Source of the DNA: an uncultured virus (IMG/VR IMGVR_UViG_3300029305_007860)
Taxonomy: Duplodnaviria > Heunggongvirae > Uroviricota > Caudoviricetes
Virus record (IMG/VR): IMGVR_UViG_3300029305_007860
DNA length: 55,307 nt
Strand: one strand, 5' to 3'
In this document: one piece after another, positions 1-55,307 of the stretch
How positions within the stretch are numbered: the first letter of the stretch is position 1
How the letters are laid out: the number at the start of each line of letters is the position of its first letter
Made by a program: the position numbers and the translations under genes
The notes under the pieces: generated by a model
What the model saw: the letters and a program-made list of their open reading frames with translations, nothing else
Told to the model about the DNA's origin: nothing
Databases searched by the model: none

Positions 1-43
1 TTAATTTCACACAAAATAAAATAGTGATATTTTTCTAAATAGA

Positions 44-72
44 TTGAATAGTACCCAATAAAAATATATAAT
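44..72 (+). promoter_or_regulatory. sigmaA-type promoter of the candidate toxin mRNA
   Basis: TTGAAT (44-49), 17 bp, TATAAT (67-72). Confidence 0.6.
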
Positions 73-190
73 TAAATTAAGGGTGTTACCTAAAACGGTA
101 GGCGGTCAGCCTTTCAACCTGTATATACATACAGAGCTTCCATTACAAAAGGGGGTTTTAATATGGATAGTACAAAAGAAAGGATTTTGG

Positions 191-289
191 ATGATTCTTG
201 AAATTATCGGAATCGTCGTAACTATTATATCTATAATAGTTACTGTTGTTTCGATTCTCGATACACGTAAAGATAAAAACAAAAAATAG
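191..289 (+). CDS. Small hydrophobic peptide (32 aa), candidate type I toxin
   Basis: RBS GAAAGGA then ATG 191; MILEIIGIVVTIISIIVTVVSILDTRKDKNKK has one TM helix and a basic tail; convergent antisense unit. Confidence 0.65.
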   Translation: MILEIIGIVVTIISIIVTVVSILDTRKDKNKK

Positions 290-369
290 CAACCGCCTCT
301 GCCATAGGTTTAGGTTGCTATTTTTTTTGCAACTTATAAACAAGGCTGACCGTCTATCGGTAACACCTT
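280..369 (-). ncRNA. Candidate antitoxin antisense RNA (~90 nt)
   Basis: Minus-strand TTGACA (404-399), 17 bp, TATTCT (381-376); ends in hairpin AAAAATAGCAACC...GGTTGCTATTTTT (281-328). Confidence 0.6.
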
Positions 370-422
370 GTCTATAGAATACATCAATAAAAAGAATATG
401 TCAATAATCCTTTTTTAATTAG

Positions 423-512
423 ACCGGCATATTTACGATGTTATAGTAACGCACGAATTAGGTCATTTAACACGAATACAAGCATTCGTCCAAAGAATTA
501 AGGATATTTAAA
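423..512 (+). pseudogene. Possible fragment of an HExxH metallopeptidase-like gene
   Basis: Frame reads DRHIYDVIVTHELGHLTR; no start codon, early stop. Confidence 0.3.
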
Positions 513-957
513 GAGTATTATAATTAATATAGATTTACACACTTAGGAGGATACAATGGGAGTAGGTTGGCGTTGGTGATTTTGTTTTTTTGAAAGACAG
601 GAGTTGATATTATGGGTGACCTACGAATTTAACTTTATTTTTTACTTATTCACCAATTAGAAAAACATATTTTTTCTGTCAAGGATAACCACTTCAATAC
701 GAAGTGGTTATTTTTGTGTTACTATTTTATTATTCTCTTTTCTTTATCTCGTCTTGTCAATAAATCAGTATTACATTCAAATCCTTTAATAAAATCAACA
801 ATATTCTTGAATACCTAAACATAACATATTTAATTATTTTTCTATTTTTATTGATTAATTGTTTGTAATATGTTATAATAAATACAAATAAAAGTAGTAG
901 TAATATTTTAAACAAAGGAGTACAATGATTATGATGTTTTTAGATAATAGTTAGGAG

Positions 958-1731
958 ATGATTTTTATGAAGAAAATGAACAACAACGAAACAAAGGAAA
1001 AAGTCACAAGAATGGTGGTACTTATTGCTTCCCTTATCTGCTTAGTGGCAGTTCTCTTAATGGGTTGCCAAAACAAGAACAAGGATACTGAAAACGGCTC
1101 TCAGGAAGCTTCAATCGAAACTTCAACCTCTGCTGATAAGACAGAAAATGTCGGTTCTACTGAAGAGAATGTTTCAACAACAACTTCTGTAGCAGATAAC
1201 ACAACAGAAGAGAAGACTACCGAGAAACCTACTGGTACTACAGAAAAGCCAAACGCTTCAACAACAGAAGCTACAACCGAAGAGAAGAAGCCTAATAGTT
1301 CAAACACAACCACAGAAGCTTCTAAACCACCAAAAGCTACAGAAGAGACTACAACAGCACCAAGCACTACTGAAGCTTATGTTCCTACAACCGCTGAAGC
1401 GACTACTGAAGCGACTACTGAAGCAACCACCGAAGCAACTACTGAAGCAACCACCGAAGCAACTACTGAACACACTCACGAATGGGTTGATGTATACGAA
1501 GAAAAAACAGAATTTGATTACAGTGCAAATGTTTGTAATAATTGTGGATTTGTAGACTATCCTGTAGGATGGTCTGGAGTAGACATTATAGACCATTGTC
1601 TTATGTGTAAAGGTAAAAACGATAAGGGAGTATGGATAGGAACTTCTTACCACCTTCAAGATTTCTACAAAACAGTTTCGGTATTATCATACAAGTATTG
1701 CACAGGTTGTGATGAAATCATTTATTACTAA
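958..1731 (+). CDS. Lipoprotein with Thr/Glu-rich linker and C-terminal Cys/His domain (paralog 1)
   Basis: Lipobox LLMGC; TTEA repeats; CNNCG, HCLMC, CTGC; true start may be 967 or 976. Confidence 0.8.
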   Translation: MIFMKKMNNNETKEKVTRMVVLIASLICLVAVLLMGCQNKNKDTENGSQEASIETSTSADKTENVGSTEENVSTTTSVADNTTEEKTTEKPTGTTEKPNASTTEATTEEKKPNSSNTTTEASKPPKATEETTTAPSTTEAYVPTTAEATTEATTEATTEATTEATTEATTEHTHEWVDVYEEKTEFDYSANVCNNCGFVDYPVGWSGVDIIDHCLMCKGKNDKGVWIGTSYHLQDFYKTVSVLSYKYCTGCDEIIYY

Positions 1732-1757
1732 GAGAGAGGAAAACCTCTCTCTTTTTT
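1731..1757 (+). terminator. Intrinsic terminator
   Basis: AAGAGAGAGG-AAAA-CCTCTCTCTT followed by T run. Confidence 0.8.
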
Positions 1758-1849
1758 ATGTTATAATATCATACATTATACTATTGATTAAATGATTATA
1801 ATAAGATATAATAACCACATAATCATTTGCATAGGAGATTATACATAAA

Positions 1850-2611
1850 ATGAACAGAGAAAAAATTACAAGAATGGTGGTACTTATCGCTTCCCTTATC
1901 TGTTTAGTGGCAGTCATCTGTATGGGTTGTCAGAATAAGAACAATAAGAACAAGGATACTGAAAACAGTTCTCAGGAAGCTTTAATCGAAACTTCAACCT
2001 CTGCTGATAAGACAGAAAATGTTGGTTCTACTGAAGAAGTTGCAGAAAATAAGACAACTTCTACAGAAGATAATTTAACAACAGAAGAGAAGCCTACTGG
2101 TACTACCGAAAAGCCAAATTCTTCAACAACAGAAGCTACAACAGAAGAGAAGAAACCTAACGCTTCAAACACAACCACCGAAGCACCAAAGACAACTCAT
2201 ACAACTACAACCGAGAGTTATACACCAAGCACTACAGAAGCTTATGTTCCAACAACTACTGAAGCAACTACTCAGCACTCTCATACATGGGAAACAGTTA
2301 CAATCAATCATCCTGCCGAGACACATGAGGAAACTCAGACCGTATGCGTTCAGGAAGCTTATACAGAGTACTCAGTTGATTATTATGCTAATGTTTGTAA
2401 CGGATGTGGATTTGTAGATTATCCTAAAGGATGGGCTGGATATGATATTATAACACATTGTATTATGTGCGACTCTTCATACCACAATCAAACTTTCTAC
2501 AAAGAAATCTACCACGAAGCAGTATACGAAGAGCAGACAATCACAGTAGTAGATAAAGAAGCATGGACTGAAACCTATCAGAAATGTACAACTTGCGGTG
2601 CTACACAATAA
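1850..2611 (+). CDS. Lipoprotein with Thr/Glu-rich linker and C-terminal Cys/His domain (paralog 2)
   Basis: Lipobox ICMGC; N-terminus nearly identical to 958..1731; CNGCG, HCIMC, CTTC. Confidence 0.8.
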   Translation: MNREKITRMVVLIASLICLVAVICMGCQNKNNKNKDTENSSQEALIETSTSADKTENVGSTEEVAENKTTSTEDNLTTEEKPTGTTEKPNSSTTEATTEEKKPNASNTTTEAPKTTHTTTTESYTPSTTEAYVPTTTEATTQHSHTWETVTINHPAETHEETQTVCVQEAYTEYSVDYYANVCNGCGFVDYPKGWAGYDIITHCIMCDSSYHNQTFYKEIYHEAVYEEQTITVVDKEAWTETYQKCTTCGATQ

Positions 2612-2619
2612 TAAAACCT

Positions 2620-2652
2620 AAAGGAATAGATGTAAAAATCTATTCCTTTTTT
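2620..2652 (+). terminator. Intrinsic terminator
   Basis: AAAGGAATAGAT...ATCTATTCCTTT followed by T run. Confidence 0.8.
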
Positions 2653-2713
2653 ATGTTTCACAAACAAAAACAAATCTGTTGACATATATATATACGATAT
2701 ATATAATATACAC

Positions 2714-2840
2714 AACTAATATCCAAGAGGTATTAGCGTCATAAAAGAGTATAGTAATACTCAAATACTCTTCTTTCTGATAAAATTCTGTAATATTTAT
2801 AGTTTTTTACTATAAAAAATTGCAGAATTTTATTTTTTTA
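2714..2840 (+). ncRNA. Candidate small RNA (~125 nt)
   Basis: TTGACA (2679-84), 17 bp, TATAAT (2702-07); no ORF; internal hairpin; long terminator hairpin 2780-2840. Confidence 0.5.
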
Positions 2841-2960
2841 TTTTCTAATTATTTTTTTATCCAAAAAAAACTTCAAAAAAACCGTACAACCCCCCTCTGC
2901 AAAGTATACACAAAGAGTTCCAAATTCAAGAAAATCAATCCTAACTAACCCCATTCTAAC

Positions 2961-3343
2961 CCTTGATATATCTAGGTTTATAGACATTTCGATATTAAGA
3001 AAAAATCGGGTAACTTGTCGGGTAACTTGTCGGGTAAATTAAAAAACACTGCCATTTTGAGATAATTTAATTATAATTTAAGTAAATTTTATATAGTGTA
3101 AAATCTTTGAAAGTATTGATTTATAAGGATTAAAGAGTGTTTAAAGTTGGGAAGAGTGTCGGGCAGAGTGTCGGGAACATTAGGAATTTTCGATTTTTTT
3201 CGAAAAACACTGCCATTTTGATGTTTTTAACGATAATTTTATGCAAATCAGAGCAAGGATTTATTTTGACAATTCCTTGATTTATAAGGGTTTTTAGCAT
3301 TATAGAGAACCGATTTTATTCGGGAAGAATATCGGGAAGAGTG
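2961..3343. repeat. Three composite repeat units with 12-bp-period TCGGG repeats
   Basis: T(C/T)GGG at 3006/3018/3030, 3147/3159/3171, 3320/3332; each set preceded by a TTGAT(T/A)TAT..AGG motif; AAAAACACTGCCATTTTGA at ~3042 and 3203. Confidence 0.8.
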
Positions 3344-3368
3344 GTGTTTTTTGAATTATTCAAATAAT

Positions 3369-3648
3369 TATACTAAGTGTTAGTATGTTTTATACTAATT
3401 ATTAGTATATTTTATACTAAGTTTATACTAAGAGTTAGTATAACTGTGTGTTTCTTGATTTTATTTATACTAAAAGTTAGTATAAAGTATACTAAATATA
3501 TACTAAAAGTTAGTATAATTTAATTCTAATTTCAAAATTTATGTTATAAAGACTATACTAGATGTTAGTATAGTATATACTAGAACTTAGTACACTTATA
3601 CTAATATTAAGTATATTCTATACTAAAACTATACTAACTATTAGTATA
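3369..3648. repeat. Array of TATACTAA-N3-TTAGTATA palindromes
   Basis: Full sites at 3369, 3391, 3424, 3466, 3499, 3554, 3576, 3597, 3630; half sites at 3413, 3488, 3619; isolated copy 4046-4064. Confidence 0.9.
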
Positions 3649-3796
3649 TATATGTTAAAAGATACCCTGCACCCCGATATTTTTAAACAACCAAAGCCTA
3701 TTACATATCCTTTGGTTGTTCAAAAATATCGGAATTCTAACCAGAAAGCCATTATTTTCAGTATCTTTATTCTATTTAGAGAAATAAAGGGAAGAA

Positions 3797-3958
3797 AGCT
3801 GATAATAATAAGATAAAAGAATAGTATTATATAATATGTGGTTATAATTAGATATTTAATATTTCCAGCATATTTATTTATAGAAACAAGGGAGGAAAGC
3901 TGATAATAACAAAACAAAAGAATAGTATTATGTGATACATGGTTATAATCAGATATTT
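3797..3958. repeat. Imperfect ~60-bp direct repeat, 100-bp period
   Basis: AAGCTGATAATAA...AAAAGAATAGTATTAT...TGGTTATAAT.AGATATTT at 3797 and 3897. Confidence 0.75.
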
Positions 3959-4843
3959 TAGTTTTTTATATTAAGGGGTATTATGGGAGAGACAGATATA
4001 ATATGATGTATCCATATATGGTTATATATCGAATTAAACAAGGAGTATACTAAGTTTTAGTATACTCTCTATTAATTCTTATATATATACCTTAGAGAAA
4101 TATTCCTGAAGCATAGCTTTAGGAATATAATTTCTCCGGTTATTTTATATAATGTTGTATATTGGTAATACTGATGCGTGGTTTATTATATATATGTAAT
4201 ATACATATTTATTGTAACCGTTTATAATTCTTTCTTTTTAAATATTATTCTATATATACTTATTTAACATCTCTTTATATATACTCTCGTATATATTTAT
4301 ACCAGTCTTCTTAATTGATATATATAAACTTTATTTATATCTTCTATATCTACTTATTTATATACTTATACTTATCTATTTTTTATTAATATGTATTCTT
4401 ATATACTCATTTATCTGTTTACTTACATGTTTATTAGCATATTTGTTTATATTCTCACTTATATAATTGTTTATGTACTTATCTGTTTTTTTATTTGCTT
4501 TTTGCTTATTAGTATATATGTATATATATATACTTGTATTCTTACTTTCATGTTTATTGGCATGATTACTTATCTATCTGCTTATCTCTATTTTATTATG
4601 TATTTATATATGTACTTTATATATATACTTTATATATATACTTTATATATACTTTTTGTTGTCAATATATGAGCATTTCCTCATCAGGACTTTTATAAAC
4701 GCTTACGCTACGCTTGGCATAAACTTATATGCTCTTAAATATATACTTACGCAAATATTCCGTATGTATATCTGGCACTTATATCTGGTAATCATGTCAG
4801 ATACTTATGTCTTTTGTATCACACTTATTTATTTTGTTCTTAT

Positions 4844-4893
4844 AAGCAATTAAGGGCGATAAAACCCACGACTAAAGTCGTAGGGAGTGTCAA
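4844..4893 (+). mobile_element. 50-bp miniature IS200/IS605 derivative (fused left and right end)
   Basis: TTAT then AAGCAATTAAGGGCGATAAAACCCACGACTAAAGTCGTAGGGAGTGTCAA; 5' part matches left end and 3' part right end of the element at 24930-26266. Confidence 0.8.
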
Positions 4894-4950
4894 CTACTTT
4901 ATTTAATATACGTAATTTTGAGTTTTCATTTTTTTGTCAATCTTAGAATT

Positions 4951-5001
4951 TTAAACACACCATACGACTAAAGTTGTTATTTTTTCTGTCCTAGACTGGT
5001 T
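4951..5001 (-). mobile_element. Degenerate miniature IS200/IS605 derivative
   Basis: Minus strand TTAT then AACCAGTCTAGGACAGAAAAAATAACAACTTTAGTCGTATGGTGTGTTTAA. Confidence 0.6.
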
Positions 5002-5050
5002 ATAATTGATTGATTATAATTGGCTGGTTATGATTGGTTGGTTATGATAA
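4997..5050. repeat. 14-bp tandem repeat (~4 units)
   Basis: TGGTTATAATTGAT / TGATTATAATTGGC / TGGTTATGATTGGT / TGGTTATGATAA. Confidence 0.7.
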
Positions 5051-5160
5051 ATAATCCCAACCCCTAATTTTTAGATTAGAGGAATTTCATTAATCTTTAT
5101 TCTGTCAAAGGATATAATTTTTTAATCATCTATGCTTTTTCTTAGCTGTATATTAATTAT

Positions 5161-5210
5161 AAGCATTTAAGAACAGGAAACCCACAACTTTAGCCGTGTG
5201 GAATATCTAA
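5161..5210 (+). mobile_element. Degenerate miniature IS200/IS605 derivative
   Basis: TTAT then AAGCATTTAAGAACAGGAAACCCACAACTTTAGCCGTGTGGAATATCTAA. Confidence 0.65.
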
Positions 5211-5500
5211 CTCTACACTTTTGTCTTACTCTAAATAAAACTCAGATAGTTCTCGGAGCTGTTTTTATCATTTTTAATCACTAATCAATTTTAATCATGG
5301 AGAATATATATAGAGAGATAGGGTAGCAAGATATACAGCAATATATACATATATATAAGATTTATTCTTTTTGACCTCTTTATACTTTGGTATCTTTATA
5401 ATCAATTAGGTGTGAATTTTTCTACTTATGTTGTGTTGCTTGTCAAACGATAACTTGCTTTAAATTTTCTTGAAATATTTATAGTTTATTTCTATTTTAC

Positions 5501-5529
5501 TTGATTTAATGTTCATTGAACATTATAAT
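5501..5529 (+). promoter_or_regulatory. sigmaA promoter with palindromic operator in spacer (copy 1 of 4)
   Basis: TTGATT-17-TATAAT with TGTTCA-T-TGAACA between the hexamers. Confidence 0.8.
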
Positions 5530-5598
5530 ATAATTATAAGATATTTACGGGTTGTTATTAATTCTTTTTGAAAATGACGATTTTAAGGAGGAATCGGT

Positions 5599-5886
5599 AT
5601 GAGTAAAATTACAAGAGAAAATGTAAAGAACAGCAATAAGTTTACAGAAACAGAAAAGATTGTACTTGACCATATGCTTGAATGGGAAGAATGGAATAAA
5701 TCGCAGGGTCGTGAAAATGAAGATGTTTTTATTATTTCCAACGAAAGTGGTTTAATTGAAATCAAAGCAAGCATTCTGTTTGAAGCAATCTATCATTTAG
5801 TAGATTTAGGAATACTGAAAAAGAGGAATTGTGATGCAATTGCTTATGAATGGGATAATAGAATGGCTTTAGAGAATTATTTATAA
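5599..5886 (+). CDS. Hypothetical protein
   Basis: RBS AAGGAGG, promoter upstream. Confidence 0.7.
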   Translation: MSKITRENVKNSNKFTETEKIVLDHMLEWEEWNKSQGRENEDVFIISNESGLIEIKASILFEAIYHLVDLGILKKRNCDAIAYEWDNRMALENYL

Positions 5887-6277
5887 AGCCATGAAAGAGT
5901 GATTCAAAGGAGGAATCAGTATGAAAACAAGTAAAGTTGAAGCAATAATTATTGAAGGTGCTATGGATAATGGTGATTTAGAAGTTTTGGAAATTTGTAG
6001 TCATTGAATAATTCATAATACAACAATTAGAATATCTGGCATAAAGTATATAGTAAAATATTCATTATCCATTGATAATTTATTTTTTATATTATATACT
6101 ATAATTGTAACAATTTACTTTAAAATGCCTGTAAAAACAGGATATTTAAAAAGAAAATTAATATAGGGCTTTTGCCTTTTTAGTTCTATCAAAGGCAAGA
6201 GCGAGAGAGTTTTCCTCTGTATGTCTTATGGTGGAACTAAAATAGTAAAACACCAAGAGACAAGGAGGAAGAAAACA

Positions 6278-7075
6278 ATGGATACTGTTGAAATAACATT
6301 AGAAAACTCTGGAAAGGTAGTAGACCAGTTAAGACCTATTGATGATACTTTTATGCAAAAACTGGGCGAAGATAGGGAGTTTTGCGAGGAAATGCTACGA
6401 GTTATTTTGAATAACTCCAACCTGAGAGTAATCAGTAATACCACTCAAAAATCCATACATAATATTGACACTCGTTCTGTAACGGTGGATATAAAATGCA
6501 AGGACGAAGATGGGACTGTGTTTAGTGTTGAAGTACAAAAAGCTAATGGTGATGACCATCAAAAAAGAGTTCGTTATAATGGTTCTTGTGTACAGATACA
6601 ATTATTAGGCAAAAGAGCAGATTTTAAAAAATTACCAGATGTTTGTATGATATATATTACCGAATCTGATTTTCTACAAAGAGGTAGGGTAATATATCAT
6701 ATTGACAGAACAATTAGGGAAACAAACGAAATTATTTCAAACGGATATTCTGAAATATATGTAAATGCTCAAATTGACGATGGTAGCGAGTTGGCAGAAT
6801 ATATGAACATATTGAAAAGTTCGTCAGTATGTAAAAGTAGTAAGTTTCCTGTAATATGTGATTTAACAGATTATTACAAAAATGGGGAAGGACGTGAGAT
6901 TATGTGTCAAGCAGTTATGGATTACGCAAAAAAGTTTTCTGACAAAGAGAGAAAAGAACAAGCTATCGAAACAGCAGTAGCCTTAATTTATGACGATATT
7001 GCAGATGATGTTATAGTTAGAGCTTCCAAATTAACACCAGAAGAAATCTCAGAACTTAGAACCAAGCTACTGTAA
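6278..7075 (+). CDS. Rpn family PD-(D/E)XK nuclease (PDDEXK_2-like)
   Basis: RBS AGGAGG before ATG 6278; DDTFMQK, VDIKC, SVEVQK, KRVRYN, IYITESD motifs. Confidence 0.85.
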   Translation: MDTVEITLENSGKVVDQLRPIDDTFMQKLGEDREFCEEMLRVILNNSNLRVISNTTQKSIHNIDTRSVTVDIKCKDEDGTVFSVEVQKANGDDHQKRVRYNGSCVQIQLLGKRADFKKLPDVCMIYITESDFLQRGRVIYHIDRTIRETNEIISNGYSEIYVNAQIDDGSELAEYMNILKSSSVCKSSKFPVICDLTDYYKNGEGREIMCQAVMDYAKKFSDKERKEQAIETAVALIYDDIADDVIVRASKLTPEEISELRTKLL

Positions 7076-7258
7076 TTTATTTTATCCATTAATAAAAAAT
7101 GATAACCAGAGATACTATTATTTCTGGTTATTTTTTTGCTCTAACCAATTCTAATAAACATATTTGTAGTTACTTTTTACATTGCCTGTATTTCTATTAT
7201 TTTTAATTATTTAATAATATTAATTTTCTTTATCTTCCTTATTTTCTATACCTATTTA

Positions 7259-7308
7259 TCGTTTTACTACTATGTAATTTTTATTAACCATCGGGAAAGG
7301 TAACCCGA
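7259..7308 (+). promoter_or_regulatory. CGTTTTACTA element plus leader hairpin
   Basis: TCGTTTTACTACTATGTA (7259-76); AACCA; TCGGG-AAAGGTAA-CCCGA. Confidence 0.8.
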
Positions 7309-7327
7309 CATTTTTTAAAAGGAGGAT

Positions 7328-7714
7328 ATGCTTATGCTTATTTCTAATCAGCCTCAGTTAAATAATATTGAGGTTATGCAACCTGCTCACATATCTACAT
7401 TTTCTGATTTTTTTAACTTACTTTCTTCAAAAACAGCAGAAGACATCATAAGTGAGTTAAATATTAATGAACACATCTGGGATGTAGAATGTATCGGCGA
7501 TATTGTTTACGAAGACGAAGACCTTTATGAGTTTCTGGACTCTCTCGGAGCTGAAATCGTGGATTATTTGGGAACTCATGTTGTTATTAGTTCTGATAAT
7601 GGATTTATTTATAAAATCCCTTGTGAAGACAGAACTAACAGACATGGAGATGACCTTCCTGATGAAACGGTCCTTTTCTTCGACTTTAATAACATTATCA
7701 GTTCAGTCGCTTAA
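7328..7714 (+). CDS. Hypothetical acidic protein
   Basis: ORF after GGAGG RBS (start may be 7334). Confidence 0.7.
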   Translation: MLMLISNQPQLNNIEVMQPAHISTFSDFFNLLSSKTAEDIISELNINEHIWDVECIGDIVYEDEDLYEFLDSLGAEIVDYLGTHVVISSDNGFIYKIPCEDRTNRHGDDLPDETVLFFDFNNIISSVA

Positions 7715-7747
7715 CTAATATTATTTTACAATTAAGGAGGATTTACT

Positions 7748-8638
7748 ATGGCTAAAATAGTTTATGTTGATTGGAGAGACAGACAATTCGAACCTGAAAT
7801 CATTGGTGTTTACGAAGATGAGAGTATGGGAATTAAAGCAAGAGAAAATAAAGAATATGAACTTACTCAGGAAGGTTATGTTGCCGGAGACGACTTCCAT
7901 GTTTGGGTTAAAGATGTAGAAATATTTAAAAACCCTAAAGAAAAAGAAACTATTAACTCTTTTTTAAGAAATATAATGGAATTTAAAGACAGAGCGACCG
8001 GCAGAAAATTTCTATATTTTTTAGATAAAGACACTAATATTTATTATGTTTTTGAAAATAATAACTTATTCTTCAAGGGCGAAACCGAAAACATTTTTAA
8101 CAAAATCGAAGAATTACGAGGTCCTTTAGAATACATAGCTTTTCCAGACACTCAAGCAAATCTGTATAACCCTTGTCCTGTTGATATGAATGGGCATTAT
8201 CGGATTTCCAACTCTTCACAAATAAATGGTATCTATTATAGAACCGATTTATTTATTGATAACTCAAGAGTTTGGACAAGAAAAAAATCTAGTGATGCAT
8301 TTTATTCAAAAGATGTTTTACAGCTTGACATTTCAGAATATATAGAAAGAATTATTAATGCATGTAAGTCTGCCGAACCTTTAAAGCGTATGTGTTTTGA
8401 TAACTTCGGTCCTTATATCCTTTATATTCATAAGAGGATTTCTTTGTATCCTTTCATTAACGGCGAAGATTACAATTTTGTTGATGTTTTTATTTACAAA
8501 AAAAATGCTGTCAAACGTGAAGGTAAATTTAAGGATGTTTGCGTTGATTTTGTCAAAGATGTTCCTATTTCTAATCTTAAAGAAATCTTAAATGATATTA
8601 TTCTTCTCCAAAAAGATATTGATATTACTTCTGACTAA
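7748..8638 (+). CDS. Hypothetical protein
   Basis: RBS AAGGAGG; 296 aa. Confidence 0.75.
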   Translation: MAKIVYVDWRDRQFEPEIIGVYEDESMGIKARENKEYELTQEGYVAGDDFHVWVKDVEIFKNPKEKETINSFLRNIMEFKDRATGRKFLYFLDKDTNIYYVFENNNLFFKGETENIFNKIEELRGPLEYIAFPDTQANLYNPCPVDMNGHYRISNSSQINGIYYRTDLFIDNSRVWTRKKSSDAFYSKDVLQLDISEYIERIINACKSAEPLKRMCFDNFGPYILYIHKRISLYPFINGEDYNFVDVFIYKKNAVKREGKFKDVCVDFVKDVPISNLKEILNDIILLQKDIDITSD

Positions 8639-8726
8639 TATTATTTATATTTTTTCTCTTAATATTAAAGCCAAGATTTATCATTCTTGGCTTTTAATAT
8701 TTTTAATTATATAATTTCTATTTTAC

Positions 8727-8755
8727 TTGATTTAATGTTCATTGAACACTATAAT
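8727..8755 (+). promoter_or_regulatory. sigmaA promoter with palindromic operator (copy 2 of 4)
   Basis: TTGATT-17-TATAAT with TGTTCATTGAACA; ~100 bp through the RBS nearly identical to 5490-5590. Confidence 0.8.
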
Positions 8756-8826
8756 ATAATTATAAGATATTTACAGCTTGTTATTAATTCTTTTTGAAAA
8801 CAACGATTTTAAGGAGGAAACATCAA

Positions 8827-9294
8827 ATGATTATAATAAGCAAAAAGGAATGGAATGATATCTATAAGGATTACAAAGGAATATGGCAAGATTATCACAA
8901 CAATCATCCTGAATGGATTGGAAAGAAAACGGTTATGAGTACATGTATTACACATAATCCTAATGAATTGTGTAAACTTTTGATTGAAGATGTAGATTTT
9001 GTTATTGAAGAATATTCCGAGAAAACAGACAAAGAATTAGAAAAACTTTGGGAAGAATTTGAGGATGTTACTTGCATAGAAGCAAAAGATTTCTATAAGG
9101 ATGATGAAGATTATAAGGATGATATTTCACTAGTTATCATGTCTGGGTGGCAAGATTTTGAAGCAGGAACAGCTATAGAAACAATTTGGCACTGGTTTAA
9201 CCAATATCACAGCAAGGGAGTTAGTTGGCTTATAAATGGGTGCGAATCTGCTGTACCCGATACAAAAGTAGAAGAATTTTTAAAAAACATCTAA
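8827..9294 (+). CDS. Hypothetical protein
   Basis: RBS AAGGAGG before ATG 8827 (ORF track start 8794). Confidence 0.7.
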   Translation: MIIISKKEWNDIYKDYKGIWQDYHNNHPEWIGKKTVMSTCITHNPNELCKLLIEDVDFVIEEYSEKTDKELEKLWEEFEDVTCIEAKDFYKDDEDYKDDISLVIMSGWQDFEAGTAIETIWHWFNQYHSKGVSWLINGCESAVPDTKVEEFLKNI

Positions 9295-9434
9295 CCAAAA
9301 ATGTATTCGAGATGGTATTTAGTAAGAGGAAATAATAAAAGTCAATATTTTAACAGTCTTGGCTTTTATTATTTTTGATTATTTAATTATAACAATATAA
9401 ATTTTAAAATTTTATTATATAATTTCTATTTTAC

Positions 9435-9463
9435 TTGATTTAATGTTCATTGAACATTATAAT
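9435..9463 (+). promoter_or_regulatory. sigmaA promoter with palindromic operator (copy 3 of 4)
   Basis: TTGATT-17-TATAAT with TGTTCATTGAACA. Confidence 0.8.
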
Positions 9464-9509
9464 ATAAATATAAACACATAATACTGTTAAAACAAGGAGG
9501 AATATATAC

Positions 9510-11156
9510 ATGTTTACAGATAATAAGGATTTCTACCCTACACCTACATCACTAATAGAGGAAATGATTTCTGACCTAAATTTATCAATGATTCATACTA
9601 TTCTTGAACCTTCTGCCGGAAAAGGAGATATAGTCAAAGCTATAAAGGAATACAAAACACCAGCATCTACTTCTATGTATTATAATAATAAATCTATACT
9701 AGATATTGATTGTATAGAAAAAGAGCAGAACCTAAGGCATATTTTGAAGGGAAACGGTTTTAGAGTAGTACACGACGATTTCTTATCTTATGACACCATG
9801 AAAGAGTATGATTTAATAATAATGAATCCTCCTTTTTCAAACGGGTGTAAACATTTGTTAAAAGCTATAGAAATGCAAAAGAGAAACGGAGGAGCAATAA
9901 TTTGTATTCTTAACGCAGAAACCCTTAAAAACCAGTGTAACAATGATAGAATTTTACTCTCCAGATTATTAAAAGAATATAATGCAGATATAAAATTTAT
10001 AAAGGATGCTTTCTTAGATGCAGAAAGAACTACCAGTGTAGAAATTGCCCTTATAAAAATTAAGCTTCCTGAAACCGAAAGACAATCCTTTATACTTGAT
10101 AATTTAAAAAAATCTTCTCCAACAAAGGAACACGACTACGAATACAGCAATACTCAGGTAGCAGAAAACGATTACTTTAAATCTATTGTTCATCAGTATA
10201 ATTTAGAGATACGAGCCGGTATAAAACTTATAAAAGAATATTACTCTATGGCTCCTTATATTATGACTTCTTTCGGAAGGGACAAAAACACAGGAGAAGT
10301 TATTCAGACTGGAGGTTGTATACTATCTTTAAAAATTGATAACTCCTCAGCTTCAATAAACGAATACATAAGAGAGGTAAGAGAAAAATATTGGAAAGCA
10401 TTATTTGAAAATCCTAAATTTATCGGAAAGCTTACTGATAATCTTAAACGCGATTATAACAATAAAATCACCGAATTAAGAGATTATGATTTTTCTCTTT
10501 ATAATATATACGAGTTAAAAATCGACATGCAACAGAAAGTTGTGAAGGGAATAGAGGATACCATTATTTCGTTATTTGACGAATTAAGCCACAAACATTA
10601 TTACTTTAATGAAACTTCCAATAATATCCATTATTACAACGGATGGAAAACAAACAAATCATGGATTGTCAACAAAAAAGTGATAATTCCTTTACAGGCT
10701 TATAAAGATTTGGAATTTTCATGGGGTGGTTTTAAACCAACTCACAGAAATGTTATTTCTAAATTAATGGATATAGAAAAATGTTTCAATTATCTCGATG
10801 GCGGTTTAACCGAATCTATTGATTTGACATCCATATTAAGCTCATGCGAGAAATCTGAAACAACAAAGAATATTCATTTAAAATATTTTAATGTAACATT
10901 TTATAAAAAAGGAACCTGTCACATTACTTTTACAAACGAGGAAGTACTTAAGAAATTTAACATCTTTGGTTCTCAGCATAAGGGCTGGCTCCCTCCTTCA
11001 TACGGTAAGAAACCTTATTCTGACATGTCTACTGAAGAAAAATTTGTAATTAATGAGTTCGAAGGAGAATCTGAATATAATAAGGTATTATTAAATAGAG
11101 ACTATTACTTATCACACTCAATTAACGAATATTTATTGGAAATAAAATCAGCATAA
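9510..11156 (+). CDS. N6-adenine DNA methyltransferase with DUF4942-like C-terminal domain
   Basis: FYPTP, LEPSAGKG (motif I), MNPPF (motif IV); GWKTN and YKKGTCH in the C-terminal part. Confidence 0.85.
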   Translation: MFTDNKDFYPTPTSLIEEMISDLNLSMIHTILEPSAGKGDIVKAIKEYKTPASTSMYYNNKSILDIDCIEKEQNLRHILKGNGFRVVHDDFLSYDTMKEYDLIIMNPPFSNGCKHLLKAIEMQKRNGGAIICILNAETLKNQCNNDRILLSRLLKEYNADIKFIKDAFLDAERTTSVEIALIKIKLPETERQSFILDNLKKSSPTKEHDYEYSNTQVAENDYFKSIVHQYNLEIRAGIKLIKEYYSMAPYIMTSFGRDKNTGEVIQTGGCILSLKIDNSSASINEYIREVREKYWKALFENPKFIGKLTDNLKRDYNNKITELRDYDFSLYNIYELKIDMQQKVVKGIEDTIISLFDELSHKHYYFNETSNNIHYYNGWKTNKSWIVNKKVIIPLQAYKDLEFSWGGFKPTHRNVISKLMDIEKCFNYLDGGLTESIDLTSILSSCEKSETTKNIHLKYFNVTFYKKGTCHITFTNEEVLKKFNIFGSQHKGWLPPSYGKKPYSDMSTEEKFVINEFEGESEYNKVLLNRDYYLSHSINEYLLEIKSA

Positions 11157-11272
11157 TATACTTAATTATATAATTATTTTAAATTATTTATTATATTTTC
11201 TATTTTAATTAACATTTTAGTTTAGATTTGATATAATAATTATACACTAGAAGTTCAATATATTTTGTTTAT

Positions 11273-11321
11273 AAGTGTAAATTTCAGAATCCCCTATACT
11301 TTTGTATAGGGGGAGTTATCA
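11273..11321 (+). mobile_element. Possible miniature IS200/IS605-type end of a second family
   Basis: TTAT upstream; GAAT then CCCCTATAC-TTTT-GTATAGGGG then GAGTTATCA. Confidence 0.4.
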
Positions 11322-11337
11322 GTGCAAAGGAGATAAT

Positions 11338-11481
11338 ATGGGTTTTAGATTATATGATTATTTAAAAACACTTTCTATAGAAGAACTTTCACTATTATTA
11401 GTTGTTTCGGTTGGTATACTTATATTAATTGGAGTTGTTTTTTTCATTGTGAAATTTACTAAAAATAAAAGACGGAAATAG
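11338..11481 (+). CDS. Small membrane peptide (47 aa)
   Basis: RBS AAGGAG; single TM helix and basic tail; below ORF-track cutoff. Confidence 0.6.
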   Translation: MGFRLYDYLKTLSIEELSLLLVVSVGILILIGVVFFIVKFTKNKRRK

Positions 11482-11494
11482 AAAAGGTGGAAAA

Positions 11495-11755
11495 ATGAAA
11501 GATTTAAAGAAGGTACATATAGAGAAGAATAAATGTAAAGAGTATAACTTAAGAGAATTTGCTTTTCATATGAAAAACAGAAAAACTAATGAAGAAAAAA
11601 TTAAAAAGGTAAAGAGTACGGATTCAATAAAGGCACATTGTAGGGATGTTAAATATGGAACCGATTGGATTTGGATAGGCACAGAACCTTTTAAAAATAT
11701 CGAAGATAAAGTATATCATGTAGGCATAGGATATTATAAGTATAAAGAAGAATAA
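11495..11755 (+). CDS. Hypothetical protein
   Basis: RBS AAGGTGG. Confidence 0.6.
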   Translation: MKDLKKVHIEKNKCKEYNLREFAFHMKNRKTNEEKIKKVKSTDSIKAHCRDVKYGTDWIWIGTEPFKNIEDKVYHVGIGYYKYKEE

Positions 11756-12001
11756 GAAACTATTGGTGGCTTTGTTCGAGCTGATGGAACGTTTGATGTG
11801 TGTGGTAGAAAATTTAGCAGTAGTTCTGTAAATGTTCATGGTTCAAAGGAATATATAAATCATATAAATTTTTCAAACAACATGGGGAAATAGGAATATG
11901 TAGAGAAGATTTTGGGAAAACAGTATTTTAAAATATGGAAGAAGCAGAAATAAAATTGAAAGAACTTAAAGAGTAAAATTAGGATTTAAAGGAGTGAGAT
12001 T

Positions 12002-12268
12002 ATGAATTTATTAGGCAGAATAGCAAATTATTTTAAGGAATGGGATGGAGATGATAAAACAGCTCCCAAAATGGAATTAAGCATACATGATTTGCGTTAC
12101 ATTGCAGATATGAATGTAGAGCGTTGCAGATTGATAAGGCAATTAGACCATAAGAATGTTGAACTTATTGCTATGAAACATCTTTTAGAAAAATCAGCAG
12201 AGGAGATAGAAAATGTTTATGGCAAGGAAACAGACTTATCAAAAGAGATTAGAGATGTATTGAGTTAG
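12002..12268 (+). CDS. Hypothetical phage-like protein
   Basis: RBS AAGGAG. Confidence 0.7.
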   Translation: MNLLGRIANYFKEWDGDDKTAPKMELSIHDLRYIADMNVERCRLIRQLDHKNVELIAMKHLLEKSAEEIENVYGKETDLSKEIRDVLS

Positions 12269-12297
12269 CTAAATTAGGATTTAGTGGAGGAAAACAT

Positions 12298-12597
12298 ATG
12301 GATAATGTCATAAAGGATTTAATGTTCATTAAAGAAAAATTATACAATGGAATTTTTAAAGAAAAGGTACATTGTATTGATAAGGCTATAAAATTTATTA
12401 AAGGAAATGATTGGATTCCTTGTACAGTAGTAGACCATCCTGAGCACTGTAATGACTGTGAAGTTACTATAATAGATAAAAGTGGTGTGATAAGAGAAAT
12501 TGCATATTACACTGATAGGTGGAGACTCACATCAAACGATATACCAGTCATTGTTATTGCTTGGAAAGAACCATCATTACCTTATGATGATATTTAA
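12298..12597 (+). CDS. Hypothetical phage-like protein (DUF551-like C-terminus)
   Basis: WIPC...VIAWKEP..PY pattern; RBS GGAGG. Confidence 0.65.
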   Translation: MDNVIKDLMFIKEKLYNGIFKEKVHCIDKAIKFIKGNDWIPCTVVDHPEHCNDCEVTIIDKSGVIREIAYYTDRWRLTSNDIPVIVIAWKEPSLPYDDI

Positions 12598-12640
12598 TAG
12601 ATAAATTAGGATTTAATGCAATAAGCAAGAAAGGGGAATT

Positions 12641-13000
12641 ATGACAAGAAAAGCAACATTATTACCAATAAAAGAAAAAGAGGTTGAATGGATAAGATAC
12701 ACAGGAGATAACTTCAACCAAATAGAACAATTTATCAATAGGAAAAAGACAAAATTTTCACAGAAAGAGAAGTTTTATATTTCTGTAGATGATAAAGAAA
12801 TTTATTGGAAAGAACATGGTTATATCAGAGTTGGAGATTTTGTTGTTTTTGGTATGGATAGATATAAGTTTGCCAGTTTTGATGGTTGGGCAGTTATTTC
12901 TTGGAAAGAATTTCCTAGAATGATTAAAGAGAAAGTTCCTGTATATTTAGATGAATACACTGAATGGGAAAAGAATAATAGTAATGATGAACAAATGTAA
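12641..13000 (+). CDS. Hypothetical phage-like protein
   Basis: RBS AAGGGG; YTGDN and VGDFVV motifs. Confidence 0.65.
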   Translation: MTRKATLLPIKEKEVEWIRYTGDNFNQIEQFINRKKTKFSQKEKFYISVDDKEIYWKEHGYIRVGDFVVFGMDRYKFASFDGWAVISWKEFPRMIKEKVPVYLDEYTEWEKNNSNDEQM

Positions 13001-13111
13001 TAATAAGTTGATGTTGGTTAAATCAGGAGATGAAATGATTTTACAATTTGATTATTGTCCTATGTGTGGTAAGGAAATAGAACGATAAATTGAAATTTAA
13101 GGAGTGATTAT

Positions 13112-15220
13112 ATGACATTACAGGAAAAATTAGACTTATGGGTACAAATTACCAGTGTTAATCCATTAGAAGATAAGAAAAAATATACTATACATCTAGA
13201 TGGAAGATTATCGGATTATGATATAAAGAAAATGAATGACAGAATTACCGAAACCTTGCAGGATGATGAAACCGGTATGTTTGCGGAGGCATATCTGTCT
13301 TCTTATTTAAAACAGTTTCTTGAGCAAAAGAAACTTTCTTTATTAGAACTCGTTAATAATAAGGAACTTTCAGCATTTGTTGATGATGTGAAAAGACTTC
13401 ATGATTCTCTTATAGACACAGATGCAGATTCTATTATTTTGAATGAAGCAAAAAAAGCGATGAATTTTTATGGACTCCCTTGTGATAGCTTAAATACCAT
13501 TGATGTAATAGAGCTTCGTACATCAGCTTTGAGATGCATAAATGGAAAACTTCAATTATTACAGTTTTCATCAGGTAATAAAAAAGCTGATTCTTTTAAA
13601 TTATCAAAGGATATTTATATGTTTGATAATTTAGACTCACTTATATTGTGTTCTGCGAAAGGGAATCTTAATGGTGTTACTCTTGGTTATATCAGGGATA
13701 AAGAAGAACTTACAGCAAGCTTCTTTGCATTTATTATAAAAAATGGAGATAATTTATATCTTCTTACTGATATGCCTAAGTATGCTCATCCAGTACAAAA
13801 AGGAATGATAAGATGTCCGGGTAGAGATATGAGTAACCGTATTAATTCTAATTGGTTTCCTTATGATACAGTGGCTAATATCGACATAGGCGACTTGTGG
13901 GGTAGTGGAAGATATGGAACCAAAGAGACCAAAGACGGATTATCTACGGTTATAAATGAAAGTAGCCCATATGCAGTTATAGGTAACATTGAAAGTCTTA
14001 GTCAATGTGAAGCTTTTTGGTTTGTGATGATGGCATCACTTATTAAAAAGAAGTTTTATGAGGAAAATTTACCAATGTTACCTATATCATACACAAGAAG
14101 TATGATTACTTCAATAATGCTTGAAAAGACCGAAAATGCCTTAATTGTACAAAATTCATTACCAAGTTTTGAATTGAAGGAAGTTGAAGATATTAAGGAA
14201 ACTCAGGATTTAGAGTATGAAATAAAAAATGAAGAGTATATAGGAATGTATGATTATCTGGCAGAAAGGTATGCGGATAAGGTAGATAAATCAATTCTTA
14301 ATGTTATATCTAATACAGATAAATCTAAACTTATAGAAGATACATACTATAAAAAATCATTTGGAAAGAAAGAATGTTACATGCGTTCTCTTGACCTTGA
14401 TAATCAGGCTGGAACTAAGGAACAGATTGAATATAACTTAAAATGGATAGCAAGATATAACTATGCAAACGCCATCAGAGAAGAAATGGAGAAAGATGTT
14501 GAAGAAAAAACACCTATGCTTTATGACACAATTAAAGGGTATATTACTCCACGTTTAGAGGATATCATTAAGATGCATCTTAATAATGAGCTTGTGGGAT
14601 ATAAAACCAAATCTCATTATTTTGAAAATATTCTTATTGATGAAAAAACTCCAATTAGTAAAACTCTTGAATTTAATAAGTGGTACGATAATTATACTAG
14701 ATACAGATATGGATATGGTATACCAAGAAATGCAAATAAAGCAGATATGAAATGTCATTTCACTGGAAAATCGGCAGGAGTTGTAATAACGGTCAAACCA
14801 CGAACTGCTGAAGAATTAGCTCTTGTATGTGGTATATCTATTGAAGAACTTCCCGAAGAGTTGCAGTGTTATGATAGAAAGACTCGTAAATACACAGGAA
14901 ATAGTATTTTAAATAATATCGACCCATTTTTATCTATTCTTGAAGATGAATTTAATACTTTAGATTTTGATATTGTTATTATTCTGTCAAAAAAGAAGTA
15001 TCTTGAGTTTTGTACGCTTGCAGGTGTTGAGGCTGTGAAGTTTTGGCAGAACGAACATCCAATATGTCATACTTCTTCTAAGTCAGATAGAAAAAAGGAT
15101 AAATGTAATGGAATTTATAAAAGAAGGTGGAAGAACGGTCATTATGTTACTGATTTAGCTGAAAAGTGTAAAAAGTGTAAGTGGTACAATGAAAATATAA
15201 CATCAGAAGATGAAAAATAA
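13112..15220 (+). CDS. Large hypothetical protein (702 aa)
   Basis: RBS AAGGAG; Cys-rich C-terminus; no recognised family. Confidence 0.8.
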   Translation: MTLQEKLDLWVQITSVNPLEDKKKYTIHLDGRLSDYDIKKMNDRITETLQDDETGMFAEAYLSSYLKQFLEQKKLSLLELVNNKELSAFVDDVKRLHDSLIDTDADSIILNEAKKAMNFYGLPCDSLNTIDVIELRTSALRCINGKLQLLQFSSGNKKADSFKLSKDIYMFDNLDSLILCSAKGNLNGVTLGYIRDKEELTASFFAFIIKNGDNLYLLTDMPKYAHPVQKGMIRCPGRDMSNRINSNWFPYDTVANIDIGDLWGSGRYGTKETKDGLSTVINESSPYAVIGNIESLSQCEAFWFVMMASLIKKKFYEENLPMLPISYTRSMITSIMLEKTENALIVQNSLPSFELKEVEDIKETQDLEYEIKNEEYIGMYDYLAERYADKVDKSILNVISNTDKSKLIEDTYYKKSFGKKECYMRSLDLDNQAGTKEQIEYNLKWIARYNYANAIREEMEKDVEEKTPMLYDTIKGYITPRLEDIIKMHLNNELVGYKTKSHYFENILIDEKTPISKTLEFNKWYDNYTRYRYGYGIPRNANKADMKCHFTGKSAGVVITVKPRTAEELALVCGISIEELPEELQCYDRKTRKYTGNSILNNIDPFLSILEDEFNTLDFDIVIILSKKKYLEFCTLAGVEAVKFWQNEHPICHTSSKSDRKKDKCNGIYKRRWKNGHYVTDLAEKCKKCKWYNENITSEDEK

Positions 15221-15417
15221 ACTATATACAGGTATTCGTTTTTAGGAGAAAGTGTTTTTACAGATAAGGAAATCAGTACACTTAAAGAAGATAAACCAAC
15301 AATATAATATCTCATATTATGATATATTATAAAAAAGACAGGTACGCAAAGCTTATCTTTTTTTATTATATTAAATTAATAAAATATATTAATTTATTAT
15401 CAAATAATCTATTTTTA

Positions 15418-15446
15418 TTGACGTTGTGTTCATTGAACATTATAAT
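15418..15446 (+). promoter_or_regulatory. sigmaA promoter with palindromic operator (copy 4 of 4)
   Basis: TTGACG-17-TATAAT with TGTTCATTGAACA. Confidence 0.8.
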
Positions 15447-15488
15447 ATAATTATAATAACAAATAGTCGCTTATGGAGATTACCAGAT

Positions 15489-15782
15489 ATGAAAGAATAT
15501 AACTATAAAGGATTTGACGAACCTATAAAAGTTGACGATAACGGAAACATAACATATAGAGGACATAAAGTGGAAAAGTATTTTCATGGCTATAAAGCCG
15601 TAGGAATGGGAAACGGATTTTCTTACAAACAATTAGCAAAAGCACACTATATAACAGAGATGCAAAGAATTGATGAAGAAATTAAAAGAGAAGAATATAG
15701 AAAAATACATCAAGAAGAATTTAAAAATTTGGAAACGGCAGAAGAAAGTTTACAATATTTCTTTGATATGATAAGTCAATAA
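15489..15782 (+). CDS. Hypothetical protein
   Basis: RBS GGAG before ATG 15489; track start 15426 lies inside the promoter. Confidence 0.7.
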   Translation: MKEYNYKGFDEPIKVDDNGNITYRGHKVEKYFHGYKAVGMGNGFSYKQLAKAHYITEMQRIDEEIKREEYRKIHQEEFKNLETAEESLQYFFDMISQ

Positions 15783-15810
15783 AACTACTGATTTTTATGG
15801 AGGAATTGAT

Positions 15811-16044
15811 ATGGACAAAGAGTTAAATGAATTATTAGAGCAGAAGAACAAAGAACGCAAGGTTGATTTAGGTTTAAATTGTAATTGTGACGGATGCGAA
15901 AATGGCGAATTTGAAATCGTGGACATTTATAATGCTAATAAATCGGGACTTTCAGAAGATTTTATAATTGTGTATCACGGTACAAATAAAGACGAGGCTA
16001 TGGTTGCAATTATGAGGTATGCAAGAGGAGCGGAAGAGCGTTAA
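15811..16044 (+). CDS. Hypothetical protein
   Basis: RBS GGAGG. Confidence 0.65.
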   Translation: MDKELNELLEQKNKERKVDLGLNCNCDGCENGEFEIVDIYNANKSGLSEDFIIVYHGTNKDEAMVAIMRYARGAEER

Positions 16045-16101
16045 TAAAACTACAGCTCTACTTTTTCTATTCATTTAGGATGTCAACGAAGGAGAATAAT
16101 A

Positions 16102-16377
16102 ATGGATTTAGAAAACATGATGCTATTAATAGAAGTTATAGACGAATTAGAAAAACTCGATAACGCAGTACGTGTATTTAATGATGCCGGTTACTCCGAT
16201 TGTTTTGATAACCTGAATCATGTGTATTCCGTTATAAAAAATTATTCTATCTTTAAGGGCTGTGATAGCGATAAAGACGAAGAAGCATATGATGAGATTT
16301 TAAAGAATGTTTCTATTCCGGCAGAAGATAGAGCTAGGATATTGCTAGGATTAGATTCTCACAATTTAAAACAATAG
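16102..16377 (+). CDS. Hypothetical protein
   Basis: RBS AAGGAG. Confidence 0.7.
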   Translation: MDLENMMLLIEVIDELEKLDNAVRVFNDAGYSDCFDNLNHVYSVIKNYSIFKGCDSDKDEEAYDEILKNVSIPAEDRARILLGLDSHNLKQ

Positions 16378-16452
16378 ATATATTATATTTAAAAATATAA
16401 AAATATTAATTCTTTATGAAAATTTAAAAATCAACAAGGAGAGTAATTACTT

Positions 16453-16635
16453 ATGGAAATTAAAGAAATTAGAGCCAAAACCGGATTATCCCAAGCTGAA
16501 TTTTCAAAAAAATACAACATACCCCTTGATACACTCAGAGGTTGGGAATCGAACCCGGGTAGTACGAGGTATCGCCAATGTCCTTCTTATGTTATTTCCT
16601 TATTACACCGTGTAGTAAGTTCTGATTATGAGTAA
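16453..16635 (+). CDS. XRE-family helix-turn-helix regulator
   Basis: IRAKTGLSQAEFSKKYNIPLDTLRGWE. Confidence 0.85.
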   Translation: MEIKEIRAKTGLSQAEFSKKYNIPLDTLRGWESNPGSTRYRQCPSYVISLLHRVVSSDYE

Positions 16636-16787
16636 CTAATTCATATATAAAATATAAATAATAGTTTTAAAGGAAAAGAGAGGTATATATTTTGAAAATC
16701 AAATTATCAGTAACAAGTAATAACTACGAATTATTAAATCTGGATGAAAGCACGATTCAATAACTAAAAGTGAGGTGAAAACACATA

Positions 16788-17060
16788 ATGAAAAAGAAAA
16801 TATTGGGAATTATTTTAGTAATGACAATGATGTTTGGATTAACAGCATGCGGTAGTGATTCAAATGTTATTAATATCAATGAAGTTGTCACATCACCCAA
16901 CTCAAAGTTAGTAGATTTTGAAATTGTAGAGAATAACTACTATGACACTATTTTAGTAGATAAAAATACCAATGTTATGTATTACTGGATTACTTGTAGT
17001 AGCGGTGGTCTTACACCAATCTATAACGAAGATGGTACTTTAAAACTATATGAAGAATAG
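16788..17060 (+). CDS. Small lipoprotein (DUF6440-like)
   Basis: Lipobox LTAC; ILVDKNTNVMY...GGLTPIYNEDG. Confidence 0.75.
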   Translation: MKKKILGIILVMTMMFGLTACGSDSNVININEVVTSPNSKLVDFEIVENNYYDTILVDKNTNVMYYWITCSSGGLTPIYNEDGTLKLYEE

Positions 17061-17078
17061 TATTGAAAGATTCGTTTC

Positions 17079-17999
17079 ATGACCAAAATTTATACGAAAG
17101 GAGAGATAATTATAGAGAAGTTTAAAGTAATTGACTGTGAAAACTATGTTTACATAGCAAGAGAGGATAGATATTGTTCAGGAATGGGCAATTATTTATT
17201 CGATAGACAAGCAGCGGAAACCACAAACAAGGATAAGTGGTACAGATTGAACAAGATTCCAACAGAAGTTTTGGAGAAGAAACCTGATGAGAGAATCAAT
17301 AAGAGATATGAATTAAAAGCAGGTTATCAACCAACAGAACTTATGCCAAGTGTAATCACTATGGATATGTATGAGTCTGAAGAGTATGAAGATGTGATGG
17401 GATTATACACATTGAAATACGATACAAAAGAGGGTGGTTATGAACCAATCGAATTCTCAATTTCTACTATATATAAGAGAAAAGATTTTGAGTTTGTACC
17501 AAATAAGTATAGTGCAGAAACAGATTTGCTTACACAGATTGAATATCCTGAAGTTGCTCATCAAGATTTTCCTTGTAAATTAACTTCTGACCAGATGTAT
17601 TCAATCATCAGAAACCATGTAAAGAGCAATATCAATACAAAATATGCACAAGTAAAATCAGACTACGATTTCCATTTTGAAGTTGTTCGTCAAATTGGAT
17701 TAGCAGAACCATATACTACACAGGTGGATACAAATGGCTCGCTGTTTAATAAGAGAAGAAAACCTAAGTGGGTAACAAGAACTATTTCTACCAAAGAGGT
17801 TACAATCTTAAACCTTAAAAGAAAGTCGAGTGACACAGACTATGGAAAAGATTGTCATTTAGCTCCTAGCATTATCGGCGAAAATTATGCTGATTTGTCA
17901 GAGAAAGTAGAGAAGTATCTTGAAGAACTGATGACAAGTATCAATAAAAATTATTGTGAATGTCCTAACTGCAAAGGTTGGGGAGTTGTGGAGGTATAA
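17079..17999 (+). CDS. Hypothetical phage-like protein with C-terminal CxxCxGxG
   Basis: 306 aa; CPNCKGWG. Confidence 0.75.
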   Translation: MTKIYTKGEIIIEKFKVIDCENYVYIAREDRYCSGMGNYLFDRQAAETTNKDKWYRLNKIPTEVLEKKPDERINKRYELKAGYQPTELMPSVITMDMYESEEYEDVMGLYTLKYDTKEGGYEPIEFSISTIYKRKDFEFVPNKYSAETDLLTQIEYPEVAHQDFPCKLTSDQMYSIIRNHVKSNINTKYAQVKSDYDFHFEVVRQIGLAEPYTTQVDTNGSLFNKRRKPKWVTRTISTKEVTILNLKRKSSDTDYGKDCHLAPSIIGENYADLSEKVEKYLEELMTSINKNYCECPNCKGWGVVEV

Positions 18000-18000
18000 C

Positions 18001-18273
18001 ATGACAGTTAAATTTAGTAAGGATTATTTGAAAAACGAATTACTTTTACCATATGAAAATGCAATTGTAGATAACATTATTGACACTACAAGATGGTCTA
18101 TTGTACATGAGATTGTGTTTGCCGATAAAGGCAAGTTTTATATGACTACATATTCTGAAGGTGCTACTGAATGTCAGGACGAAAGACCTTGGGAATATGA
18201 TGATGAGGTCGAATGTACAGAGGTTGAGTTAAGAGAAGTAAAAGTTAAGAAGTGGATGCCTGTTGAAGAATAA
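18001..18273 (+). CDS. Hypothetical phage-like protein
   Basis: RBS GGAGG before ATG 18001; RWS and GATECQ motifs. Confidence 0.7.
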   Translation: MTVKFSKDYLKNELLLPYENAIVDNIIDTTRWSIVHEIVFADKGKFYMTTYSEGATECQDERPWEYDDEVECTEVELREVKVKKWMPVEE

Positions 18274-18279
18274 AAAAGC

Positions 18280-18326
18280 ATACTATATATAGTGTTTGCG
18301 AAACAAAATAAAACAATATATAGTCG
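18280..18326. promoter_or_regulatory. Tandem NrdR-box-like sites
   Basis: ATACTATATATAGTGT (18280) and AAACAATATATAGTCG (18311), 31 bp apart, match acaCwAtATaTwGtgt. Confidence 0.6.
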
Positions 18327-18352
18327 AGAAATGGTGATAGAACATTGATTTC

Positions 18353-18616
18353 ATGGTGATAAGAAAGGAGAAGAGAAATGTTGGAATCAAATATGTTAAA
18401 GGTGAAAATTGGGAAGGACTTTACATTAATAATAATCTGAGAAGGAGTGGTTATATGCTACCAGTACAGTTTGTATATACAGAAAACGGAGAACGAAAGT
18501 CATCTTTAGATGAACATAAAAGACGAGTGGAAATTTTAGAACACAATAAAAGATTAAATGAACGGTATCCTGTTTATGTTAATAGTGAAAAGAAATCAGA
18601 TAAAAAAATAATATAG
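18353..18616 (+). CDS. Hypothetical protein, possibly degenerate
   Basis: ORF track; the RBS at ~18364 points to an out-of-frame ATG. Confidence 0.35.
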   Translation: MVIRKEKRNVGIKYVKGENWEGLYINNNLRRSGYMLPVQFVYTENGERKSSLDEHKRRVEILEHNKRLNERYPVYVNSEKKSDKKII

Positions 18617-18985
18617 AAATTACAATGAATAAGGTAACAAATTTAACAGATGATATGTACAATGAAATTGCAAAGGAGCTTTTGATTAAGGAGCTTCATA
18701 GGTTGCATCCAGCCACTGTCAAATTTGATGATGATACTGGAGAGAGAATAAAATAAGATAGCAGGTATATGTCCAAGAAGATAAAGAAAAATAGGTTTAG
18801 TTTATAGTATTCGTAATAATATTGAGAAACGAGATGATAAAATTTTTCAAGGAACAGAGTTAGAAGAAACAGCCGAACGCATAATATAATATGTAATATT
18901 ATATTATATTATTATATATTATATAATATTATTAAATATATTAATATTGATTTGTAAAAGAGGTTTAAAAACCTCTTTTTTATTG

Positions 18986-19038
18986 TCGTTTTACTATTAC
19001 GTAATATTTAACTAACCAACAGGGAAAAGGTAATCCCT
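18986..19038 (+). promoter_or_regulatory. CGTTTTACTA element plus leader hairpin
   Basis: TCGTTTTACTATTACGTA; AACCA; AGGGA-AAAGGTAA-TCCCT. Confidence 0.8.
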
Positions 19039-19063
19039 ATATAATTTTAAAGGAGGTATTTTT

Positions 19064-19720
19064 ATGAAAAACACAAAACAGAGAAATTTTGATTTAAATA
19101 AGGAGATATCAGAGGATGAATTTGAGTTTTTACTAGCTTTATTCCATCCAAAACACTGTAAGGATTCTATGGATTACTCAATCCAAAGGCTTCTTTACAA
19201 ATATAAAGATTATTTATCTTTAAGAAAAAATGGGTTAGTACATATCTTCCCTTGTAAAACAGGAGATACCCTTTATAAATGGGATGAATCCAATAACAAA
19301 ATCACAAAATTAGAAGTATTATCTATTAACGTCAAACACGTTGCAGAAAAACATAGTGTTTTTATTCAGGAGAAAATCACTGCTTTCGGTCATAACGGCA
19401 CAGAAATCTTTGATTTTAACGATATAAATAAGACTGTGTTTACTTCGAAAGAAAATCTTATAACCAATCTAATTGGCTTTCCTGTTTATACTTGGGACGA
19501 TTTATATGTAAGAGCTGAAAACAAGGGGGTTGGAGATGCTGAACTTACAGCTAAAGATACCGCCAGAGGAATATTATGTGAAATAATCAAAGACTCCAAA
19601 GGTTATAATATTGATGATTGTGAAATTCCTGAGGAGGAAATAGAAACTTTCTTAGATGAATCTCCAATTCTGTATTTATTTAATGAATCAGGGAATTTAT
19701 TAGGGAATTTAATCAGCTAG
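19064..19720 (+). CDS. Hypothetical protein
   Basis: RBS AAGGAGG. Confidence 0.75.
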   Translation: MKNTKQRNFDLNKEISEDEFEFLLALFHPKHCKDSMDYSIQRLLYKYKDYLSLRKNGLVHIFPCKTGDTLYKWDESNNKITKLEVLSINVKHVAEKHSVFIQEKITAFGHNGTEIFDFNDINKTVFTSKENLITNLIGFPVYTWDDLYVRAENKGVGDAELTAKDTARGILCEIIKDSKGYNIDDCEIPEEEIETFLDESPILYLFNESGNLLGNLIS

Positions 19721-19727
19721 TCAAAGG

Positions 19728-20024
19728 GTGGTGTTTTTTATGTCATTTACAGAACAAATAGATTCCGAATTAGCTATTGAATTAGCTATTGACTACTTAG
19801 AAAAAGAAAAAAAGGTCTTTATTAATTCCGGACCGTGTAATGACCAAATTCTTTCCTATTCTACATATTTTGAAAGAGTTCGTAACTTTTGGAAAATATC
19901 TTATAAGAAAGAATACATTTTTACTACGACTGCATGTGTATTTCCAGCCCAAATAAAACTTTCAGATTATGAGCAACTTCGAACTGAAGAATTTGACAAC
20001 TCCCTATTTATTTACATCGAATAA
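19728..20024 (+). CDS. Hypothetical protein
   Basis: ORF track; likely start 19740. Confidence 0.6.
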   Translation: MVFFMSFTEQIDSELAIELAIDYLEKEKKVFINSGPCNDQILSYSTYFERVRNFWKISYKKEYIFTTTACVFPAQIKLSDYEQLRTEEFDNSLFIYIE

Positions 20025-20063
20025 TCTTATTTACGAGAACCCGAGATTTATTCTCGGGTTTTT

Positions 20064-20118
20064 TCGTTTTACTAATATGTAATACATTAATTAACCATAC
20101 TGGGGAACAAGGAACCCC
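20064..20118 (+). promoter_or_regulatory. CGTTTTACTA element plus leader hairpin (variant loop)
   Basis: TCGTTTTACTAATATGTA; AACCA; GGGG-AACAAGGAA-CCCC. Confidence 0.75.
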
Positions 20119-20338
20119 TCAAATAACTAAAAAGGAGGATTTTACAATGAATTACACAGAAAAATATACAGGAAGGAGTAATACCTAAATCCGTGTAGAC
20201 ACGGTTTATGCCTAGTGAACAGATGTGAGGTATAATAAAATAGAACACAGTGGCTATAAGGCTTTAAACGGAAACTTTTAAGGTCGCATAAAAGCAAACG
20301 AATCTATATCCACGAACCGGTTTTGGTTAGTGGTAGGT

Positions 20339-21064
20339 ATGAAAAAATTAAGAGTATGTTGGTTAAGTGCCGGAATATCAAGCTTTATTGCAGGATACTT
20401 AGCAGGTAATATTGATGAATGGATTTACATAGATATTACAGACCAGCACGAGGATAGTATTAGTTTTATTAAGGATTGCGAAAAAGCAATAGGTAAAGAA
20501 ATCAAAATACTAAAGTCTAGTGAATATGTTTCAGTTGAAGAATGCGTGCGAGTATTTGGTGGTTTTAGAAATGCTTACAACCAATTTGCCCCTTGCACAA
20601 ACTGGCTCAAAAAGAGAGTCAGAAAACAATGGGAGGAACAGCATAAAGACTACGATATAACTTACATATGGGGTTATGACCTAAAAGAAACAGCCAGAGC
20701 AGAAAGAACTACTGAAGAGAATCCGCATGTAAATCATGAATATCCTTTGATTGATAAAAAATTATCTAAACAAGATGTACACGGATTATTTTATCGAACT
20801 TTTGATTTTCCAAGACCATATATGTATGATTTAGGATATCCAAACAATAACTGTGTGGGGTGTCCCAAAGGCGGAATGGGGTATTGGAATAAAATTAGGG
20901 TTGACTTTCCTGAGGTTTTTGAAAGCCGTGCGAAACTCGAAAGAGATGTAGGATATTCAATGCTTAAAGAATGTTTTCTTGATGAGCTTGACCCAAATAG
21001 AGGTAATATAAATACTGAAATTTTTCCTGATTGCAGTATCATGTGTTACTTAGCTGAATATTAA
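20339..21064 (+). CDS. PAPS-reductase-like PP-loop protein (phage/plasmid type)
   Basis: VCWLSAGISS, PCTNWLKK, YPLI, GYPNNNCVGCPKGG. Confidence 0.75.
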   Translation: MKKLRVCWLSAGISSFIAGYLAGNIDEWIYIDITDQHEDSISFIKDCEKAIGKEIKILKSSEYVSVEECVRVFGGFRNAYNQFAPCTNWLKKRVRKQWEEQHKDYDITYIWGYDLKETARAERTTEENPHVNHEYPLIDKKLSKQDVHGLFYRTFDFPRPYMYDLGYPNNNCVGCPKGGMGYWNKIRVDFPEVFESRAKLERDVGYSMLKECFLDELDPNRGNINTEIFPDCSIMCYLAEY

Positions 21065-21151
21065 CCAATATTGCTAATAGTAAAGGACTAGGATAATTCT
21101 TAGTCCTTTTATTATATTTAATAATTCAAATATTTTACATTTGTTTTATTT

Positions 21152-21208
21152 TCGTTTTACTATTATGTATTTTATTATTTCACAACTCAAGGGAAAGGTA
21201 ACCCTTGA
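21152..21208 (+). promoter_or_regulatory. CGTTTTACTA element plus leader hairpin
   Basis: TCGTTTTACTATTATGTA; TCAAGGG-AAAGGTAA-CCCTTGA. Confidence 0.8.
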
Positions 21209-21230
21209 ATATTAAAAAGGAGGAAATATT

Positions 21231-21893
21231 ATGGAACAAAGAAGCGATGGTTGGTACAAAGCAGACAAAGGAAAGCACTTTGTATTAACTCAAAAGGGAA
21301 AAGATGAATCAGCAAGTTATAGAAATAAAACTGTTGGAGAGCCTGTTCGCGAATATGATACAGAAGCTACAAAATGGGATATTATATCCGGTCATCTTAT
21401 TGAAGTGGATATTCCTGATTGGGTAGTAAGACCGGGTTTTCAGGTTGTATACGACCATAAAGGATATACAATTACAGCTGGTAATGGTGAAATTTTTCAC
21501 AACCTCGAGATAGCGAAGAAATATAGAGATAATTATAATAACAAAGGTTGGGGAGAAAAAGCATATATTCGTGATGCCGTATTTGAAGGTCGAGAACCAA
21601 AAATGTGTTCCGATTATAATGGGAAACCGGTATATAACGATAGTTGGTATTATGGTACTGGTTCATTAGCAGTTGGAGATTATGTCGAGGAATCCATTAT
21701 TGATGATATGATAAATGCATTGCCTCCAGCATGTCTCAGAGCTGATTGTATACAATGTGGAGAAGCATATTCAACAAGACTTCATCCTGACGGTGGTTAT
21801 AGAAATACATATACAACTTTTAAGAAGGTTGATGAAGGCGTGTATGAATATTGCGGTGACTGTTTTAGAGGGGAAAACCTTATGAAAAAGTAA
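21231..21893 (+). CDS. Hypothetical protein
   Basis: RBS AAGGAGG; Cys-containing C-terminal domain. Confidence 0.75.
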   Translation: MEQRSDGWYKADKGKHFVLTQKGKDESASYRNKTVGEPVREYDTEATKWDIISGHLIEVDIPDWVVRPGFQVVYDHKGYTITAGNGEIFHNLEIAKKYRDNYNNKGWGEKAYIRDAVFEGREPKMCSDYNGKPVYNDSWYYGTGSLAVGDYVEESIIDDMINALPPACLRADCIQCGEAYSTRLHPDGGYRNTYTTFKKVDEGVYEYCGDCFRGENLMKK

Positions 21894-21969
21894 TATATAC
21901 TCAGTCTATTCTCTTAATAATTAATCTTTAAAATAAAACTCAAGAATTTTTCTTGGGTTTTATTTTTTT

Positions 21970-22019
21970 TCGTTTTACTATTATGTATTAATTTATTAAC
22001 CATATGGGAAAAGGTACCC
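21970..22019 (+). promoter_or_regulatory. CGTTTTACTA element plus leader hairpin
   Basis: TCGTTTTACTATTATGTA; AACCA; GGG-AAAAGGTA-CCC. Confidence 0.75.
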
Positions 22020-22115
22020 TAAATTATATAAAAAGAATTTTATATTATATATATCTCTCTCTATATATTTATTACCTTTTTCTAAATTAAACAAAATATA
22101 TTAAGAAAGGAAAAG

Positions 22116-23153
22116 GTGATAAATATGAATACAAACAAGGAAATAAAAGTAAAATTATACCGTAACGAAGATGATAACTACGTTGAATTATGGCAGGTTG
22201 TAGAACATAAACAAGGTACTCCTAAGTATTATGGCAGATATACTTATGGAACAGAAGGAACATGGTACTATATTTGTGACCCATTAGGATATTGCGAATT
22301 AGACTATCCGGTAAAAGATGATGTTGTTTTTATATTATGTGATGATAATAATAACGAGGTATTAAGATACTCAAACGCAGATAAAAATCCTCTTCCAAAA
22401 TTCAACCTTTTTATGAAACAGAAATGGAATGAATTCAGTAAGGATTTAACTTACAACAGAGAAAATTTTGAAGTCGATTTCTGGTCTTTAGCCTATAACG
22501 GAGAAACAACATTGTCAATAAATCAGTGGTTATTAACTTATATGGACCCTGATTTATACAAAAAAGAAATAGACGAAATGTCCGGATATGACATAAACTG
22601 GACAAGTCCTTTATATTCTTCAGAAATCAAGTATGAGAGTATTCCGGGAACCGAATTTGAATATCTTGGACATAAATATCAATTTACTAAGGTTTTCAAT
22701 AAACACAATATTTGTGGAGCAGAATGGACAGAATTCATATGTACCGATTCACCATATGTAGTAGAAAAATCACCATTTAATAAAAACAAAAACTACATAA
22801 AAAACTATGGATACCTCGGTAATATATTTGATGCATCCCAAACCGGAACTATGTTTGACAAAAGAACCGCCAAGCTATTAGTAGAAAAAGAACTTCTTAA
22901 ACTATTTCCTCAAAAAATAAGAGGAGCCAGCAGATTATTTATCATTGAAGGAATTTACTGTTACGAGAAAACATATAATAATGTTGCAGAAATGCTTATT
23001 TCAAATGATTATCACAAAACAAAAATCTCTGCATTGATAGAAAATCTTAAAGAAATAACAAAGGATATTGTATTTGCATCATCTTATCAAAATGCTCAGA
23101 TTATCAAAGAAAAATATCCAGATGTTTACGGTTATAATCATTGTTTATTCTAA
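22116..23153 (+). CDS. Hypothetical protein
   Basis: 345 aa ORF, purine-rich RBS, terminator downstream. Confidence 0.75.
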   Translation: MINMNTNKEIKVKLYRNEDDNYVELWQVVEHKQGTPKYYGRYTYGTEGTWYYICDPLGYCELDYPVKDDVVFILCDDNNNEVLRYSNADKNPLPKFNLFMKQKWNEFSKDLTYNRENFEVDFWSLAYNGETTLSINQWLLTYMDPDLYKKEIDEMSGYDINWTSPLYSSEIKYESIPGTEFEYLGHKYQFTKVFNKHNICGAEWTEFICTDSPYVVEKSPFNKNKNYIKNYGYLGNIFDASQTGTMFDKRTAKLLVEKELLKLFPQKIRGASRLFIIEGIYCYEKTYNNVAEMLISNDYHKTKISALIENLKEITKDIVFASSYQNAQIIKEKYPDVYGYNHCLF

Positions 23154-23208
23154 TATTTTCTTTTTCATAGAAAAAGCAAGAGAAATCTTGCTTTTTTCTA
23201 TTTATTTA

Positions 23209-23255
23209 TCGTTTTACTATTATAACAAGTTAAGGATGTGAAAATCCACGACTTT
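23209..23255 (+). mobile_element. CGTTTTACTA element interrupted at TTAT by an IS200/IS605 left-end remnant
   Basis: TCGTTTTACTATTAT then AACAAGTTAAGGATGTGAAAATCCACGACTTT. Confidence 0.6.
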
Positions 23256-23287
23256 AAATTGCAGAACATTTAAGGGGGATAATTCTA

Positions 23288-23608
23288 ATGCTTGAATTCT
23301 ACAAAAGTACAAGTCCAAAGGCAAGAAAAGAATATAAATGTGATTTATGCAATCAACTAATACATAAAGATGAAGTATATTATAGATATTCAGGCAAGTA
23401 TGATGGGGAAATGTTTGATTATAAATACCATTTAGCTTGTCAAACACTCATAAATGCCTATTGTGATGAAAATGACGATACCGAATATGATAACGATTCA
23501 ATTCAGGATTGGTTGCACGATAAATTTTGTTTTGATTGTAACCAAAAAAGAGAGTCTTGCAAACAAATAGAATACTCTTGTCCTATAATACAATCTTACT
23601 ATAAATAA
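23288..23608 (+). CDS. Cys-rich hypothetical protein
   Basis: KARKEYKCDLC, HLAC, CFDC. Confidence 0.7.
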   Translation: MLEFYKSTSPKARKEYKCDLCNQLIHKDEVYYRYSGKYDGEMFDYKYHLACQTLINAYCDENDDTEYDNDSIQDWLHDKFCFDCNQKRESCKQIEYSCPIIQSYYK

Positions 23609-23618
23609 TTTAAATTAT

Positions 23619-23666
23619 AACCAGCCAAGTACGGAAAAACACAACTTTTATCGTATGGAATGTCAA
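23619..23666 (+). mobile_element. Degenerate miniature IS200/IS605 derivative
   Basis: TTAT then AACCAGCCAAGTACGGAAAAACACAACTTTTATCGTATGGAATGTCAA. Confidence 0.6.
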
Positions 23667-23930
23667 AATCTTAAAATAGGTCAAAAATGTTCTTGATTTA
23701 TTTTTAAGAATATTTTTATGTTATTAATTATATTACATCAGACTCCGGAATACTATATTTTAATGAATTTTGCTTTTTTGTTAATCTCTTGGTTTTTATA
23801 AAATACTAGTTTTAAAAAAATAATATTTTTTTCTATTTTTGTAGACTTTTTGCTGTTTTGACGATATAATAAAAACATAGAAAACAATACTTATAAAAAC
23901 GAACATTTATAAAGCAAGGAGCGTGTTCTT

Positions 23931-24650
23931 ATGGGTAAAGATTACAATAAAAACAGAGACAAAAACCCCGACCAGATTTCAAAGAAGTTTGGAAAAAACG
24001 TATTTATCGAAGTAATTCAGCCTAACGAATTTTTCGAAAAAATAACAATAAATCTTGTTAGTTTAAATAATAACAATACACAAAAATGTATGATTTCTAC
24101 ATATGTAAATCTGGATGATTATCTAACTTTATGTCAAAGAATTTCTTTGGGTAGATTTGGACAATTAATAGAAAAAGCTAAAGTTCTTGCATCTACATCT
24201 AATAAATTTCCTCCTGAGCTTTGGAAAAAACAGGGAGGAAGAATTAACTCTGACAGTAGTGTTAGTGCGTGGAATTTATCCATTCATCCGGCTACAAAAA
24301 AAGGAGATGTAATCATCAAAGCTCAAAAAGGTGTCGGAAAGATTATAGATGGCGGATTAATACAGCTTATACATAATCAAAGCAACGAACAGGTTATAAT
24401 AAGTCTTACTCATGAAGATTTAGAATCTATAGCAAATATGAGTATAATGAGAATTCAGGCTTACATTACCGCTAGACAGATAGCCGGTGCCTACGAGAAT
24501 AACAGAAGAACAAGCAAGGGGCAACCTGAATATAACGATTCTAATCAGAATTACAATAATTCATCCCCATATTCGTATCCGGATAACGTTGCTCCATTCC
24601 CTGCAAGTGATTACGGACAGCCTTATTATCCTCAATATTATGCTCAGTAA
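23931..24650 (+). CDS. Hypothetical protein with low-complexity Tyr/Pro/Asn tail
   Basis: RBS AAGGAG; own sigmaA-like promoter upstream. Confidence 0.75.
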   Translation: MGKDYNKNRDKNPDQISKKFGKNVFIEVIQPNEFFEKITINLVSLNNNNTQKCMISTYVNLDDYLTLCQRISLGRFGQLIEKAKVLASTSNKFPPELWKKQGGRINSDSSVSAWNLSIHPATKKGDVIIKAQKGVGKIIDGGLIQLIHNQSNEQVIISLTHEDLESIANMSIMRIQAYITARQIAGAYENNRRTSKGQPEYNDSNQNYNNSSPYSYPDNVAPFPASDYGQPYYPQYYAQ

Positions 24651-24738
24651 CACACATAACCGATATTCAGTACCTTTAAGTACTGTTATCATAAATAAAC
24701 TACTACTAAAATCTTATATGTACTCCTTATAAGATATG

Positions 24739-24816
24739 GTGTAAGAGACTAGAGTGAGGTCTATAGACATTGTATTATTACTTTGTTTAACGAAGGTTCG
24801 ACTCCTTCCTTACACA
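24739..24816 (+). ncRNA. tRNA-like element (no canonical anticodon arm)
   Basis: Acceptor stem GTGTAAG/CTTACAC; T-arm GAAGG-TTCGACT-CCTTC; irregular D and anticodon regions. Confidence 0.5.
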
Positions 24817-24929
24817 ATCGGGATTCAATACCTAGTTTCCCAATTACAATACACTCTTTGCCAATACACCCGGATTTAACTCCTTTCTTCCGGGTGTATT
24901 ATATTACAATTATATAAACAAAAACTTAT

Positions 24930-26266
24930 AACCAATTAAGGGCGAGAAAACCCACGACTTTAGTCGTGTGGATGATAGCCCTTTTCTTCTAAATATATAG
25001 CTATTGTATCGTAAGACCAGACCATAGGAGAAATATAATGAAAAAAGGCATTAAGTTCAGGGCGTATCCTAATAAGGAACAGCAAAACTTAATAAATCAG
25101 ACTCTAGGCTGTTGCAGACTAATCTACAACAAAGGTCTTGCTATGCGTAATGATGCTTTTTCTAATGGTACTAAAGCTAACTATGGTCATACATCTGCCA
25201 TGCTTACGCACTTAAAGAAGCAGGAGGATTTTTCTTTCTTAAAAGATGTGGACTCTATTGCACTACAGCAGTCCCTTAGAGATTTGGAACACAGTTTTAA
25301 AAACTTCTTTGATAAAAGAGCAAAACATCCACAGTTTAAGAGTAAGCATAATAATTATCAGTCCTACAGAACCGTCAATCAGGGAGATAACATTCGTATT
25401 GTAGGAAATCGCATTAAACTTCCCAAATTAGGATTTGTTAAAATAAAACAATCTATGGAAGTAGGACATATCAATAATGTTACTGTAGAAAGAACACCTA
25501 CGGGAAAGTATTTTGTAGTCCTGAATGTAGATTTTGAGCCTCGAATAATAAAGAATAATGGTAATTCCATAGGTATTGATGTAGGCATTAAGGAATTTTA
25601 CACAGACAGTAACGGAAATACAGTACATAATCCAAAGCATCTTGAAAAGGCTATGCGTACCCTTGCCAAAGAACAACGCAGACTTTCACGTAAGAAAAAG
25701 GGTTCTAATAACCGTAATAAACAGCGTATTAAAGTCGCAAGGCTTCACGAAAAGGTTACTAATCAGAGAAATGATTTTTTACAGAAACAGTCTACTATGC
25801 TGGTGCGTGAAAACCAAACCATCTGTATAGAGGACTTGAATGTAAAAGGAATGATTCGTAATCACAAACTTGCAAAATCCATAGCAAGTGTATCGTGGTC
25901 TAAGTTCTTTAATATGCTTGAATATAAGGCTGTGTGGTACGGAAACGATATAATCAAAGTTCCTACTATGTACCCTAGTAGCCAGAGCTGTTCCTGTTGT
26001 GGATTTAAAAATCCTCTGGTAAGAAATCTTGCTGTCCGTAAATGGGAGTGTCCGAACTGTCATACATTACACAACAGAGACCTCAATGCAAGTATAAACA
26101 TTTTAAACAAAGGGCTTTCAGTAGCCTAAAATATATAAGTACCGTAGGGCATACGGGAATTTACGCTTGCAGACATCTTTGTAAGACGAGCCTACAGGAT
26201 TTCCTGTTAGGAACGCTGTGGTGGTTGAAGCAAGAATCCCTCGACTTTAGTCGTGTGGAGTGTCAA
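24930..26266 (+). mobile_element. tnpB-only IS200/IS605-family (IS1341-like) element
   Basis: TTAT (24926-29) then left end with AAAA guide and hairpin CCCACGACTTTAGTCGTGTGG; right end GAAT-hairpin-GAGTGTCAA; no tnpA. Confidence 0.85.
25038..26129 (+). CDS. tnpB: RNA-guided endonuclease TnpB
   Basis: N-terminal KFRAYPN; RuvC GIDVG, IEDL, NRDLNA; zinc finger CSCC and CPNC. Confidence 0.95.
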   Translation: MKKGIKFRAYPNKEQQNLINQTLGCCRLIYNKGLAMRNDAFSNGTKANYGHTSAMLTHLKKQEDFSFLKDVDSIALQQSLRDLEHSFKNFFDKRAKHPQFKSKHNNYQSYRTVNQGDNIRIVGNRIKLPKLGFVKIKQSMEVGHINNVTVERTPTGKYFVVLNVDFEPRIIKNNGNSIGIDVGIKEFYTDSNGNTVHNPKHLEKAMRTLAKEQRRLSRKKKGSNNRNKQRIKVARLHEKVTNQRNDFLQKQSTMLVRENQTICIEDLNVKGMIRNHKLAKSIASVSWSKFFNMLEYKAVWYGNDIIKVPTMYPSSQSCSCCGFKNPLVRNLAVRKWECPNCHTLHNRDLNASINILNKGLSVA

Positions 26267-26286
26267 AGAGATTTATATTTAAAAGA
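26130..26286 (+). ncRNA. Predicted TnpB omegaRNA/reRNA scaffold plus flank-derived guide
   Basis: Structured right end after tnpB; guide would begin at 26267 (AGAGATTTATATTTAAAAGA); 5' boundary uncertain. Confidence 0.6.
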
Positions 26287-26304
26287 AGCCGAGTACAACA
26301 GCTA

Positions 26305-26490
26305 ATACAAACGGAGATAGAATAAGGGAGATGTCCGATGATGAATTAGATGAATTTTTAGGAAAAGCAATATTTTGTGGTGGTTTAATAGAAAGAGAAT
26401 GTTCATCTTCAATGTGTCGTGGGTGCAAGCTCCCATTCTGTCAAAATATAAAAATTGGTTAAAAGAGAAAGTACCAGACAATTCTTCAAC
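26305..26490 (+). pseudogene. Remnant of a phage-type TNxDRIRxMSDEEL protein
   Basis: Frame reads TNGDRIREMSDDELDEFL; no proper start, apparent frameshift. Confidence 0.4.
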
Positions 26491-26521
26491 TTTAAATATA
26501 CAAGAGAGGAGCGAATGATTT

Positions 26522-26776
26522 TTGTATATAAATATATATAAAGCAGAACCTTATAACTATATCGACAAAAACTTTAAAACCATAGAAGAAGTAAAAGATT
26601 ATCTACATATAACGGATAAACTTGATTTATTCTCCTTTGTTGATTCCGATAATATTGAGTACTTTGCCGAATATAAAAAATGGACGATTACAATAAAAGA
26701 AGGTGAAATACCAGACGAAGGAGAAGGATATGTGAGTATGTTGGAGGAAAGCGGAGCATTAGACGAATTATACTAA
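26522..26776 (+). CDS. Hypothetical protein
   Basis: RBS GAGGAG; TTG start. Confidence 0.55.
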   Translation: MYINIYKAEPYNYIDKNFKTIEEVKDYLHITDKLDLFSFVDSDNIEYFAEYKKWTITIKEGEIPDEGEGYVSMLEESGALDELY

Positions 26777-26907
26777 ATTAATATTTTTTACTCCTATATA
26801 TCTATATATATAATATATACTTTTATACTTATATACTTAAGGGCAAAATCATCCTTCAAAAAATCCAGTAAAATCAAGGGTTTGAGAAGAGCGAGAGTTT
26901 CTTAAAT

Positions 26908-27158
26908 ATAACGTTTTGATAGTCGAAATATAACGTTTTGATAGTTAAAACATAACGAATTGATAGTTTTGAACGATTTTTATTCAAATATAACATTTTG
27001 ATAGTTTTAAATTATTAATTTCCTAAAAATAACATTTTGATAGTTTTGAAAACCTTTTATTTTTAAGAATTTAACTACTTTTATCTATTTTAAAATAACA
27101 AATTGATAGTTTTGAATTATTGTATATTTCTTAAAAATAACATTTTGATAGTTTTGAA
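26908..27158 (+). repeat. Iterons of the Rep_3 replicon (7 copies)
   Basis: ATAAC(G/A)wwTTGATAGT at 26908, 26930, 26952 (22-bp period), 26990, 27029, 27095, 27137. Confidence 0.85.
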
Positions 27159-27187
27159 AAAAACACTCACTAACAGGAGAATATATT

Positions 27188-27943
27188 ATGGCAAGAGGGA
27201 AAAAACAATTTGAGGGACAACTTAGTTTTGATTTTTGTTTAGATACAAGGAATTATGTTGTACAAGCCAATAGTTTAATAGGTGGAAAACAATCCCTTAA
27301 ACTAAACAGTGCAAAACTAATAAGAAGTGCTATAATGCAAATCGTCAAAGAGGACGAAGAAATTAAACCTTATGTTATATCAATAATGGACCTTGCAGAC
27401 CTTTTAGGAATATCCGCCAGTAACATATACAGAGATATCGAAGATATAACAGATGACATAATAAAAAATCCTGTTTATGTAAGGGAAGAAAAATCAGGCA
27501 AAACAACCCGTTTTATAAAAATCCCATGGGTTACCAAATGTGAGTATAAATCAGATGTAGGTGTTGCTCTTAAACTTAACGAAGAACTTAAGCCATTCTT
27601 AATCTGTTTAAAAGACCACTACACCCAATATACTCTTCAGGAAATACTTTCTATGAAAAGTATATATGCAATAAGAATTTTCGAATTAATACAGAGTAAA
27701 ATCATGCATCCCACGCTCCCCAGAACCGGAGTTTGTATTCAAATAAGTGTTCAAGAAATAAGAGAGTGTTGTGATTGCGAAGACAAATATCCCTCTTTTG
27801 GTAATTTTAAAGAAAGGGTTCTGGATACAGCCGTAAACGAGATAAACAAGGTATCTATGTATAATATTTCTTATTCTTACATAAAACAAAGCAGAAGTGT
27901 AGTAGCAATTAATTTTAACTTATCAAATAGACTATACTTATAA
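27188..27943 (+). CDS. Replication initiator, Rep_3 (RepB) family
   Basis: VVQANSLI, LKDHYTQY, KSIYAIRIFELI, FKERVLDTAVNEIN; iterons upstream. Confidence 0.9.
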   Translation: MARGKKQFEGQLSFDFCLDTRNYVVQANSLIGGKQSLKLNSAKLIRSAIMQIVKEDEEIKPYVISIMDLADLLGISASNIYRDIEDITDDIIKNPVYVREEKSGKTTRFIKIPWVTKCEYKSDVGVALKLNEELKPFLICLKDHYTQYTLQEILSMKSIYAIRIFELIQSKIMHPTLPRTGVCIQISVQEIRECCDCEDKYPSFGNFKERVLDTAVNEINKVSMYNISYSYIKQSRSVVAINFNLSNRLYL

Positions 27944-27971
27944 TAATCCTTACACTTTATTATTATAACTG

Positions 27972-28027
27972 TCGTTATACTCTTATGTATGCATTAATTA
28001 ACCAAACAGAGCTAAAGGTAACTCTGT
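27972..28027 (+). promoter_or_regulatory. CGTTTTACTA element plus leader hairpin
   Basis: TCGTTATACTCTTATGTA; AACCA; ACAGAG-CTAAAGGTAA-CTCTGT. Confidence 0.75.
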
Positions 28028-28079
28028 ACATTAAAAGAAAGGAGTAGTTATTTGTTATAATAACGAAGCAGTAAAGGAT

Positions 28080-28661
28080 ATGGGACAGCGTTCACAAATT
28101 TATGTAAGATTTTTTGATGGAGAAAAAATACGTTTAATTGCAAATTATTATTCTTGGAATTACGGTGAAAGAATGATAAGTCGTGCAAGATACGGCATTG
28201 AAACAATAAAAACCATTTTAGGATTCAATGGTTTACATTATAATTTTTCCACAAATATCACAAAACTCCAAAGAATTTTTGATGTAAACTTTGATATGTG
28301 TGATTATCAAGTCAGTGCAGATATTATATCTGAATGGAAAGAACTTGCTCCTGATGATAATTTTAATGACTACGTTTTTCGTCTTCAACATAATAACGAC
28401 GGTAAACTATTTATTGACATTGATACTCAGGAAGGAATTATTAAATACGCGTTTACTGATTACATTGCCAATCCAGATAACATCATGAACGGAGAAGAGT
28501 ACATGATTTGGAACATGGGCGAAAAATGGGAAGAATCAGATTATCTCAAAAAAAATACCGTTCTTAAGTGTAAACGCAATATAAAGTCTATATCAAAAAA
28601 CGCTCAACTTATGTCAAAAGAAGAATTAATTGAGTTTCTAGATTTCGACTACACAAATTAA
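28080..28661 (+). CDS. Hypothetical protein
   Basis: 193 aa; MGQRSQIYVR, NNDG. Confidence 0.75.
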   Translation: MGQRSQIYVRFFDGEKIRLIANYYSWNYGERMISRARYGIETIKTILGFNGLHYNFSTNITKLQRIFDVNFDMCDYQVSADIISEWKELAPDDNFNDYVFRLQHNNDGKLFIDIDTQEGIIKYAFTDYIANPDNIMNGEEYMIWNMGEKWEESDYLKKNTVLKCKRNIKSISKNAQLMSKEELIEFLDFDYTN

Positions 28662-28857
28662 TATTCTTTATAAAAAAGCAACTCTAAAACAGGGTTGTTT
28701 TTTTAATTTTTTTACAGCAAAAATACTACTTTTAAGTTGAGTTTTTCGTTTTTTACTATTGGTAAATTAATACATTGTCGTATTATCCCTTTTCTTCAGT
28801 CAAATCATCAATTTTTTTGAATGCTTGACAAAGCTTATACATTGTCCTATAATACAA

Positions 28858-28962
28858 GTATCCTAAACAAATTTATTTCTGTGAGTTATTCCTATATATT
28901 TGTTTAGTGATTTGTTGAAAATAGGTTAAAAAATGGCTATCGGTTACGGTAGCTGTTTTTTT
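28858..28962 (+). ncRNA. Candidate sRNA complementary to the repA leader
   Basis: TTGACA (28825)-17-TATAAT (28848); terminator 28931-62; 28887-28918 complementary to 29069-29104. Confidence 0.6.
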
Positions 28963-29112
28963 ATCTCTTAATTATACCATATTTTGTACTCATTTCTTGA
29001 CAAACGTCAAAATATCGTGTATAAATATAAAAAAGACACAAAAGGCTTAACCTACCTTCTTGTGTTCCTCAACAAATCACTAAAATAAACAAATAATAGG
29101 AGTATAGTCATA

Positions 29113-30171
29113 ATGTTTGATTATTTTCATTACGATGACTGCGAACAGTTCGCATTTTATCGTATTCCCAAAATGTTTGTAAAAGAACCAAAATTTAAAT
29201 CATTATCAGCCAATGCAAAGTTGTTGTATGGGCTTTTTCTTGACCGGATGAGTTTATCTAGAAAAAACAACTGGTTAGACGAAAACGGTCATGTCTACAT
29301 ATATTACACTATTACTGATATTATGGATGATTTAGACTGCGGAAAAGAAACCGCGGTTAAAATTGTTGACGAATTAAAAAAAATAGGTCTTATCGAAAAG
29401 AAGAGGCAAGGGCAGGGTAAACCATCTATTATTTATGTTAAGAATTTTTCCTCTTTTTCAAATCCTGATAAAGAGGACGGTGTTATATCTCAGGAACCTT
29501 CGGATTCAAAAAAAACAGCTGAATCCCTTGAAAATACTTTGAAGTCGGAAAAACCGACTTCTAGAAGTTCGCTCCAAATTTTTTCAGAAGTCGGAAAAAC
29601 CGACTTCATGATTTCGGAAAAACCGACTTCTAGAAGTTCGAAAGCCGATATTCAAAAAGTCGGAAAAACCGACTCTAATTATAATAATATAAATAATACT
29701 GATATTAGTGATAATAATATTAACTATACTGAGTATCTATCCTCCATCCATCCTTCTCAAACTAGTAATGCCTTTTTTATTCAAAAAAATCCGGATGAAA
29801 AGATGGATAGATATTCAGAAATAGTTGACATGGTCAAACAAAATATATGTTATGATTCACTGGTTAATATATATAAGTTCCCTACATCTAAAAGAATTAT
29901 AGACGGTATTGTTAATATAATAGCAGATATTTTGGCATTTGAAAAAGATTATGTATTTATTGAAAAGACCAAATACCCTTATTCATTAGTTAAAGATAAA
30001 TTTTCACAGCTCGAATATGAACATATTGATTACATATTAAAATCTTTAGAAAATAGTAAGACAAAAATAGTGAACACTAAAGCTTACCTGATTACGGCTC
30101 TTTATAATTCCATTGATACTTTGGATTTATATTATCAAAATGATATAAGCTCTGCGGACACGGACGAGTAG
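29113..30171 (+). CDS. repA: Replication initiator, RepA_N family
   Basis: FYRIPK, AKLLYGLFLDRMSLSRKNNWLDENGHVY, KRQGQGKP; promoter TTGACA (28997)-17-TATAAA. Confidence 0.9.
   Translation: MFDYFHYDDCEQFAFYRIPKMFVKEPKFKSLSANAKLLYGLFLDRMSLSRKNNWLDENGHVYIYYTITDIMDDLDCGKETAVKIVDELKKIGLIEKKRQGQGKPSIIYVKNFSSFSNPDKEDGVISQEPSDSKKTAESLENTLKSEKPTSRSSLQIFSEVGKTDFMISEKPTSRSSKADIQKVGKTDSNYNNINNTDISDNNINYTEYLSSIHPSQTSNAFFIQKNPDEKMDRYSEIVDMVKQNICYDSLVNIYKFPTSKRIIDGIVNIIADILAFEKDYVFIEKTKYPYSLVKDKFSQLEYEHIDYILKSLENSKTKIVNTKAYLITALYNSIDTLDLYYQNDISSADTDE
29541..29674. repeat. Intragenic iterons (predicted oriV) of the RepA_N replicon
   Basis: (GAAG)TCGGAAAAACCGACT at 29541, 29587, 29614, 29657, followed by an AT-rich tract. 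Confidence 0.8.
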
Positions 30172-30347
30172 TTATAAATTTAAGCTCCACCTTAAAAGGG
30201 TGGAGTTTTTTGATTCATATTTATATAAAGGGTATAAGCAATAAAAATATTTTTAATAAACCAAAGATATTAAAAATAAGACAAAATAATGGTAAAAAAT
30301 TCAACACAAAATACTAAAATTTAATAAAGATATTGTTATTTTTATGA

Positions 30348-33300
30348 TTGTGTGTTATTTTTGTTATTAAATTAATTTTATCTAAAAATAATGAAAGGAG
30401 AAGTTATTATATATTAATAACTAAAATAACAATGATAACAAAGTCTTTGGTTTTTACCAGCTGTTTAATATTGGCTACGGTATCCATTCCGTATCCTTCG
30501 TTTTCCCCTTTATATAAAAATGAGTTATCCGGGAAAGAGATATTTGGTACTACTGAAAAAATTATAATTGAATCCTCAGAACAAGGAGATATAATTACTA
30601 GAGATGATTCTGAAACTATTGAGGATAATTATGATTCTACAGAGTTAACTTATGATAATTACGAAAATAATGAAAAATATCCCGTATATATATCTACTCC
30701 TTCAGATACAGAGTATAGTTCTTCTGAAGTGGAATTATTAGAGCCTTTTTTTGAATATAGCGGTATTATAACACAAATAGAAGATGCTCAGGTTGTGAAA
30801 GAGTCAGATAATATTACATATGATATATATTCGCAAGATGATTTTAATAATCTAATTTCTGGTGCTACAGATTCTGAAAATTGGGATTCTCAAATATACA
30901 AAGGAACAAAAAATCTAATACTCAATATTAACTGTGATATTGATATGTCTACATATTCTTCTATATCTTCTAGTTCTAATACATCATTACTGATAAATGG
31001 AAATAATTTTTGTGTTTCTGGTGGAACAGAAGTAATTTTTGCTGATTTCAATAGTATTAAGATTTCAGATATACAGGTTAATAATACTACTGTGAAACTA
31101 AAAAACTCTGATATTGCCAGAATAGAAAACATAGTATTTAATTCTTCTAAATTAAACACTATAGACATTGAACTATTGACCGTATATGGTTCTTCTATAT
31201 CTTCTGCTGATATATTTGACATATCAGGGAATATAACATTTGATACCTGTTCGTTTTCAAATGCTGATAATTTTATAACTATGAAATCAGCTGGAAGTGT
31301 GTGTAAGTTTAATAGTTGTACGATAAATCCAAGCGGTACCGCTGGTTTTGTATGTAATAATAATGCTTCGGTAGGATATGAGTTTGACTCTTGTACCGGA
31401 AGTTTTGAGGCAGAAACAGGCGGTCTGATTAATACAAGTACAGCATGTTCATATATAACTATTACTAATAGTGATTTTACTAAATGTGGAAATATCTTAC
31501 AAAAACAGTCCGGAACCATCTGTTCAGGAGATATTACTATATCAAATAGTGATTTTACTGAATGTGTTGGCACGTTTTTAAATATGTCACAGTCTGCTAC
31601 AGGAAGTACAGACCATATTATTTCAAACTCTACGTTTTCCTTAGATGAATCCGTTGTTAATACCGGAACATATGGGTTTATTATTAATTATATCGGTGGT
31701 CTTGAGTTTACAGATGTTACTATATCAGGATTTGAGACAGCGATAGACCATCAGTATTCAGGTGGAAAATGTGTATTAACCAGAGTTACGGTAAATGGTG
31801 CTAAGTATGGATTAAATAAGACGGTAACTACACCTACAGACATTAGAAACTGTACATTTTCCGGAGATGGCTCAGATGGTTCAAAGGGAGTATTAGTGTC
31901 TGGTGCCGGTTATAATGAATCTACTGGAGAAGCAGAAGTTCAGATGCTCAATTCGTGTGTTACTGGATTTGATTGGGCGGTTGATTGTAAAGGTTATACA
32001 TTTCTTGTAAAAAATTCGGAAATAAAAGAGTGTAATAAAGGACTTTTTGCAAGTAATCAATCAGGTATGTTTTATATTATAGACTCAACTGTTACAGCAA
32101 AAGAAAACGCCTCAAGTGATTCCTTTGGTATTTACAGTGGTATGGGCGGAGTTCATTGTGCTGATACTGTTATAACAGGATTTAATACAGGTGTGGGAAA
32201 TATATCTCCACAAGGAAATTACTCGGGTCAGTTATCTTTGGTTGGATGTGAGCTTGATAACAAAGATACTAATGTATTAGCATATGGCGGTTATATTTAT
32301 AATTGTAAATTAGTAGGGGCTACTTACGGTGTTAAATCAAAATCTCATGTAAATATATTTGATTCATACATAGAAGGTAAGGGGAATACTGAAGGAATAG
32401 GAATTTCTGAACACGATAATACATCAGTTATAAATTTATCTTCTTATGGAAAAGTAAAACAGCCACCTTATAATTCCAATACTTCTTTTGATTTGGTAAG
32501 GTCTTGGTCTGATAAGGAAATAATGTATGAGGGTGTAACCGTTAATAACTTTAAGAGTGGTATTGAATATACTACATCTCCAACGTTATATATGTATTAC
32601 GCTAATATACATTCTTGTGATACTGGTATAAATAATAATAATTCAATATATGTTAATGCAAGTAATGTATATAACTGTTCAACAGGAATGAAAACTATAA
32701 GCTTATATCCAGAGGTAAACGGTATTACTGTTTATAATTGTAGTCTTGCTATTACAGATGAAAACAAAGCTGGTAATATAAGTGTATCGACATCTGACAC
32801 TCCTCATATTGTTATTCATGATTGTGATAAGGGTATTGAATGGTCCGGAAACATGACTACTCCATACATTAAGATATATAATGTAAGTGGAGATGGTGTT
32901 ACTTTAAATGGAGCATCTAAGACTGCAAGAATAGCGTTAAATTGCTATGATAATGGTGGAAAGAATATAGTTAATAATGGTTCTATACTATACCTTTATG
33001 GAACTGGTAGCTCATTAAAGAGTGAAGATGGTTCTAATGTGTATTTAGAAGGAGAGATGTATATTGAACATAAAGATTTAATATCAGATGATGCAGTATA
33101 TTATCTTTCTCCGGGAGCTATTATAAAATATACGCCTGATGACTTAAACCTTGATGGAGTTATGAATTTCGACTTTGAAGATAATGATTATACTGAGGGG
33201 CGTGAAATTATGTATGGTTATTATGATGCTTTATCAGATGGTTGTATTAAAAATAAATTCTTAACTAATAAGGAAGGCTGGATAGTTGATACAAAAAGTA

Positions 33301-34547
33301 TTACTCCTGTAAGAGTTGGGGCGTGTGATACCGCTTTGGTTCTTACTGAAGGTTGTATAGTAACCTATGATTACGCCGAAAACGGTGGTAATAGCGTAAA
33401 TACTTCAGAAAAACAGCAATATAAAAAGGATTCATCTATAGACCTTACACCTGTGGCTACTAAAACAGGATATGAATTTATTGGTTGGAACACAGATAAG
33501 GATGCAACTGTGGGATTAACTTCGTTAAATGCAGGAACATCTAATATTACTTTATATGCTATTTATAAAAAGGATGTAACTATTACATATCATACATATG
33601 ATGATACTCTTACATATGATGATGTGGTCACATTCTATAATAAGCAATCATCAAAAACTATGACTCTTCTTGAGTATGACAGTGAACAGTATCCATTATA
33701 TAACTTCTCAGGATATGTGTTAGATGATAGTGCTATTATAAGTGATGAAGACGGCTTATACGCTCCAAAGACATCTGTTAATATCCTTATTACACAGACT
33801 GATGTGTATTGCGTATATAAATTTGAAGGAACTCTTACTTATAAGGATAGAAATGGGGAACAAATAAAGGCGGTCAACGACTCATATTACCGTGTATCGT
33901 CGGATATTGAAGACTTAATTTATTCTTATGTACTGGAAAATAAAACAACTGATACGGGTTATGAGTTTATAGCATGGAAGGATTCAGATGGAAATATTTA
34001 TAAGCCGGGAACAGACTATAATACGTTAAAAAATGCTGATGTACTTACTGCTGTAGAAAATCCAATTTTGGTTAAGTCCATCGAAGTGACTCCTGAAGTA
34101 GCGGAAATTAATATTGGAGAGGATATTCAATTATCTGTATCCGTATTACCTGATGACGCATTAAATAAGTCCGTTATATGGTACTCGGAAAATACATCTA
34201 TTGCAACGGTTGATGAAAATGGTTTGGTAAAAGGTGTAAAAGAGGGAACTGTGAAAATATACGCTAAAACAACGGATGGAAGCGAGCTTTCTGACTTCTC
34301 TACGATTACAGTTATAAAACAGGAGGAACCTGAAGAACCAGAGACTCCGGAAGAACCAGAAGAACCCGAAGAACCTCAATCTCCACCCTCAGATGTGGTT
34401 CCACCATCGGATACGCCATCAAATACTCCGGTTGATACTCCTGATTCTCCGGTTACGGGAGATAACGGTGTTCCAGTTAAAGCCTTAGGATTATGTAGCT
34501 TAACTGGATTATTAATGTTGTATTTGAAAAAAAGAAAAATCGTATAA
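30348..34547 (+). CDS. Large sortase-anchored surface protein (adhesin-like)
   Basis: Beta-helix-like repeats; InlB-B-like TKTGYEFIGWN; Big_2-like domain; EPE/Pro linker; SPVTG plus TM plus KKRK; true start probably near 30410-30432. Confidence 0.85.
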   Translation: MCVIFVIKLILSKNNERRSYYILITKITMITKSLVFTSCLILATVSIPYPSFSPLYKNELSGKEIFGTTEKIIIESSEQGDIITRDDSETIEDNYDSTELTYDNYENNEKYPVYISTPSDTEYSSSEVELLEPFFEYSGIITQIEDAQVVKESDNITYDIYSQDDFNNLISGATDSENWDSQIYKGTKNLILNINCDIDMSTYSSISSSSNTSLLINGNNFCVSGGTEVIFADFNSIKISDIQVNNTTVKLKNSDIARIENIVFNSSKLNTIDIELLTVYGSSISSADIFDISGNITFDTCSFSNADNFITMKSAGSVCKFNSCTINPSGTAGFVCNNNASVGYEFDSCTGSFEAETGGLINTSTACSYITITNSDFTKCGNILQKQSGTICSGDITISNSDFTECVGTFLNMSQSATGSTDHIISNSTFSLDESVVNTGTYGFIINYIGGLEFTDVTISGFETAIDHQYSGGKCVLTRVTVNGAKYGLNKTVTTPTDIRNCTFSGDGSDGSKGVLVSGAGYNESTGEAEVQMLNSCVTGFDWAVDCKGYTFLVKNSEIKECNKGLFASNQSGMFYIIDSTVTAKENASSDSFGIYSGMGGVHCADTVITGFNTGVGNISPQGNYSGQLSLVGCELDNKDTNVLAYGGYIYNCKLVGATYGVKSKSHVNIFDSYIEGKGNTEGIGISEHDNTSVINLSSYGKVKQPPYNSNTSFDLVRSWSDKEIMYEGVTVNNFKSGIEYTTSPTLYMYYANIHSCDTGINNNNSIYVNASNVYNCSTGMKTISLYPEVNGITVYNCSLAITDENKAGNISVSTSDTPHIVIHDCDKGIEWSGNMTTPYIKIYNVSGDGVTLNGASKTARIALNCYDNGGKNIVNNGSILYLYGTGSSLKSEDGSNVYLEGEMYIEHKDLISDDAVYYLSPGAIIKYTPDDLNLDGVMNFDFEDNDYTEGREIMYGYYDALSDGCIKNKFLTNKEGWIVDTKSITPVRVGACDTALVLTEGCIVTYDYAENGGNSVNTSEKQQYKKDSSIDLTPVATKTGYEFIGWNTDKDATVGLTSLNAGTSNITLYAIYKKDVTITYHTYDDTLTYDDVVTFYNKQSSKTMTLLEYDSEQYPLYNFSGYVLDDSAIISDEDGLYAPKTSVNILITQTDVYCVYKFEGTLTYKDRNGEQIKAVNDSYYRVSSDIEDLIYSYVLENKTTDTGYEFIAWKDSDGNIYKPGTDYNTLKNADVLTAVENPILVKSIEVTPEVAEINIGEDIQLSVSVLPDDALNKSVIWYSENTSIATVDENGLVKGVKEGTVKIYAKTTDGSELSDFSTITVIKQEEPEEPETPEEPEEPEEPQSPPSDVVPPSDTPSNTPVDTPDSPVTGDNGVPVKALGLCSLTGLLMLYLKKRKIV

Positions 34548-34798
34548 TATATGTCAGCTATAAATATATAATAACATATATCAGAAGAAAAAAGGTATGT
34601 AAATAACATTTTATATGCCTTTTTTTCTTCTGATATTTTTAATTTATTAAATATAATAATATATATCATTTATAATAATATTAAAATCATATATATATAA
34701 CAGTATTTTATTAAAAAAAATTATTATAATATTGCATTTAGTAACAGATTGTGACATAATTAACTTTACAGAAAATTTGATGTAAGGGGGTATATAAG

Positions 34799-36271
34799 TT
34801 GATAAGAGTATGTCTTGCCGTTGGAAATAACGCTGTTGAAAAATGGCTTGAAGAAAAACTTTCGGAATATTGCGATTTTGTTGGAACTGCATTACATAAA
34901 GGACAAATATTACAGCTTATAAACCAAACAACTCCTGATGTATTAATTTTAGATATTTCTCTTCCTACAGATAAAATAAATGGTATTTCTTTAGACTTAC
35001 TTGTTCATAAAATTAAATCTACATTTCCTGCGTGTAGAATAATCTTAATAGCTGGTGATAGGAGTCCGGGAGATGAATTATTAACTAGAATGGTTAATAA
35101 AGGAGTTTATGATATTGTATGTGGAAGTCCTGTTCGAATTCAAGATGTATGCGACATGATATTTAATCCAAAGGGATATTCGTATGGGGCAAGTTTATTA
35201 CAAATTTATGAAGAAATTTCAGATAATACGTTAGGGATAGAAGATGTTGAAATTATTGAAGAAAAATCAAATTTTCAAGAAAAAGAAAACAAAATAGAGA
35301 GAAATATGGGGTCGGGAGATACTTCTGTTTTATACTCACAAAATTCAATAAATACGAATTCTGATGATGAGGATTTAAATTTAAGTACATATAAAGGGAT
35401 AATCTTTTATGCTGATTCAGGAAATAATCAGTTGGTTTTGTCTAATAAGAAACCTATAACTGATTACAAAAAAACAGATTATAATAACAATTTTTCGTAT
35501 AATCATAGATTTGATAAAAATGGAAAGCTTCTTGTTTTTGCTTCGGCAAGGGATGGAGTAGGATGTACTTCGTCAGCGATAAATACCGCGTATGCGTTTG
35601 CGGATATGAAAAAAACAGTACTTCTTATTGATTTATCTTTTTCTAATTGTATTTATCAAAGGTTAGGACTGCCTGAAAATTATGGTTATACATTAGAGGA
35701 TGCAGTACGAGGTTTGATAAATAAACAAGATATATCGAATATTCCTCTTACTAAATTTAAAATTCCTAATAATATAGGAGAACATATTAATTGTGTTCCA
35801 GAATATCTCTCTTTTTTAAGTGTATCCGAAACATTTAATTACTACGATGAGCTACTACATATTATTGATGTTATTAATTTTTATAAACATTTATATGATT
35901 ACATAATTATTGACACTAGTCTTAATTATCTAACTTTTCCTGTTGTAAGGGATATTTTTGGAGTTGCTGATAAATATATCTTTGTAACAAGTCAAGATAT
36001 ATTTGATATTAACAGACTTTATAATTCTTTAGATATTTGTAAAAACACAATAAGTATGTATCAACGATATATCCTTTTAGTTAATAAGTACATAAAAAGA
36101 GGAGAACCTAAATTAGATACTATATCAAAGGTATTTAATGCTTCTCATACTATTTATACTCCAGAGGATTCTTATGAATATATGAGAGGGTATTCAAGTG
36201 CCAGAGCGTATTATACCTTGTCTAAATCTAATATAAAACAGATTTATAAAAATATTATAAATTTGATTTAG
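34799..36271 (+). CDS. Receiver domain fused to a MinD/ParA-like ATPase (CpaE/TadZ-like)
   Basis: PDVLILDISLP receiver; deviant Walker A SARDGVGCTS; VLLIDL, YDYIIIDT. Confidence 0.75.
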   Translation: MIRVCLAVGNNAVEKWLEEKLSEYCDFVGTALHKGQILQLINQTTPDVLILDISLPTDKINGISLDLLVHKIKSTFPACRIILIAGDRSPGDELLTRMVNKGVYDIVCGSPVRIQDVCDMIFNPKGYSYGASLLQIYEEISDNTLGIEDVEIIEEKSNFQEKENKIERNMGSGDTSVLYSQNSINTNSDDEDLNLSTYKGIIFYADSGNNQLVLSNKKPITDYKKTDYNNNFSYNHRFDKNGKLLVFASARDGVGCTSSAINTAYAFADMKKTVLLIDLSFSNCIYQRLGLPENYGYTLEDAVRGLINKQDISNIPLTKFKIPNNIGEHINCVPEYLSFLSVSETFNYYDELLHIIDVINFYKHLYDYIIIDTSLNYLTFPVVRDIFGVADKYIFVTSQDIFDINRLYNSLDICKNTISMYQRYILLVNKYIKRGEPKLDTISKVFNASHTIYTPEDSYEYMRGYSSARAYYTLSKSNIKQIYKNIINLI

Positions 36272-36285
36272 AAAGGAGGATATAT

Positions 36286-37401
36286 ATGTCTACAGAATAT
36301 AATTTATCTGATGATTCTTATAACCCTCCTATTGATATTGTTAAAACAACTCAAAATAAGAATAAGGTCTATAAGAAAAAAACTAAAAATTCACCTTTAG
36401 ATGATGTTGTAAATGAGATTTTACAAGAAAAAAAAGATAATAACTACTCTATTATAGTTGAATATTCAGATGAGGAATATGAATGTTTATTTAATAAAGC
36501 TAACTCTCTGTGGGATGAGTTAGCAGAAATTGATAAAAAAGCATTTGATAATGATAAACAAATATTTATTCTTATTTATTTGTTTTCTGAAGCGTTTATA
36601 TATGAACAAAAACAAAAACAAGTGTTTTATGGTGCTTCAGAATCAAAAATAAGTGGAAGAAATATTTATTCTATTTCATATACAGAGTATATGTCTTATT
36701 CTGACAGAATTAATAATGGTTATTTTACAATGTCAGAAAAAAATAGAATTATGGAAAAAATGTTTCCGCTTTCTCAATCTATTTATCGCAAATATGTCCC
36801 GGGAGATGATTGTTTTGTTGGTCCTTACAATAAAGAGGATATTAGGGAGGCTATATATTTAGGAATTACAAAAGCAATGAATTCATATGTTGCTTTCAAT
36901 GAAAAAACAAAAGTAAGTTTTTCTTCTTGGGCGTATACATGTATGAATAATGCATGTATAGATACTCTTAAGTACTTTAAATCTAAGAAGAATAATGCAA
37001 AAGTCGAGTCTTTAGATGATACTGGGTCAATAAATAATGGGAATTCAGATAATAATAGTGAAAAAACGCTGGGCGATAAGATTTCAACAAATACATATGG
37101 CGAGGATTTTAATAATATTACAGATAATCTTGATAGAAAAGAGTTTGTGGAACAAATATTTACGAATATGCTTTTTGAAGGAGAAGAGAAGGTAGTAAAA
37201 ACAGAAATAATTATTTTAAAAGCGTATTTTGGGTTTTTATCTGGTGAAACTCAGACATTATTAAATATATCAAATATGCTTAATATGAAACTTGATAAAG
37301 TAAAACAATATTTTTCGAGCGGAAAAGAACGACTTATAAAAACTGTTTATAAGATGGGATATACAAAAGATGAAGTAGTTCAACTTTTTTTCTCTGAATA
37401 G
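36286..37401 (+). CDS. Sigma-70 family RNA polymerase sigma factor (alternative)
   Basis: Region 2-like EDIREAIYLGITKAMNSY...FSSWAYTCMNNACIDTLK; SLDD; region 4-like ILKAYFG...TLLNISNMLNMKLDKVKQ. Confidence 0.75.
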   Translation: MSTEYNLSDDSYNPPIDIVKTTQNKNKVYKKKTKNSPLDDVVNEILQEKKDNNYSIIVEYSDEEYECLFNKANSLWDELAEIDKKAFDNDKQIFILIYLFSEAFIYEQKQKQVFYGASESKISGRNIYSISYTEYMSYSDRINNGYFTMSEKNRIMEKMFPLSQSIYRKYVPGDDCFVGPYNKEDIREAIYLGITKAMNSYVAFNEKTKVSFSSWAYTCMNNACIDTLKYFKSKKNNAKVESLDDTGSINNGNSDNNSEKTLGDKISTNTYGEDFNNITDNLDRKEFVEQIFTNMLFEGEEKVVKTEIIILKAYFGFLSGETQTLLNISNMLNMKLDKVKQYFSSGKERLIKTVYKMGYTKDEVVQLFFSE

Positions 37402-37419
37402 TCGTTTTACTATTATGTA
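37402..37419 (+). promoter_or_regulatory. CGTTTTACTA element (no hairpin) heading the T4SS operon
   Basis: TCGTTTTACTATTATGTA directly after the sigma stop codon. Confidence 0.8.
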
Positions 37420-37455
37420 TCTATTTTTATGTTTTTATAAAAGGAGGAAGAAAAA

Positions 37456-37944
37456 ATGAATAATTTAGGATTAAAAAAACGTATTATGGTATTTCTATTT
37501 GGAACGTTATTATCGGTTCCTGCTATTCCGTGTAATAACATTTATGCTATGGCTGAGCCTGTATCTGTAGTAAAAAATACAGATGTAGATGTAGATTTAA
37601 CTACAGAAAGTACAACAGAAGATACAGGAACAGATATTAACGATTTAAATGTAACTATGATTAATGGTCAAATAGTTACTTCTTTTGATGATAATGGTGA
37701 TTCTGAACAGACATGGACAACAATTTTTAATAAATATAAAGGTGTTATTCTAGGTATATCAGGTATTGTCACTTTGACATTTGTTTTAATTCTTCTGTTT
37801 AAGTTTGGTAAATTGGGTGCGGCTGGAGATAATCCAAACCTTAGACGAGAAGCTATAAATGGATGCTTATGGGCTGGAATTGCGGCGGCGTTGAGTGGTT
37901 CAGTTATGCTTATAACAGGATTATTTTGGAACGCATTTAAATAA
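37456..37944 (+). CDS. Pilin-like (VirB2/TrbC-like) membrane protein
   Basis: Signal peptide; two TM helices around GDNPNLRREA. Confidence 0.6.
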   Translation: MNNLGLKKRIMVFLFGTLLSVPAIPCNNIYAMAEPVSVVKNTDVDVDLTTESTTEDTGTDINDLNVTMINGQIVTSFDDNGDSEQTWTTIFNKYKGVILGISGIVTLTFVLILLFKFGKLGAAGDNPNLRREAINGCLWAGIAAALSGSVMLITGLFWNAFK

Positions 37945-38014
37945 TCAAAATACTTAAATACTTAAATATATTAAATACTTATCTCAAACACGTTATTTGT
38001 TTTAGGAGGCTTCT

Positions 38015-38371
38015 ATGAAAAAAATAATTTATCAACTTAATAATACATTAAATAGTGTTTTTATAGAAGTTACTCCTAATGGTGATGATGCCGGGAATAT
38101 TGGTTCCAATGGAACAGGATGGGACGAGTTTTCTATTATGTTTAATGATATATTACAAAAATATCATAATATTATTGCAGGAGTTTTTGGGATTCTTACT
38201 TTAACATTAGTTTTAGTGGTTATGTATTTTTTTACAGTTTTAGGTGCTTCTGGAGATAAACCACTAGAAAGAACAAGAGCTATAAGTAGAATAATTGTTT
38301 GTTTTGTAGTTATTGCGTTGTTCGGAAGTATTAGTTTATTTTTTGCATTGTTTTGGGGATTATTTAAGTAA
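38015..38371 (+). CDS. Pilin-like (VirB2/TrbC-like) membrane protein
   Basis: Two TM helices around GDKPLERTRA; paralog of the preceding gene. Confidence 0.6.
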   Translation: MKKIIYQLNNTLNSVFIEVTPNGDDAGNIGSNGTGWDEFSIMFNDILQKYHNIIAGVFGILTLTLVLVVMYFFTVLGASGDKPLERTRAISRIIVCFVVIALFGSISLFFALFWGLFK

Positions 38372-38386
38372 GAGGGAGAATAAATC

Positions 38387-38707
38387 ATGAATGATTCTTA
38401 TACTATGCCTCCTGATACTAATGAAAAAGAGAAAATCATTGGAGGTATCTTTACAATAACACAGTTTGGTTGGATAGTAGGGGGTATTGTTATCTTTGCA
38501 ATACTTGTATTATCTCTGTTTCGTTTTATAGGTTTTTTTTCAATAATATTAGGACTTTTTTTTGTTGTTGTCGGATTTATTTTAGCAACAAAAAAGATTA
38601 ATGAAATACCTCTTCCTAAATATTTAAGGTTAAGACGTAAATACAAGAATAAAACAAAAAAATATATTAATAAAGGTGTTCATTCAAGCCTTGAATTTTC
38701 TGAATAA
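38387..38707 (+). CDS. PrgI family (VirB3-like) protein
   Basis: PPDTNEKEKIIGGIFTITQ followed by two TM helices; upstream of VirB4. Confidence 0.8.
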   Translation: MNDSYTMPPDTNEKEKIIGGIFTITQFGWIVGGIVIFAILVLSLFRFIGFFSIILGLFFVVVGFILATKKINEIPLPKYLRLRRKYKNKTKKYINKGVHSSLEFSE

Positions 38708-38723
38708 GATGGAGGAAGCGAAT

Positions 38724-39853
38724 ATGGGAATAAGGATATTAGTCTGTTTTGTTGCAATTATAGTTATTTGTGTGGTTGTTTTACTTATTTTGTTAGTGGT
38801 TAACCCAGATATATTTTCTAAAAATAAAAAAATAGATGGAGAAATAATATCATCTGAAGATAAGGAATCTAAAATTATTCAGGATGATTTTCAGAAGAGT
38901 GATACTAAGGATTTTTTGATATTTAAGGAATTAGATGATTATTCTATGGACTTAGGAAATCATAATTATAGAGGAATAGTTGAAGTTTCTTCTGTTAATT
39001 ATCTTCTATGAGCGATACAGAAAGGAAAATGGTTGATTTAGGATTTCAAAAATTTCTTAATTCTTTAAATTTCCCAATAGAAGTGTTTATACAAACGAGA
39101 GAATTTGACGGAGAAATAGTTGTAGAAAATTTACATAATAATATTAATAATACTTCCAAAAGATTCCCGAGCATTATGTCATATGCAAATGAATATGAGA
39201 AGGCAATGTCTTCGATTACAGAATATATTAACAATTCAAAAATAAAGAAAAAATATATAATAGTTTCTTATAATAATACAGACTTTTCCGATGTATCAGC
39301 ATTAACTAATTATGAAATTAAGCAATTTGCATTAGATGAATTACTTACAAGGTGTAATATTGTCGCATCTGGGCTTACTGGAGTGGGGCTTGATGTAAAA
39401 TTGCTTCGTAAGCCAGAAATTGCAGAGTGCTTATTTTCTTTTTATCATAGAAGCTATTACAGGCTTGCAAAAGATATAGCTGTAGGGTGGTATGATTCTC
39501 TTGTTGTAGATAGAGATAGTCAACTTAGAGTTTCTAATAGGGAAACGTTAGACACGATATTATTAACAGCTCAAAATCAAATAAAATCTCTTATTACAGC
39601 AGATTGTGATAATAAGGTTCTTGAATTTTACAGATATATATGGCAGGTTCTTGAATATTTTAAACAGGATGATAGGAGTTCTTATATTAGAGATTTATTA
39701 GAAAGTAGTATGGAAAAAGCTTATGAAAATGGATATGAACAAGAATATTATTCTTATATAAATAACAATCAAGAAAAGTTAAAATATACCAATTTTGATA
39801 ACCCTGATGATAGAGATGACATATCTGTACGATATGAGAATTATAATAGGTAA
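38724..39853 (+). pseudogene. T4SS accessory protein split by an apparent 1-nt frameshift (38724..39011 and 39008..39853)
   Basis: EVSSVNYLL joined to MSDTERKMV..FLNSLNFPIEVFIQTR reads as one continuous motif; could instead be two coupled genes. Confidence 0.55.
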
Positions 39854-39865
39854 GGAGATAGAGTT

Positions 39866-41764
39866 ATGAATTTTAATAAAAACTCAACAGTATTAAGTAA
39901 TGATGAAAACCAAAAATCTGTGTTTATTAATGGCTCAAGAACTTTAAAGCAACAGATAGCTCCAGCATCTATTATTTTTACATCAGAAGAAGAACTTAAG
40001 GTAGAAAATTATTATGTTAGAAGTTTTGTAATAAATGGATACCCTGCAAGAGTAGGTTTTGGTTGGATGAATCCATTATATTCTTATGATGGAGATATGG
40101 ATGTAGCTATACATATAGAACCTACACCTGAAAGATATGCATTAGAAGAGCTTATTAATAAAATTGCTCAATATGAAACCCAATATATGATTGAAGTAGA
40201 AAAAGGTTCTATTAAAAACGTAACTAAACTACAAAATAAAATAGCGGTTTTAACAGAGCAAAGGACAAAGTTAGAGCAAAATAACGAGTCTATGTTTCAC
40301 GTATCAACATTTGCATCTATGTATAATTCTGATTTAAAAGAATTAAACAAGGATTCTCAAAGATTGCAATCTCATTTATGTGGGACTAAGATGAATATTA
40401 TGCCATTATTTCTTCGACAAGATGAAGGATATTTATCTTGTTCGCCGTATGGAGTATGCAAAATTCAGGATTATTCTAGAAGTATTAACACAGGTGCTTT
40501 GAGTACCATGTTTCCATTCTATAATCCTGAAATAAATGATGTTCATGGAACATTTATAGGCGTTAATGCATTCAGTTTTACGCCAATATTTATTGATTTG
40601 TTTAATAAAAAGAAATTAGGCAATGCGAATTTATTGATTTCTGGAGGTTCAGGAGCAGGTAAAACATATTTAACAATGTTAATAATATGTAGGTCTACTC
40701 TGGAAGGAGTTAGGCATTGTATTATTGACCCGGAAAACGAATATGAACCATGTACCTTGTCAATGGGAGGAATATCATTAAAAATAGCTCCTAATTCAGA
40801 TTACATGTTAAATCCTTTTGATATTGATAAAGAGGTTGAGTTAGATAAACATGGAAATCCAACAGGAAGAGAATTTGTTAATATTAAAGGGAAATGTTCG
40901 GAATTGCTTGATTTATTAGGAATTATGTTTCCGGTGATGATGAATCCTGTAACAATGGCAGACATTTCCGGTGTATTAATGAATTTATATAGTTCTTTTG
41001 GCTTTACTGAAGATATTAATAGTCTTTATGTAGAAGGTAATAGTTTTAATCCGGAAACTGGAGAATACTTTAAAGAGAAAAATTTTAAAGTGATGCCAAC
41101 AATGAGTGACTTTAGAAATTTGTTACTTTCTACAGCTATGGAAACCAATTCTCAGACATTACTCGATTTTGCAAATTCTTTAAAGCTTTATTGTAAGGGA
41201 GGGATTTATGATTTATTTGATTGTTATACAAATGTAAATTCTTCAGGATTTGACAGTTTTCCTATCGTTAGGTTTGATACAAGTGGTATTGAAGATAAAA
41301 CTTTACGTCCTATTGGAATGCATGTGGTTTTATCGTGGGTATGGAATAAATTTATAAAAAAAGATATAAAAACTAGAAAACGTATTGTAGCAGATGAAGC
41401 GTGGATGTTATTAAATAGAGCAATGGCAGGGTCGGAATACACAGCTCATTTCTTGGAAAATTGTTCAAGAAGAGTTAGAAAGTATAATGGTTCATTGTGT
41501 TGTGCATCACAAAATTTTAGAGAGTTTGTAAGTAGAGATGAAGGACAAGCTATTCTTTCTAATTCAGCAGTTAAAATTTATCTAAAGATGGAAGCAGAAG
41601 ATATTGAAGCGGTTGGAGATAGATTTATTATGAGTGATGGAGAGAAATCGTTTTTATTATCAGCGACAAGAGGAGATATTTTAATCAAGGTTGCTAAAGA
41701 AAGTATTACAGCAAAAGTATATGCGTTTCCTTTTGAACATGAATTAATAGCTAAGGAAGAATAG
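39866..41764 (+). CDS. virB4: VirB4-like conjugation ATPase
   Basis: Walker A GGSGAGKT; IIDPENEY; Walker B ADEAW; RKYN; SQ. Confidence 0.9.
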   Translation: MNFNKNSTVLSNDENQKSVFINGSRTLKQQIAPASIIFTSEEELKVENYYVRSFVINGYPARVGFGWMNPLYSYDGDMDVAIHIEPTPERYALEELINKIAQYETQYMIEVEKGSIKNVTKLQNKIAVLTEQRTKLEQNNESMFHVSTFASMYNSDLKELNKDSQRLQSHLCGTKMNIMPLFLRQDEGYLSCSPYGVCKIQDYSRSINTGALSTMFPFYNPEINDVHGTFIGVNAFSFTPIFIDLFNKKKLGNANLLISGGSGAGKTYLTMLIICRSTLEGVRHCIIDPENEYEPCTLSMGGISLKIAPNSDYMLNPFDIDKEVELDKHGNPTGREFVNIKGKCSELLDLLGIMFPVMMNPVTMADISGVLMNLYSSFGFTEDINSLYVEGNSFNPETGEYFKEKNFKVMPTMSDFRNLLLSTAMETNSQTLLDFANSLKLYCKGGIYDLFDCYTNVNSSGFDSFPIVRFDTSGIEDKTLRPIGMHVVLSWVWNKFIKKDIKTRKRIVADEAWMLLNRAMAGSEYTAHFLENCSRRVRKYNGSLCCASQNFREFVSRDEGQAILSNSAVKIYLKMEAEDIEAVGDRFIMSDGEKSFLLSATRGDILIKVAKESITAKVYAFPFEHELIAKEE

Positions 41765-41796
41765 ATAAAAGACTTTTTTATTTAAGGAGGGATATA

Positions 41797-44298
41797 ATGG
41801 ATACAATAATGTTCATAAAGAAAAAAATAATTTTCTTTTTTATAATTCTTATAATGAGTGTCGTTTTTTTCTCCAATGTTAAAGATGTTTATGCTCGAGA
41901 AAATGCCTATCTTTCGTGTCTTATAGATGATGAGTCATATATGTATAAAACTCAAATAATTTGGTCGGGAGAAGAGATAGAACAGGGTAGAATAGGTAAT
42001 TTTAATGGTATGGAATTATCTGTTAATAATCCGGATGAATTTTTAGAAGTATATAACTATTATTGCTATTTTGAATCAGAAGATTCATTTGCAAATAGTA
42101 ATATTAATAATATTGTCGGCACAATAGATACTGATACAGGGAAAATATCTATAGAAGTAGATATGGGAGAAGGATTCGTTGATGGTCAAACAATTTCGTC
42201 TGAAACATGGGCGTCGCTTACAACTTTAAATGCTAATGATTATACAAATCCTACGAATATTCTTACTTTTCCAGCCAGTAATTCTAGTTCAGCTAGAGAA
42301 AGTGACATAAACAGAGCGTATTCTATTTCTTCTACTTTAGGAGATGATTTTAGAAATGCATTGTTGTTTGTTAATGATGGTAAGTCTTTTACTTCTGTTG
42401 ATGCCTTAGTAGATACTGCCTATGCTCTTGTTTCAACTAATCAAGGAACTATTACAAATCAATTTGGAAGTCAGTATAGAATTATATATCAAACAGTACC
42501 AAGTGATGAATTTGGTTATTGTTATGAGTGTAAAATTACTAAAATTGGTTCTGTTTCTTCGACTGTAGATAGGTCGAAAAGTTTTATATATATGATAAAA
42601 AAAGGATATCAGGATTGTAGCACAGAAGATATATTTGAAGATGGAACAGCTAATAATCTTAATTTTAATAGCTCGGACAGTTCTTTAGATACTGTTTATA
42701 TAACATGGCAACAGCTCTTTGTTGAAGCTGGAATACTTTATGGACAAGGAATATCTTATGCAAATCAAGCAGATTTATATAGTATTGATTCTTTTGAAAA
42801 TTCATTAGTTAAAGTGTTTCGTAATTTTATAAGTGGAATAAAAAATAAACTACAATTATATTCAATAGAAGATTGTATATTTAATAATAGTATTCGTGGG
42901 TCCCAAGCATTTACGTATGGCGTTTACAAAACTGATTATTCATCTGGAATATTTAGATTTTTTATGATTATGTTGGCTCTTGTTGTTAGTATGGTTGTTT
43001 TAGCAATTATTAGAGTACTTATAAAAAAAGAGTGGTCCACAGCTTCGCCGGTAGCTAGATATTCAATACTTGAAGGGATTAAAGATATTGTAATAGTTTT
43101 ATTTTTCCTTTCATCCTTATGGTTATTAATGAAGTTGGTTCTTGTTATAAATTTCTCGTTTGTTGATATTTGGGATGCTTATATTGACGGCAAGCATATG
43201 ACAGATAGTGCTGGATATAGTAGTTTATCCGCTTTACTTTATTCTTTCATATTTTTTGTTATACAGACTTATATTAACATTATTTACATATTAAGAGGAT
43301 TAATTGTTCCTGTTCTAATGTTTCTTTCTCCTGTTTTTGTTTTTTTGTTTTGTTGGGGAGAATCAGGTAAAAGACTCACAGGAGCATGGCTTAAAGAATT
43401 TATAGGTAATGTAATAATTCAATCTTTTCATGCACTGATATATGGTTTTATATTAGGTAATTCTACGGGGCTTAGAGGTATTGAAGCTTTGGTTGTTTGT
43501 GCTTCTATAATCCCACTTACTTCTGTAATAAAAGATATTTCTGGCGTAGGAGGAGGGCAATTACTTCAAAAAGCATCAAATCTTTCTTCTAATACAGTAT
43601 CTGCTATTGGCATGGGGACATCTGCTGTTGCTAATACTGTGGGAGGAGCTGTGTCGGGAGTAGGAAGTATTGCATCAAATACTGGTCATGTTGTTGGGAA
43701 AGTTGCAGGTAATTTAGCTCAAGCAGGAGGAGATGTGATTAGAGCTGGTGGTGGAATTATGAATACTGGATTTGGTGTAGGAAATATGATTGTTCATGAT
43801 AGAGGACAAATGAATATTGCATCTGGGATGTCTCAAATGTCGTATGGAATTTCAGGAGCAATAAAGAGTGGTTCTAAGGCAGTTAGTGATATTTCTTCGT
43901 CAGGAGGAAGGATGATTTCTAATTCGGTCCGAAGTAATAGTGTAAATGCTAGACTTGGAGAAAGTAATCTTGGAACACCTAACTATATTAACAAAAATAA
44001 AGATGGAACAATGACTGCTCATTATAATGCTGTAAATAAAACGGATTTGTCAAGAATAGAAGCTCTGCATGGTAAAGAATCTCAAGAATATAGGCAAGCT
44101 AATGAAATATATGCATTAAGTAGTTTAGCTGACAAACTTACTCCTAGTGAAACCAATTCGATAGCGGAGAAGTCTGGAGCGTTCATGTCTTCGTCAGACA
44201 AAGGATTAGATATTACTTTTAATAAACCGAGAAAAGGAAATAATTATGTTCCTCTTAGTCAGTCGTTAGGAGAAAAAATATATCCTCCTAAAATGTAA
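41797..44298 (+). CDS. Polytopic T4SS membrane protein (VirB6-like)
   Basis: Signal peptide, large extracellular domain, multiple TM helices, Gly/Ser-rich tail; follows virB4. Confidence 0.65.
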   Translation: MDTIMFIKKKIIFFFIILIMSVVFFSNVKDVYARENAYLSCLIDDESYMYKTQIIWSGEEIEQGRIGNFNGMELSVNNPDEFLEVYNYYCYFESEDSFANSNINNIVGTIDTDTGKISIEVDMGEGFVDGQTISSETWASLTTLNANDYTNPTNILTFPASNSSSARESDINRAYSISSTLGDDFRNALLFVNDGKSFTSVDALVDTAYALVSTNQGTITNQFGSQYRIIYQTVPSDEFGYCYECKITKIGSVSSTVDRSKSFIYMIKKGYQDCSTEDIFEDGTANNLNFNSSDSSLDTVYITWQQLFVEAGILYGQGISYANQADLYSIDSFENSLVKVFRNFISGIKNKLQLYSIEDCIFNNSIRGSQAFTYGVYKTDYSSGIFRFFMIMLALVVSMVVLAIIRVLIKKEWSTASPVARYSILEGIKDIVIVLFFLSSLWLLMKLVLVINFSFVDIWDAYIDGKHMTDSAGYSSLSALLYSFIFFVIQTYINIIYILRGLIVPVLMFLSPVFVFLFCWGESGKRLTGAWLKEFIGNVIIQSFHALIYGFILGNSTGLRGIEALVVCASIIPLTSVIKDISGVGGGQLLQKASNLSSNTVSAIGMGTSAVANTVGGAVSGVGSIASNTGHVVGKVAGNLAQAGGDVIRAGGGIMNTGFGVGNMIVHDRGQMNIASGMSQMSYGISGAIKSGSKAVSDISSSGGRMISNSVRSNSVNARLGESNLGTPNYINKNKDGTMTAHYNAVNKTDLSRIEALHGKESQEYRQANEIYALSSLADKLTPSETNSIAEKSGAFMSSSDKGLDITFNKPRKGNNYVPLSQSLGEKIYPPKM

Positions 44299-44339
44299 TA
44301 ACATTATTTTAAATTAATTAAATATTTTACAGAATTAAG

Positions 44340-47165
44340 GTGATTTTTGTGTCTTATAATAAATTTGATAATGGTTTTGAAAAAGGAAGTAAGGCTCTCT
44401 TAAATGGAGGGAAAAAAGCTGGAAGGAAATTAGGAAATGCTATTGGCAGGACGTTAGGATTAGGAATAAGGCGTGGAGGCAGAAAATTGTTAAAATCCAC
44501 AGTAAAATCAGTTGGAAAAATGCTTTCTTTACTTCCTAAACAGGTAGTAGTGATTTTGGCTATTTTTATATTTGTACTTATAAGTTTTACATCATGTGGA
44601 TACTTTGCCACATTGGAAAATGTTGGTGAAACAGGTAATAGAATTGATAATAGTAATTCTGGCAGTTATTCGGTTAGCGAGAATTCGGTAGTGTACTCAA
44701 ATGCTAATGCTAATTGTATAGCGTATTATAAGCTTTTATCAAAAGAAAAATCTGTTTGGCAGGAGAGTATAGATGAAAATGGAAATAAGATTCTTATTAG
44801 AGCCGATGATAAAAATGCTGTATCGGATTACTTTAAAAATGATTTAAACTATTATGTTGATGCGGATTTGCTTTTTTGTATGAATAAATACATATTTGGA
44901 GAAGAATTTGTATATCCTGAAGCTTTTTTACAACCTGTTAATTATAATAAAGAAACGTTTGAACTAATTCCTTTGACTACTGAGGATGGAAATGTTTCTT
45001 CGGTATCAAAAAAATATAATAAAGATGGAACTGTATTAGAAAGTGAATCACAATATACAACATCTGATTATGGAATAGCTACTGTAATGTCGTATACAAA
45101 ACAAACAGAAAAAACATCATTTAAGGGTACATATTACAAAAAAGAGGTATTAAATAATGATGGAACTATAAGTGAAATAGATATAGATGAAGAGTTTGAC
45201 ATCACAATAAAAACGAAAGAGTATGATATTCTTGATAAAGTTGTGACTTTTGCAGGTAATATTCAATACAATTACATTCCATCATCTACCCTTACAGCAA
45301 CTGTAAAAACTGGAGAATCCTCTGGAGTAGAAACAGACCTTACGGAAATTTATGTTTATGCAAATACGTCTATTTCGTTTGTTACATATAAAAGAGTATT
45401 AAAAGATAAAGATGGGAACGAAGTTACAGGAATATCATTAGGAAGTGAATATCCATATAATAAAAGATTTATGAAATATAATAGTAGCGTAGATGCTGGT
45501 TATACAGACGATTATATATCTGAGTGGATATCTCTTCATACAAAAGAAATAGAGTATACGGATTCATCGGGAAGTACAATTAGTCTAAATGTAAGCTATG
45601 AATATTCGACGGAATCTATCAAACAATGTTCTTTAAAGAAATATAGAACAAGTGATAGTGGAATCTATATAGATTTTGTTAATCAAAGTGAAACAATATG
45701 TAATGATTTAGGCAATGGTTATTTATATGATTATTTAAAGCATTTTTCCTGTTATTTTCCGGCAAATTTATCGAGAAGTTATAACACTTTTTTACAAATG
45801 GGTTCTCAAGCGACAGATATTGATTCTATTATAATTACTAATTATGAGGTAATTAGTGGATTGGGAACTAATTCTTTTGAGCAAATTTATAATGGCAGTG
45901 AAGAAGGGAAAGAGTTATTAGAACTTATATGGGATATTCTTATAACATGGGGGTATTCTGAAGTTCAAGCATCTGCGGTAATAGGAAATATGGGACAAGA
46001 GAGTGGATATAATCCTTCGGTTGTTAATAATATTGGAGCGGTCGGTTTATGTCAATGGCTTAATGATAGAAAAACTAATTTGTTTAATTTTGCAGGAAGC
46101 ATTCAAAGAGAGTGGACAGATGCAGAGATACAAGTTATATATGCGTGTATGGAATTATCTGTAGATAAATTATATGACCAATGTTCTTATCAATGGGGAG
46201 GATATGAAGAAGAAGCAGAAATCTTTGCTAATAGTACTGATTTAGCAGAGGTTACTAAAGCAATATGTAGAGGTTGGGAAAGATGCGGTAATGACGAAGC
46301 AAATTATACACATAGAATCGCGTGTGCTAATTCTGCGTATGCGACGTTTTCGGGCAGAGTTCCTGAAACGCAGGCTTTAATAATAGCACCATCTGGCTCT
46401 ACAGATGGAAATATAATAAAAACATATGATACTTCTTATGTTACAAGGTCTATGTCAGATAAAGACAAAGAATTATTTAACGTATTCTATCATTCTGTTG
46501 ATGATATATACAATGGGAACTATATTCTTGAGTTTAAAACTAAGTGTATGGCTGAGTCTGAAATAGATAATATGTTATTGCTCGCTAATTCTTATATTAA
46601 TGGGACAAGTTTAGATGAAGAAAGAATAAATTCCGTGAATGAATTATGGTCTACAGATTATATTTCAAATTTGACTTCTAAAAAAACAACTGTAGCGGAT
46701 GTTTATGGGGTGGATTCTTTAGGAGAACCTAGACTTTCAGTTGAAAATATAGAAGGAATGCCTTATTGGTTTAGTGGTAGTCCTTTTTATAATAGTGGAT
46801 ATGGTCTTCCGAATTGCACTACATGGGTGTATGGAAGATGTTGGGAGGCAACAGGAGAACAGCCACCAAGTATATTTTTGGGAGATGCTAAAACATGGTG
46901 GACTGAAAATATAAATACTAATACGTATTTATATGGAAGTGAGCCGAAAGCAGGAGCTATTATGGTATGGGGAGGAAACGGAGCTGGTCATGTAGCTTTT
47001 GTTGAACAAGTGAATACTGATGGAACGATGACTATAACTCAATCAGGATGGAAAACAATGGCATGGTATCCGTATAATGTAAAAACTGGTACTGTTGAAA
47101 GTATAGAGAATTACAGTTCTTCAAGACCTTTTTTGGGTTATATATATATGGAAAAAATAAACTGA
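44340..47165 (+). CDS. Conjugation peptidoglycan hydrolase (phage-tail-lysozyme plus CHAP)
   Basis: VIGNMGQES, GLCQW; NCTTWVYGR, GDAKTW, GHVAFVE. Confidence 0.85.
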   Translation: MIFVSYNKFDNGFEKGSKALLNGGKKAGRKLGNAIGRTLGLGIRRGGRKLLKSTVKSVGKMLSLLPKQVVVILAIFIFVLISFTSCGYFATLENVGETGNRIDNSNSGSYSVSENSVVYSNANANCIAYYKLLSKEKSVWQESIDENGNKILIRADDKNAVSDYFKNDLNYYVDADLLFCMNKYIFGEEFVYPEAFLQPVNYNKETFELIPLTTEDGNVSSVSKKYNKDGTVLESESQYTTSDYGIATVMSYTKQTEKTSFKGTYYKKEVLNNDGTISEIDIDEEFDITIKTKEYDILDKVVTFAGNIQYNYIPSSTLTATVKTGESSGVETDLTEIYVYANTSISFVTYKRVLKDKDGNEVTGISLGSEYPYNKRFMKYNSSVDAGYTDDYISEWISLHTKEIEYTDSSGSTISLNVSYEYSTESIKQCSLKKYRTSDSGIYIDFVNQSETICNDLGNGYLYDYLKHFSCYFPANLSRSYNTFLQMGSQATDIDSIIITNYEVISGLGTNSFEQIYNGSEEGKELLELIWDILITWGYSEVQASAVIGNMGQESGYNPSVVNNIGAVGLCQWLNDRKTNLFNFAGSIQREWTDAEIQVIYACMELSVDKLYDQCSYQWGGYEEEAEIFANSTDLAEVTKAICRGWERCGNDEANYTHRIACANSAYATFSGRVPETQALIIAPSGSTDGNIIKTYDTSYVTRSMSDKDKELFNVFYHSVDDIYNGNYILEFKTKCMAESEIDNMLLLANSYINGTSLDEERINSVNELWSTDYISNLTSKKTTVADVYGVDSLGEPRLSVENIEGMPYWFSGSPFYNSGYGLPNCTTWVYGRCWEATGEQPPSIFLGDAKTWWTENINTNTYLYGSEPKAGAIMVWGGNGAGHVAFVEQVNTDGTMTITQSGWKTMAWYPYNVKTGTVESIENYSSSRPFLGYIYMEKIN

Positions 47166-47205
47166 TTTATAAATTATATATAGATGGAAAGGAGTCTTTA
47201 ATATT

Positions 47206-48105
47206 ATGTATTGTAAATTTAGGATAAAATATATTTTTTTGTGTCTAATAATGATTTTTTCTGTAATTTTATCTACGGAAATTAGTTATGCAGAAGAGAC
47301 TCCTTCTGAATATACTGTTGTTTTAAATCCTGTAAGTGGAGATGGAAGTTACTATACTGTTGAATATACAGGGAATCCAGAAGTACAAAGTAATGGAAAT
47401 ATTTTTGTATATACATGGGGAGAAGAAGCTACAATAACGATTACAGTAAAAGAAGGATGTCTTATACAATCTTCAGATGTTGATTTTATGGAAGGATTAG
47501 TTGAAGATGATTGGGATTGTGAATTTGGAGTGACTTGGGATTCTGCGACCATAGATAGAGTTGGGAATAAAGGACATCCATCTGGAATAACTGGAACTTT
47601 TTCTGACGGATGGACGAAATACACAATTTATATATCTTCAGATGCTTTTAATAAAAGTGACGGTAATTCAGCTGGATATAATGAATATTGTGCGGATATT
47701 ACTACTTTAAAGTTTGATTTTGCTATTGAAGGAACTCCTATAGAAAATTCTGACAGTCCTTCAATTTCAGGAGGAGATGAGGTTCCTTCTGAACATATAT
47801 CTGGTCATAATACAGTAGCTCAGAATATCCCTGATAATTCGGAAATTACAAGATGGCAGAAAGTTATAGAAAAAATAAAGGAATTTGAAAAAATAATTGA
47901 AATAATTACTAATTTCATGTATGGATTTGGAATATTAACAGCTGTTCTTAGTATAATGGTTACATTGTTTGAATATTCAATAGCTTCTACTCATCCTCTT
48001 AGAAGAAGGGAAAGCTTAGAAAATTTAGCAAGCGGAGCAATTTGTATCGCTTTATTCGGTTCGATTAAACTTTTTGTTACGCTCATTATTCAAATAGCAA
48101 TGTAG
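47206..48105 (+). CDS. Secreted-domain protein with pilin-like C-terminus
   Basis: Signal peptide; C-terminal TM pair around STHPLRRRES and IALFGS as in 38015..38371. Confidence 0.65.
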   Translation: MYCKFRIKYIFLCLIMIFSVILSTEISYAEETPSEYTVVLNPVSGDGSYYTVEYTGNPEVQSNGNIFVYTWGEEATITITVKEGCLIQSSDVDFMEGLVEDDWDCEFGVTWDSATIDRVGNKGHPSGITGTFSDGWTKYTIYISSDAFNKSDGNSAGYNEYCADITTLKFDFAIEGTPIENSDSPSISGGDEVPSEHISGHNTVAQNIPDNSEITRWQKVIEKIKEFEKIIEIITNFMYGFGILTAVLSIMVTLFEYSIASTHPLRRRESLENLASGAICIALFGSIKLFVTLIIQIAM

Positions 48106-48119
48106 AGGAGTGAGAAAAT

Positions 48120-49622
48120 ATGAAAAAAATATTATTAATTATTAATATATTCTTAATTGCAAGTATATATATTACGGGGTGTTCCGATGTTAAGGATACT
48201 CCTTCAAAACAAGAAGTTATAACAATAGAGACAAGTGAATATGGTGATAGTGATTTTGTTCAAGAAGGTTATACAAATATTAGTTCTATAGATGGATATT
48301 CTTTTTGTGTTAGAAATGAGGATTATAATACTGATGTTACATTTAATACATTAGATATATTAAATGACAGTAAGGAACTTCCTTATATGGGGTTCCCTGA
48401 GTATTCTTTTGATAAAGTTTCTTTTGAAAATAATGAATTAATAAAAAATGATAATGTTTTTTTATTACATACTTATAATAAATCCTTGTATTTTTTTCAG
48501 GCAAATACAGCTTTTGGCTATTCTATGCATTATTTTAGTGATGATGATATAGCTAGAAATACTATTATTTCTATATTATCACGTATTAATATTAATTCTC
48601 CTACATTTATTGAAAATTCCTCCTTGTATTCATATGATTATCAATCAGGGGAATATGGATATAATATTAAGATTTCTTTTAATATTGATGATAATCTTGA
48701 ATGGCAAGGAGATGTATATATGTGGGAAAATGATAAGGGACAGAATTTTTTTCTTGTTTCAGGAACAGAGAATTTTTCTGAAGAGGAAAGAAAATATATT
48801 GCGGATTCTGTTTGCGTCTCAGAAGAATTTAATTCCGCATTATTTGAATATAGTACCAGCTCTATTTCTTTAGATTATGGTGGAATTGTTTTAAATGGTG
48901 AGTTTAATGATGCATTAGGTTTTAATTGTGATATATCGGAAAAATTTAGATATTCTTCTATTGCAAGTTGGAAAAGTGATGAAGCACCGTTTTTTGCCAA
49001 TCCATATTATGGGTATATAGCAAGATATAATGTTTATAATCTTCCGGCAGAAGTTTCGATAGATGATTTTATACATTGTTATATGTTTCCTAATTATAAA
49101 TTTTTTTATGGAGAATCCAGTTATATTGATGATTCTAAGTTTCTTCCCATTGAATATTTAGATACTTATTCAATAACAGATAAAGATAATATAACATGGG
49201 ATGTATATACTACAAAATGCTCAAAAGAACATATTCTTATTTGGGATAAATATGAGTACACATCGTTATATATAAGAATTAAAGGGACACAATGTATTGC
49301 AATAGAAACGTGGTATAACGGAGAATATAAGGAATGCTTTGATAATTTAATGAAAGAGGCAATACAGTCAAGTTATGTTACAGAAGGACAGTCTGCAATT
49401 CTCTTTCCTTTATCAGAAATGATTAAGGCTTATGAAAATTATTATATTATTCCTGAAGAGCAACCGTCTATTCAAGAACAGGATTTGACAGAAGATATAG
49501 CTACTGATACAGACGCTACAGAAGATATTGTTGACCTAGATTTTTCCACTTCTGAATCTGAAAATATTCAAGATATAAATTCTGACAGTATATCGGGAGA
49601 GGAGGAAAACGTTGATGAATAA
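48120..49622 (+). CDS. Lipoprotein
   Basis: Lipobox ITGC; acidic tail. Confidence 0.75.
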   Translation: MKKILLIINIFLIASIYITGCSDVKDTPSKQEVITIETSEYGDSDFVQEGYTNISSIDGYSFCVRNEDYNTDVTFNTLDILNDSKELPYMGFPEYSFDKVSFENNELIKNDNVFLLHTYNKSLYFFQANTAFGYSMHYFSDDDIARNTIISILSRININSPTFIENSSLYSYDYQSGEYGYNIKISFNIDDNLEWQGDVYMWENDKGQNFFLVSGTENFSEEERKYIADSVCVSEEFNSALFEYSTSSISLDYGGIVLNGEFNDALGFNCDISEKFRYSSIASWKSDEAPFFANPYYGYIARYNVYNLPAEVSIDDFIHCYMFPNYKFFYGESSYIDDSKFLPIEYLDTYSITDKDNITWDVYTTKCSKEHILIWDKYEYTSLYIRIKGTQCIAIETWYNGEYKECFDNLMKEAIQSSYVTEGQSAILFPLSEMIKAYENYYIIPEEQPSIQEQDLTEDIATDTDATEDIVDLDFSTSESENIQDINSDSISGEEENVDE

Positions 49623-50571
49623 TAAAGTAAAATATATAAAACCATTATTACGAGTTTTTATTGTAATAGGAATAATATTATTTGTTTGTGTAGTTGTGTT
49701 ATTTGTTTATCTAAAAAGAGGACAAAAAGAAGAAAATGTTAATTATAATATAGAATCTACTTTTTTTGATAGTTTTATAGATAATATGTCATCTATGTAT
49801 GCATATGAGTTTTATTTTACTATTGAAGGAGAAGATGCAAAACTTATTTTACCAGAGTGGTTATATGTACTTGCTGAACCGCGTCTTACTATGGATTTAA
49901 ATGATAATGAAAAAAAATTATATTTTTATGGGACGATTTATAGTGGTGGAATTGATATGACAATTTCTCATGCTAATCCAGAAGGATATTATTCGGAAGA
50001 ATTTGAAGTAGAAAGAAGCGATAAATATGTTAAAGTTTTAGAGTCAATACATATTAAAGGAAATAATAATGCTATTTATATTACTAATTGTTCATATTTG
50101 AGTAATAGTTTTATTCAGGGTTTTTTTAGATGTGAAGAATATGAGTCCATCTCGGACGATACATATGTAAAATTATATCAAAATAAATCGGGAAGAGATA
50201 TTACAGCTGATATTGTAAAGTTATTGAGTGAAATGAAGAATAGTTCGTTTATTAAATGTGGAGTAACTAAAGAAAATTATGATGCATTTACATGTCAAGA
50301 AGAATTTACATATGCCTATGATACTGATTTTTCTTTAACATTTCCTGAAGGATTTACTGCTTATAATAATATTTATATATCTGGAGATGTAAAGGAAATA
50401 AGTTTTTTGGGGTCTTGTGATACTTTAAAAATTGAAGGGTTTATATCTGAAAAGAAAGATTATATTATTCCCTATACAGAGTATGATTATTGGAAAGTTA
50501 TAGATATTAATGAACTGGTAGATATGATTTTAAATTATTGGGAAGAACATGAGTTATTAGAGGAGGGGTAA
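49612..50571 (+). CDS. Membrane-anchored hypothetical protein
   Basis: N-terminal TM helix; RBS GAGGAGG. Confidence 0.75.
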   Translation: MMNNKVKYIKPLLRVFIVIGIILFVCVVVLFVYLKRGQKEENVNYNIESTFFDSFIDNMSSMYAYEFYFTIEGEDAKLILPEWLYVLAEPRLTMDLNDNEKKLYFYGTIYSGGIDMTISHANPEGYYSEEFEVERSDKYVKVLESIHIKGNNNAIYITNCSYLSNSFIQGFFRCEEYESISDDTYVKLYQNKSGRDITADIVKLLSEMKNSSFIKCGVTKENYDAFTCQEEFTYAYDTDFSLTFPEGFTAYNNIYISGDVKEISFLGSCDTLKIEGFISEKKDYIIPYTEYDYWKVIDINELVDMILNYWEEHELLEEG

Positions 50572-50573
50572 AA

Positions 50574-50879
50574 ATGTTATATATATTTATAATATTCTTT
50601 TTTATCATATATATTATTGGTGAATTAACAAAATATAGAAGAATTGAATCGTTTAAAGAAAAAAAGAAGGTATATAATGAGCCAGTAGTTTATATTAAAT
50701 TTGTATCTATATGTATTGTTATAATATTAATTCTAATTAATCGTATTCTTCCTTCAAGTGTTATAGAAAGAAGTAATGGAGTAATTAATAGTATTATTTA
50801 TTTTGTTATTTTATCTATTATGGGATATATTTCTTTTTTGGATATAAGAAAAATATCTAAGAATGATAAATCTCAATGA
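50574..50879 (+). CDS. Small membrane protein
   Basis: Three hydrophobic segments; RBS GGAGGGG. Confidence 0.65.
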   Translation: MLYIFIIFFFIIYIIGELTKYRRIESFKEKKKVYNEPVVYIKFVSICIVIILILINRILPSSVIERSNGVINSIIYFVILSIMGYISFLDIRKISKNDKSQ

Positions 50880-50887
50880 TTTGAATG

Positions 50888-50905
50888 TCGTTTTACTACT
50901 ATGTA
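50888..50905 (+). promoter_or_regulatory. CGTTTTACTA element (no hairpin)
   Basis: TCGTTTTACTACTATGTA, followed within a few bases by RBS GAGGAGG. Confidence 0.8.
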
Positions 50906-50925
50906 GGTAGAGGAGGAGGCTACTT

Positions 50926-51177
50926 ATGAAATTTTCTTCTAAAAATATGATAGGAAAAAGCATTACAAATTTGAGGAAATGTCATAATCTTTCTCAAAAG
51001 GCATTTGCTGAAAAATGTGGAATAACTAGAGGAATGGTAGCAGGATATGAGTCCTTAACCCGGGAACCTAAATTGGATGTATTGCTTAAGATTTCAAATG
51101 CTTTTAATATTTCTACAGATGATTTATTAAAAGGGACAATTAATAAGGAGAGTGAAAATTATGAAAAAAATACTTAA
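50926..51177 (+). CDS. XRE-family helix-turn-helix regulator
   Basis: LRKCHNLSQKAFAEKCGITRGMVAGYE...REPKLDVL. Confidence 0.85.
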   Translation: MKFSSKNMIGKSITNLRKCHNLSQKAFAEKCGITRGMVAGYESLTREPKLDVLLKISNAFNISTDDLLKGTINKESENYEKNT

Positions 51178-51700
51178 AATAGTAATTACTTTTGTATTAT
51201 TCTTTTTAGTTTCTTTGCTTAATCAAAATATTTGTGAGGCAAAAGAAATAAAAAGAGAAACAATAATTGATTTAGAGGTTGCAACAGAATCCTCAACTAC
51301 AGAAGAACCAGAACCGGAGAATGAATCTAATTCTGTGGTTGATGATTTAACGGAAAGCGATTTGTTTGAAGTAGACGATACTCAATCTTCTATAGGAGAA
51401 AATGAAGAATCGTTTGAGGATATAACTGAAAATCTTGTTCCAAAAATCTCAACAGATGATTTTTTTAAACGAGTTTATAATAAATTATTTGCTACTTGTA
51501 GTGGAATCCAAAAAATTCTTGCTGTTGTGCTTATTATTTTATTTTTAATCGGATTATTTGCATTGGGAGCATCGCTTTTTGGAAATAGAACAAAAACATT
51601 ATCGTATGCAGTGGCAGAATTGATTATAGTTATACTCTTTTTCTGTGATATTTATGCGGTTCAAATTGTTACGGCTGTTAATAATTGGCTGGCAAGTTAA
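51161..51700 (+). CDS. Membrane protein, possibly pilin-like
   Basis: RBS AAGGAG before ATG 51161; signal peptide, acidic linker, C-terminal TM pair. Confidence 0.65.
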   Translation: MKKILKIVITFVLFFLVSLLNQNICEAKEIKRETIIDLEVATESSTTEEPEPENESNSVVDDLTESDLFEVDDTQSSIGENEESFEDITENLVPKISTDDFFKRVYNKLFATCSGIQKILAVVLIILFLIGLFALGASLFGNRTKTLSYAVAELIIVILFFCDIYAVQIVTAVNNWLAS

Positions 51701-51762
51701 AAAAATAAGGTGTTGAGATGCTTGGTCCGACACCTTATTTTACTATAAAAAGGAGTTGTTTT

Positions 51763-52575
51763 ATGCAGAAAAATCCAATTCAATATAATTCTTATATACC
51801 AAAAAAGAAAAAAAATGTATTAATGATATTTTTTTTAATAATATGTATAGTAGCATTTGTAGAATTTATTATATGTATTATATCAATAAACAGTAAAAAC
51901 ACACTAGAAAAAAAACTTGATTTATTATATGTTTCTACTGAAACTAATAATACAGGTTTTATGAATAACGACACTGATTTGATTTCCGAGAATATAATTA
52001 CAGAAGAAATTACTACCGAAGAATCAACTATGGCAGAAGAAATTACTACAGAAATACTTACAACAGAAGAAATAACCACAGAGACTTCTACGACGGAAGA
52101 GATGACTACAGAAGTCCCTACGGTTGAAGAAATAATCGAATCTCAAGATTATTATTATTTGTTTTCTGGACATATGAATAAATATAATCAACATAAATTG
52201 CAAGATTCTATAAATTACTATTATTTACCAGAAGTTAGAGATATAGTTCTTACGCAAGCATATCAATCTGTATCAGTTTCTGATGAATCTAGTTATTGGC
52301 AACTTATGACTTCATCTTATGGAGGAAATATCCAAATGAGTATTACTCCTATTGTAGAAGTTATGTTAGAAGATGATGTAATAACATCTCTTTCTGCTCA
52401 GTTGAACGGATATGGGTTTTCAGGTGCTATAGAGCAAGGCTATTCGGTATCTATTCATGAAGTATATTTTCTTTCTGAAACGAATGCTATATGTTTTGAA
52501 GTTGATAGTACGTATATTGTAATAAAAACAGATGGTGTTTGGTGGATAGCAGGAAAACAAAACTCACCGCAATAA
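51763..52575 (+). CDS. Membrane-anchored protein with TTEE repeats
   Basis: RBS AAGGAG before ATG 51763; N-terminal TM helix. Confidence 0.7.
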   Translation: MQKNPIQYNSYIPKKKKNVLMIFFLIICIVAFVEFIICIISINSKNTLEKKLDLLYVSTETNNTGFMNNDTDLISENIITEEITTEESTMAEEITTEILTTEEITTETSTTEEMTTEVPTVEEIIESQDYYYLFSGHMNKYNQHKLQDSINYYYLPEVRDIVLTQAYQSVSVSDESSYWQLMTSSYGGNIQMSITPIVEVMLEDDVITSLSAQLNGYGFSGAIEQGYSVSIHEVYFLSETNAICFEVDSTYIVIKTDGVWWIAGKQNSPQ

Positions 52576-52665
52576 CTTATATATTTTTCTATATTACTTG
52601 ACGTTTTGCATTGTGAAAGTTATAATAATAATATAATAAATTACAATATAAAGAGGTGAGTATGT

Positions 52666-53028
52666 ATGAATATAAAAATTCCTGTAATAAGAGTACAAAA
52701 TGGGTTATCGAAAACTATACATATAGTAGGCACAGATATTCATGATGAGTTATATATACAAAATAATTGTATTCATTACGAGAATACTAATAATTTTACG
52801 GGCTCTGAAATTGGCTCTTATCAGTATATCGGAGAAAAAAATGATTTAACTGGTCAAGTAAATGTAGAATTTGTGAGTATAGAAGAGTTTATAGAAATGA
52901 TTACAGCTAATTATGAGTTTGACAAAGAAACTTTAAATAGATTAAATGATTTTAAAATTTCTTCTTTAAAGCAAGAAGAGGATATAAAAAAAGCACAGGA
53001 GGATGCCGTTCTTCTTGCTGTATTATAA
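52666..53028 (+). CDS. Hypothetical protein
   Basis: Promoter TTGACG (52598)-17-TATAAT (52621); RBS GAGGTG. Confidence 0.7.
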   Translation: MNIKIPVIRVQNGLSKTIHIVGTDIHDELYIQNNCIHYENTNNFTGSEIGSYQYIGEKNDLTGQVNVEFVSIEEFIEMITANYEFDKETLNRLNDFKISSLKQEEDIKKAQEDAVLLAVL

Positions 53029-53039
53029 GGAGGTAAAAT

Positions 53040-53480
53040 ATGAATAAGGTAATTTTAATGGGACGTTTAACTCGTGACCCGGAAGTTAGATATTCGCAAG
53101 GAGGAGAACCTTTGGCTATAGCTAGATATACATTGGCTGTGGACAGACGTGGTAGAAGAGATTCTAGTAGTAATGACCAGACAGCAGATTTTATTCCATG
53201 TGTTGCTTTTGGACGTGCTGGTGAGTTTGCTGAGAAATATTTAAGACAGGGTACAAAGATGGTTATAACTGGTAGAATTCAGACTGGAAGTTACACTAAT
53301 AAAGATGGTAATAGAGTATATACTACAGAGGTTATCGTTGAGGACCAAGAGTTTGCTGAAAGTAAAGCTTCTGCTTCTAATTCAGGTTATAATAATTCCT
53401 ATATTCCAGAACCAAATGCAAGTACAGATGGTTTTATGAGTATTCCAGAGGGAATCGAGAACGATTTACCATTTCAATAA
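53040..53480 (+). CDS. ssb: Single-stranded DNA-binding protein
   Basis: MNKVILMGRLTRDPE, GRIQTGSY, C-terminal DLPF. Confidence 0.95.
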   Translation: MNKVILMGRLTRDPEVRYSQGGEPLAIARYTLAVDRRGRRDSSSNDQTADFIPCVAFGRAGEFAEKYLRQGTKMVITGRIQTGSYTNKDGNRVYTTEVIVEDQEFAESKASASNSGYNNSYIPEPNASTDGFMSIPEGIENDLPFQ

Positions 53481-53644
53481 AACATACTATTAAAAGAGTA
53501 GAAATTAATACATCTACTCTTTTAATAATTTGTTTTGTGAATATTCTAGAAAAGTATTCTTTTTGGACTGATGGTTGTAAATTATTGACAAATAGATAAT
53601 AAAAACATATAATAATATTATTATATGGCTTAGGTGGTGAGAAT

Positions 53645-54502
53645 ATGGCTTATCCTAAATTAAGTTTTGATGAGTACATTAACCTGTTAAAAGAGTATAA
53701 AAACAAATATGGTAATTTAGAAATACCTTCATCATATACTACTGATTCCGGAATTAATTTAGGATACTGGGTTAATTATATTAGAAGGCATGAGAATCAA
53801 TGCCCTTTAGATAGAAGAATAATGCTTGATGAAGTAGGTTTTGTATGGATTCCTAAACATACATGGATGTATTTATATAGTATTGCTAAACAATATTACG
53901 ATGAATATGGGACAATTAATGGAGTTCCAAATAATTTTGTATATAAAGGAGTATGGTTAGGGGCGTGGCTATGTAAAAATCGAAGTTTATATAATAAGAA
54001 TAAATTGTCAAAGTTTAAGACAAAAAAATTGGATGAACTGAATTTTTCTTGGAAGTCTAAATATGAGGAAGTATATAACACTTATTTACTATTATTAGAA
54101 AGTTATTATAAAAAGTATGGACATTTACTTCCTTCTGTAAATGAAAAATACGAAGATTTAAATATTGATAAAAAAAAATACCCCATTGGAAATTATGTAG
54201 CGAGATTACGGCAAGGATATAAGAACGGTAAATTAAGTGAAAAAAAAATAATAGAACTTGAAAATATTGGTATGAAGTGGAATGGTAGAAAAGGATTTTG
54301 GGAATATCACTATAATTTATGTATAGAGTATATAAACGCAGGAAATAAACTTGTCTCTCAAACTGTATATAAGGGAAGACAAATAGGGGCATGGTATAAT
54401 AGGCAAAAAATATTAAAACATAACAAAAGTCTTGATGATGAACAATTAAGTCTTTTGATTGAATTGGATAATAGAATAAAAAAGGGTGATAATGATGAAT
54501 AA
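53645..54502 (+). CDS. Helicase-associated (HA) domain repeat protein
   Basis: Four LGxWxxxxR...LxxxGFxW-type repeats; promoter TTGACA (53585)-17-TATAAT. Confidence 0.8.
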   Translation: MAYPKLSFDEYINLLKEYKNKYGNLEIPSSYTTDSGINLGYWVNYIRRHENQCPLDRRIMLDEVGFVWIPKHTWMYLYSIAKQYYDEYGTINGVPNNFVYKGVWLGAWLCKNRSLYNKNKLSKFKTKKLDELNFSWKSKYEEVYNTYLLLLESYYKKYGHLLPSVNEKYEDLNIDKKKYPIGNYVARLRQGYKNGKLSEKKIIELENIGMKWNGRKGFWEYHYNLCIEYINAGNKLVSQTVYKGRQIGAWYNRQKILKHNKSLDDEQLSLLIELDNRIKKGDNDE

Positions 54503-54731
54503 TAGTGAAATAAATCGAATATCTAATATAGCTAATGTATTTATTGATAAAAATAAGTCATCTCAGAAAGTTGTGTTTAATAATAATGTTTTCCCAGAAA
54601 CACAAGGAGATATTTTAGAAAAGATTGAAAAAGCTAAGAAACATCAATATGAAAAAGGACTTTTATCTAATGAATTTATAGTAGAAACACAAGAAGGAAA
54701 ATTCTATAGTTCGATAAAAGGATATGTCTAA
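54486..54731 (+). CDS. Hypothetical protein
   Basis: Overlaps the stop of the upstream gene. Confidence 0.55.
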   Translation: MIMMNNSEINRISNIANVFIDKNKSSQKVVFNNNVFPETQGDILEKIEKAKKHQYEKGLLSNEFIVETQEGKFYSSIKGYV

Positions 54732-54779
54732 TTAACAAATACTAAAAAATATTAAAAAAAAGAGCTTAGGCTCTTTTTT

Positions 54780-54833
54780 TCGTTTTACTATTGTGTAACT
54801 TATTCAATAACCATAGAGGTAAGGTAGCCTCTA
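54780..54833 (+). promoter_or_regulatory. CGTTTTACTA element plus leader hairpin
   Basis: TCGTTTTACTATTGTGTA; AACCA; TAGAGG-TAAGGTAG-CCTCTA. Confidence 0.8.
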
Positions 54834-54857
54834 AATATATAAAAAGGAGTTGATATT

Positions 54858-55307
54858 ATGAATAAAGTTATTTTAATGGGAAGAACTACAAAAGATGTAA
54901 CTGTAAATTATACTCAAGGTGAGAATCCTATTGCTATAGCGAGATGGATACTTGCTGTTCCCAAAAGAGGAAATAGAGATGATGAACCGGATTTCATACC
55001 GTGCGTTGCTTTTGGGAGTCATGCTACTTTCGCGGAAAAATATTTCCATCAAGGAATAAAATTAGTGATAACTGGAAGACTTCAAACAGGAAATTATACT
55101 AATAAACATGGTGAAAAAGTATGGACATATGAAGTAGTTGTAGAAGACCAAGAGTTTGCAGAGAGTAAGAAGAATGCACCACAGCAGGGAGCACCACAGC
55201 AGAATGCACCACAGCAGAATGCACCACAGCAGAATGCACCACAGCAGGGAGCATATCAGCAGGGAGCACCACAGCAGAATGCACCACAGCAGGGAACATA
55301 TCAGCAG
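54858..55307 (+). CDS. ssb: Second SSB paralog (runs off the window; absent from ORF track)
   Basis: RBS AAGGAG; MNKVILMGRTTKD...DFIPCVAFG...GRLQTGNY...VEDQEFAESK. Confidence 0.9.
   Translation, partial: MNKVILMGRTTKDVTVNYTQGENPIAIARWILAVPKRGNRDDEPDFIPCVAFGSHATFAEKYFHQGIKLVITGRLQTGNYTNKHGEKVWTYEVVVEDQEFAESKKNAPQQGAPQQNAPQQNAPQQNAPQQGAYQQGAPQQNAPQQGTYQQ
55173..55307 (+). repeat. 15-bp coding tandem repeat (at least 9 units, (N/G)APQQ)
   Basis: AATGCACCACAGCAG and variants. Confidence 0.9.

Follow-up and report, generated by a model that had tools for sequence, protein, structure and literature searches.

The window (the whole 55,307-nucleotide stretch of DNA analyzed here) is probably about half of a 117-kb conjugative element (a 117,307-bp contig), likely a plasmid, and its host is probably a Lachnospiraceae-like gut bacterium. 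The replication genes on the element, Rep3 with iterons and RepA_N, are plasmid-type signs. Transfer functions lie on the plus strand behind a regulatory gene pair:

34799..36271, + strand: receiver plus AAA_31 (MinD/ParA-like) protein, immediately preceding sigma in each of the three gut elements compared
36286..37401, + strand: divergent sigma-70-family factor, with a region 1.2-like helix, an insert of ~95 aa, sigma2, and sigma4 with a relaxed recognition helix
37456..50879, + strand: T4SS operon, comprising two pilin-like genes, PrgI, a VirB4-type ATPase, a large membrane protein, a lysozyme/CHAP hydrolase, and further membrane proteins

A scan of the open reading frames in the window shows that XRE proteins, like the receiver-ATPase, are encoded on the element. 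Dispersed through the window is an 18-bp block:

7259..7276, + strand: block, heading 7328-8638 (unknown proteins)
18986..19003, + strand: block, following a terminator and heading 19064-20024
20064..20081, + strand: block, following a terminator, ahead of a 13-codon frame and of a PAPS-reductase-like gene (20330-21064)
21152..21169, + strand: block, heading 21231-21893
21970..21987, + strand: block, following a terminator and heading 22116-23153
23209..23223, + strand: block cut after TTAT, with an IS200/605-type left-end remnant from 23224
27972..27989, + strand: block with two mismatches, past the Rep3 gene, heading 28080-28661
28746..28764, + strand: doubtful decayed copy, with neither hairpin nor nearby ribosome-binding site (RBS)
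37402..37419, + strand: block starting at the first base past the sigma stop, heading the transfer operon, without the family leader hairpin
50888..50905, + strand: block heading the XRE gene (50926-51177) and 51152-52575, without the family hairpin
54780..54797, + strand: block, following a terminator and heading the second ssb (from 54858)

Scanning both strands of the window with the block pattern (up to three mismatches) returned 12 matches against 0.70 expected, the largest number in a shuffle being three. Ten of these are the nine intact copies and the IS-interrupted copy that the sequence-only reading had located, all on the plus strand and the coding strand; the other two, at 45128 (-) and 51830 (+), are three-mismatch background. 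The nine intact copies score 24.8 to 29.1 on a matrix built from them, followed by the 23209 copy at 13.7 and the next site at 10.8, and an unseeded count of words in 34 upstream regions ranked TCGTTTTACT first (seven sense, zero antisense). Every copy is intergenic, and the copy at 37402 does start 0 nt past the sigma stop, at the head of the T4SS operon, as first described. At 5 of the 11 sites (18986, 20064, 21970, 23209, and 54780), a terminator-like hairpin with a T run ends no more than ~10 nt away, in agreement with the earlier remark that several copies directly follow a terminator. No conserved -35 was found, as the same reading had noted: across four registers, the best match to TTGACA is 1 to 3 of 6 positions, with a single exception (5 of 6 at 21152).

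The earlier description of all copies as intergenic, on the coding strand, and upstream of an RBS stands in its first two parts. As for the third, the RBS does follow almost immediately at 50888 (4 nt downstream), but it is gone from its usual place at 21970, opens merely a 13-codon frame at 20064, and is absent near 28746. The last of these, proposed as a decayed copy, exists as a site but scores weakly; because it has two extra T residues, an altered 3′ end, and no nearby RBS, and is followed by an ordinary sigmaA-like promoter, it is at best a relic. The 23209 copy is severed right after TTAT by an IS200/605-type left end, and three other such left ends (searched in 1-26700) likewise follow TTAT. 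There is no block upstream of the sigma operon in the window.

Seven of the nine intact copies, all except those at 37402 and 50888, are followed by AACCA and a hairpin, a leader that the original single-block promoter reading had left out and without which that reading, otherwise supported by comparison, is incomplete:

7291..7308, + strand: leader hairpin, loop AAAGGTAA
19021..19038, + strand: leader hairpin
20102..20118, + strand: leader hairpin, variant loop AACAAGGAA
21187..21208, + strand: leader hairpin, 7-bp stem
22006..22019, + strand: leader hairpin, weak 3-bp stem
28006..28027, + strand: leader hairpin, different stem sequence with the same loop core
54814..54833, + strand: leader hairpin, 7-bp stem

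The loop, AAGG(U/A)A, is conserved, the stem co-varies, and such hairpins occur nowhere else in the window: all seven with an AAGG(T/A)A loop follow a block (shuffle mean of 0.07 for the AAGGTA form). Stem pairing reaches 36 of 42 cells in the window (mean 24.3 and maximum 29 on swapped arms) and 53 of 54 in the related element G001 (mean 26.1, maximum 37), the paired counts being inflated by the choice of hairpin boundaries for maximal pairing. Each of the two related elements has its own hairpin loop, and in all three elements the copy heading the T4SS lacks this hairpin; in the window, the head of the transfer operon is a 54-bp gap with no hairpin. Covariation shows the stem to be conserved as structure and the loop as sequence, so that the hairpin most likely serves as the target of an RNA-binding protein. 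Rfam covariance models gave no match, the two chance-level hits being far below the gathering score. TAACCA was rejected as a -10 element: its spacing varies from 9 to 11 nt, two copies lack it, and transcription would have to begin within the hairpin. Target hairpins of CsrA/Rsm carry GGA in the loop. The window leaders resemble them in that a short stem with a purine loop lies immediately ahead of the RBS, but six of the seven window loops read GGU and the G001 loops AGAG; a GGA loop is present in 1/7 hairpins in the window, 0/9 in G001, and 4/4 accessory copies (as RRGGA) in the second related element, L035. With one GGA loop in seven, we rejected the window hairpins as CsrA target sites, and no CsrA-family gene was found among the ORFs scanned.

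The putative sigma gene is a single 371-aa frame containing both sigma2 and sigma4, and its modeled structure has the sigma-70 fold. Sigma factors rank first in both Foldseek and VIA; the sigma2 domain superimposes with an rmsd of 1.9 to 3.0 (1.9 over 78 residues against the SigE N-terminal domain), region 2.2 (core binding) and the aromatic region 2.3 are present (EDIREAIYLGITKA and FSSWAY aligned), and residues 280 to 360 align to sigma4 domains (helix-turn-helix; Z of 7 to 8.5), with an unconserved recognition helix. The protein lies below curated cutoffs (Pfam Sigma70_r2, 22.9 versus 24; TIGR02937, 30.2 versus 42.9), its N-terminal insert, folded alone, has a pLDDT of 52 and no named Atlas family, and the SigK/SigE models do not match it. 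Megaplasmid relatives at the same gene position score best against those models (E of 1e-34 to 1e-42), although at 108 to 145 bits all are far below the cutoffs of 252 to 349 for the sporulation sigmaK/sigmaE family; compared with that family, the window protein is far more divergent, with its extra N-terminal insert and relaxed 4.2 helix. Within the two gut clades, the recognition helix of region 4.2 has pairwise identities of 26.0% and 24.6%, lower than their average of 41%; in the sigmaK/E-like megaplasmid clade the value is 77.5%, against an average of 52%. Region 2.3-2.4 is at 55 to 73% in all three clades. Judged by these identities, the relaxation of the helix that reads the -35 fits a -10-only, single-block promoter. 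The tree is a neighbor-joining tree without support values, and no order of events is drawn from it.

Relatives were reached via VirB4 and not via sigma itself: direct sigma searches recovered no plasmid, viral, genome, or metagenome locus, and no DNA locus could be assigned to the five closest sigma homologues. Two related elements, G001 and L035, share the layout receiver-ATPase, sigma, motif, pilin, T4SS, and their sigma factors are 28% and 32% identical to that of the window. Each has its own variant of a WCGTT block directly past the sigma stop, plus dispersed copies (TCGTTWTACTANTATGTA in the window; WCGTTWAATTAWWTA in G001, 14 copies; TCGTTATATWWAWTAT in L035, 5 copies), such that the order sigma-block-pilin holds in 3/3 gut elements in which sigma and its flank are readable. 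Co-occurrence of motif and sigma homologue, proposed earlier as a check, is thus seen in both. When the G001 matrix was scanned on L035, the top match was the site behind the L035 sigma; putative targets of the G001 block include ssb, nrdD, primase-like, and UvrD genes. More widely, a homologous sigma lies at most ~6 kb upstream of the pilin/PrgI/VirB4 block at eight related loci (L001, L002, L004, L006, L007, L010, L011, and L040) and is absent from the flank examined at several other related T4SS loci. A Subdoligranulum “plasmid” match was set aside, as it looks chromosomal and carries an ordinary sigmaK-like gene.

The proposed comparison with chromosomes also favors the element: a single match with zero or one mismatch occurs in 24 of 401 Lachnospiraceae genomes and two or more in none, and in a related MAG (3.9 Mb), 13 of 14 exact matches of its own motif fall on 79 kb of element contigs. 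A sigma profile run against 401 genomes of the family of G001 matched G001 only. The window motif has no exact match in viral contigs, and G001, G002, and three megaplasmids contain no match to it even with two mismatches allowed. A dispersed two-part promoter had been expected on those megaplasmids whose 4.2 helix is conserved, but this expectation was not confirmed: their loci have only a short TGYATATW before the pilin gene (7/15), and the strand bias seen in three plasmids is weak (6:1, 17:12, and 19:9). Neither a dispersed two-part promoter nor a leader-hairpin family was found in the Geobacillus plasmid or pSC2 (both whole) or in the Clostridioides difficile BI1 plasmid (280 of 301 kb).

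In our reading, the block is a promoter recognized by the sigma factor that the plasmid itself encodes (probability, roughly 0.7), and the comparison of the three elements supports the original proposal that this sigma reads a single-block promoter. The link is drawn from three elements that share ancestry, for which reason any other element-encoded regulator would co-vary too. The block would constitute the entire promoter, consisting of an extended -10 and a discriminator with no -35. It cannot itself be a -35 box because the RBS follows within 4 nt (50888) or ~10 to 15 nt (three sites in G001), and a SigN-like -35 role for the G001 block was rejected because the RBS follows too closely; moreover, as terminators end right before 5/11 sites, the -35 position falls inside variable terminator sequence. 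A host-sigmaA promoter would transcribe the receiver-ATPase and sigma genes, after which sigma would start transcription at or just past the 3′ end of each block and jointly activate the T4SS operon, the XRE operon, ssb2, and the accessory cassettes. Most non-T4SS transcripts would open with a short AU-rich stretch, AACCA, and the hairpin, whose binding protein may add a control of translation or stability that is missing from the transfer operon.

More tentatively, and with odds well against the combination as a whole, a sporulation-derived sigma that no longer reads a -35 may act together with an element RNA-binding protein that licenses or times translation apart from the T4SS. Sigma would start at the element-specific block and the protein would read the element-specific loop, translation of DNA-processing and accessory genes would be controlled separately from that of the T4SS, and drift of block and loop between plasmids would insulate co-resident plasmids. 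A candidate reader is a ribosomal-protein-S1-like protein, a core gene of the plasmid family that in G001 itself sits under block and hairpin. Its candidacy is weakened because the Geobacillus plasmid and pSC2 encode an S1 protein without having the hairpins. Among the 120 of 215 matches listed, none is an S1 homologue on the 117,307-bp contig.

Element-encoded activators of host-sigmaA promoters, of which AcaCD/SetCD-like logic is the model, suggest a different reading, in which the block serves host sigmaA as a weak extended -10 promoter and needs another element activator, the sigma being a neighbor with another job. The block does resemble a sigmaA extended -10 region: the frame TCGT[TTTACT] puts G on the extended -10 G, the 27972 copy reads TATACT, a chromosomal match (L067) has, in the same frame, a good -35 (TTGACG) 17 bp upstream, and the XRE proteins and receiver-ATPase are available on the element. 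We nonetheless consider this unlikely: sigmaA requires A at -11, which 8/9 copies lack, no upstream activator box is conserved in any of the three elements, and true sigmaA promoters of the same element look canonical. That the block is instead the operator of a repressor encoded on the element, for example by the XRE gene at 50926, as in the Reg576 regulon of p576, seems very improbable despite a TAC-N6-GTA within the block and a copy directly preceding that gene. The sites lack a sigmaA promoter that could be repressed, the asymmetric core always has the same orientation (coding strand for all 9 window, 14 G001, and 5 L035 copies), the XRE orthologues in G001 and L035 have no block in front, and a separate repeat family, a palindrome inside sigmaA promoters at 5501, 8727, 9435, and 15418, fits an operator better.

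Block and hairpin could also act on read-through RNA and not as a promoter, serving either in antitermination (nut-like or conAn-like) or as a processing site. Nut sites combine a short conserved box with a hairpin whose purine loop is conserved, an arrangement that the block and hairpin resemble, and the copies adjoin terminators. Such a role is nevertheless very unlikely for a block that lies downstream of the terminators, that has no hairpin at the head of the longest operon in 3/3 elements, and that has no Rfam match. conAn systems do occur on Gram-positive conjugative elements, but conAn2 spans ~260 to 600 bp and is single and located behind conAn1 (PMC8191782), unlike the 54-bp hairpin-free gap that heads the window operon. 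We give very little credence to the repeats being single-stranded-DNA promoters or recombination sites of mobile gene cassettes: the tandem terminator-block-hairpin-gene units at 18986-23608 and the presence of ssb among the targets are suggestive, but the block does not form a stem, the donor-side T4SS is among the operons headed by copies, the array adjoins no integrase, and the hairpins would be poor recombination substrates because their stems differ between copies.

Element-encoded sigma regulons are already known, and the earlier statement that this is not a described system was too strong, given the publication of SigN and of Tn916 Sig7-8, the latter driving conjugation genes. Sig7-8 turns on conjugation in a Gram-positive mobile element by activating the genes for it as a split, two-gene sigma with one main autoactivated promoter upstream of its own genes (bioRxiv 10.64898/2026.10.01.756105), unlike the single full-length sigma and at least nine dispersed putative promoters of the window, where no direct positive loop is visible because the block follows the sigma gene instead of preceding it. 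SigN (ZpdN) of Bacillus subtilis pBS32 governs a dispersed, plasmid-restricted regulon that includes DNA-metabolism genes (PMC6751061), as the plasmid-encoded sigma of the window putatively does. SigN promoters, however, are two-part (TTTACG ... GATA, Table 2), LexA controlled, and autoactivated (PMC6751061), whereas the window and its relatives have no second fixed-distance block; the word “conjugation” is absent from the main text of that paper, and pBS32 was not among the plasmid matches in tblastn searches with either gut sigma. The late promoters of T4, an 8-bp TATA box read by gp55/gp33 (PMC2988020), share with the window a single conserved block, the lack of a -35, and a divergent element-encoded sigma. 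gp55, however, has no domain 4 and depends on gp33 and the sliding clamp (PMC2988020), whereas the window has an 18-bp block and a sigma predicted to retain the region-4 fold, with no gp33- or clamp-type cofactor among the 55 window ORFs scanned. The establishment regulons of the pLS20 family (Reg576/EGeRS2 and EGeRS1) are repressed sigmaA promoters or regions of 400 to 600 bp (PMC6294495, PMC8708921); like the window blocks, they are sequences repeated upstream of accessory operons that are scattered and variable on a Gram-positive conjugative plasmid, but in these sources they do not head the transfer operon.

Literature searches returned no description of this block-hairpin-sigma system, including the second, post-transcriptional layer that the leader hairpin suggests. 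The three gut elements would provide matched sigma/promoter pairs of differing sequence, a natural series for studying specificity change and -35 loss, and possibly orthogonal expression parts for gut Clostridia. The arrangement also suggests that transfer is under a positive master switch in a little-studied family of large Firmicute plasmids, at least nine members of which are typed as “non-mobilizable” in PLSDB yet share VirB4, the sigmaK/E-like sigma, and the S1-domain protein.

The dispersed block is confirmed and extended here: with up to three mismatches, TCGTTTTACTANTATGTA matches 12 times in the window, against 0.70 expected. The copy list of the sequence-only reading stands for ten of these matches (including the IS-cut copy at 23209) but not for the decayed copy at 28746, which is doubtful. 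A matrix built from the nine intact copies scores them at 24.8 to 29.1, the IS-cut copy at 13.7, and background at no more than 10.8, and an unseeded word count across 34 upstream regions has the same word at the top (7 sense, 0 antisense). All ten copies lie on the + strand in the ≤3-mismatch search, and every copy is intergenic, as had been claimed; no −35 element is conserved across them, whereas ordinary sigmaA-like promoters elsewhere in the window show both −35 and −10 boxes. In the copy at 23209, the sequence breaks off after TTAT, where an IS200/605-type left end begins, and TTAT also precedes the three other such ends found. (The four left ends lie at 4844, 5161, 23224, and 24930, with a TnpB gene only at the last.) The central features of the window are as follows.

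36286-37401: divergent sigma-70-family protein
37402, + strand: block copy, directly abutting the sigma stop, as first noted
37456-50879: type IV secretion system (T4SS) operon, headed by the 37402 copy
50888, + strand: block copy ahead of an XRE gene

We read the block as probably being a promoter for the element's own sigma (probability of roughly 0.7), in support of the earlier proposal of a single-block promoter. Two related gut elements bear on this reading: G001, a Lachnospiraceae MAG (VirB4 58% and sigma 28% identical to those of the window), and L035, a 121-kb metagenome contig (VirB4 59%, sigma 32%), both of which keep the order receiver-ATPase, sigma, pilin. The window motif was not found in G001 or L035; a repeat search showed that both, each with a homologous sigma, carry a related block near the sigma stop, bearing out the suggested co-occurrence of motif and sigma. 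The G001 block, WCGTTWAATTAWWTA, overlaps the stop, and the L035 block, TCGTTATATWWAWTAT, lies 13 nt downstream of it. Copy numbers (14 over three contigs plus a weaker fifteenth in G001; five in 22 kb in L035) are partly circular, because the search patterns came from these very sequences; not circular are the position behind sigma and the match of the G001 matrix to the L035 site behind sigma. The three G001 contigs appear to form one element, since T4SS genes run across contig ends, and blocks on them head ssb, nrdD, a primase-like gene, UvrD, an S1-domain/Replic_Relax operon, and others. Within the 3.9-Mb G001 genome, 13 of 14 exact matches fall on the element contigs, and the other falls inside an opposite-strand gene. 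The sequence-only reading had proposed a comparison with chromosomes: among 401 genomes of G001's family, 24 have one match with 0 to 1 mismatches and none has two, most such matches falling inside long reading frames. Counting against the reading, the apparent link between sigma and block spans only three elements.

The sigma protein scores under family cut-offs, another point against the reading. In structural comparisons of an AlphaFold model (29 sequences; mean pLDDT, 80), sigma factors rank first in Foldseek and VIA, with Atlas in agreement. The predicted layout comprises a helix (residues 36 to 51) aligned with region 1.2, an insert of ~95 residues, sigma2, and sigma4. The 1.2-like helix is confined to the closest clade; the window sigma shares the distal part of its insert with those of G001 and L035 but not with those of a related megaplasmid clade. 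Of the parts measured, regions 2.2 and 2.3-2.4 are the most conserved in both gut clades. Identity in the recognition helix of region 4.2 is 26% and 25% within the two gut clades, versus 78% within the megaplasmid clade. The −35-reading helix has lost constraint in exactly those lineages whose blocks lack a −35, which is the strongest link between protein and DNA, although it remains a correlation. Also against the reading, the two-part promoter expected on the megaplasmids was not found; in 7 of 15 loci, pilin is preceded only by TGYATATW.

Spacing to the RBS forces a position near +1 for the block: only 4 nt separate the two at 50888, close behind as originally described, and ~10 to 15 nt at three G001 sites. 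Our favored frame, T-C-G-T-[TTTACT]-A-N-TATGTA, would put G at −14, T at −11, and the transcription start at the final GTA, the same placing as in the sequence-only reading. Extended −10 promoters of sigmaA have G at −14; sigmaA promoters need A at −11. A possible alternative frame, TATTAT, lies five bases downstream. Reading of all 18 bp would fall to sigma regions 1.2 to 3, perhaps together with the insert. Host sigmaA would transcribe the sigma gene, whose product would jointly activate transfer, DNA-processing, and cargo genes; the window shows no block upstream of the sigma operon and hence no direct positive loop.

Downstream of seven of the nine intact copies is a leader that the sequence-only reading had not described: 9 to 11 AT-rich bases, AACCA (in variant form at 21152), a hairpin, an A-rich spacer, and the RBS. 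The loop is AAAGGTAA or a close variant, the block precedes 7/7 such hairpins in the window, and Rfam has no match to them. Stems vary in sequence yet pair: 36 of 42 cells are paired, whereas 1854 arm swaps gave 24.3 on average and at most 29. The observed count is biased upward, as loop borders were chosen for maximal pairing. Hairpins follow 9 of 14 copies in G001 (loop core AGAG or AGAC; 53/54 cells paired) and 4 of 5 in L035 (RRGGA loop). A conserved loop on a variable stem suggests a protein site. Processive antitermination would be another role for such a leader, but is disfavored because the longest operon has no hairpin: the intact copies without one are 37402 and 50888, and the copy ahead of pilin carries none in any of the three gut elements. 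At 50888, the block end pairs with the XRE start codon and bases preceding it, leaving the RBS in the loop (50903-50927), and translation could differ between read-through transcripts and those starting at the block.

An rS1-like protein with S1-domain repeats is a candidate reader of the hairpin. In G001, its gene lies under a block plus hairpin, directly upstream of the Replic_Relax gene (L122:147-938, G001 C41); a 53% homologue sits on a contig sized like L035; and the nine PLSDB records with a homologue are all among the 11 with close VirB4. The protein belongs to the core genes of the family (G001 and nine PLSDB plasmids). Against this candidate, two megaplasmids encode the protein and the hairpin family was not found there, and the window's contig has no homologue among the matches listed (120 of 215). 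That block and hairpin form a private transcription-plus-translation code, drifting between plasmids, seems to us an unlikely extension. All nine PLSDB plasmids are typed non-mobilizable despite their T4SS.

Element-encoded sigma regulons are already known, and the window's sigma and block are probably a variant of them. SigN of pBS32 (PMC6751061) has such a regulon, the element-encoded Sig7-8 of Tn916 drives conjugation genes (bioRxiv 10.64898/2026.10.01.756105), and T4 late promoters (PMC2988020) offer a single-block precedent; the window system would function like all three but, on the characters given in the accessible parts of these sources, belongs with none. As far as the accessible parts of their descriptions go, conAn (PMC8191782) and the pLS20-family establishment regulons (PMC6294495, PMC8708921) have an anatomy unlike the block and hairpin. 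No published description of this plasmid family's sigma, block, or hairpin was found in a search that covered few subscription journals.

The window's VirB4 is 44 to 48% identical to those of the 11 plasmid records (127 to 722 kb; Bacillales and Clostridia). A sigma gene lies upstream of the same pilin-PrgI-VirB4 block in 5 of 8 annotated regions opened and, with wider flanks, in three further loci, often accompanied by clpX; it is absent from the fetched flank of several related T4SS loci, which counts against the promoter reading. The sigmas of these plasmid relatives are sigmaK/E-like. Sporulation-like sigmas of phages are reportedly the subject of a published study. On three megaplasmids (L004, L006, L007), clpX is directly 3′ of the sigma gene, where turnover control is possible.

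The window belongs to a contig of 117,307 bp, and DNA of the element occurs in animal feces metagenomes. Besides the T4SS operon and IS605 TnpB, its genes and repeats include the following.

3369-3655: inverted repeats TATACTAA/TTAGTATA arrayed in an extended non-coding region, a possible partition site or origin
17079-17999: Gad1 (Gabija anti-defense) homologue (E = 4e-69), here on a conjugative element
23931-24650: protein outside all Pfam families; two Bacillales elements (L010, L011) encode homologues downstream of their T4SS
27188-27943: Rep3 with upstream iterons, ~1 kb from the second initiator
29113-30171: RepA_N, the second replication initiator
53040-53480: first ssb, behind a sigmaA-like promoter (52598)
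54858-55307: second ssb, a paralogue 1.8 kb away, behind a block

A second repeat family, at 5501, 8727, 9435, and 15418, consists of sigmaA-like promoters with a spacer palindrome (TGTTC-ATT-GAACA) and heads cargo genes, including a methylase and, further down, Gad1; it resembles an establishment regulon under repressor control. G001 has a sigmaA promoter family of its own, starting TTGCGT.

Follow-up and report, generated by a model that had tools for sequence, protein, structure and literature searches.

In the accessible portions of the paper describing it, SigN (ZpdN) of the Bacillus subtilis plasmid pBS32 is a plasmid sigma factor with many private promoters before genes of nucleotide and DNA metabolism, and these promoters consist of a TTTACG element and GATATA/CCAGATATAA at a fixed spacer (PMC6751061, Table 2). 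Partial texts likewise describe two plasmid systems with repeated leaders, the establishment-gene regulatory sequences (EGeRS): the EGeRS2/Reg576 system of p576, in which TTATCCC DNA operators in dual motifs accompany a strong promoter, and EGeRS1 of pLS20, a branched leader of >300 nt that lacks a constitutive promoter and prevents read-through (PMC8708921, PMC6294495). In Frpo-type ssDNA promoters, as presented in the available sections, inverted repeats rebuild a promoter on the transferred strand (PMC8708921). For the RNA-binding proteins CsrA/RsmA, the excerpted account gives a second site 10–63 nt away, with an optimum above 18 nt, and a GGA that is 100% conserved in CsrA SELEX (PMC7652899).

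The DNA analysed here (the window) comprises 55 kb of a ~117-kb contig and derives from a conjugative element whose host is a low-GC, gut-type bacterium. An 18-nt box, TCGTTTTACTAHTRYGTA-like, occurs ten times in the window, on the coding strand in all cases (+), at 7259..7276, 18986..19003, 20064..20081, 21152..21169, 21970..21987, 23209..23226, 27972..27989, 37402..37419, 50888..50905 and 54780..54797. The 23209 copy deviates at its 3′ end and heads ORF 23288–23608, and the 27972 copy, reported as an exact CGTTTTACTA in the first-pass annotation, carries two mismatches. The 37402 copy abuts the stop codon of P0001, a sigma-70-family gene of 371 aa (36286..37401, +), and heads the pilin/PrgI/VirB4 operon. 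Downstream of the 50888 copy, the start codon of an XRE gene follows 20 nt past the box end. From the sequence, the box is most likely a promoter recognised by the sigma factor that the element itself encodes, P0001 being its probable reader, and not a boxA; the copy at 7259 is one such probable element-sigma promoter. The box as a -35 element was ruled out, since the 50888 copy leaves no room for it.

The profile A7 matches SigA/RpoS chains at E 4e-15. P0001 alone gave matches below the curated cut-offs against Pfam Sigma70_r2 and TIGR02937, and its best Foldseek matches were sigma factors only, but with a TM of about 0.2. No match to P0001 was found in PLSDB, and a search of genome and viral contigs with the sigma profile yielded no confirmed locus. 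A narrow profile recovered one of 401 genomes in the family of G001, a Lachnospiraceae genome, namely G001 itself. With a broad profile, matches at or below E 1e-22 appeared in 309 of 400 class-level genomes, apparently host sigma factors of ~240 aa, and G001 alone gave a strong one. The resemblance drawn to SigN is one of description: a sigma-70-family gene on the element, many copies of a private box ahead of genes that include nucleotide and DNA metabolism functions, and a SigN -35 element, TTTACGTTT, that resembles the CGTTT core of the window box. The second conserved SigN element, CCAGATATAA, is in contrast absent behind the boxes of the window and of G001, and its place is occupied by the Shine-Dalgarno sequence (SD) in copy 50888. 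Neither "hairpin" nor "stem" occurs in the accessible text of the SigN paper (PMC6751061).

Seven of the ten boxes are followed by a hairpin on the plus strand. All seven stems that the first-pass annotation had placed in the window were found at their positions, and the absence of the hairpin after boxes 37402 and 50888 was borne out; a third box that lacks it, 23209, had been missed. The hairpin TCGGG/AAAGGTAA/CCCGA (7291..7308) follows TAACCA and precedes an SD, GGAG, at 7321 and a 128-aa ORF (7328–7714). AGGGA/AAAGGTAA/TCCCT (19021..19038; SD 19052) heads ORFs 19064–19720 and 19740–20024. GGGG/AACAAGGAA/CCCC (20102..20118; SD 20134) stands before an ATG at 20148 that opens 13 codons only, with a PAPS-reductase-like gene (20339–21064) farther downstream. 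TCAAGGG/AAAGGTAA/CCCTTGA (21187..21208; SD 21219) heads a phage-like ORF (21231–21893). GGG/AAAAGGTA/CCC (22006..22019), before ORF 22125–23153, is the weakest copy and has no SD at the usual distance; in its leader the SD of ORF 22125 and the start codon are sequestered in a long stem (22064..22127, +). The 5′ arm of that stem (TACCTTTT, 22073) is also complementary to the loop at 22009. ACAGAG/CTAAAGGTAA/CTCTGT (28006..28027; SD 28041) heads ORF 28080–28661, phage-like and without a family, and TAGAGG/TAAGGTAG/CCTCTA (54814..54833; SD 54846) heads ssb, whose ATG is at 54858 and which continues beyond the window. Two of the seven copies thus look decayed, 22006 without an SD and 20102 before a 13-codon ORF.

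The whole leader module spans ~70 nt. The loop lies 18–20 nt from the SD in all six leaders with an SD there, and the distance to the box is looser (20–27 nt); the SD is left unburied by the hairpin in most predicted folds. The spacing of 15–20 nt behind the element given by the first-pass annotation stands when counted from the end of the 18-mer (14–20 nt), but not from the decamer. Its AAGGTA loop is present in all copies other than 20102, which has AAGGAA, and the AACCA that it usually saw before the hairpin is replaced by TCACAA at 21187. Terminator-like hairpins lie directly before the boxes at 18986 (18956..18979, +) and 54780. Further ones end the 19021 unit (20035..20063), the 20102 unit (21082..21109), the 21187 unit (21930..21966) and the 22006 unit (23170..23197; all +), so that four consecutive tagged units each close with a terminator and are followed by a fresh box. 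The tagged units resemble an array of promoter-gene-terminator cassettes.

The loop hexamer AAGGWA has a pairwise identity of 0.95 among the seven window copies, and the box one of 0.91, versus 0.48–0.49 for the arms and 0.48 for the spacer. The arms vary like spacer DNA and nevertheless retain their pairing. When arms were swapped between copies, two of the 5040 permutations, counting the native arrangement itself, were as stable as the native one (5 of 5040 if scored by pair count). A stem score of 9 was reached by 7/7 native sites versus 6/102 other AAGGWA sites, and all six AAGGWA hairpins of the window with at least 4 bp and at least three G-C pairs lie behind a box. By itself, AAGGTA shows no enrichment (35 observed versus 38.8 expected; nine sites on the minus strand), and an AAGGWA would fall by chance within the 8-nt slot behind a box at ~0.012 per box. 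The loop motifs were chosen by eye from the same data used in these tests. The stability of single leaders is unremarkable (z from -2.1 to +1.1). Covariation by pair count was equalled in 9 of 500 shuffles of a window alignment that is poorly registered, and sliding the register by -1 left just as many cells paired (75.9% vs 73.5%). The balance of G-U against A-C pairs, meant to distinguish RNA from ssDNA, was 4 to 3 in an automated and noisy register search.

The same design recurs in G001, where an element with a sigma homolog of 28% identity shares the order sigma-box-pilin with the window. Its box, CGTTTAATTA, is related to that of the window and has 12 copies; of 14 exact matches in the genome, 12 lie on the three element contigs (reversed control, 4). 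Hairpins occur in eight of the 12 leaders, with a loop, WAGAGY, unlike that of the window, and in both elements the hairpin is missing before the pilin/T4SS operon. Arm swapping gave 6 of 40320 permutations. Six of seven pairs are changed on both sides, with 77.6% of cells paired (0/500 shuffles), and identity is 0.83 for the loop versus 0.46–0.48 for the arms; two of these copies are near-duplicates. The loop-to-SD distance is 10–16 nt in the seven WAGAGY-type copies and 34 nt in the nrdD copy, versus 18–20 nt in the window, and the loop-to-box distance is 22–45 nt. The tagged genes with a family match encode NrdD, a UvrD helicase, a DUF3854 protein and an S1-domain protein. No AAGGWA hairpin was found behind a G001 box (0 of 3) and no WAGAGY hairpin behind a window box (0 of 2), and model R1 does not pick up the G001 hairpins. 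Judged on the two elements compared, the loops are element-specific. The claim of a selected structure with a conserved loop is upheld by the loop and arm identities, the arm swap and the recurrence in G001, and pairing, loop conservation and recurrence likewise support the proposal of a second control layer.

Beyond these two elements the module was not detected. Viral contigs gave no match to the box pattern, and their eight matches to the hairpin pattern were never behind a box. Metagenome contigs gave at least 121 box matches, none with the box-AACCA-hairpin layout among the matches listed. VirB4 and S1 profiles confirmed no locus in viral contigs, 80 VirB4 loci scanned for box and hairpin gave no convincing copy, and ten more distant genomes and plasmids showed no excess of a joint box pattern over a reversed control. 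None of five genomes had the window-type box, and model R1 matched five genomes once, at E 0.69 and not behind a box. Contigs from four of eight runs, with patchy cover of 18900–23300, showed no hairpin change among the changes listed. A comparison with Rfam, proposed by the first-pass annotation, found no family at the gathering threshold over the leaders: Rfam 15 gave six matches to E 5 in the window, all below threshold and none over a leader, and no match in four G001 loci (L213 and L224–L226, L212 being left out). A preQ1-like riboswitch was ruled out for lack of an Rfam match, as was an AACC-loop GGT pseudoknot, since 21187 and all of G001 lack AACCA and no covariation was seen. An ANTAR dual-hairpin site consists of two tandem hairpins with hexaloops; each leader here has a single motif hairpin.

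Among the plasmid systems, EGeRS1 and EGeRS2 likewise place repeated leaders ahead of variable genes that are scattered over a Gram-positive conjugative plasmid and make up a single regulon separate from the transfer operon (PMC8708921, PMC6294495). Unlike both, as far as the portions available describe them, the present module is ~70 nt long, has a co-varying stem and no TTATCCC motif in the window leaders, and shares its box with the transfer operon. The CUP repeats of IncN pKM101 are similarly conserved upstream repeats before several leading-region units, but in the same partial source they exceed 400 bp, are proposed ArdK/ArdR DNA sites and belong to Gram-negative hosts (PMC6294495). The resemblance to CsrA/RsmA sites, in the sections seen, lies in a short stem, a purine loop and an SD spacing that fits dual-site bridging (PMC7652899), the loop end being 18–20 nt from GGAG in 6/6 leaders. 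Measured against that account, a loop GGA is found in only one of seven window loops (20102, ACAAGGA) and none of eight G001 loops; six of the seven window loops have GGT instead and the G001 loops AGAG, and no CsrA gene was found among the window ORFs scanned or on the three G001 element contigs. In the MS2 coat, T4 gp32/RegA and ribosomal-protein operators and in lambda boxB, a dedicated protein recognises a small hairpin whose loop is invariant and whose stem is free. The likeness seen to these operators is in design, not in sequence.

A regulator probably docks on the hairpin, since its stem is free and its loop fixed, and a related element has the same arrangement with another loop. We give about even credence to the reading that the hairpin is an RNA operator, bound by a protein of the element itself that controls translation and is probably a repressor; repression is more likely than activation, roughly twice so. 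The sigma factor (36286–37401) would start transcription at the 18-nt box and switch on the transfer operon, the XRE operon and about eight scattered units. In seven of these units the leader folds into a short GC-rich stem, displaying an element-specific purine loop 18–20 nt before the SD. An element-encoded RNA-binding protein would bind this loop and thereby control how these messages are translated or how long they last, independently of the transfer operon. Speculatively, replication-support and cargo genes would be expressed transiently if the donor has a repressor that a new recipient still lacks, which would parallel, at the level of RNA, the control exerted by Reg576 on p576. Of the control options in the first-pass annotation, "protein tag" and "translation element" fit best because the loop-SD distance is fixed and the box distance looser, whereas the boxA/boxB option is not supported, as terminators end the tagged units.

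The bS1-like protein of G001 has a leader that itself carries the hairpin. This protein is a candidate reader of the loop, at present only a lead. A private two-step channel, in which the sigma factor makes the messages and a three-domain bS1-like protein reads the loop code, is a long shot; if true, S1 would load or block ribosomes and regulate itself via the same hairpin, and all four components, box, loop, sigma factor and S1 protein, would change in step between elements. The scanned ORFs of the 55-kb window include no S1 or CsrA homolog, and the sole CsrA of G001 is on contig C55, off the three element contigs. An S1 gene is also present in ten plasmids; four S1-plasmid records and one further genome showed no box enrichment, and pGspE55-1, scanned as a whole plasmid, had neither a repeated box nor a recurrent leader loop or hairpin, so S1 may have another job. 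Inspection by eye upstream of nine distant S1 genes, two of the regions being incomplete, revealed no CGTTT box.

Stems at the 5′ end stabilise messages in Firmicutes, and a host-read element, whose purine-loop stem slows 5′–3′ decay or loads ribosomes with no element-encoded reader, would account for the fixed distance to an SD that most predicted folds leave open. It would not explain two loops, each fixed within its own element, and the stems are weak and away from the inferred 5′ end; we consider it unlikely. Action as nascent RNA or ssDNA, read by the sigma-RNA polymerase during escape or pausing or serving in transfer, agrees with a hairpin always tied to the box and with box and loop differing between elements as the sigma does. 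This reading is improbable given that the box distance (20–27 nt in the window, 22–45 nt in G001) varies more than the SD distance, and that the short stem sits downstream of the box, unlike ssDNA promoters, whose inverted repeats themselves form the promoter in the partial account available (PMC8708921).

The terminators bear on antitermination. Lambda boxB is a short stem with a conserved purine loop near the transcript start, and the hairpin resembles it in these respects. A boxA/boxB-like site is nevertheless very unlikely, because tagged units, four of them consecutive, end in terminators just ahead of the next box rather than lying upstream of terminators that later genes need read through, as nut-like sites do. 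Five G001 boxes likewise stand behind strong hairpin-plus-U tracts, the long T4SS operon, neediest for antitermination, lacks the hairpin in both elements, and the window ORFs scanned gave no NusG/N-type match. A trans-acting antisense RNA or a loop-specific ribonuclease would suit an exposed, invariant loop, and the 22006 leader contains an 8-nt stretch perfectly complementary to its own loop; such a complement exists in just one of seven leaders, leaving this reading with little probability. That the leader was merely copied along with the promoter, a neutral relic of cassette duplication with no loop-specific role, would be in keeping with the array-like cassettes and the two decayed copies. 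The arm-swap tests make it highly improbable: arms at spacer-level divergence still pair while the loop is undiverged, and G001 behaves likewise.

Brief, transfer-independent expression of replication-support and anti-host genes in Gram-positive conjugative elements has been explained for few plasmids, and the described mechanisms for such control act on DNA. If a short hairpin divides a single sigma regulon into tagged and untagged genes, with a loop that changes from one related element to the other, a mechanism at the RNA level would join these. A 70-nt module, a loop that comes in two natural variants and a candidate for its reader make this directly testable, and the hairpin marks co-regulated cargo genes that are as yet unannotated.

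An exact CGTTTTACTA occurs nine times in the window, always on the + strand, and extends to an 18-mer (the box) with ten copies. A matrix built from these copies scores them at 21–30 bits, and the next-best site in the window reaches 10.5. Terminator-like hairpins are found directly or shortly 5' of six copies, and no conserved sequence is shared upstream of the box among the window copies. The start codon at copy 50888 is 20 nt 3' of the box; therefore, if the box is a promoter, it must include the -10 region. One copy adjoins the stop codon of the gene for the 371-residue protein P0001 (36286–37401, +) and heads the T4SS operon. The P0001 profile matches SigA and RpoS chains (E 4e-15), its family matches fall below threshold, and the top matches of a fold search are all sigma factors with low TM values, which points to a predicted sigma-70-family protein. 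We infer that the box is read by this sigma of the element itself. A box-like sequence with one extra T (28745–28763), which scores under the box-matrix cut-off, lies behind a terminator-like hairpin (28675–28705) and has no leader hairpin of the type described below.

Behind seven of the ten boxes, the leader carries a tag hairpin with a stem of 3–7 bp and a loop of 8–10 nt containing AAGGWA. The first-pass annotation had described seven leaders with varying, paired stems, usually after AACCA. This is confirmed, with AACCA between box and stem in six of the seven. Among the tagged copies, the loop hexamer has a pairwise identity of 0.95, the box 0.91, the arms 0.48–0.49 and the spacer 0.48; the loop is conserved as claimed, although the motif as found is AAGGWA rather than AAGGTA. 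Five copies have G-C as the middle core stem pair and two have A-U; the outer pairs vary from copy to copy. In an arm swap of 5040 permutations, the native sum was -48.0 kcal/mol versus a mean of -24.7, and 2/5040 were as good; the stability of single tagged leaders is not unusual. The proposed covariation is upheld by the arm swap, and less clearly by the model-fitted alignment, the register of which is poor: the pair count is modest (9/500 shuffles), and the native register pairs no more cells than a -1 slide. A covariance model scores the seven sites, which match by construction, at 36–54 bits, and the rest of the window at 18.3 bits or less. The loop lies 20–27 nt from the box end in the seven leaders, and 18–20 nt from GGAG in the six that have it. 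The stem is selected to pair and the loop for its sequence. The comparison with Rfam that had been proposed returned no matching family; the leader hairpin is real and selected, without a named family.

Individual leaders display further features. At ORF 22125, the SD and start codon lie inside a stem of 18–20 bp (22064–22127; duplex -18.9 kcal/mol), the 5' arm of which can pair instead with the hairpin loop at 22009–22016 (-11.6); this alternative pairing, found in one of the seven leaders (22006), is a possible switch. At 20148–20339 a tagged leader opens a 13-codon ORF; beyond in-frame stops, this frame is open again and runs into a PAPS-reductase-like gene, so that the 5' portion may be a decayed gene start. 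At 28041–28080 the SD is 35 nt 5' of the ATG, and an in-frame ATT at 28050, 5 nt after the SD, could be the start codon. Several AAACCCACGACT-like motifs (4866–4885, 5180–5200, 23235–23260 and 24945–24970) are presumably IS200/IS605 ends, and the one behind the deviant box 23209 may have replaced the leader of that box.

The whole window has a G+C content of ~30%, and its long ORFs are almost all on the + strand. Gene products include a pilin, PrgI, VirB4, a CHAP/lysozyme protein, Rep3, RepA_N, two SSBs, Gad1, a methyltransferase and that of an IS605-type gene. G+C and gene content identify the window, which covers less than half of a ~117-kb contig, as a conjugative element from a low-GC Firmicute host. 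For its VirB4 there is a close clade (50–63% identity), part of it on 100–142 kb contigs, and relatives at 44–48% identity on Bacillota megaplasmids. Approximately eight iteron-like repeats upstream of the Rep3 gene (26905–27155; core TTGATAGT, mostly preceded by ATAAC) are the probable origin, and RepA_N at 29113 is a second initiator. A long AT-rich non-coding region (2700–5560), with repeated TCGGG/GTCGGG words (3007–3340) and TATACTAA repeats (3370–3640 and 4045–4066), is a possible oriT or partition site. The Gad1 anti-Gabija gene (17079–17999; Pfam E 4e-69) lies near the DUF4942 methyltransferase gene (9510), and the cargo region to which it belongs has sigma-70-like promoter matches of its own.

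The closest VirB4 (58%) among 80 loci kept from a genome scan is that of locus L130 in the Lachnospiraceae genome G001. A sigma homolog is present, and the order of receiver/ParA-like gene, sigma and pilin is that of the window, with one box copy between sigma and pilin in both. The gene directly 5' of sigma in both elements (window 34799–36271), which encodes a receiver domain and a ParA/MinD-like ATPase, is a candidate controller of sigma. The G001 box, CGTTTAATTA, has 14 exact matches in 3.9 Mb (reversed control, 4). Twelve lie on three contigs with transfer genes, all in coding orientation and 5' of genes, and the remaining two look like chance matches; judging from gene content, the three contigs would form one element. 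The hairpin is present in 8/12 box leaders: seven have a WAGAGY-type loop 10–16 nt before the SD, and the eighth, that of nrdD, has 34 nt between a nested TGAGTA loop and the SD. The arm swap gave 6/40320, and across seven of the eight copies 6/7 pairs changed on both sides, with 0/500 shuffles pairing as many cells, statistics that overstate independence, since two near-duplicate copies are included and the loop class was picked by eye. The SD distance is near-fixed and the loops are element-specific. In both elements the transfer operon is excluded from tagging: the reported absence of the hairpin from the T4SS operon is borne out in the window, and in G001 it is lacking at the pilin copy, the surface-protein copy and two others. 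The more distant relatives examined have neither box nor recurrent hairpin, so that the design is seen in two elements only. Two more repeated intergenic motifs on a G001 contig (C174; L212 and L213), TTGCGTYTGTATCA and GTTGGGATACCAAC, are probable repressor operators.

The hairpin would act as RNA, within the 5' leader, and would be read by an element-encoded protein. Antitermination at a boxA/boxB-like site, as first suggested, fits poorly: four consecutive tagged window units end in terminators and are followed by new boxes, and five G001 boxes sit behind strong terminator-like hairpins. We favor repression of translation by the hairpin-bound protein, because the product of one tagged G001 gene has an RNA-binding fold. 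Such a gene with a tagged leader is expected under negative autoregulation. Translational repression is also favored because the loop–SD geometry matches the dual-site bridging of CsrA, as described in the sections consulted of PMC7652899. Membership among CsrA sites was rejected, as the hairpin departs from the GGA rule.

The tagged G001 gene with the RNA-binding fold encodes P0189, a 264-residue protein with three beta-barrels in its structure model; in both sequence and fold it comes closest to ribosomal protein bS1. It is no more than a lead to the hairpin reader. The window encodes no homolog; homologs occur in ten plasmids and 9/16 MAGs, and the ones examined among these showed no tagged leaders. 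The homolog directly follows a response regulator gene in three of the plasmids. A three-domain bS1-like gene (L215:658-1452; H26-H35) is common to the T4SS plasmid family, and its G001 copy lies 5' of a Replic_Relax gene.

In the portions consulted, SigN of pBS32 (PMC6751061) sets the precedent for a plasmid sigma regulon and has a similar CGTTT-like core, but its promoter has a second fixed element. EGeRS1/2 (PMC8708921) and CUP (PMC6294495) are, in the parts consulted, precedents for leaders repeated in front of establishment genes; their size and their mechanism are different. No description of the hairpin motif was found in the literature searched, which comprised titles and abstract openings, most subscription papers being outside its scope. 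The passages searched of PMC12934698 mention no sigma, hairpin or promoter. The PMC8040213 supplements searched, all but two files (probably the largest), lack six motif strings, which may be listed in those two. The leader hairpin is reproduced in a related element with another loop, and its design would be that of a private sigma regulon with an RNA operator, both of known kinds.
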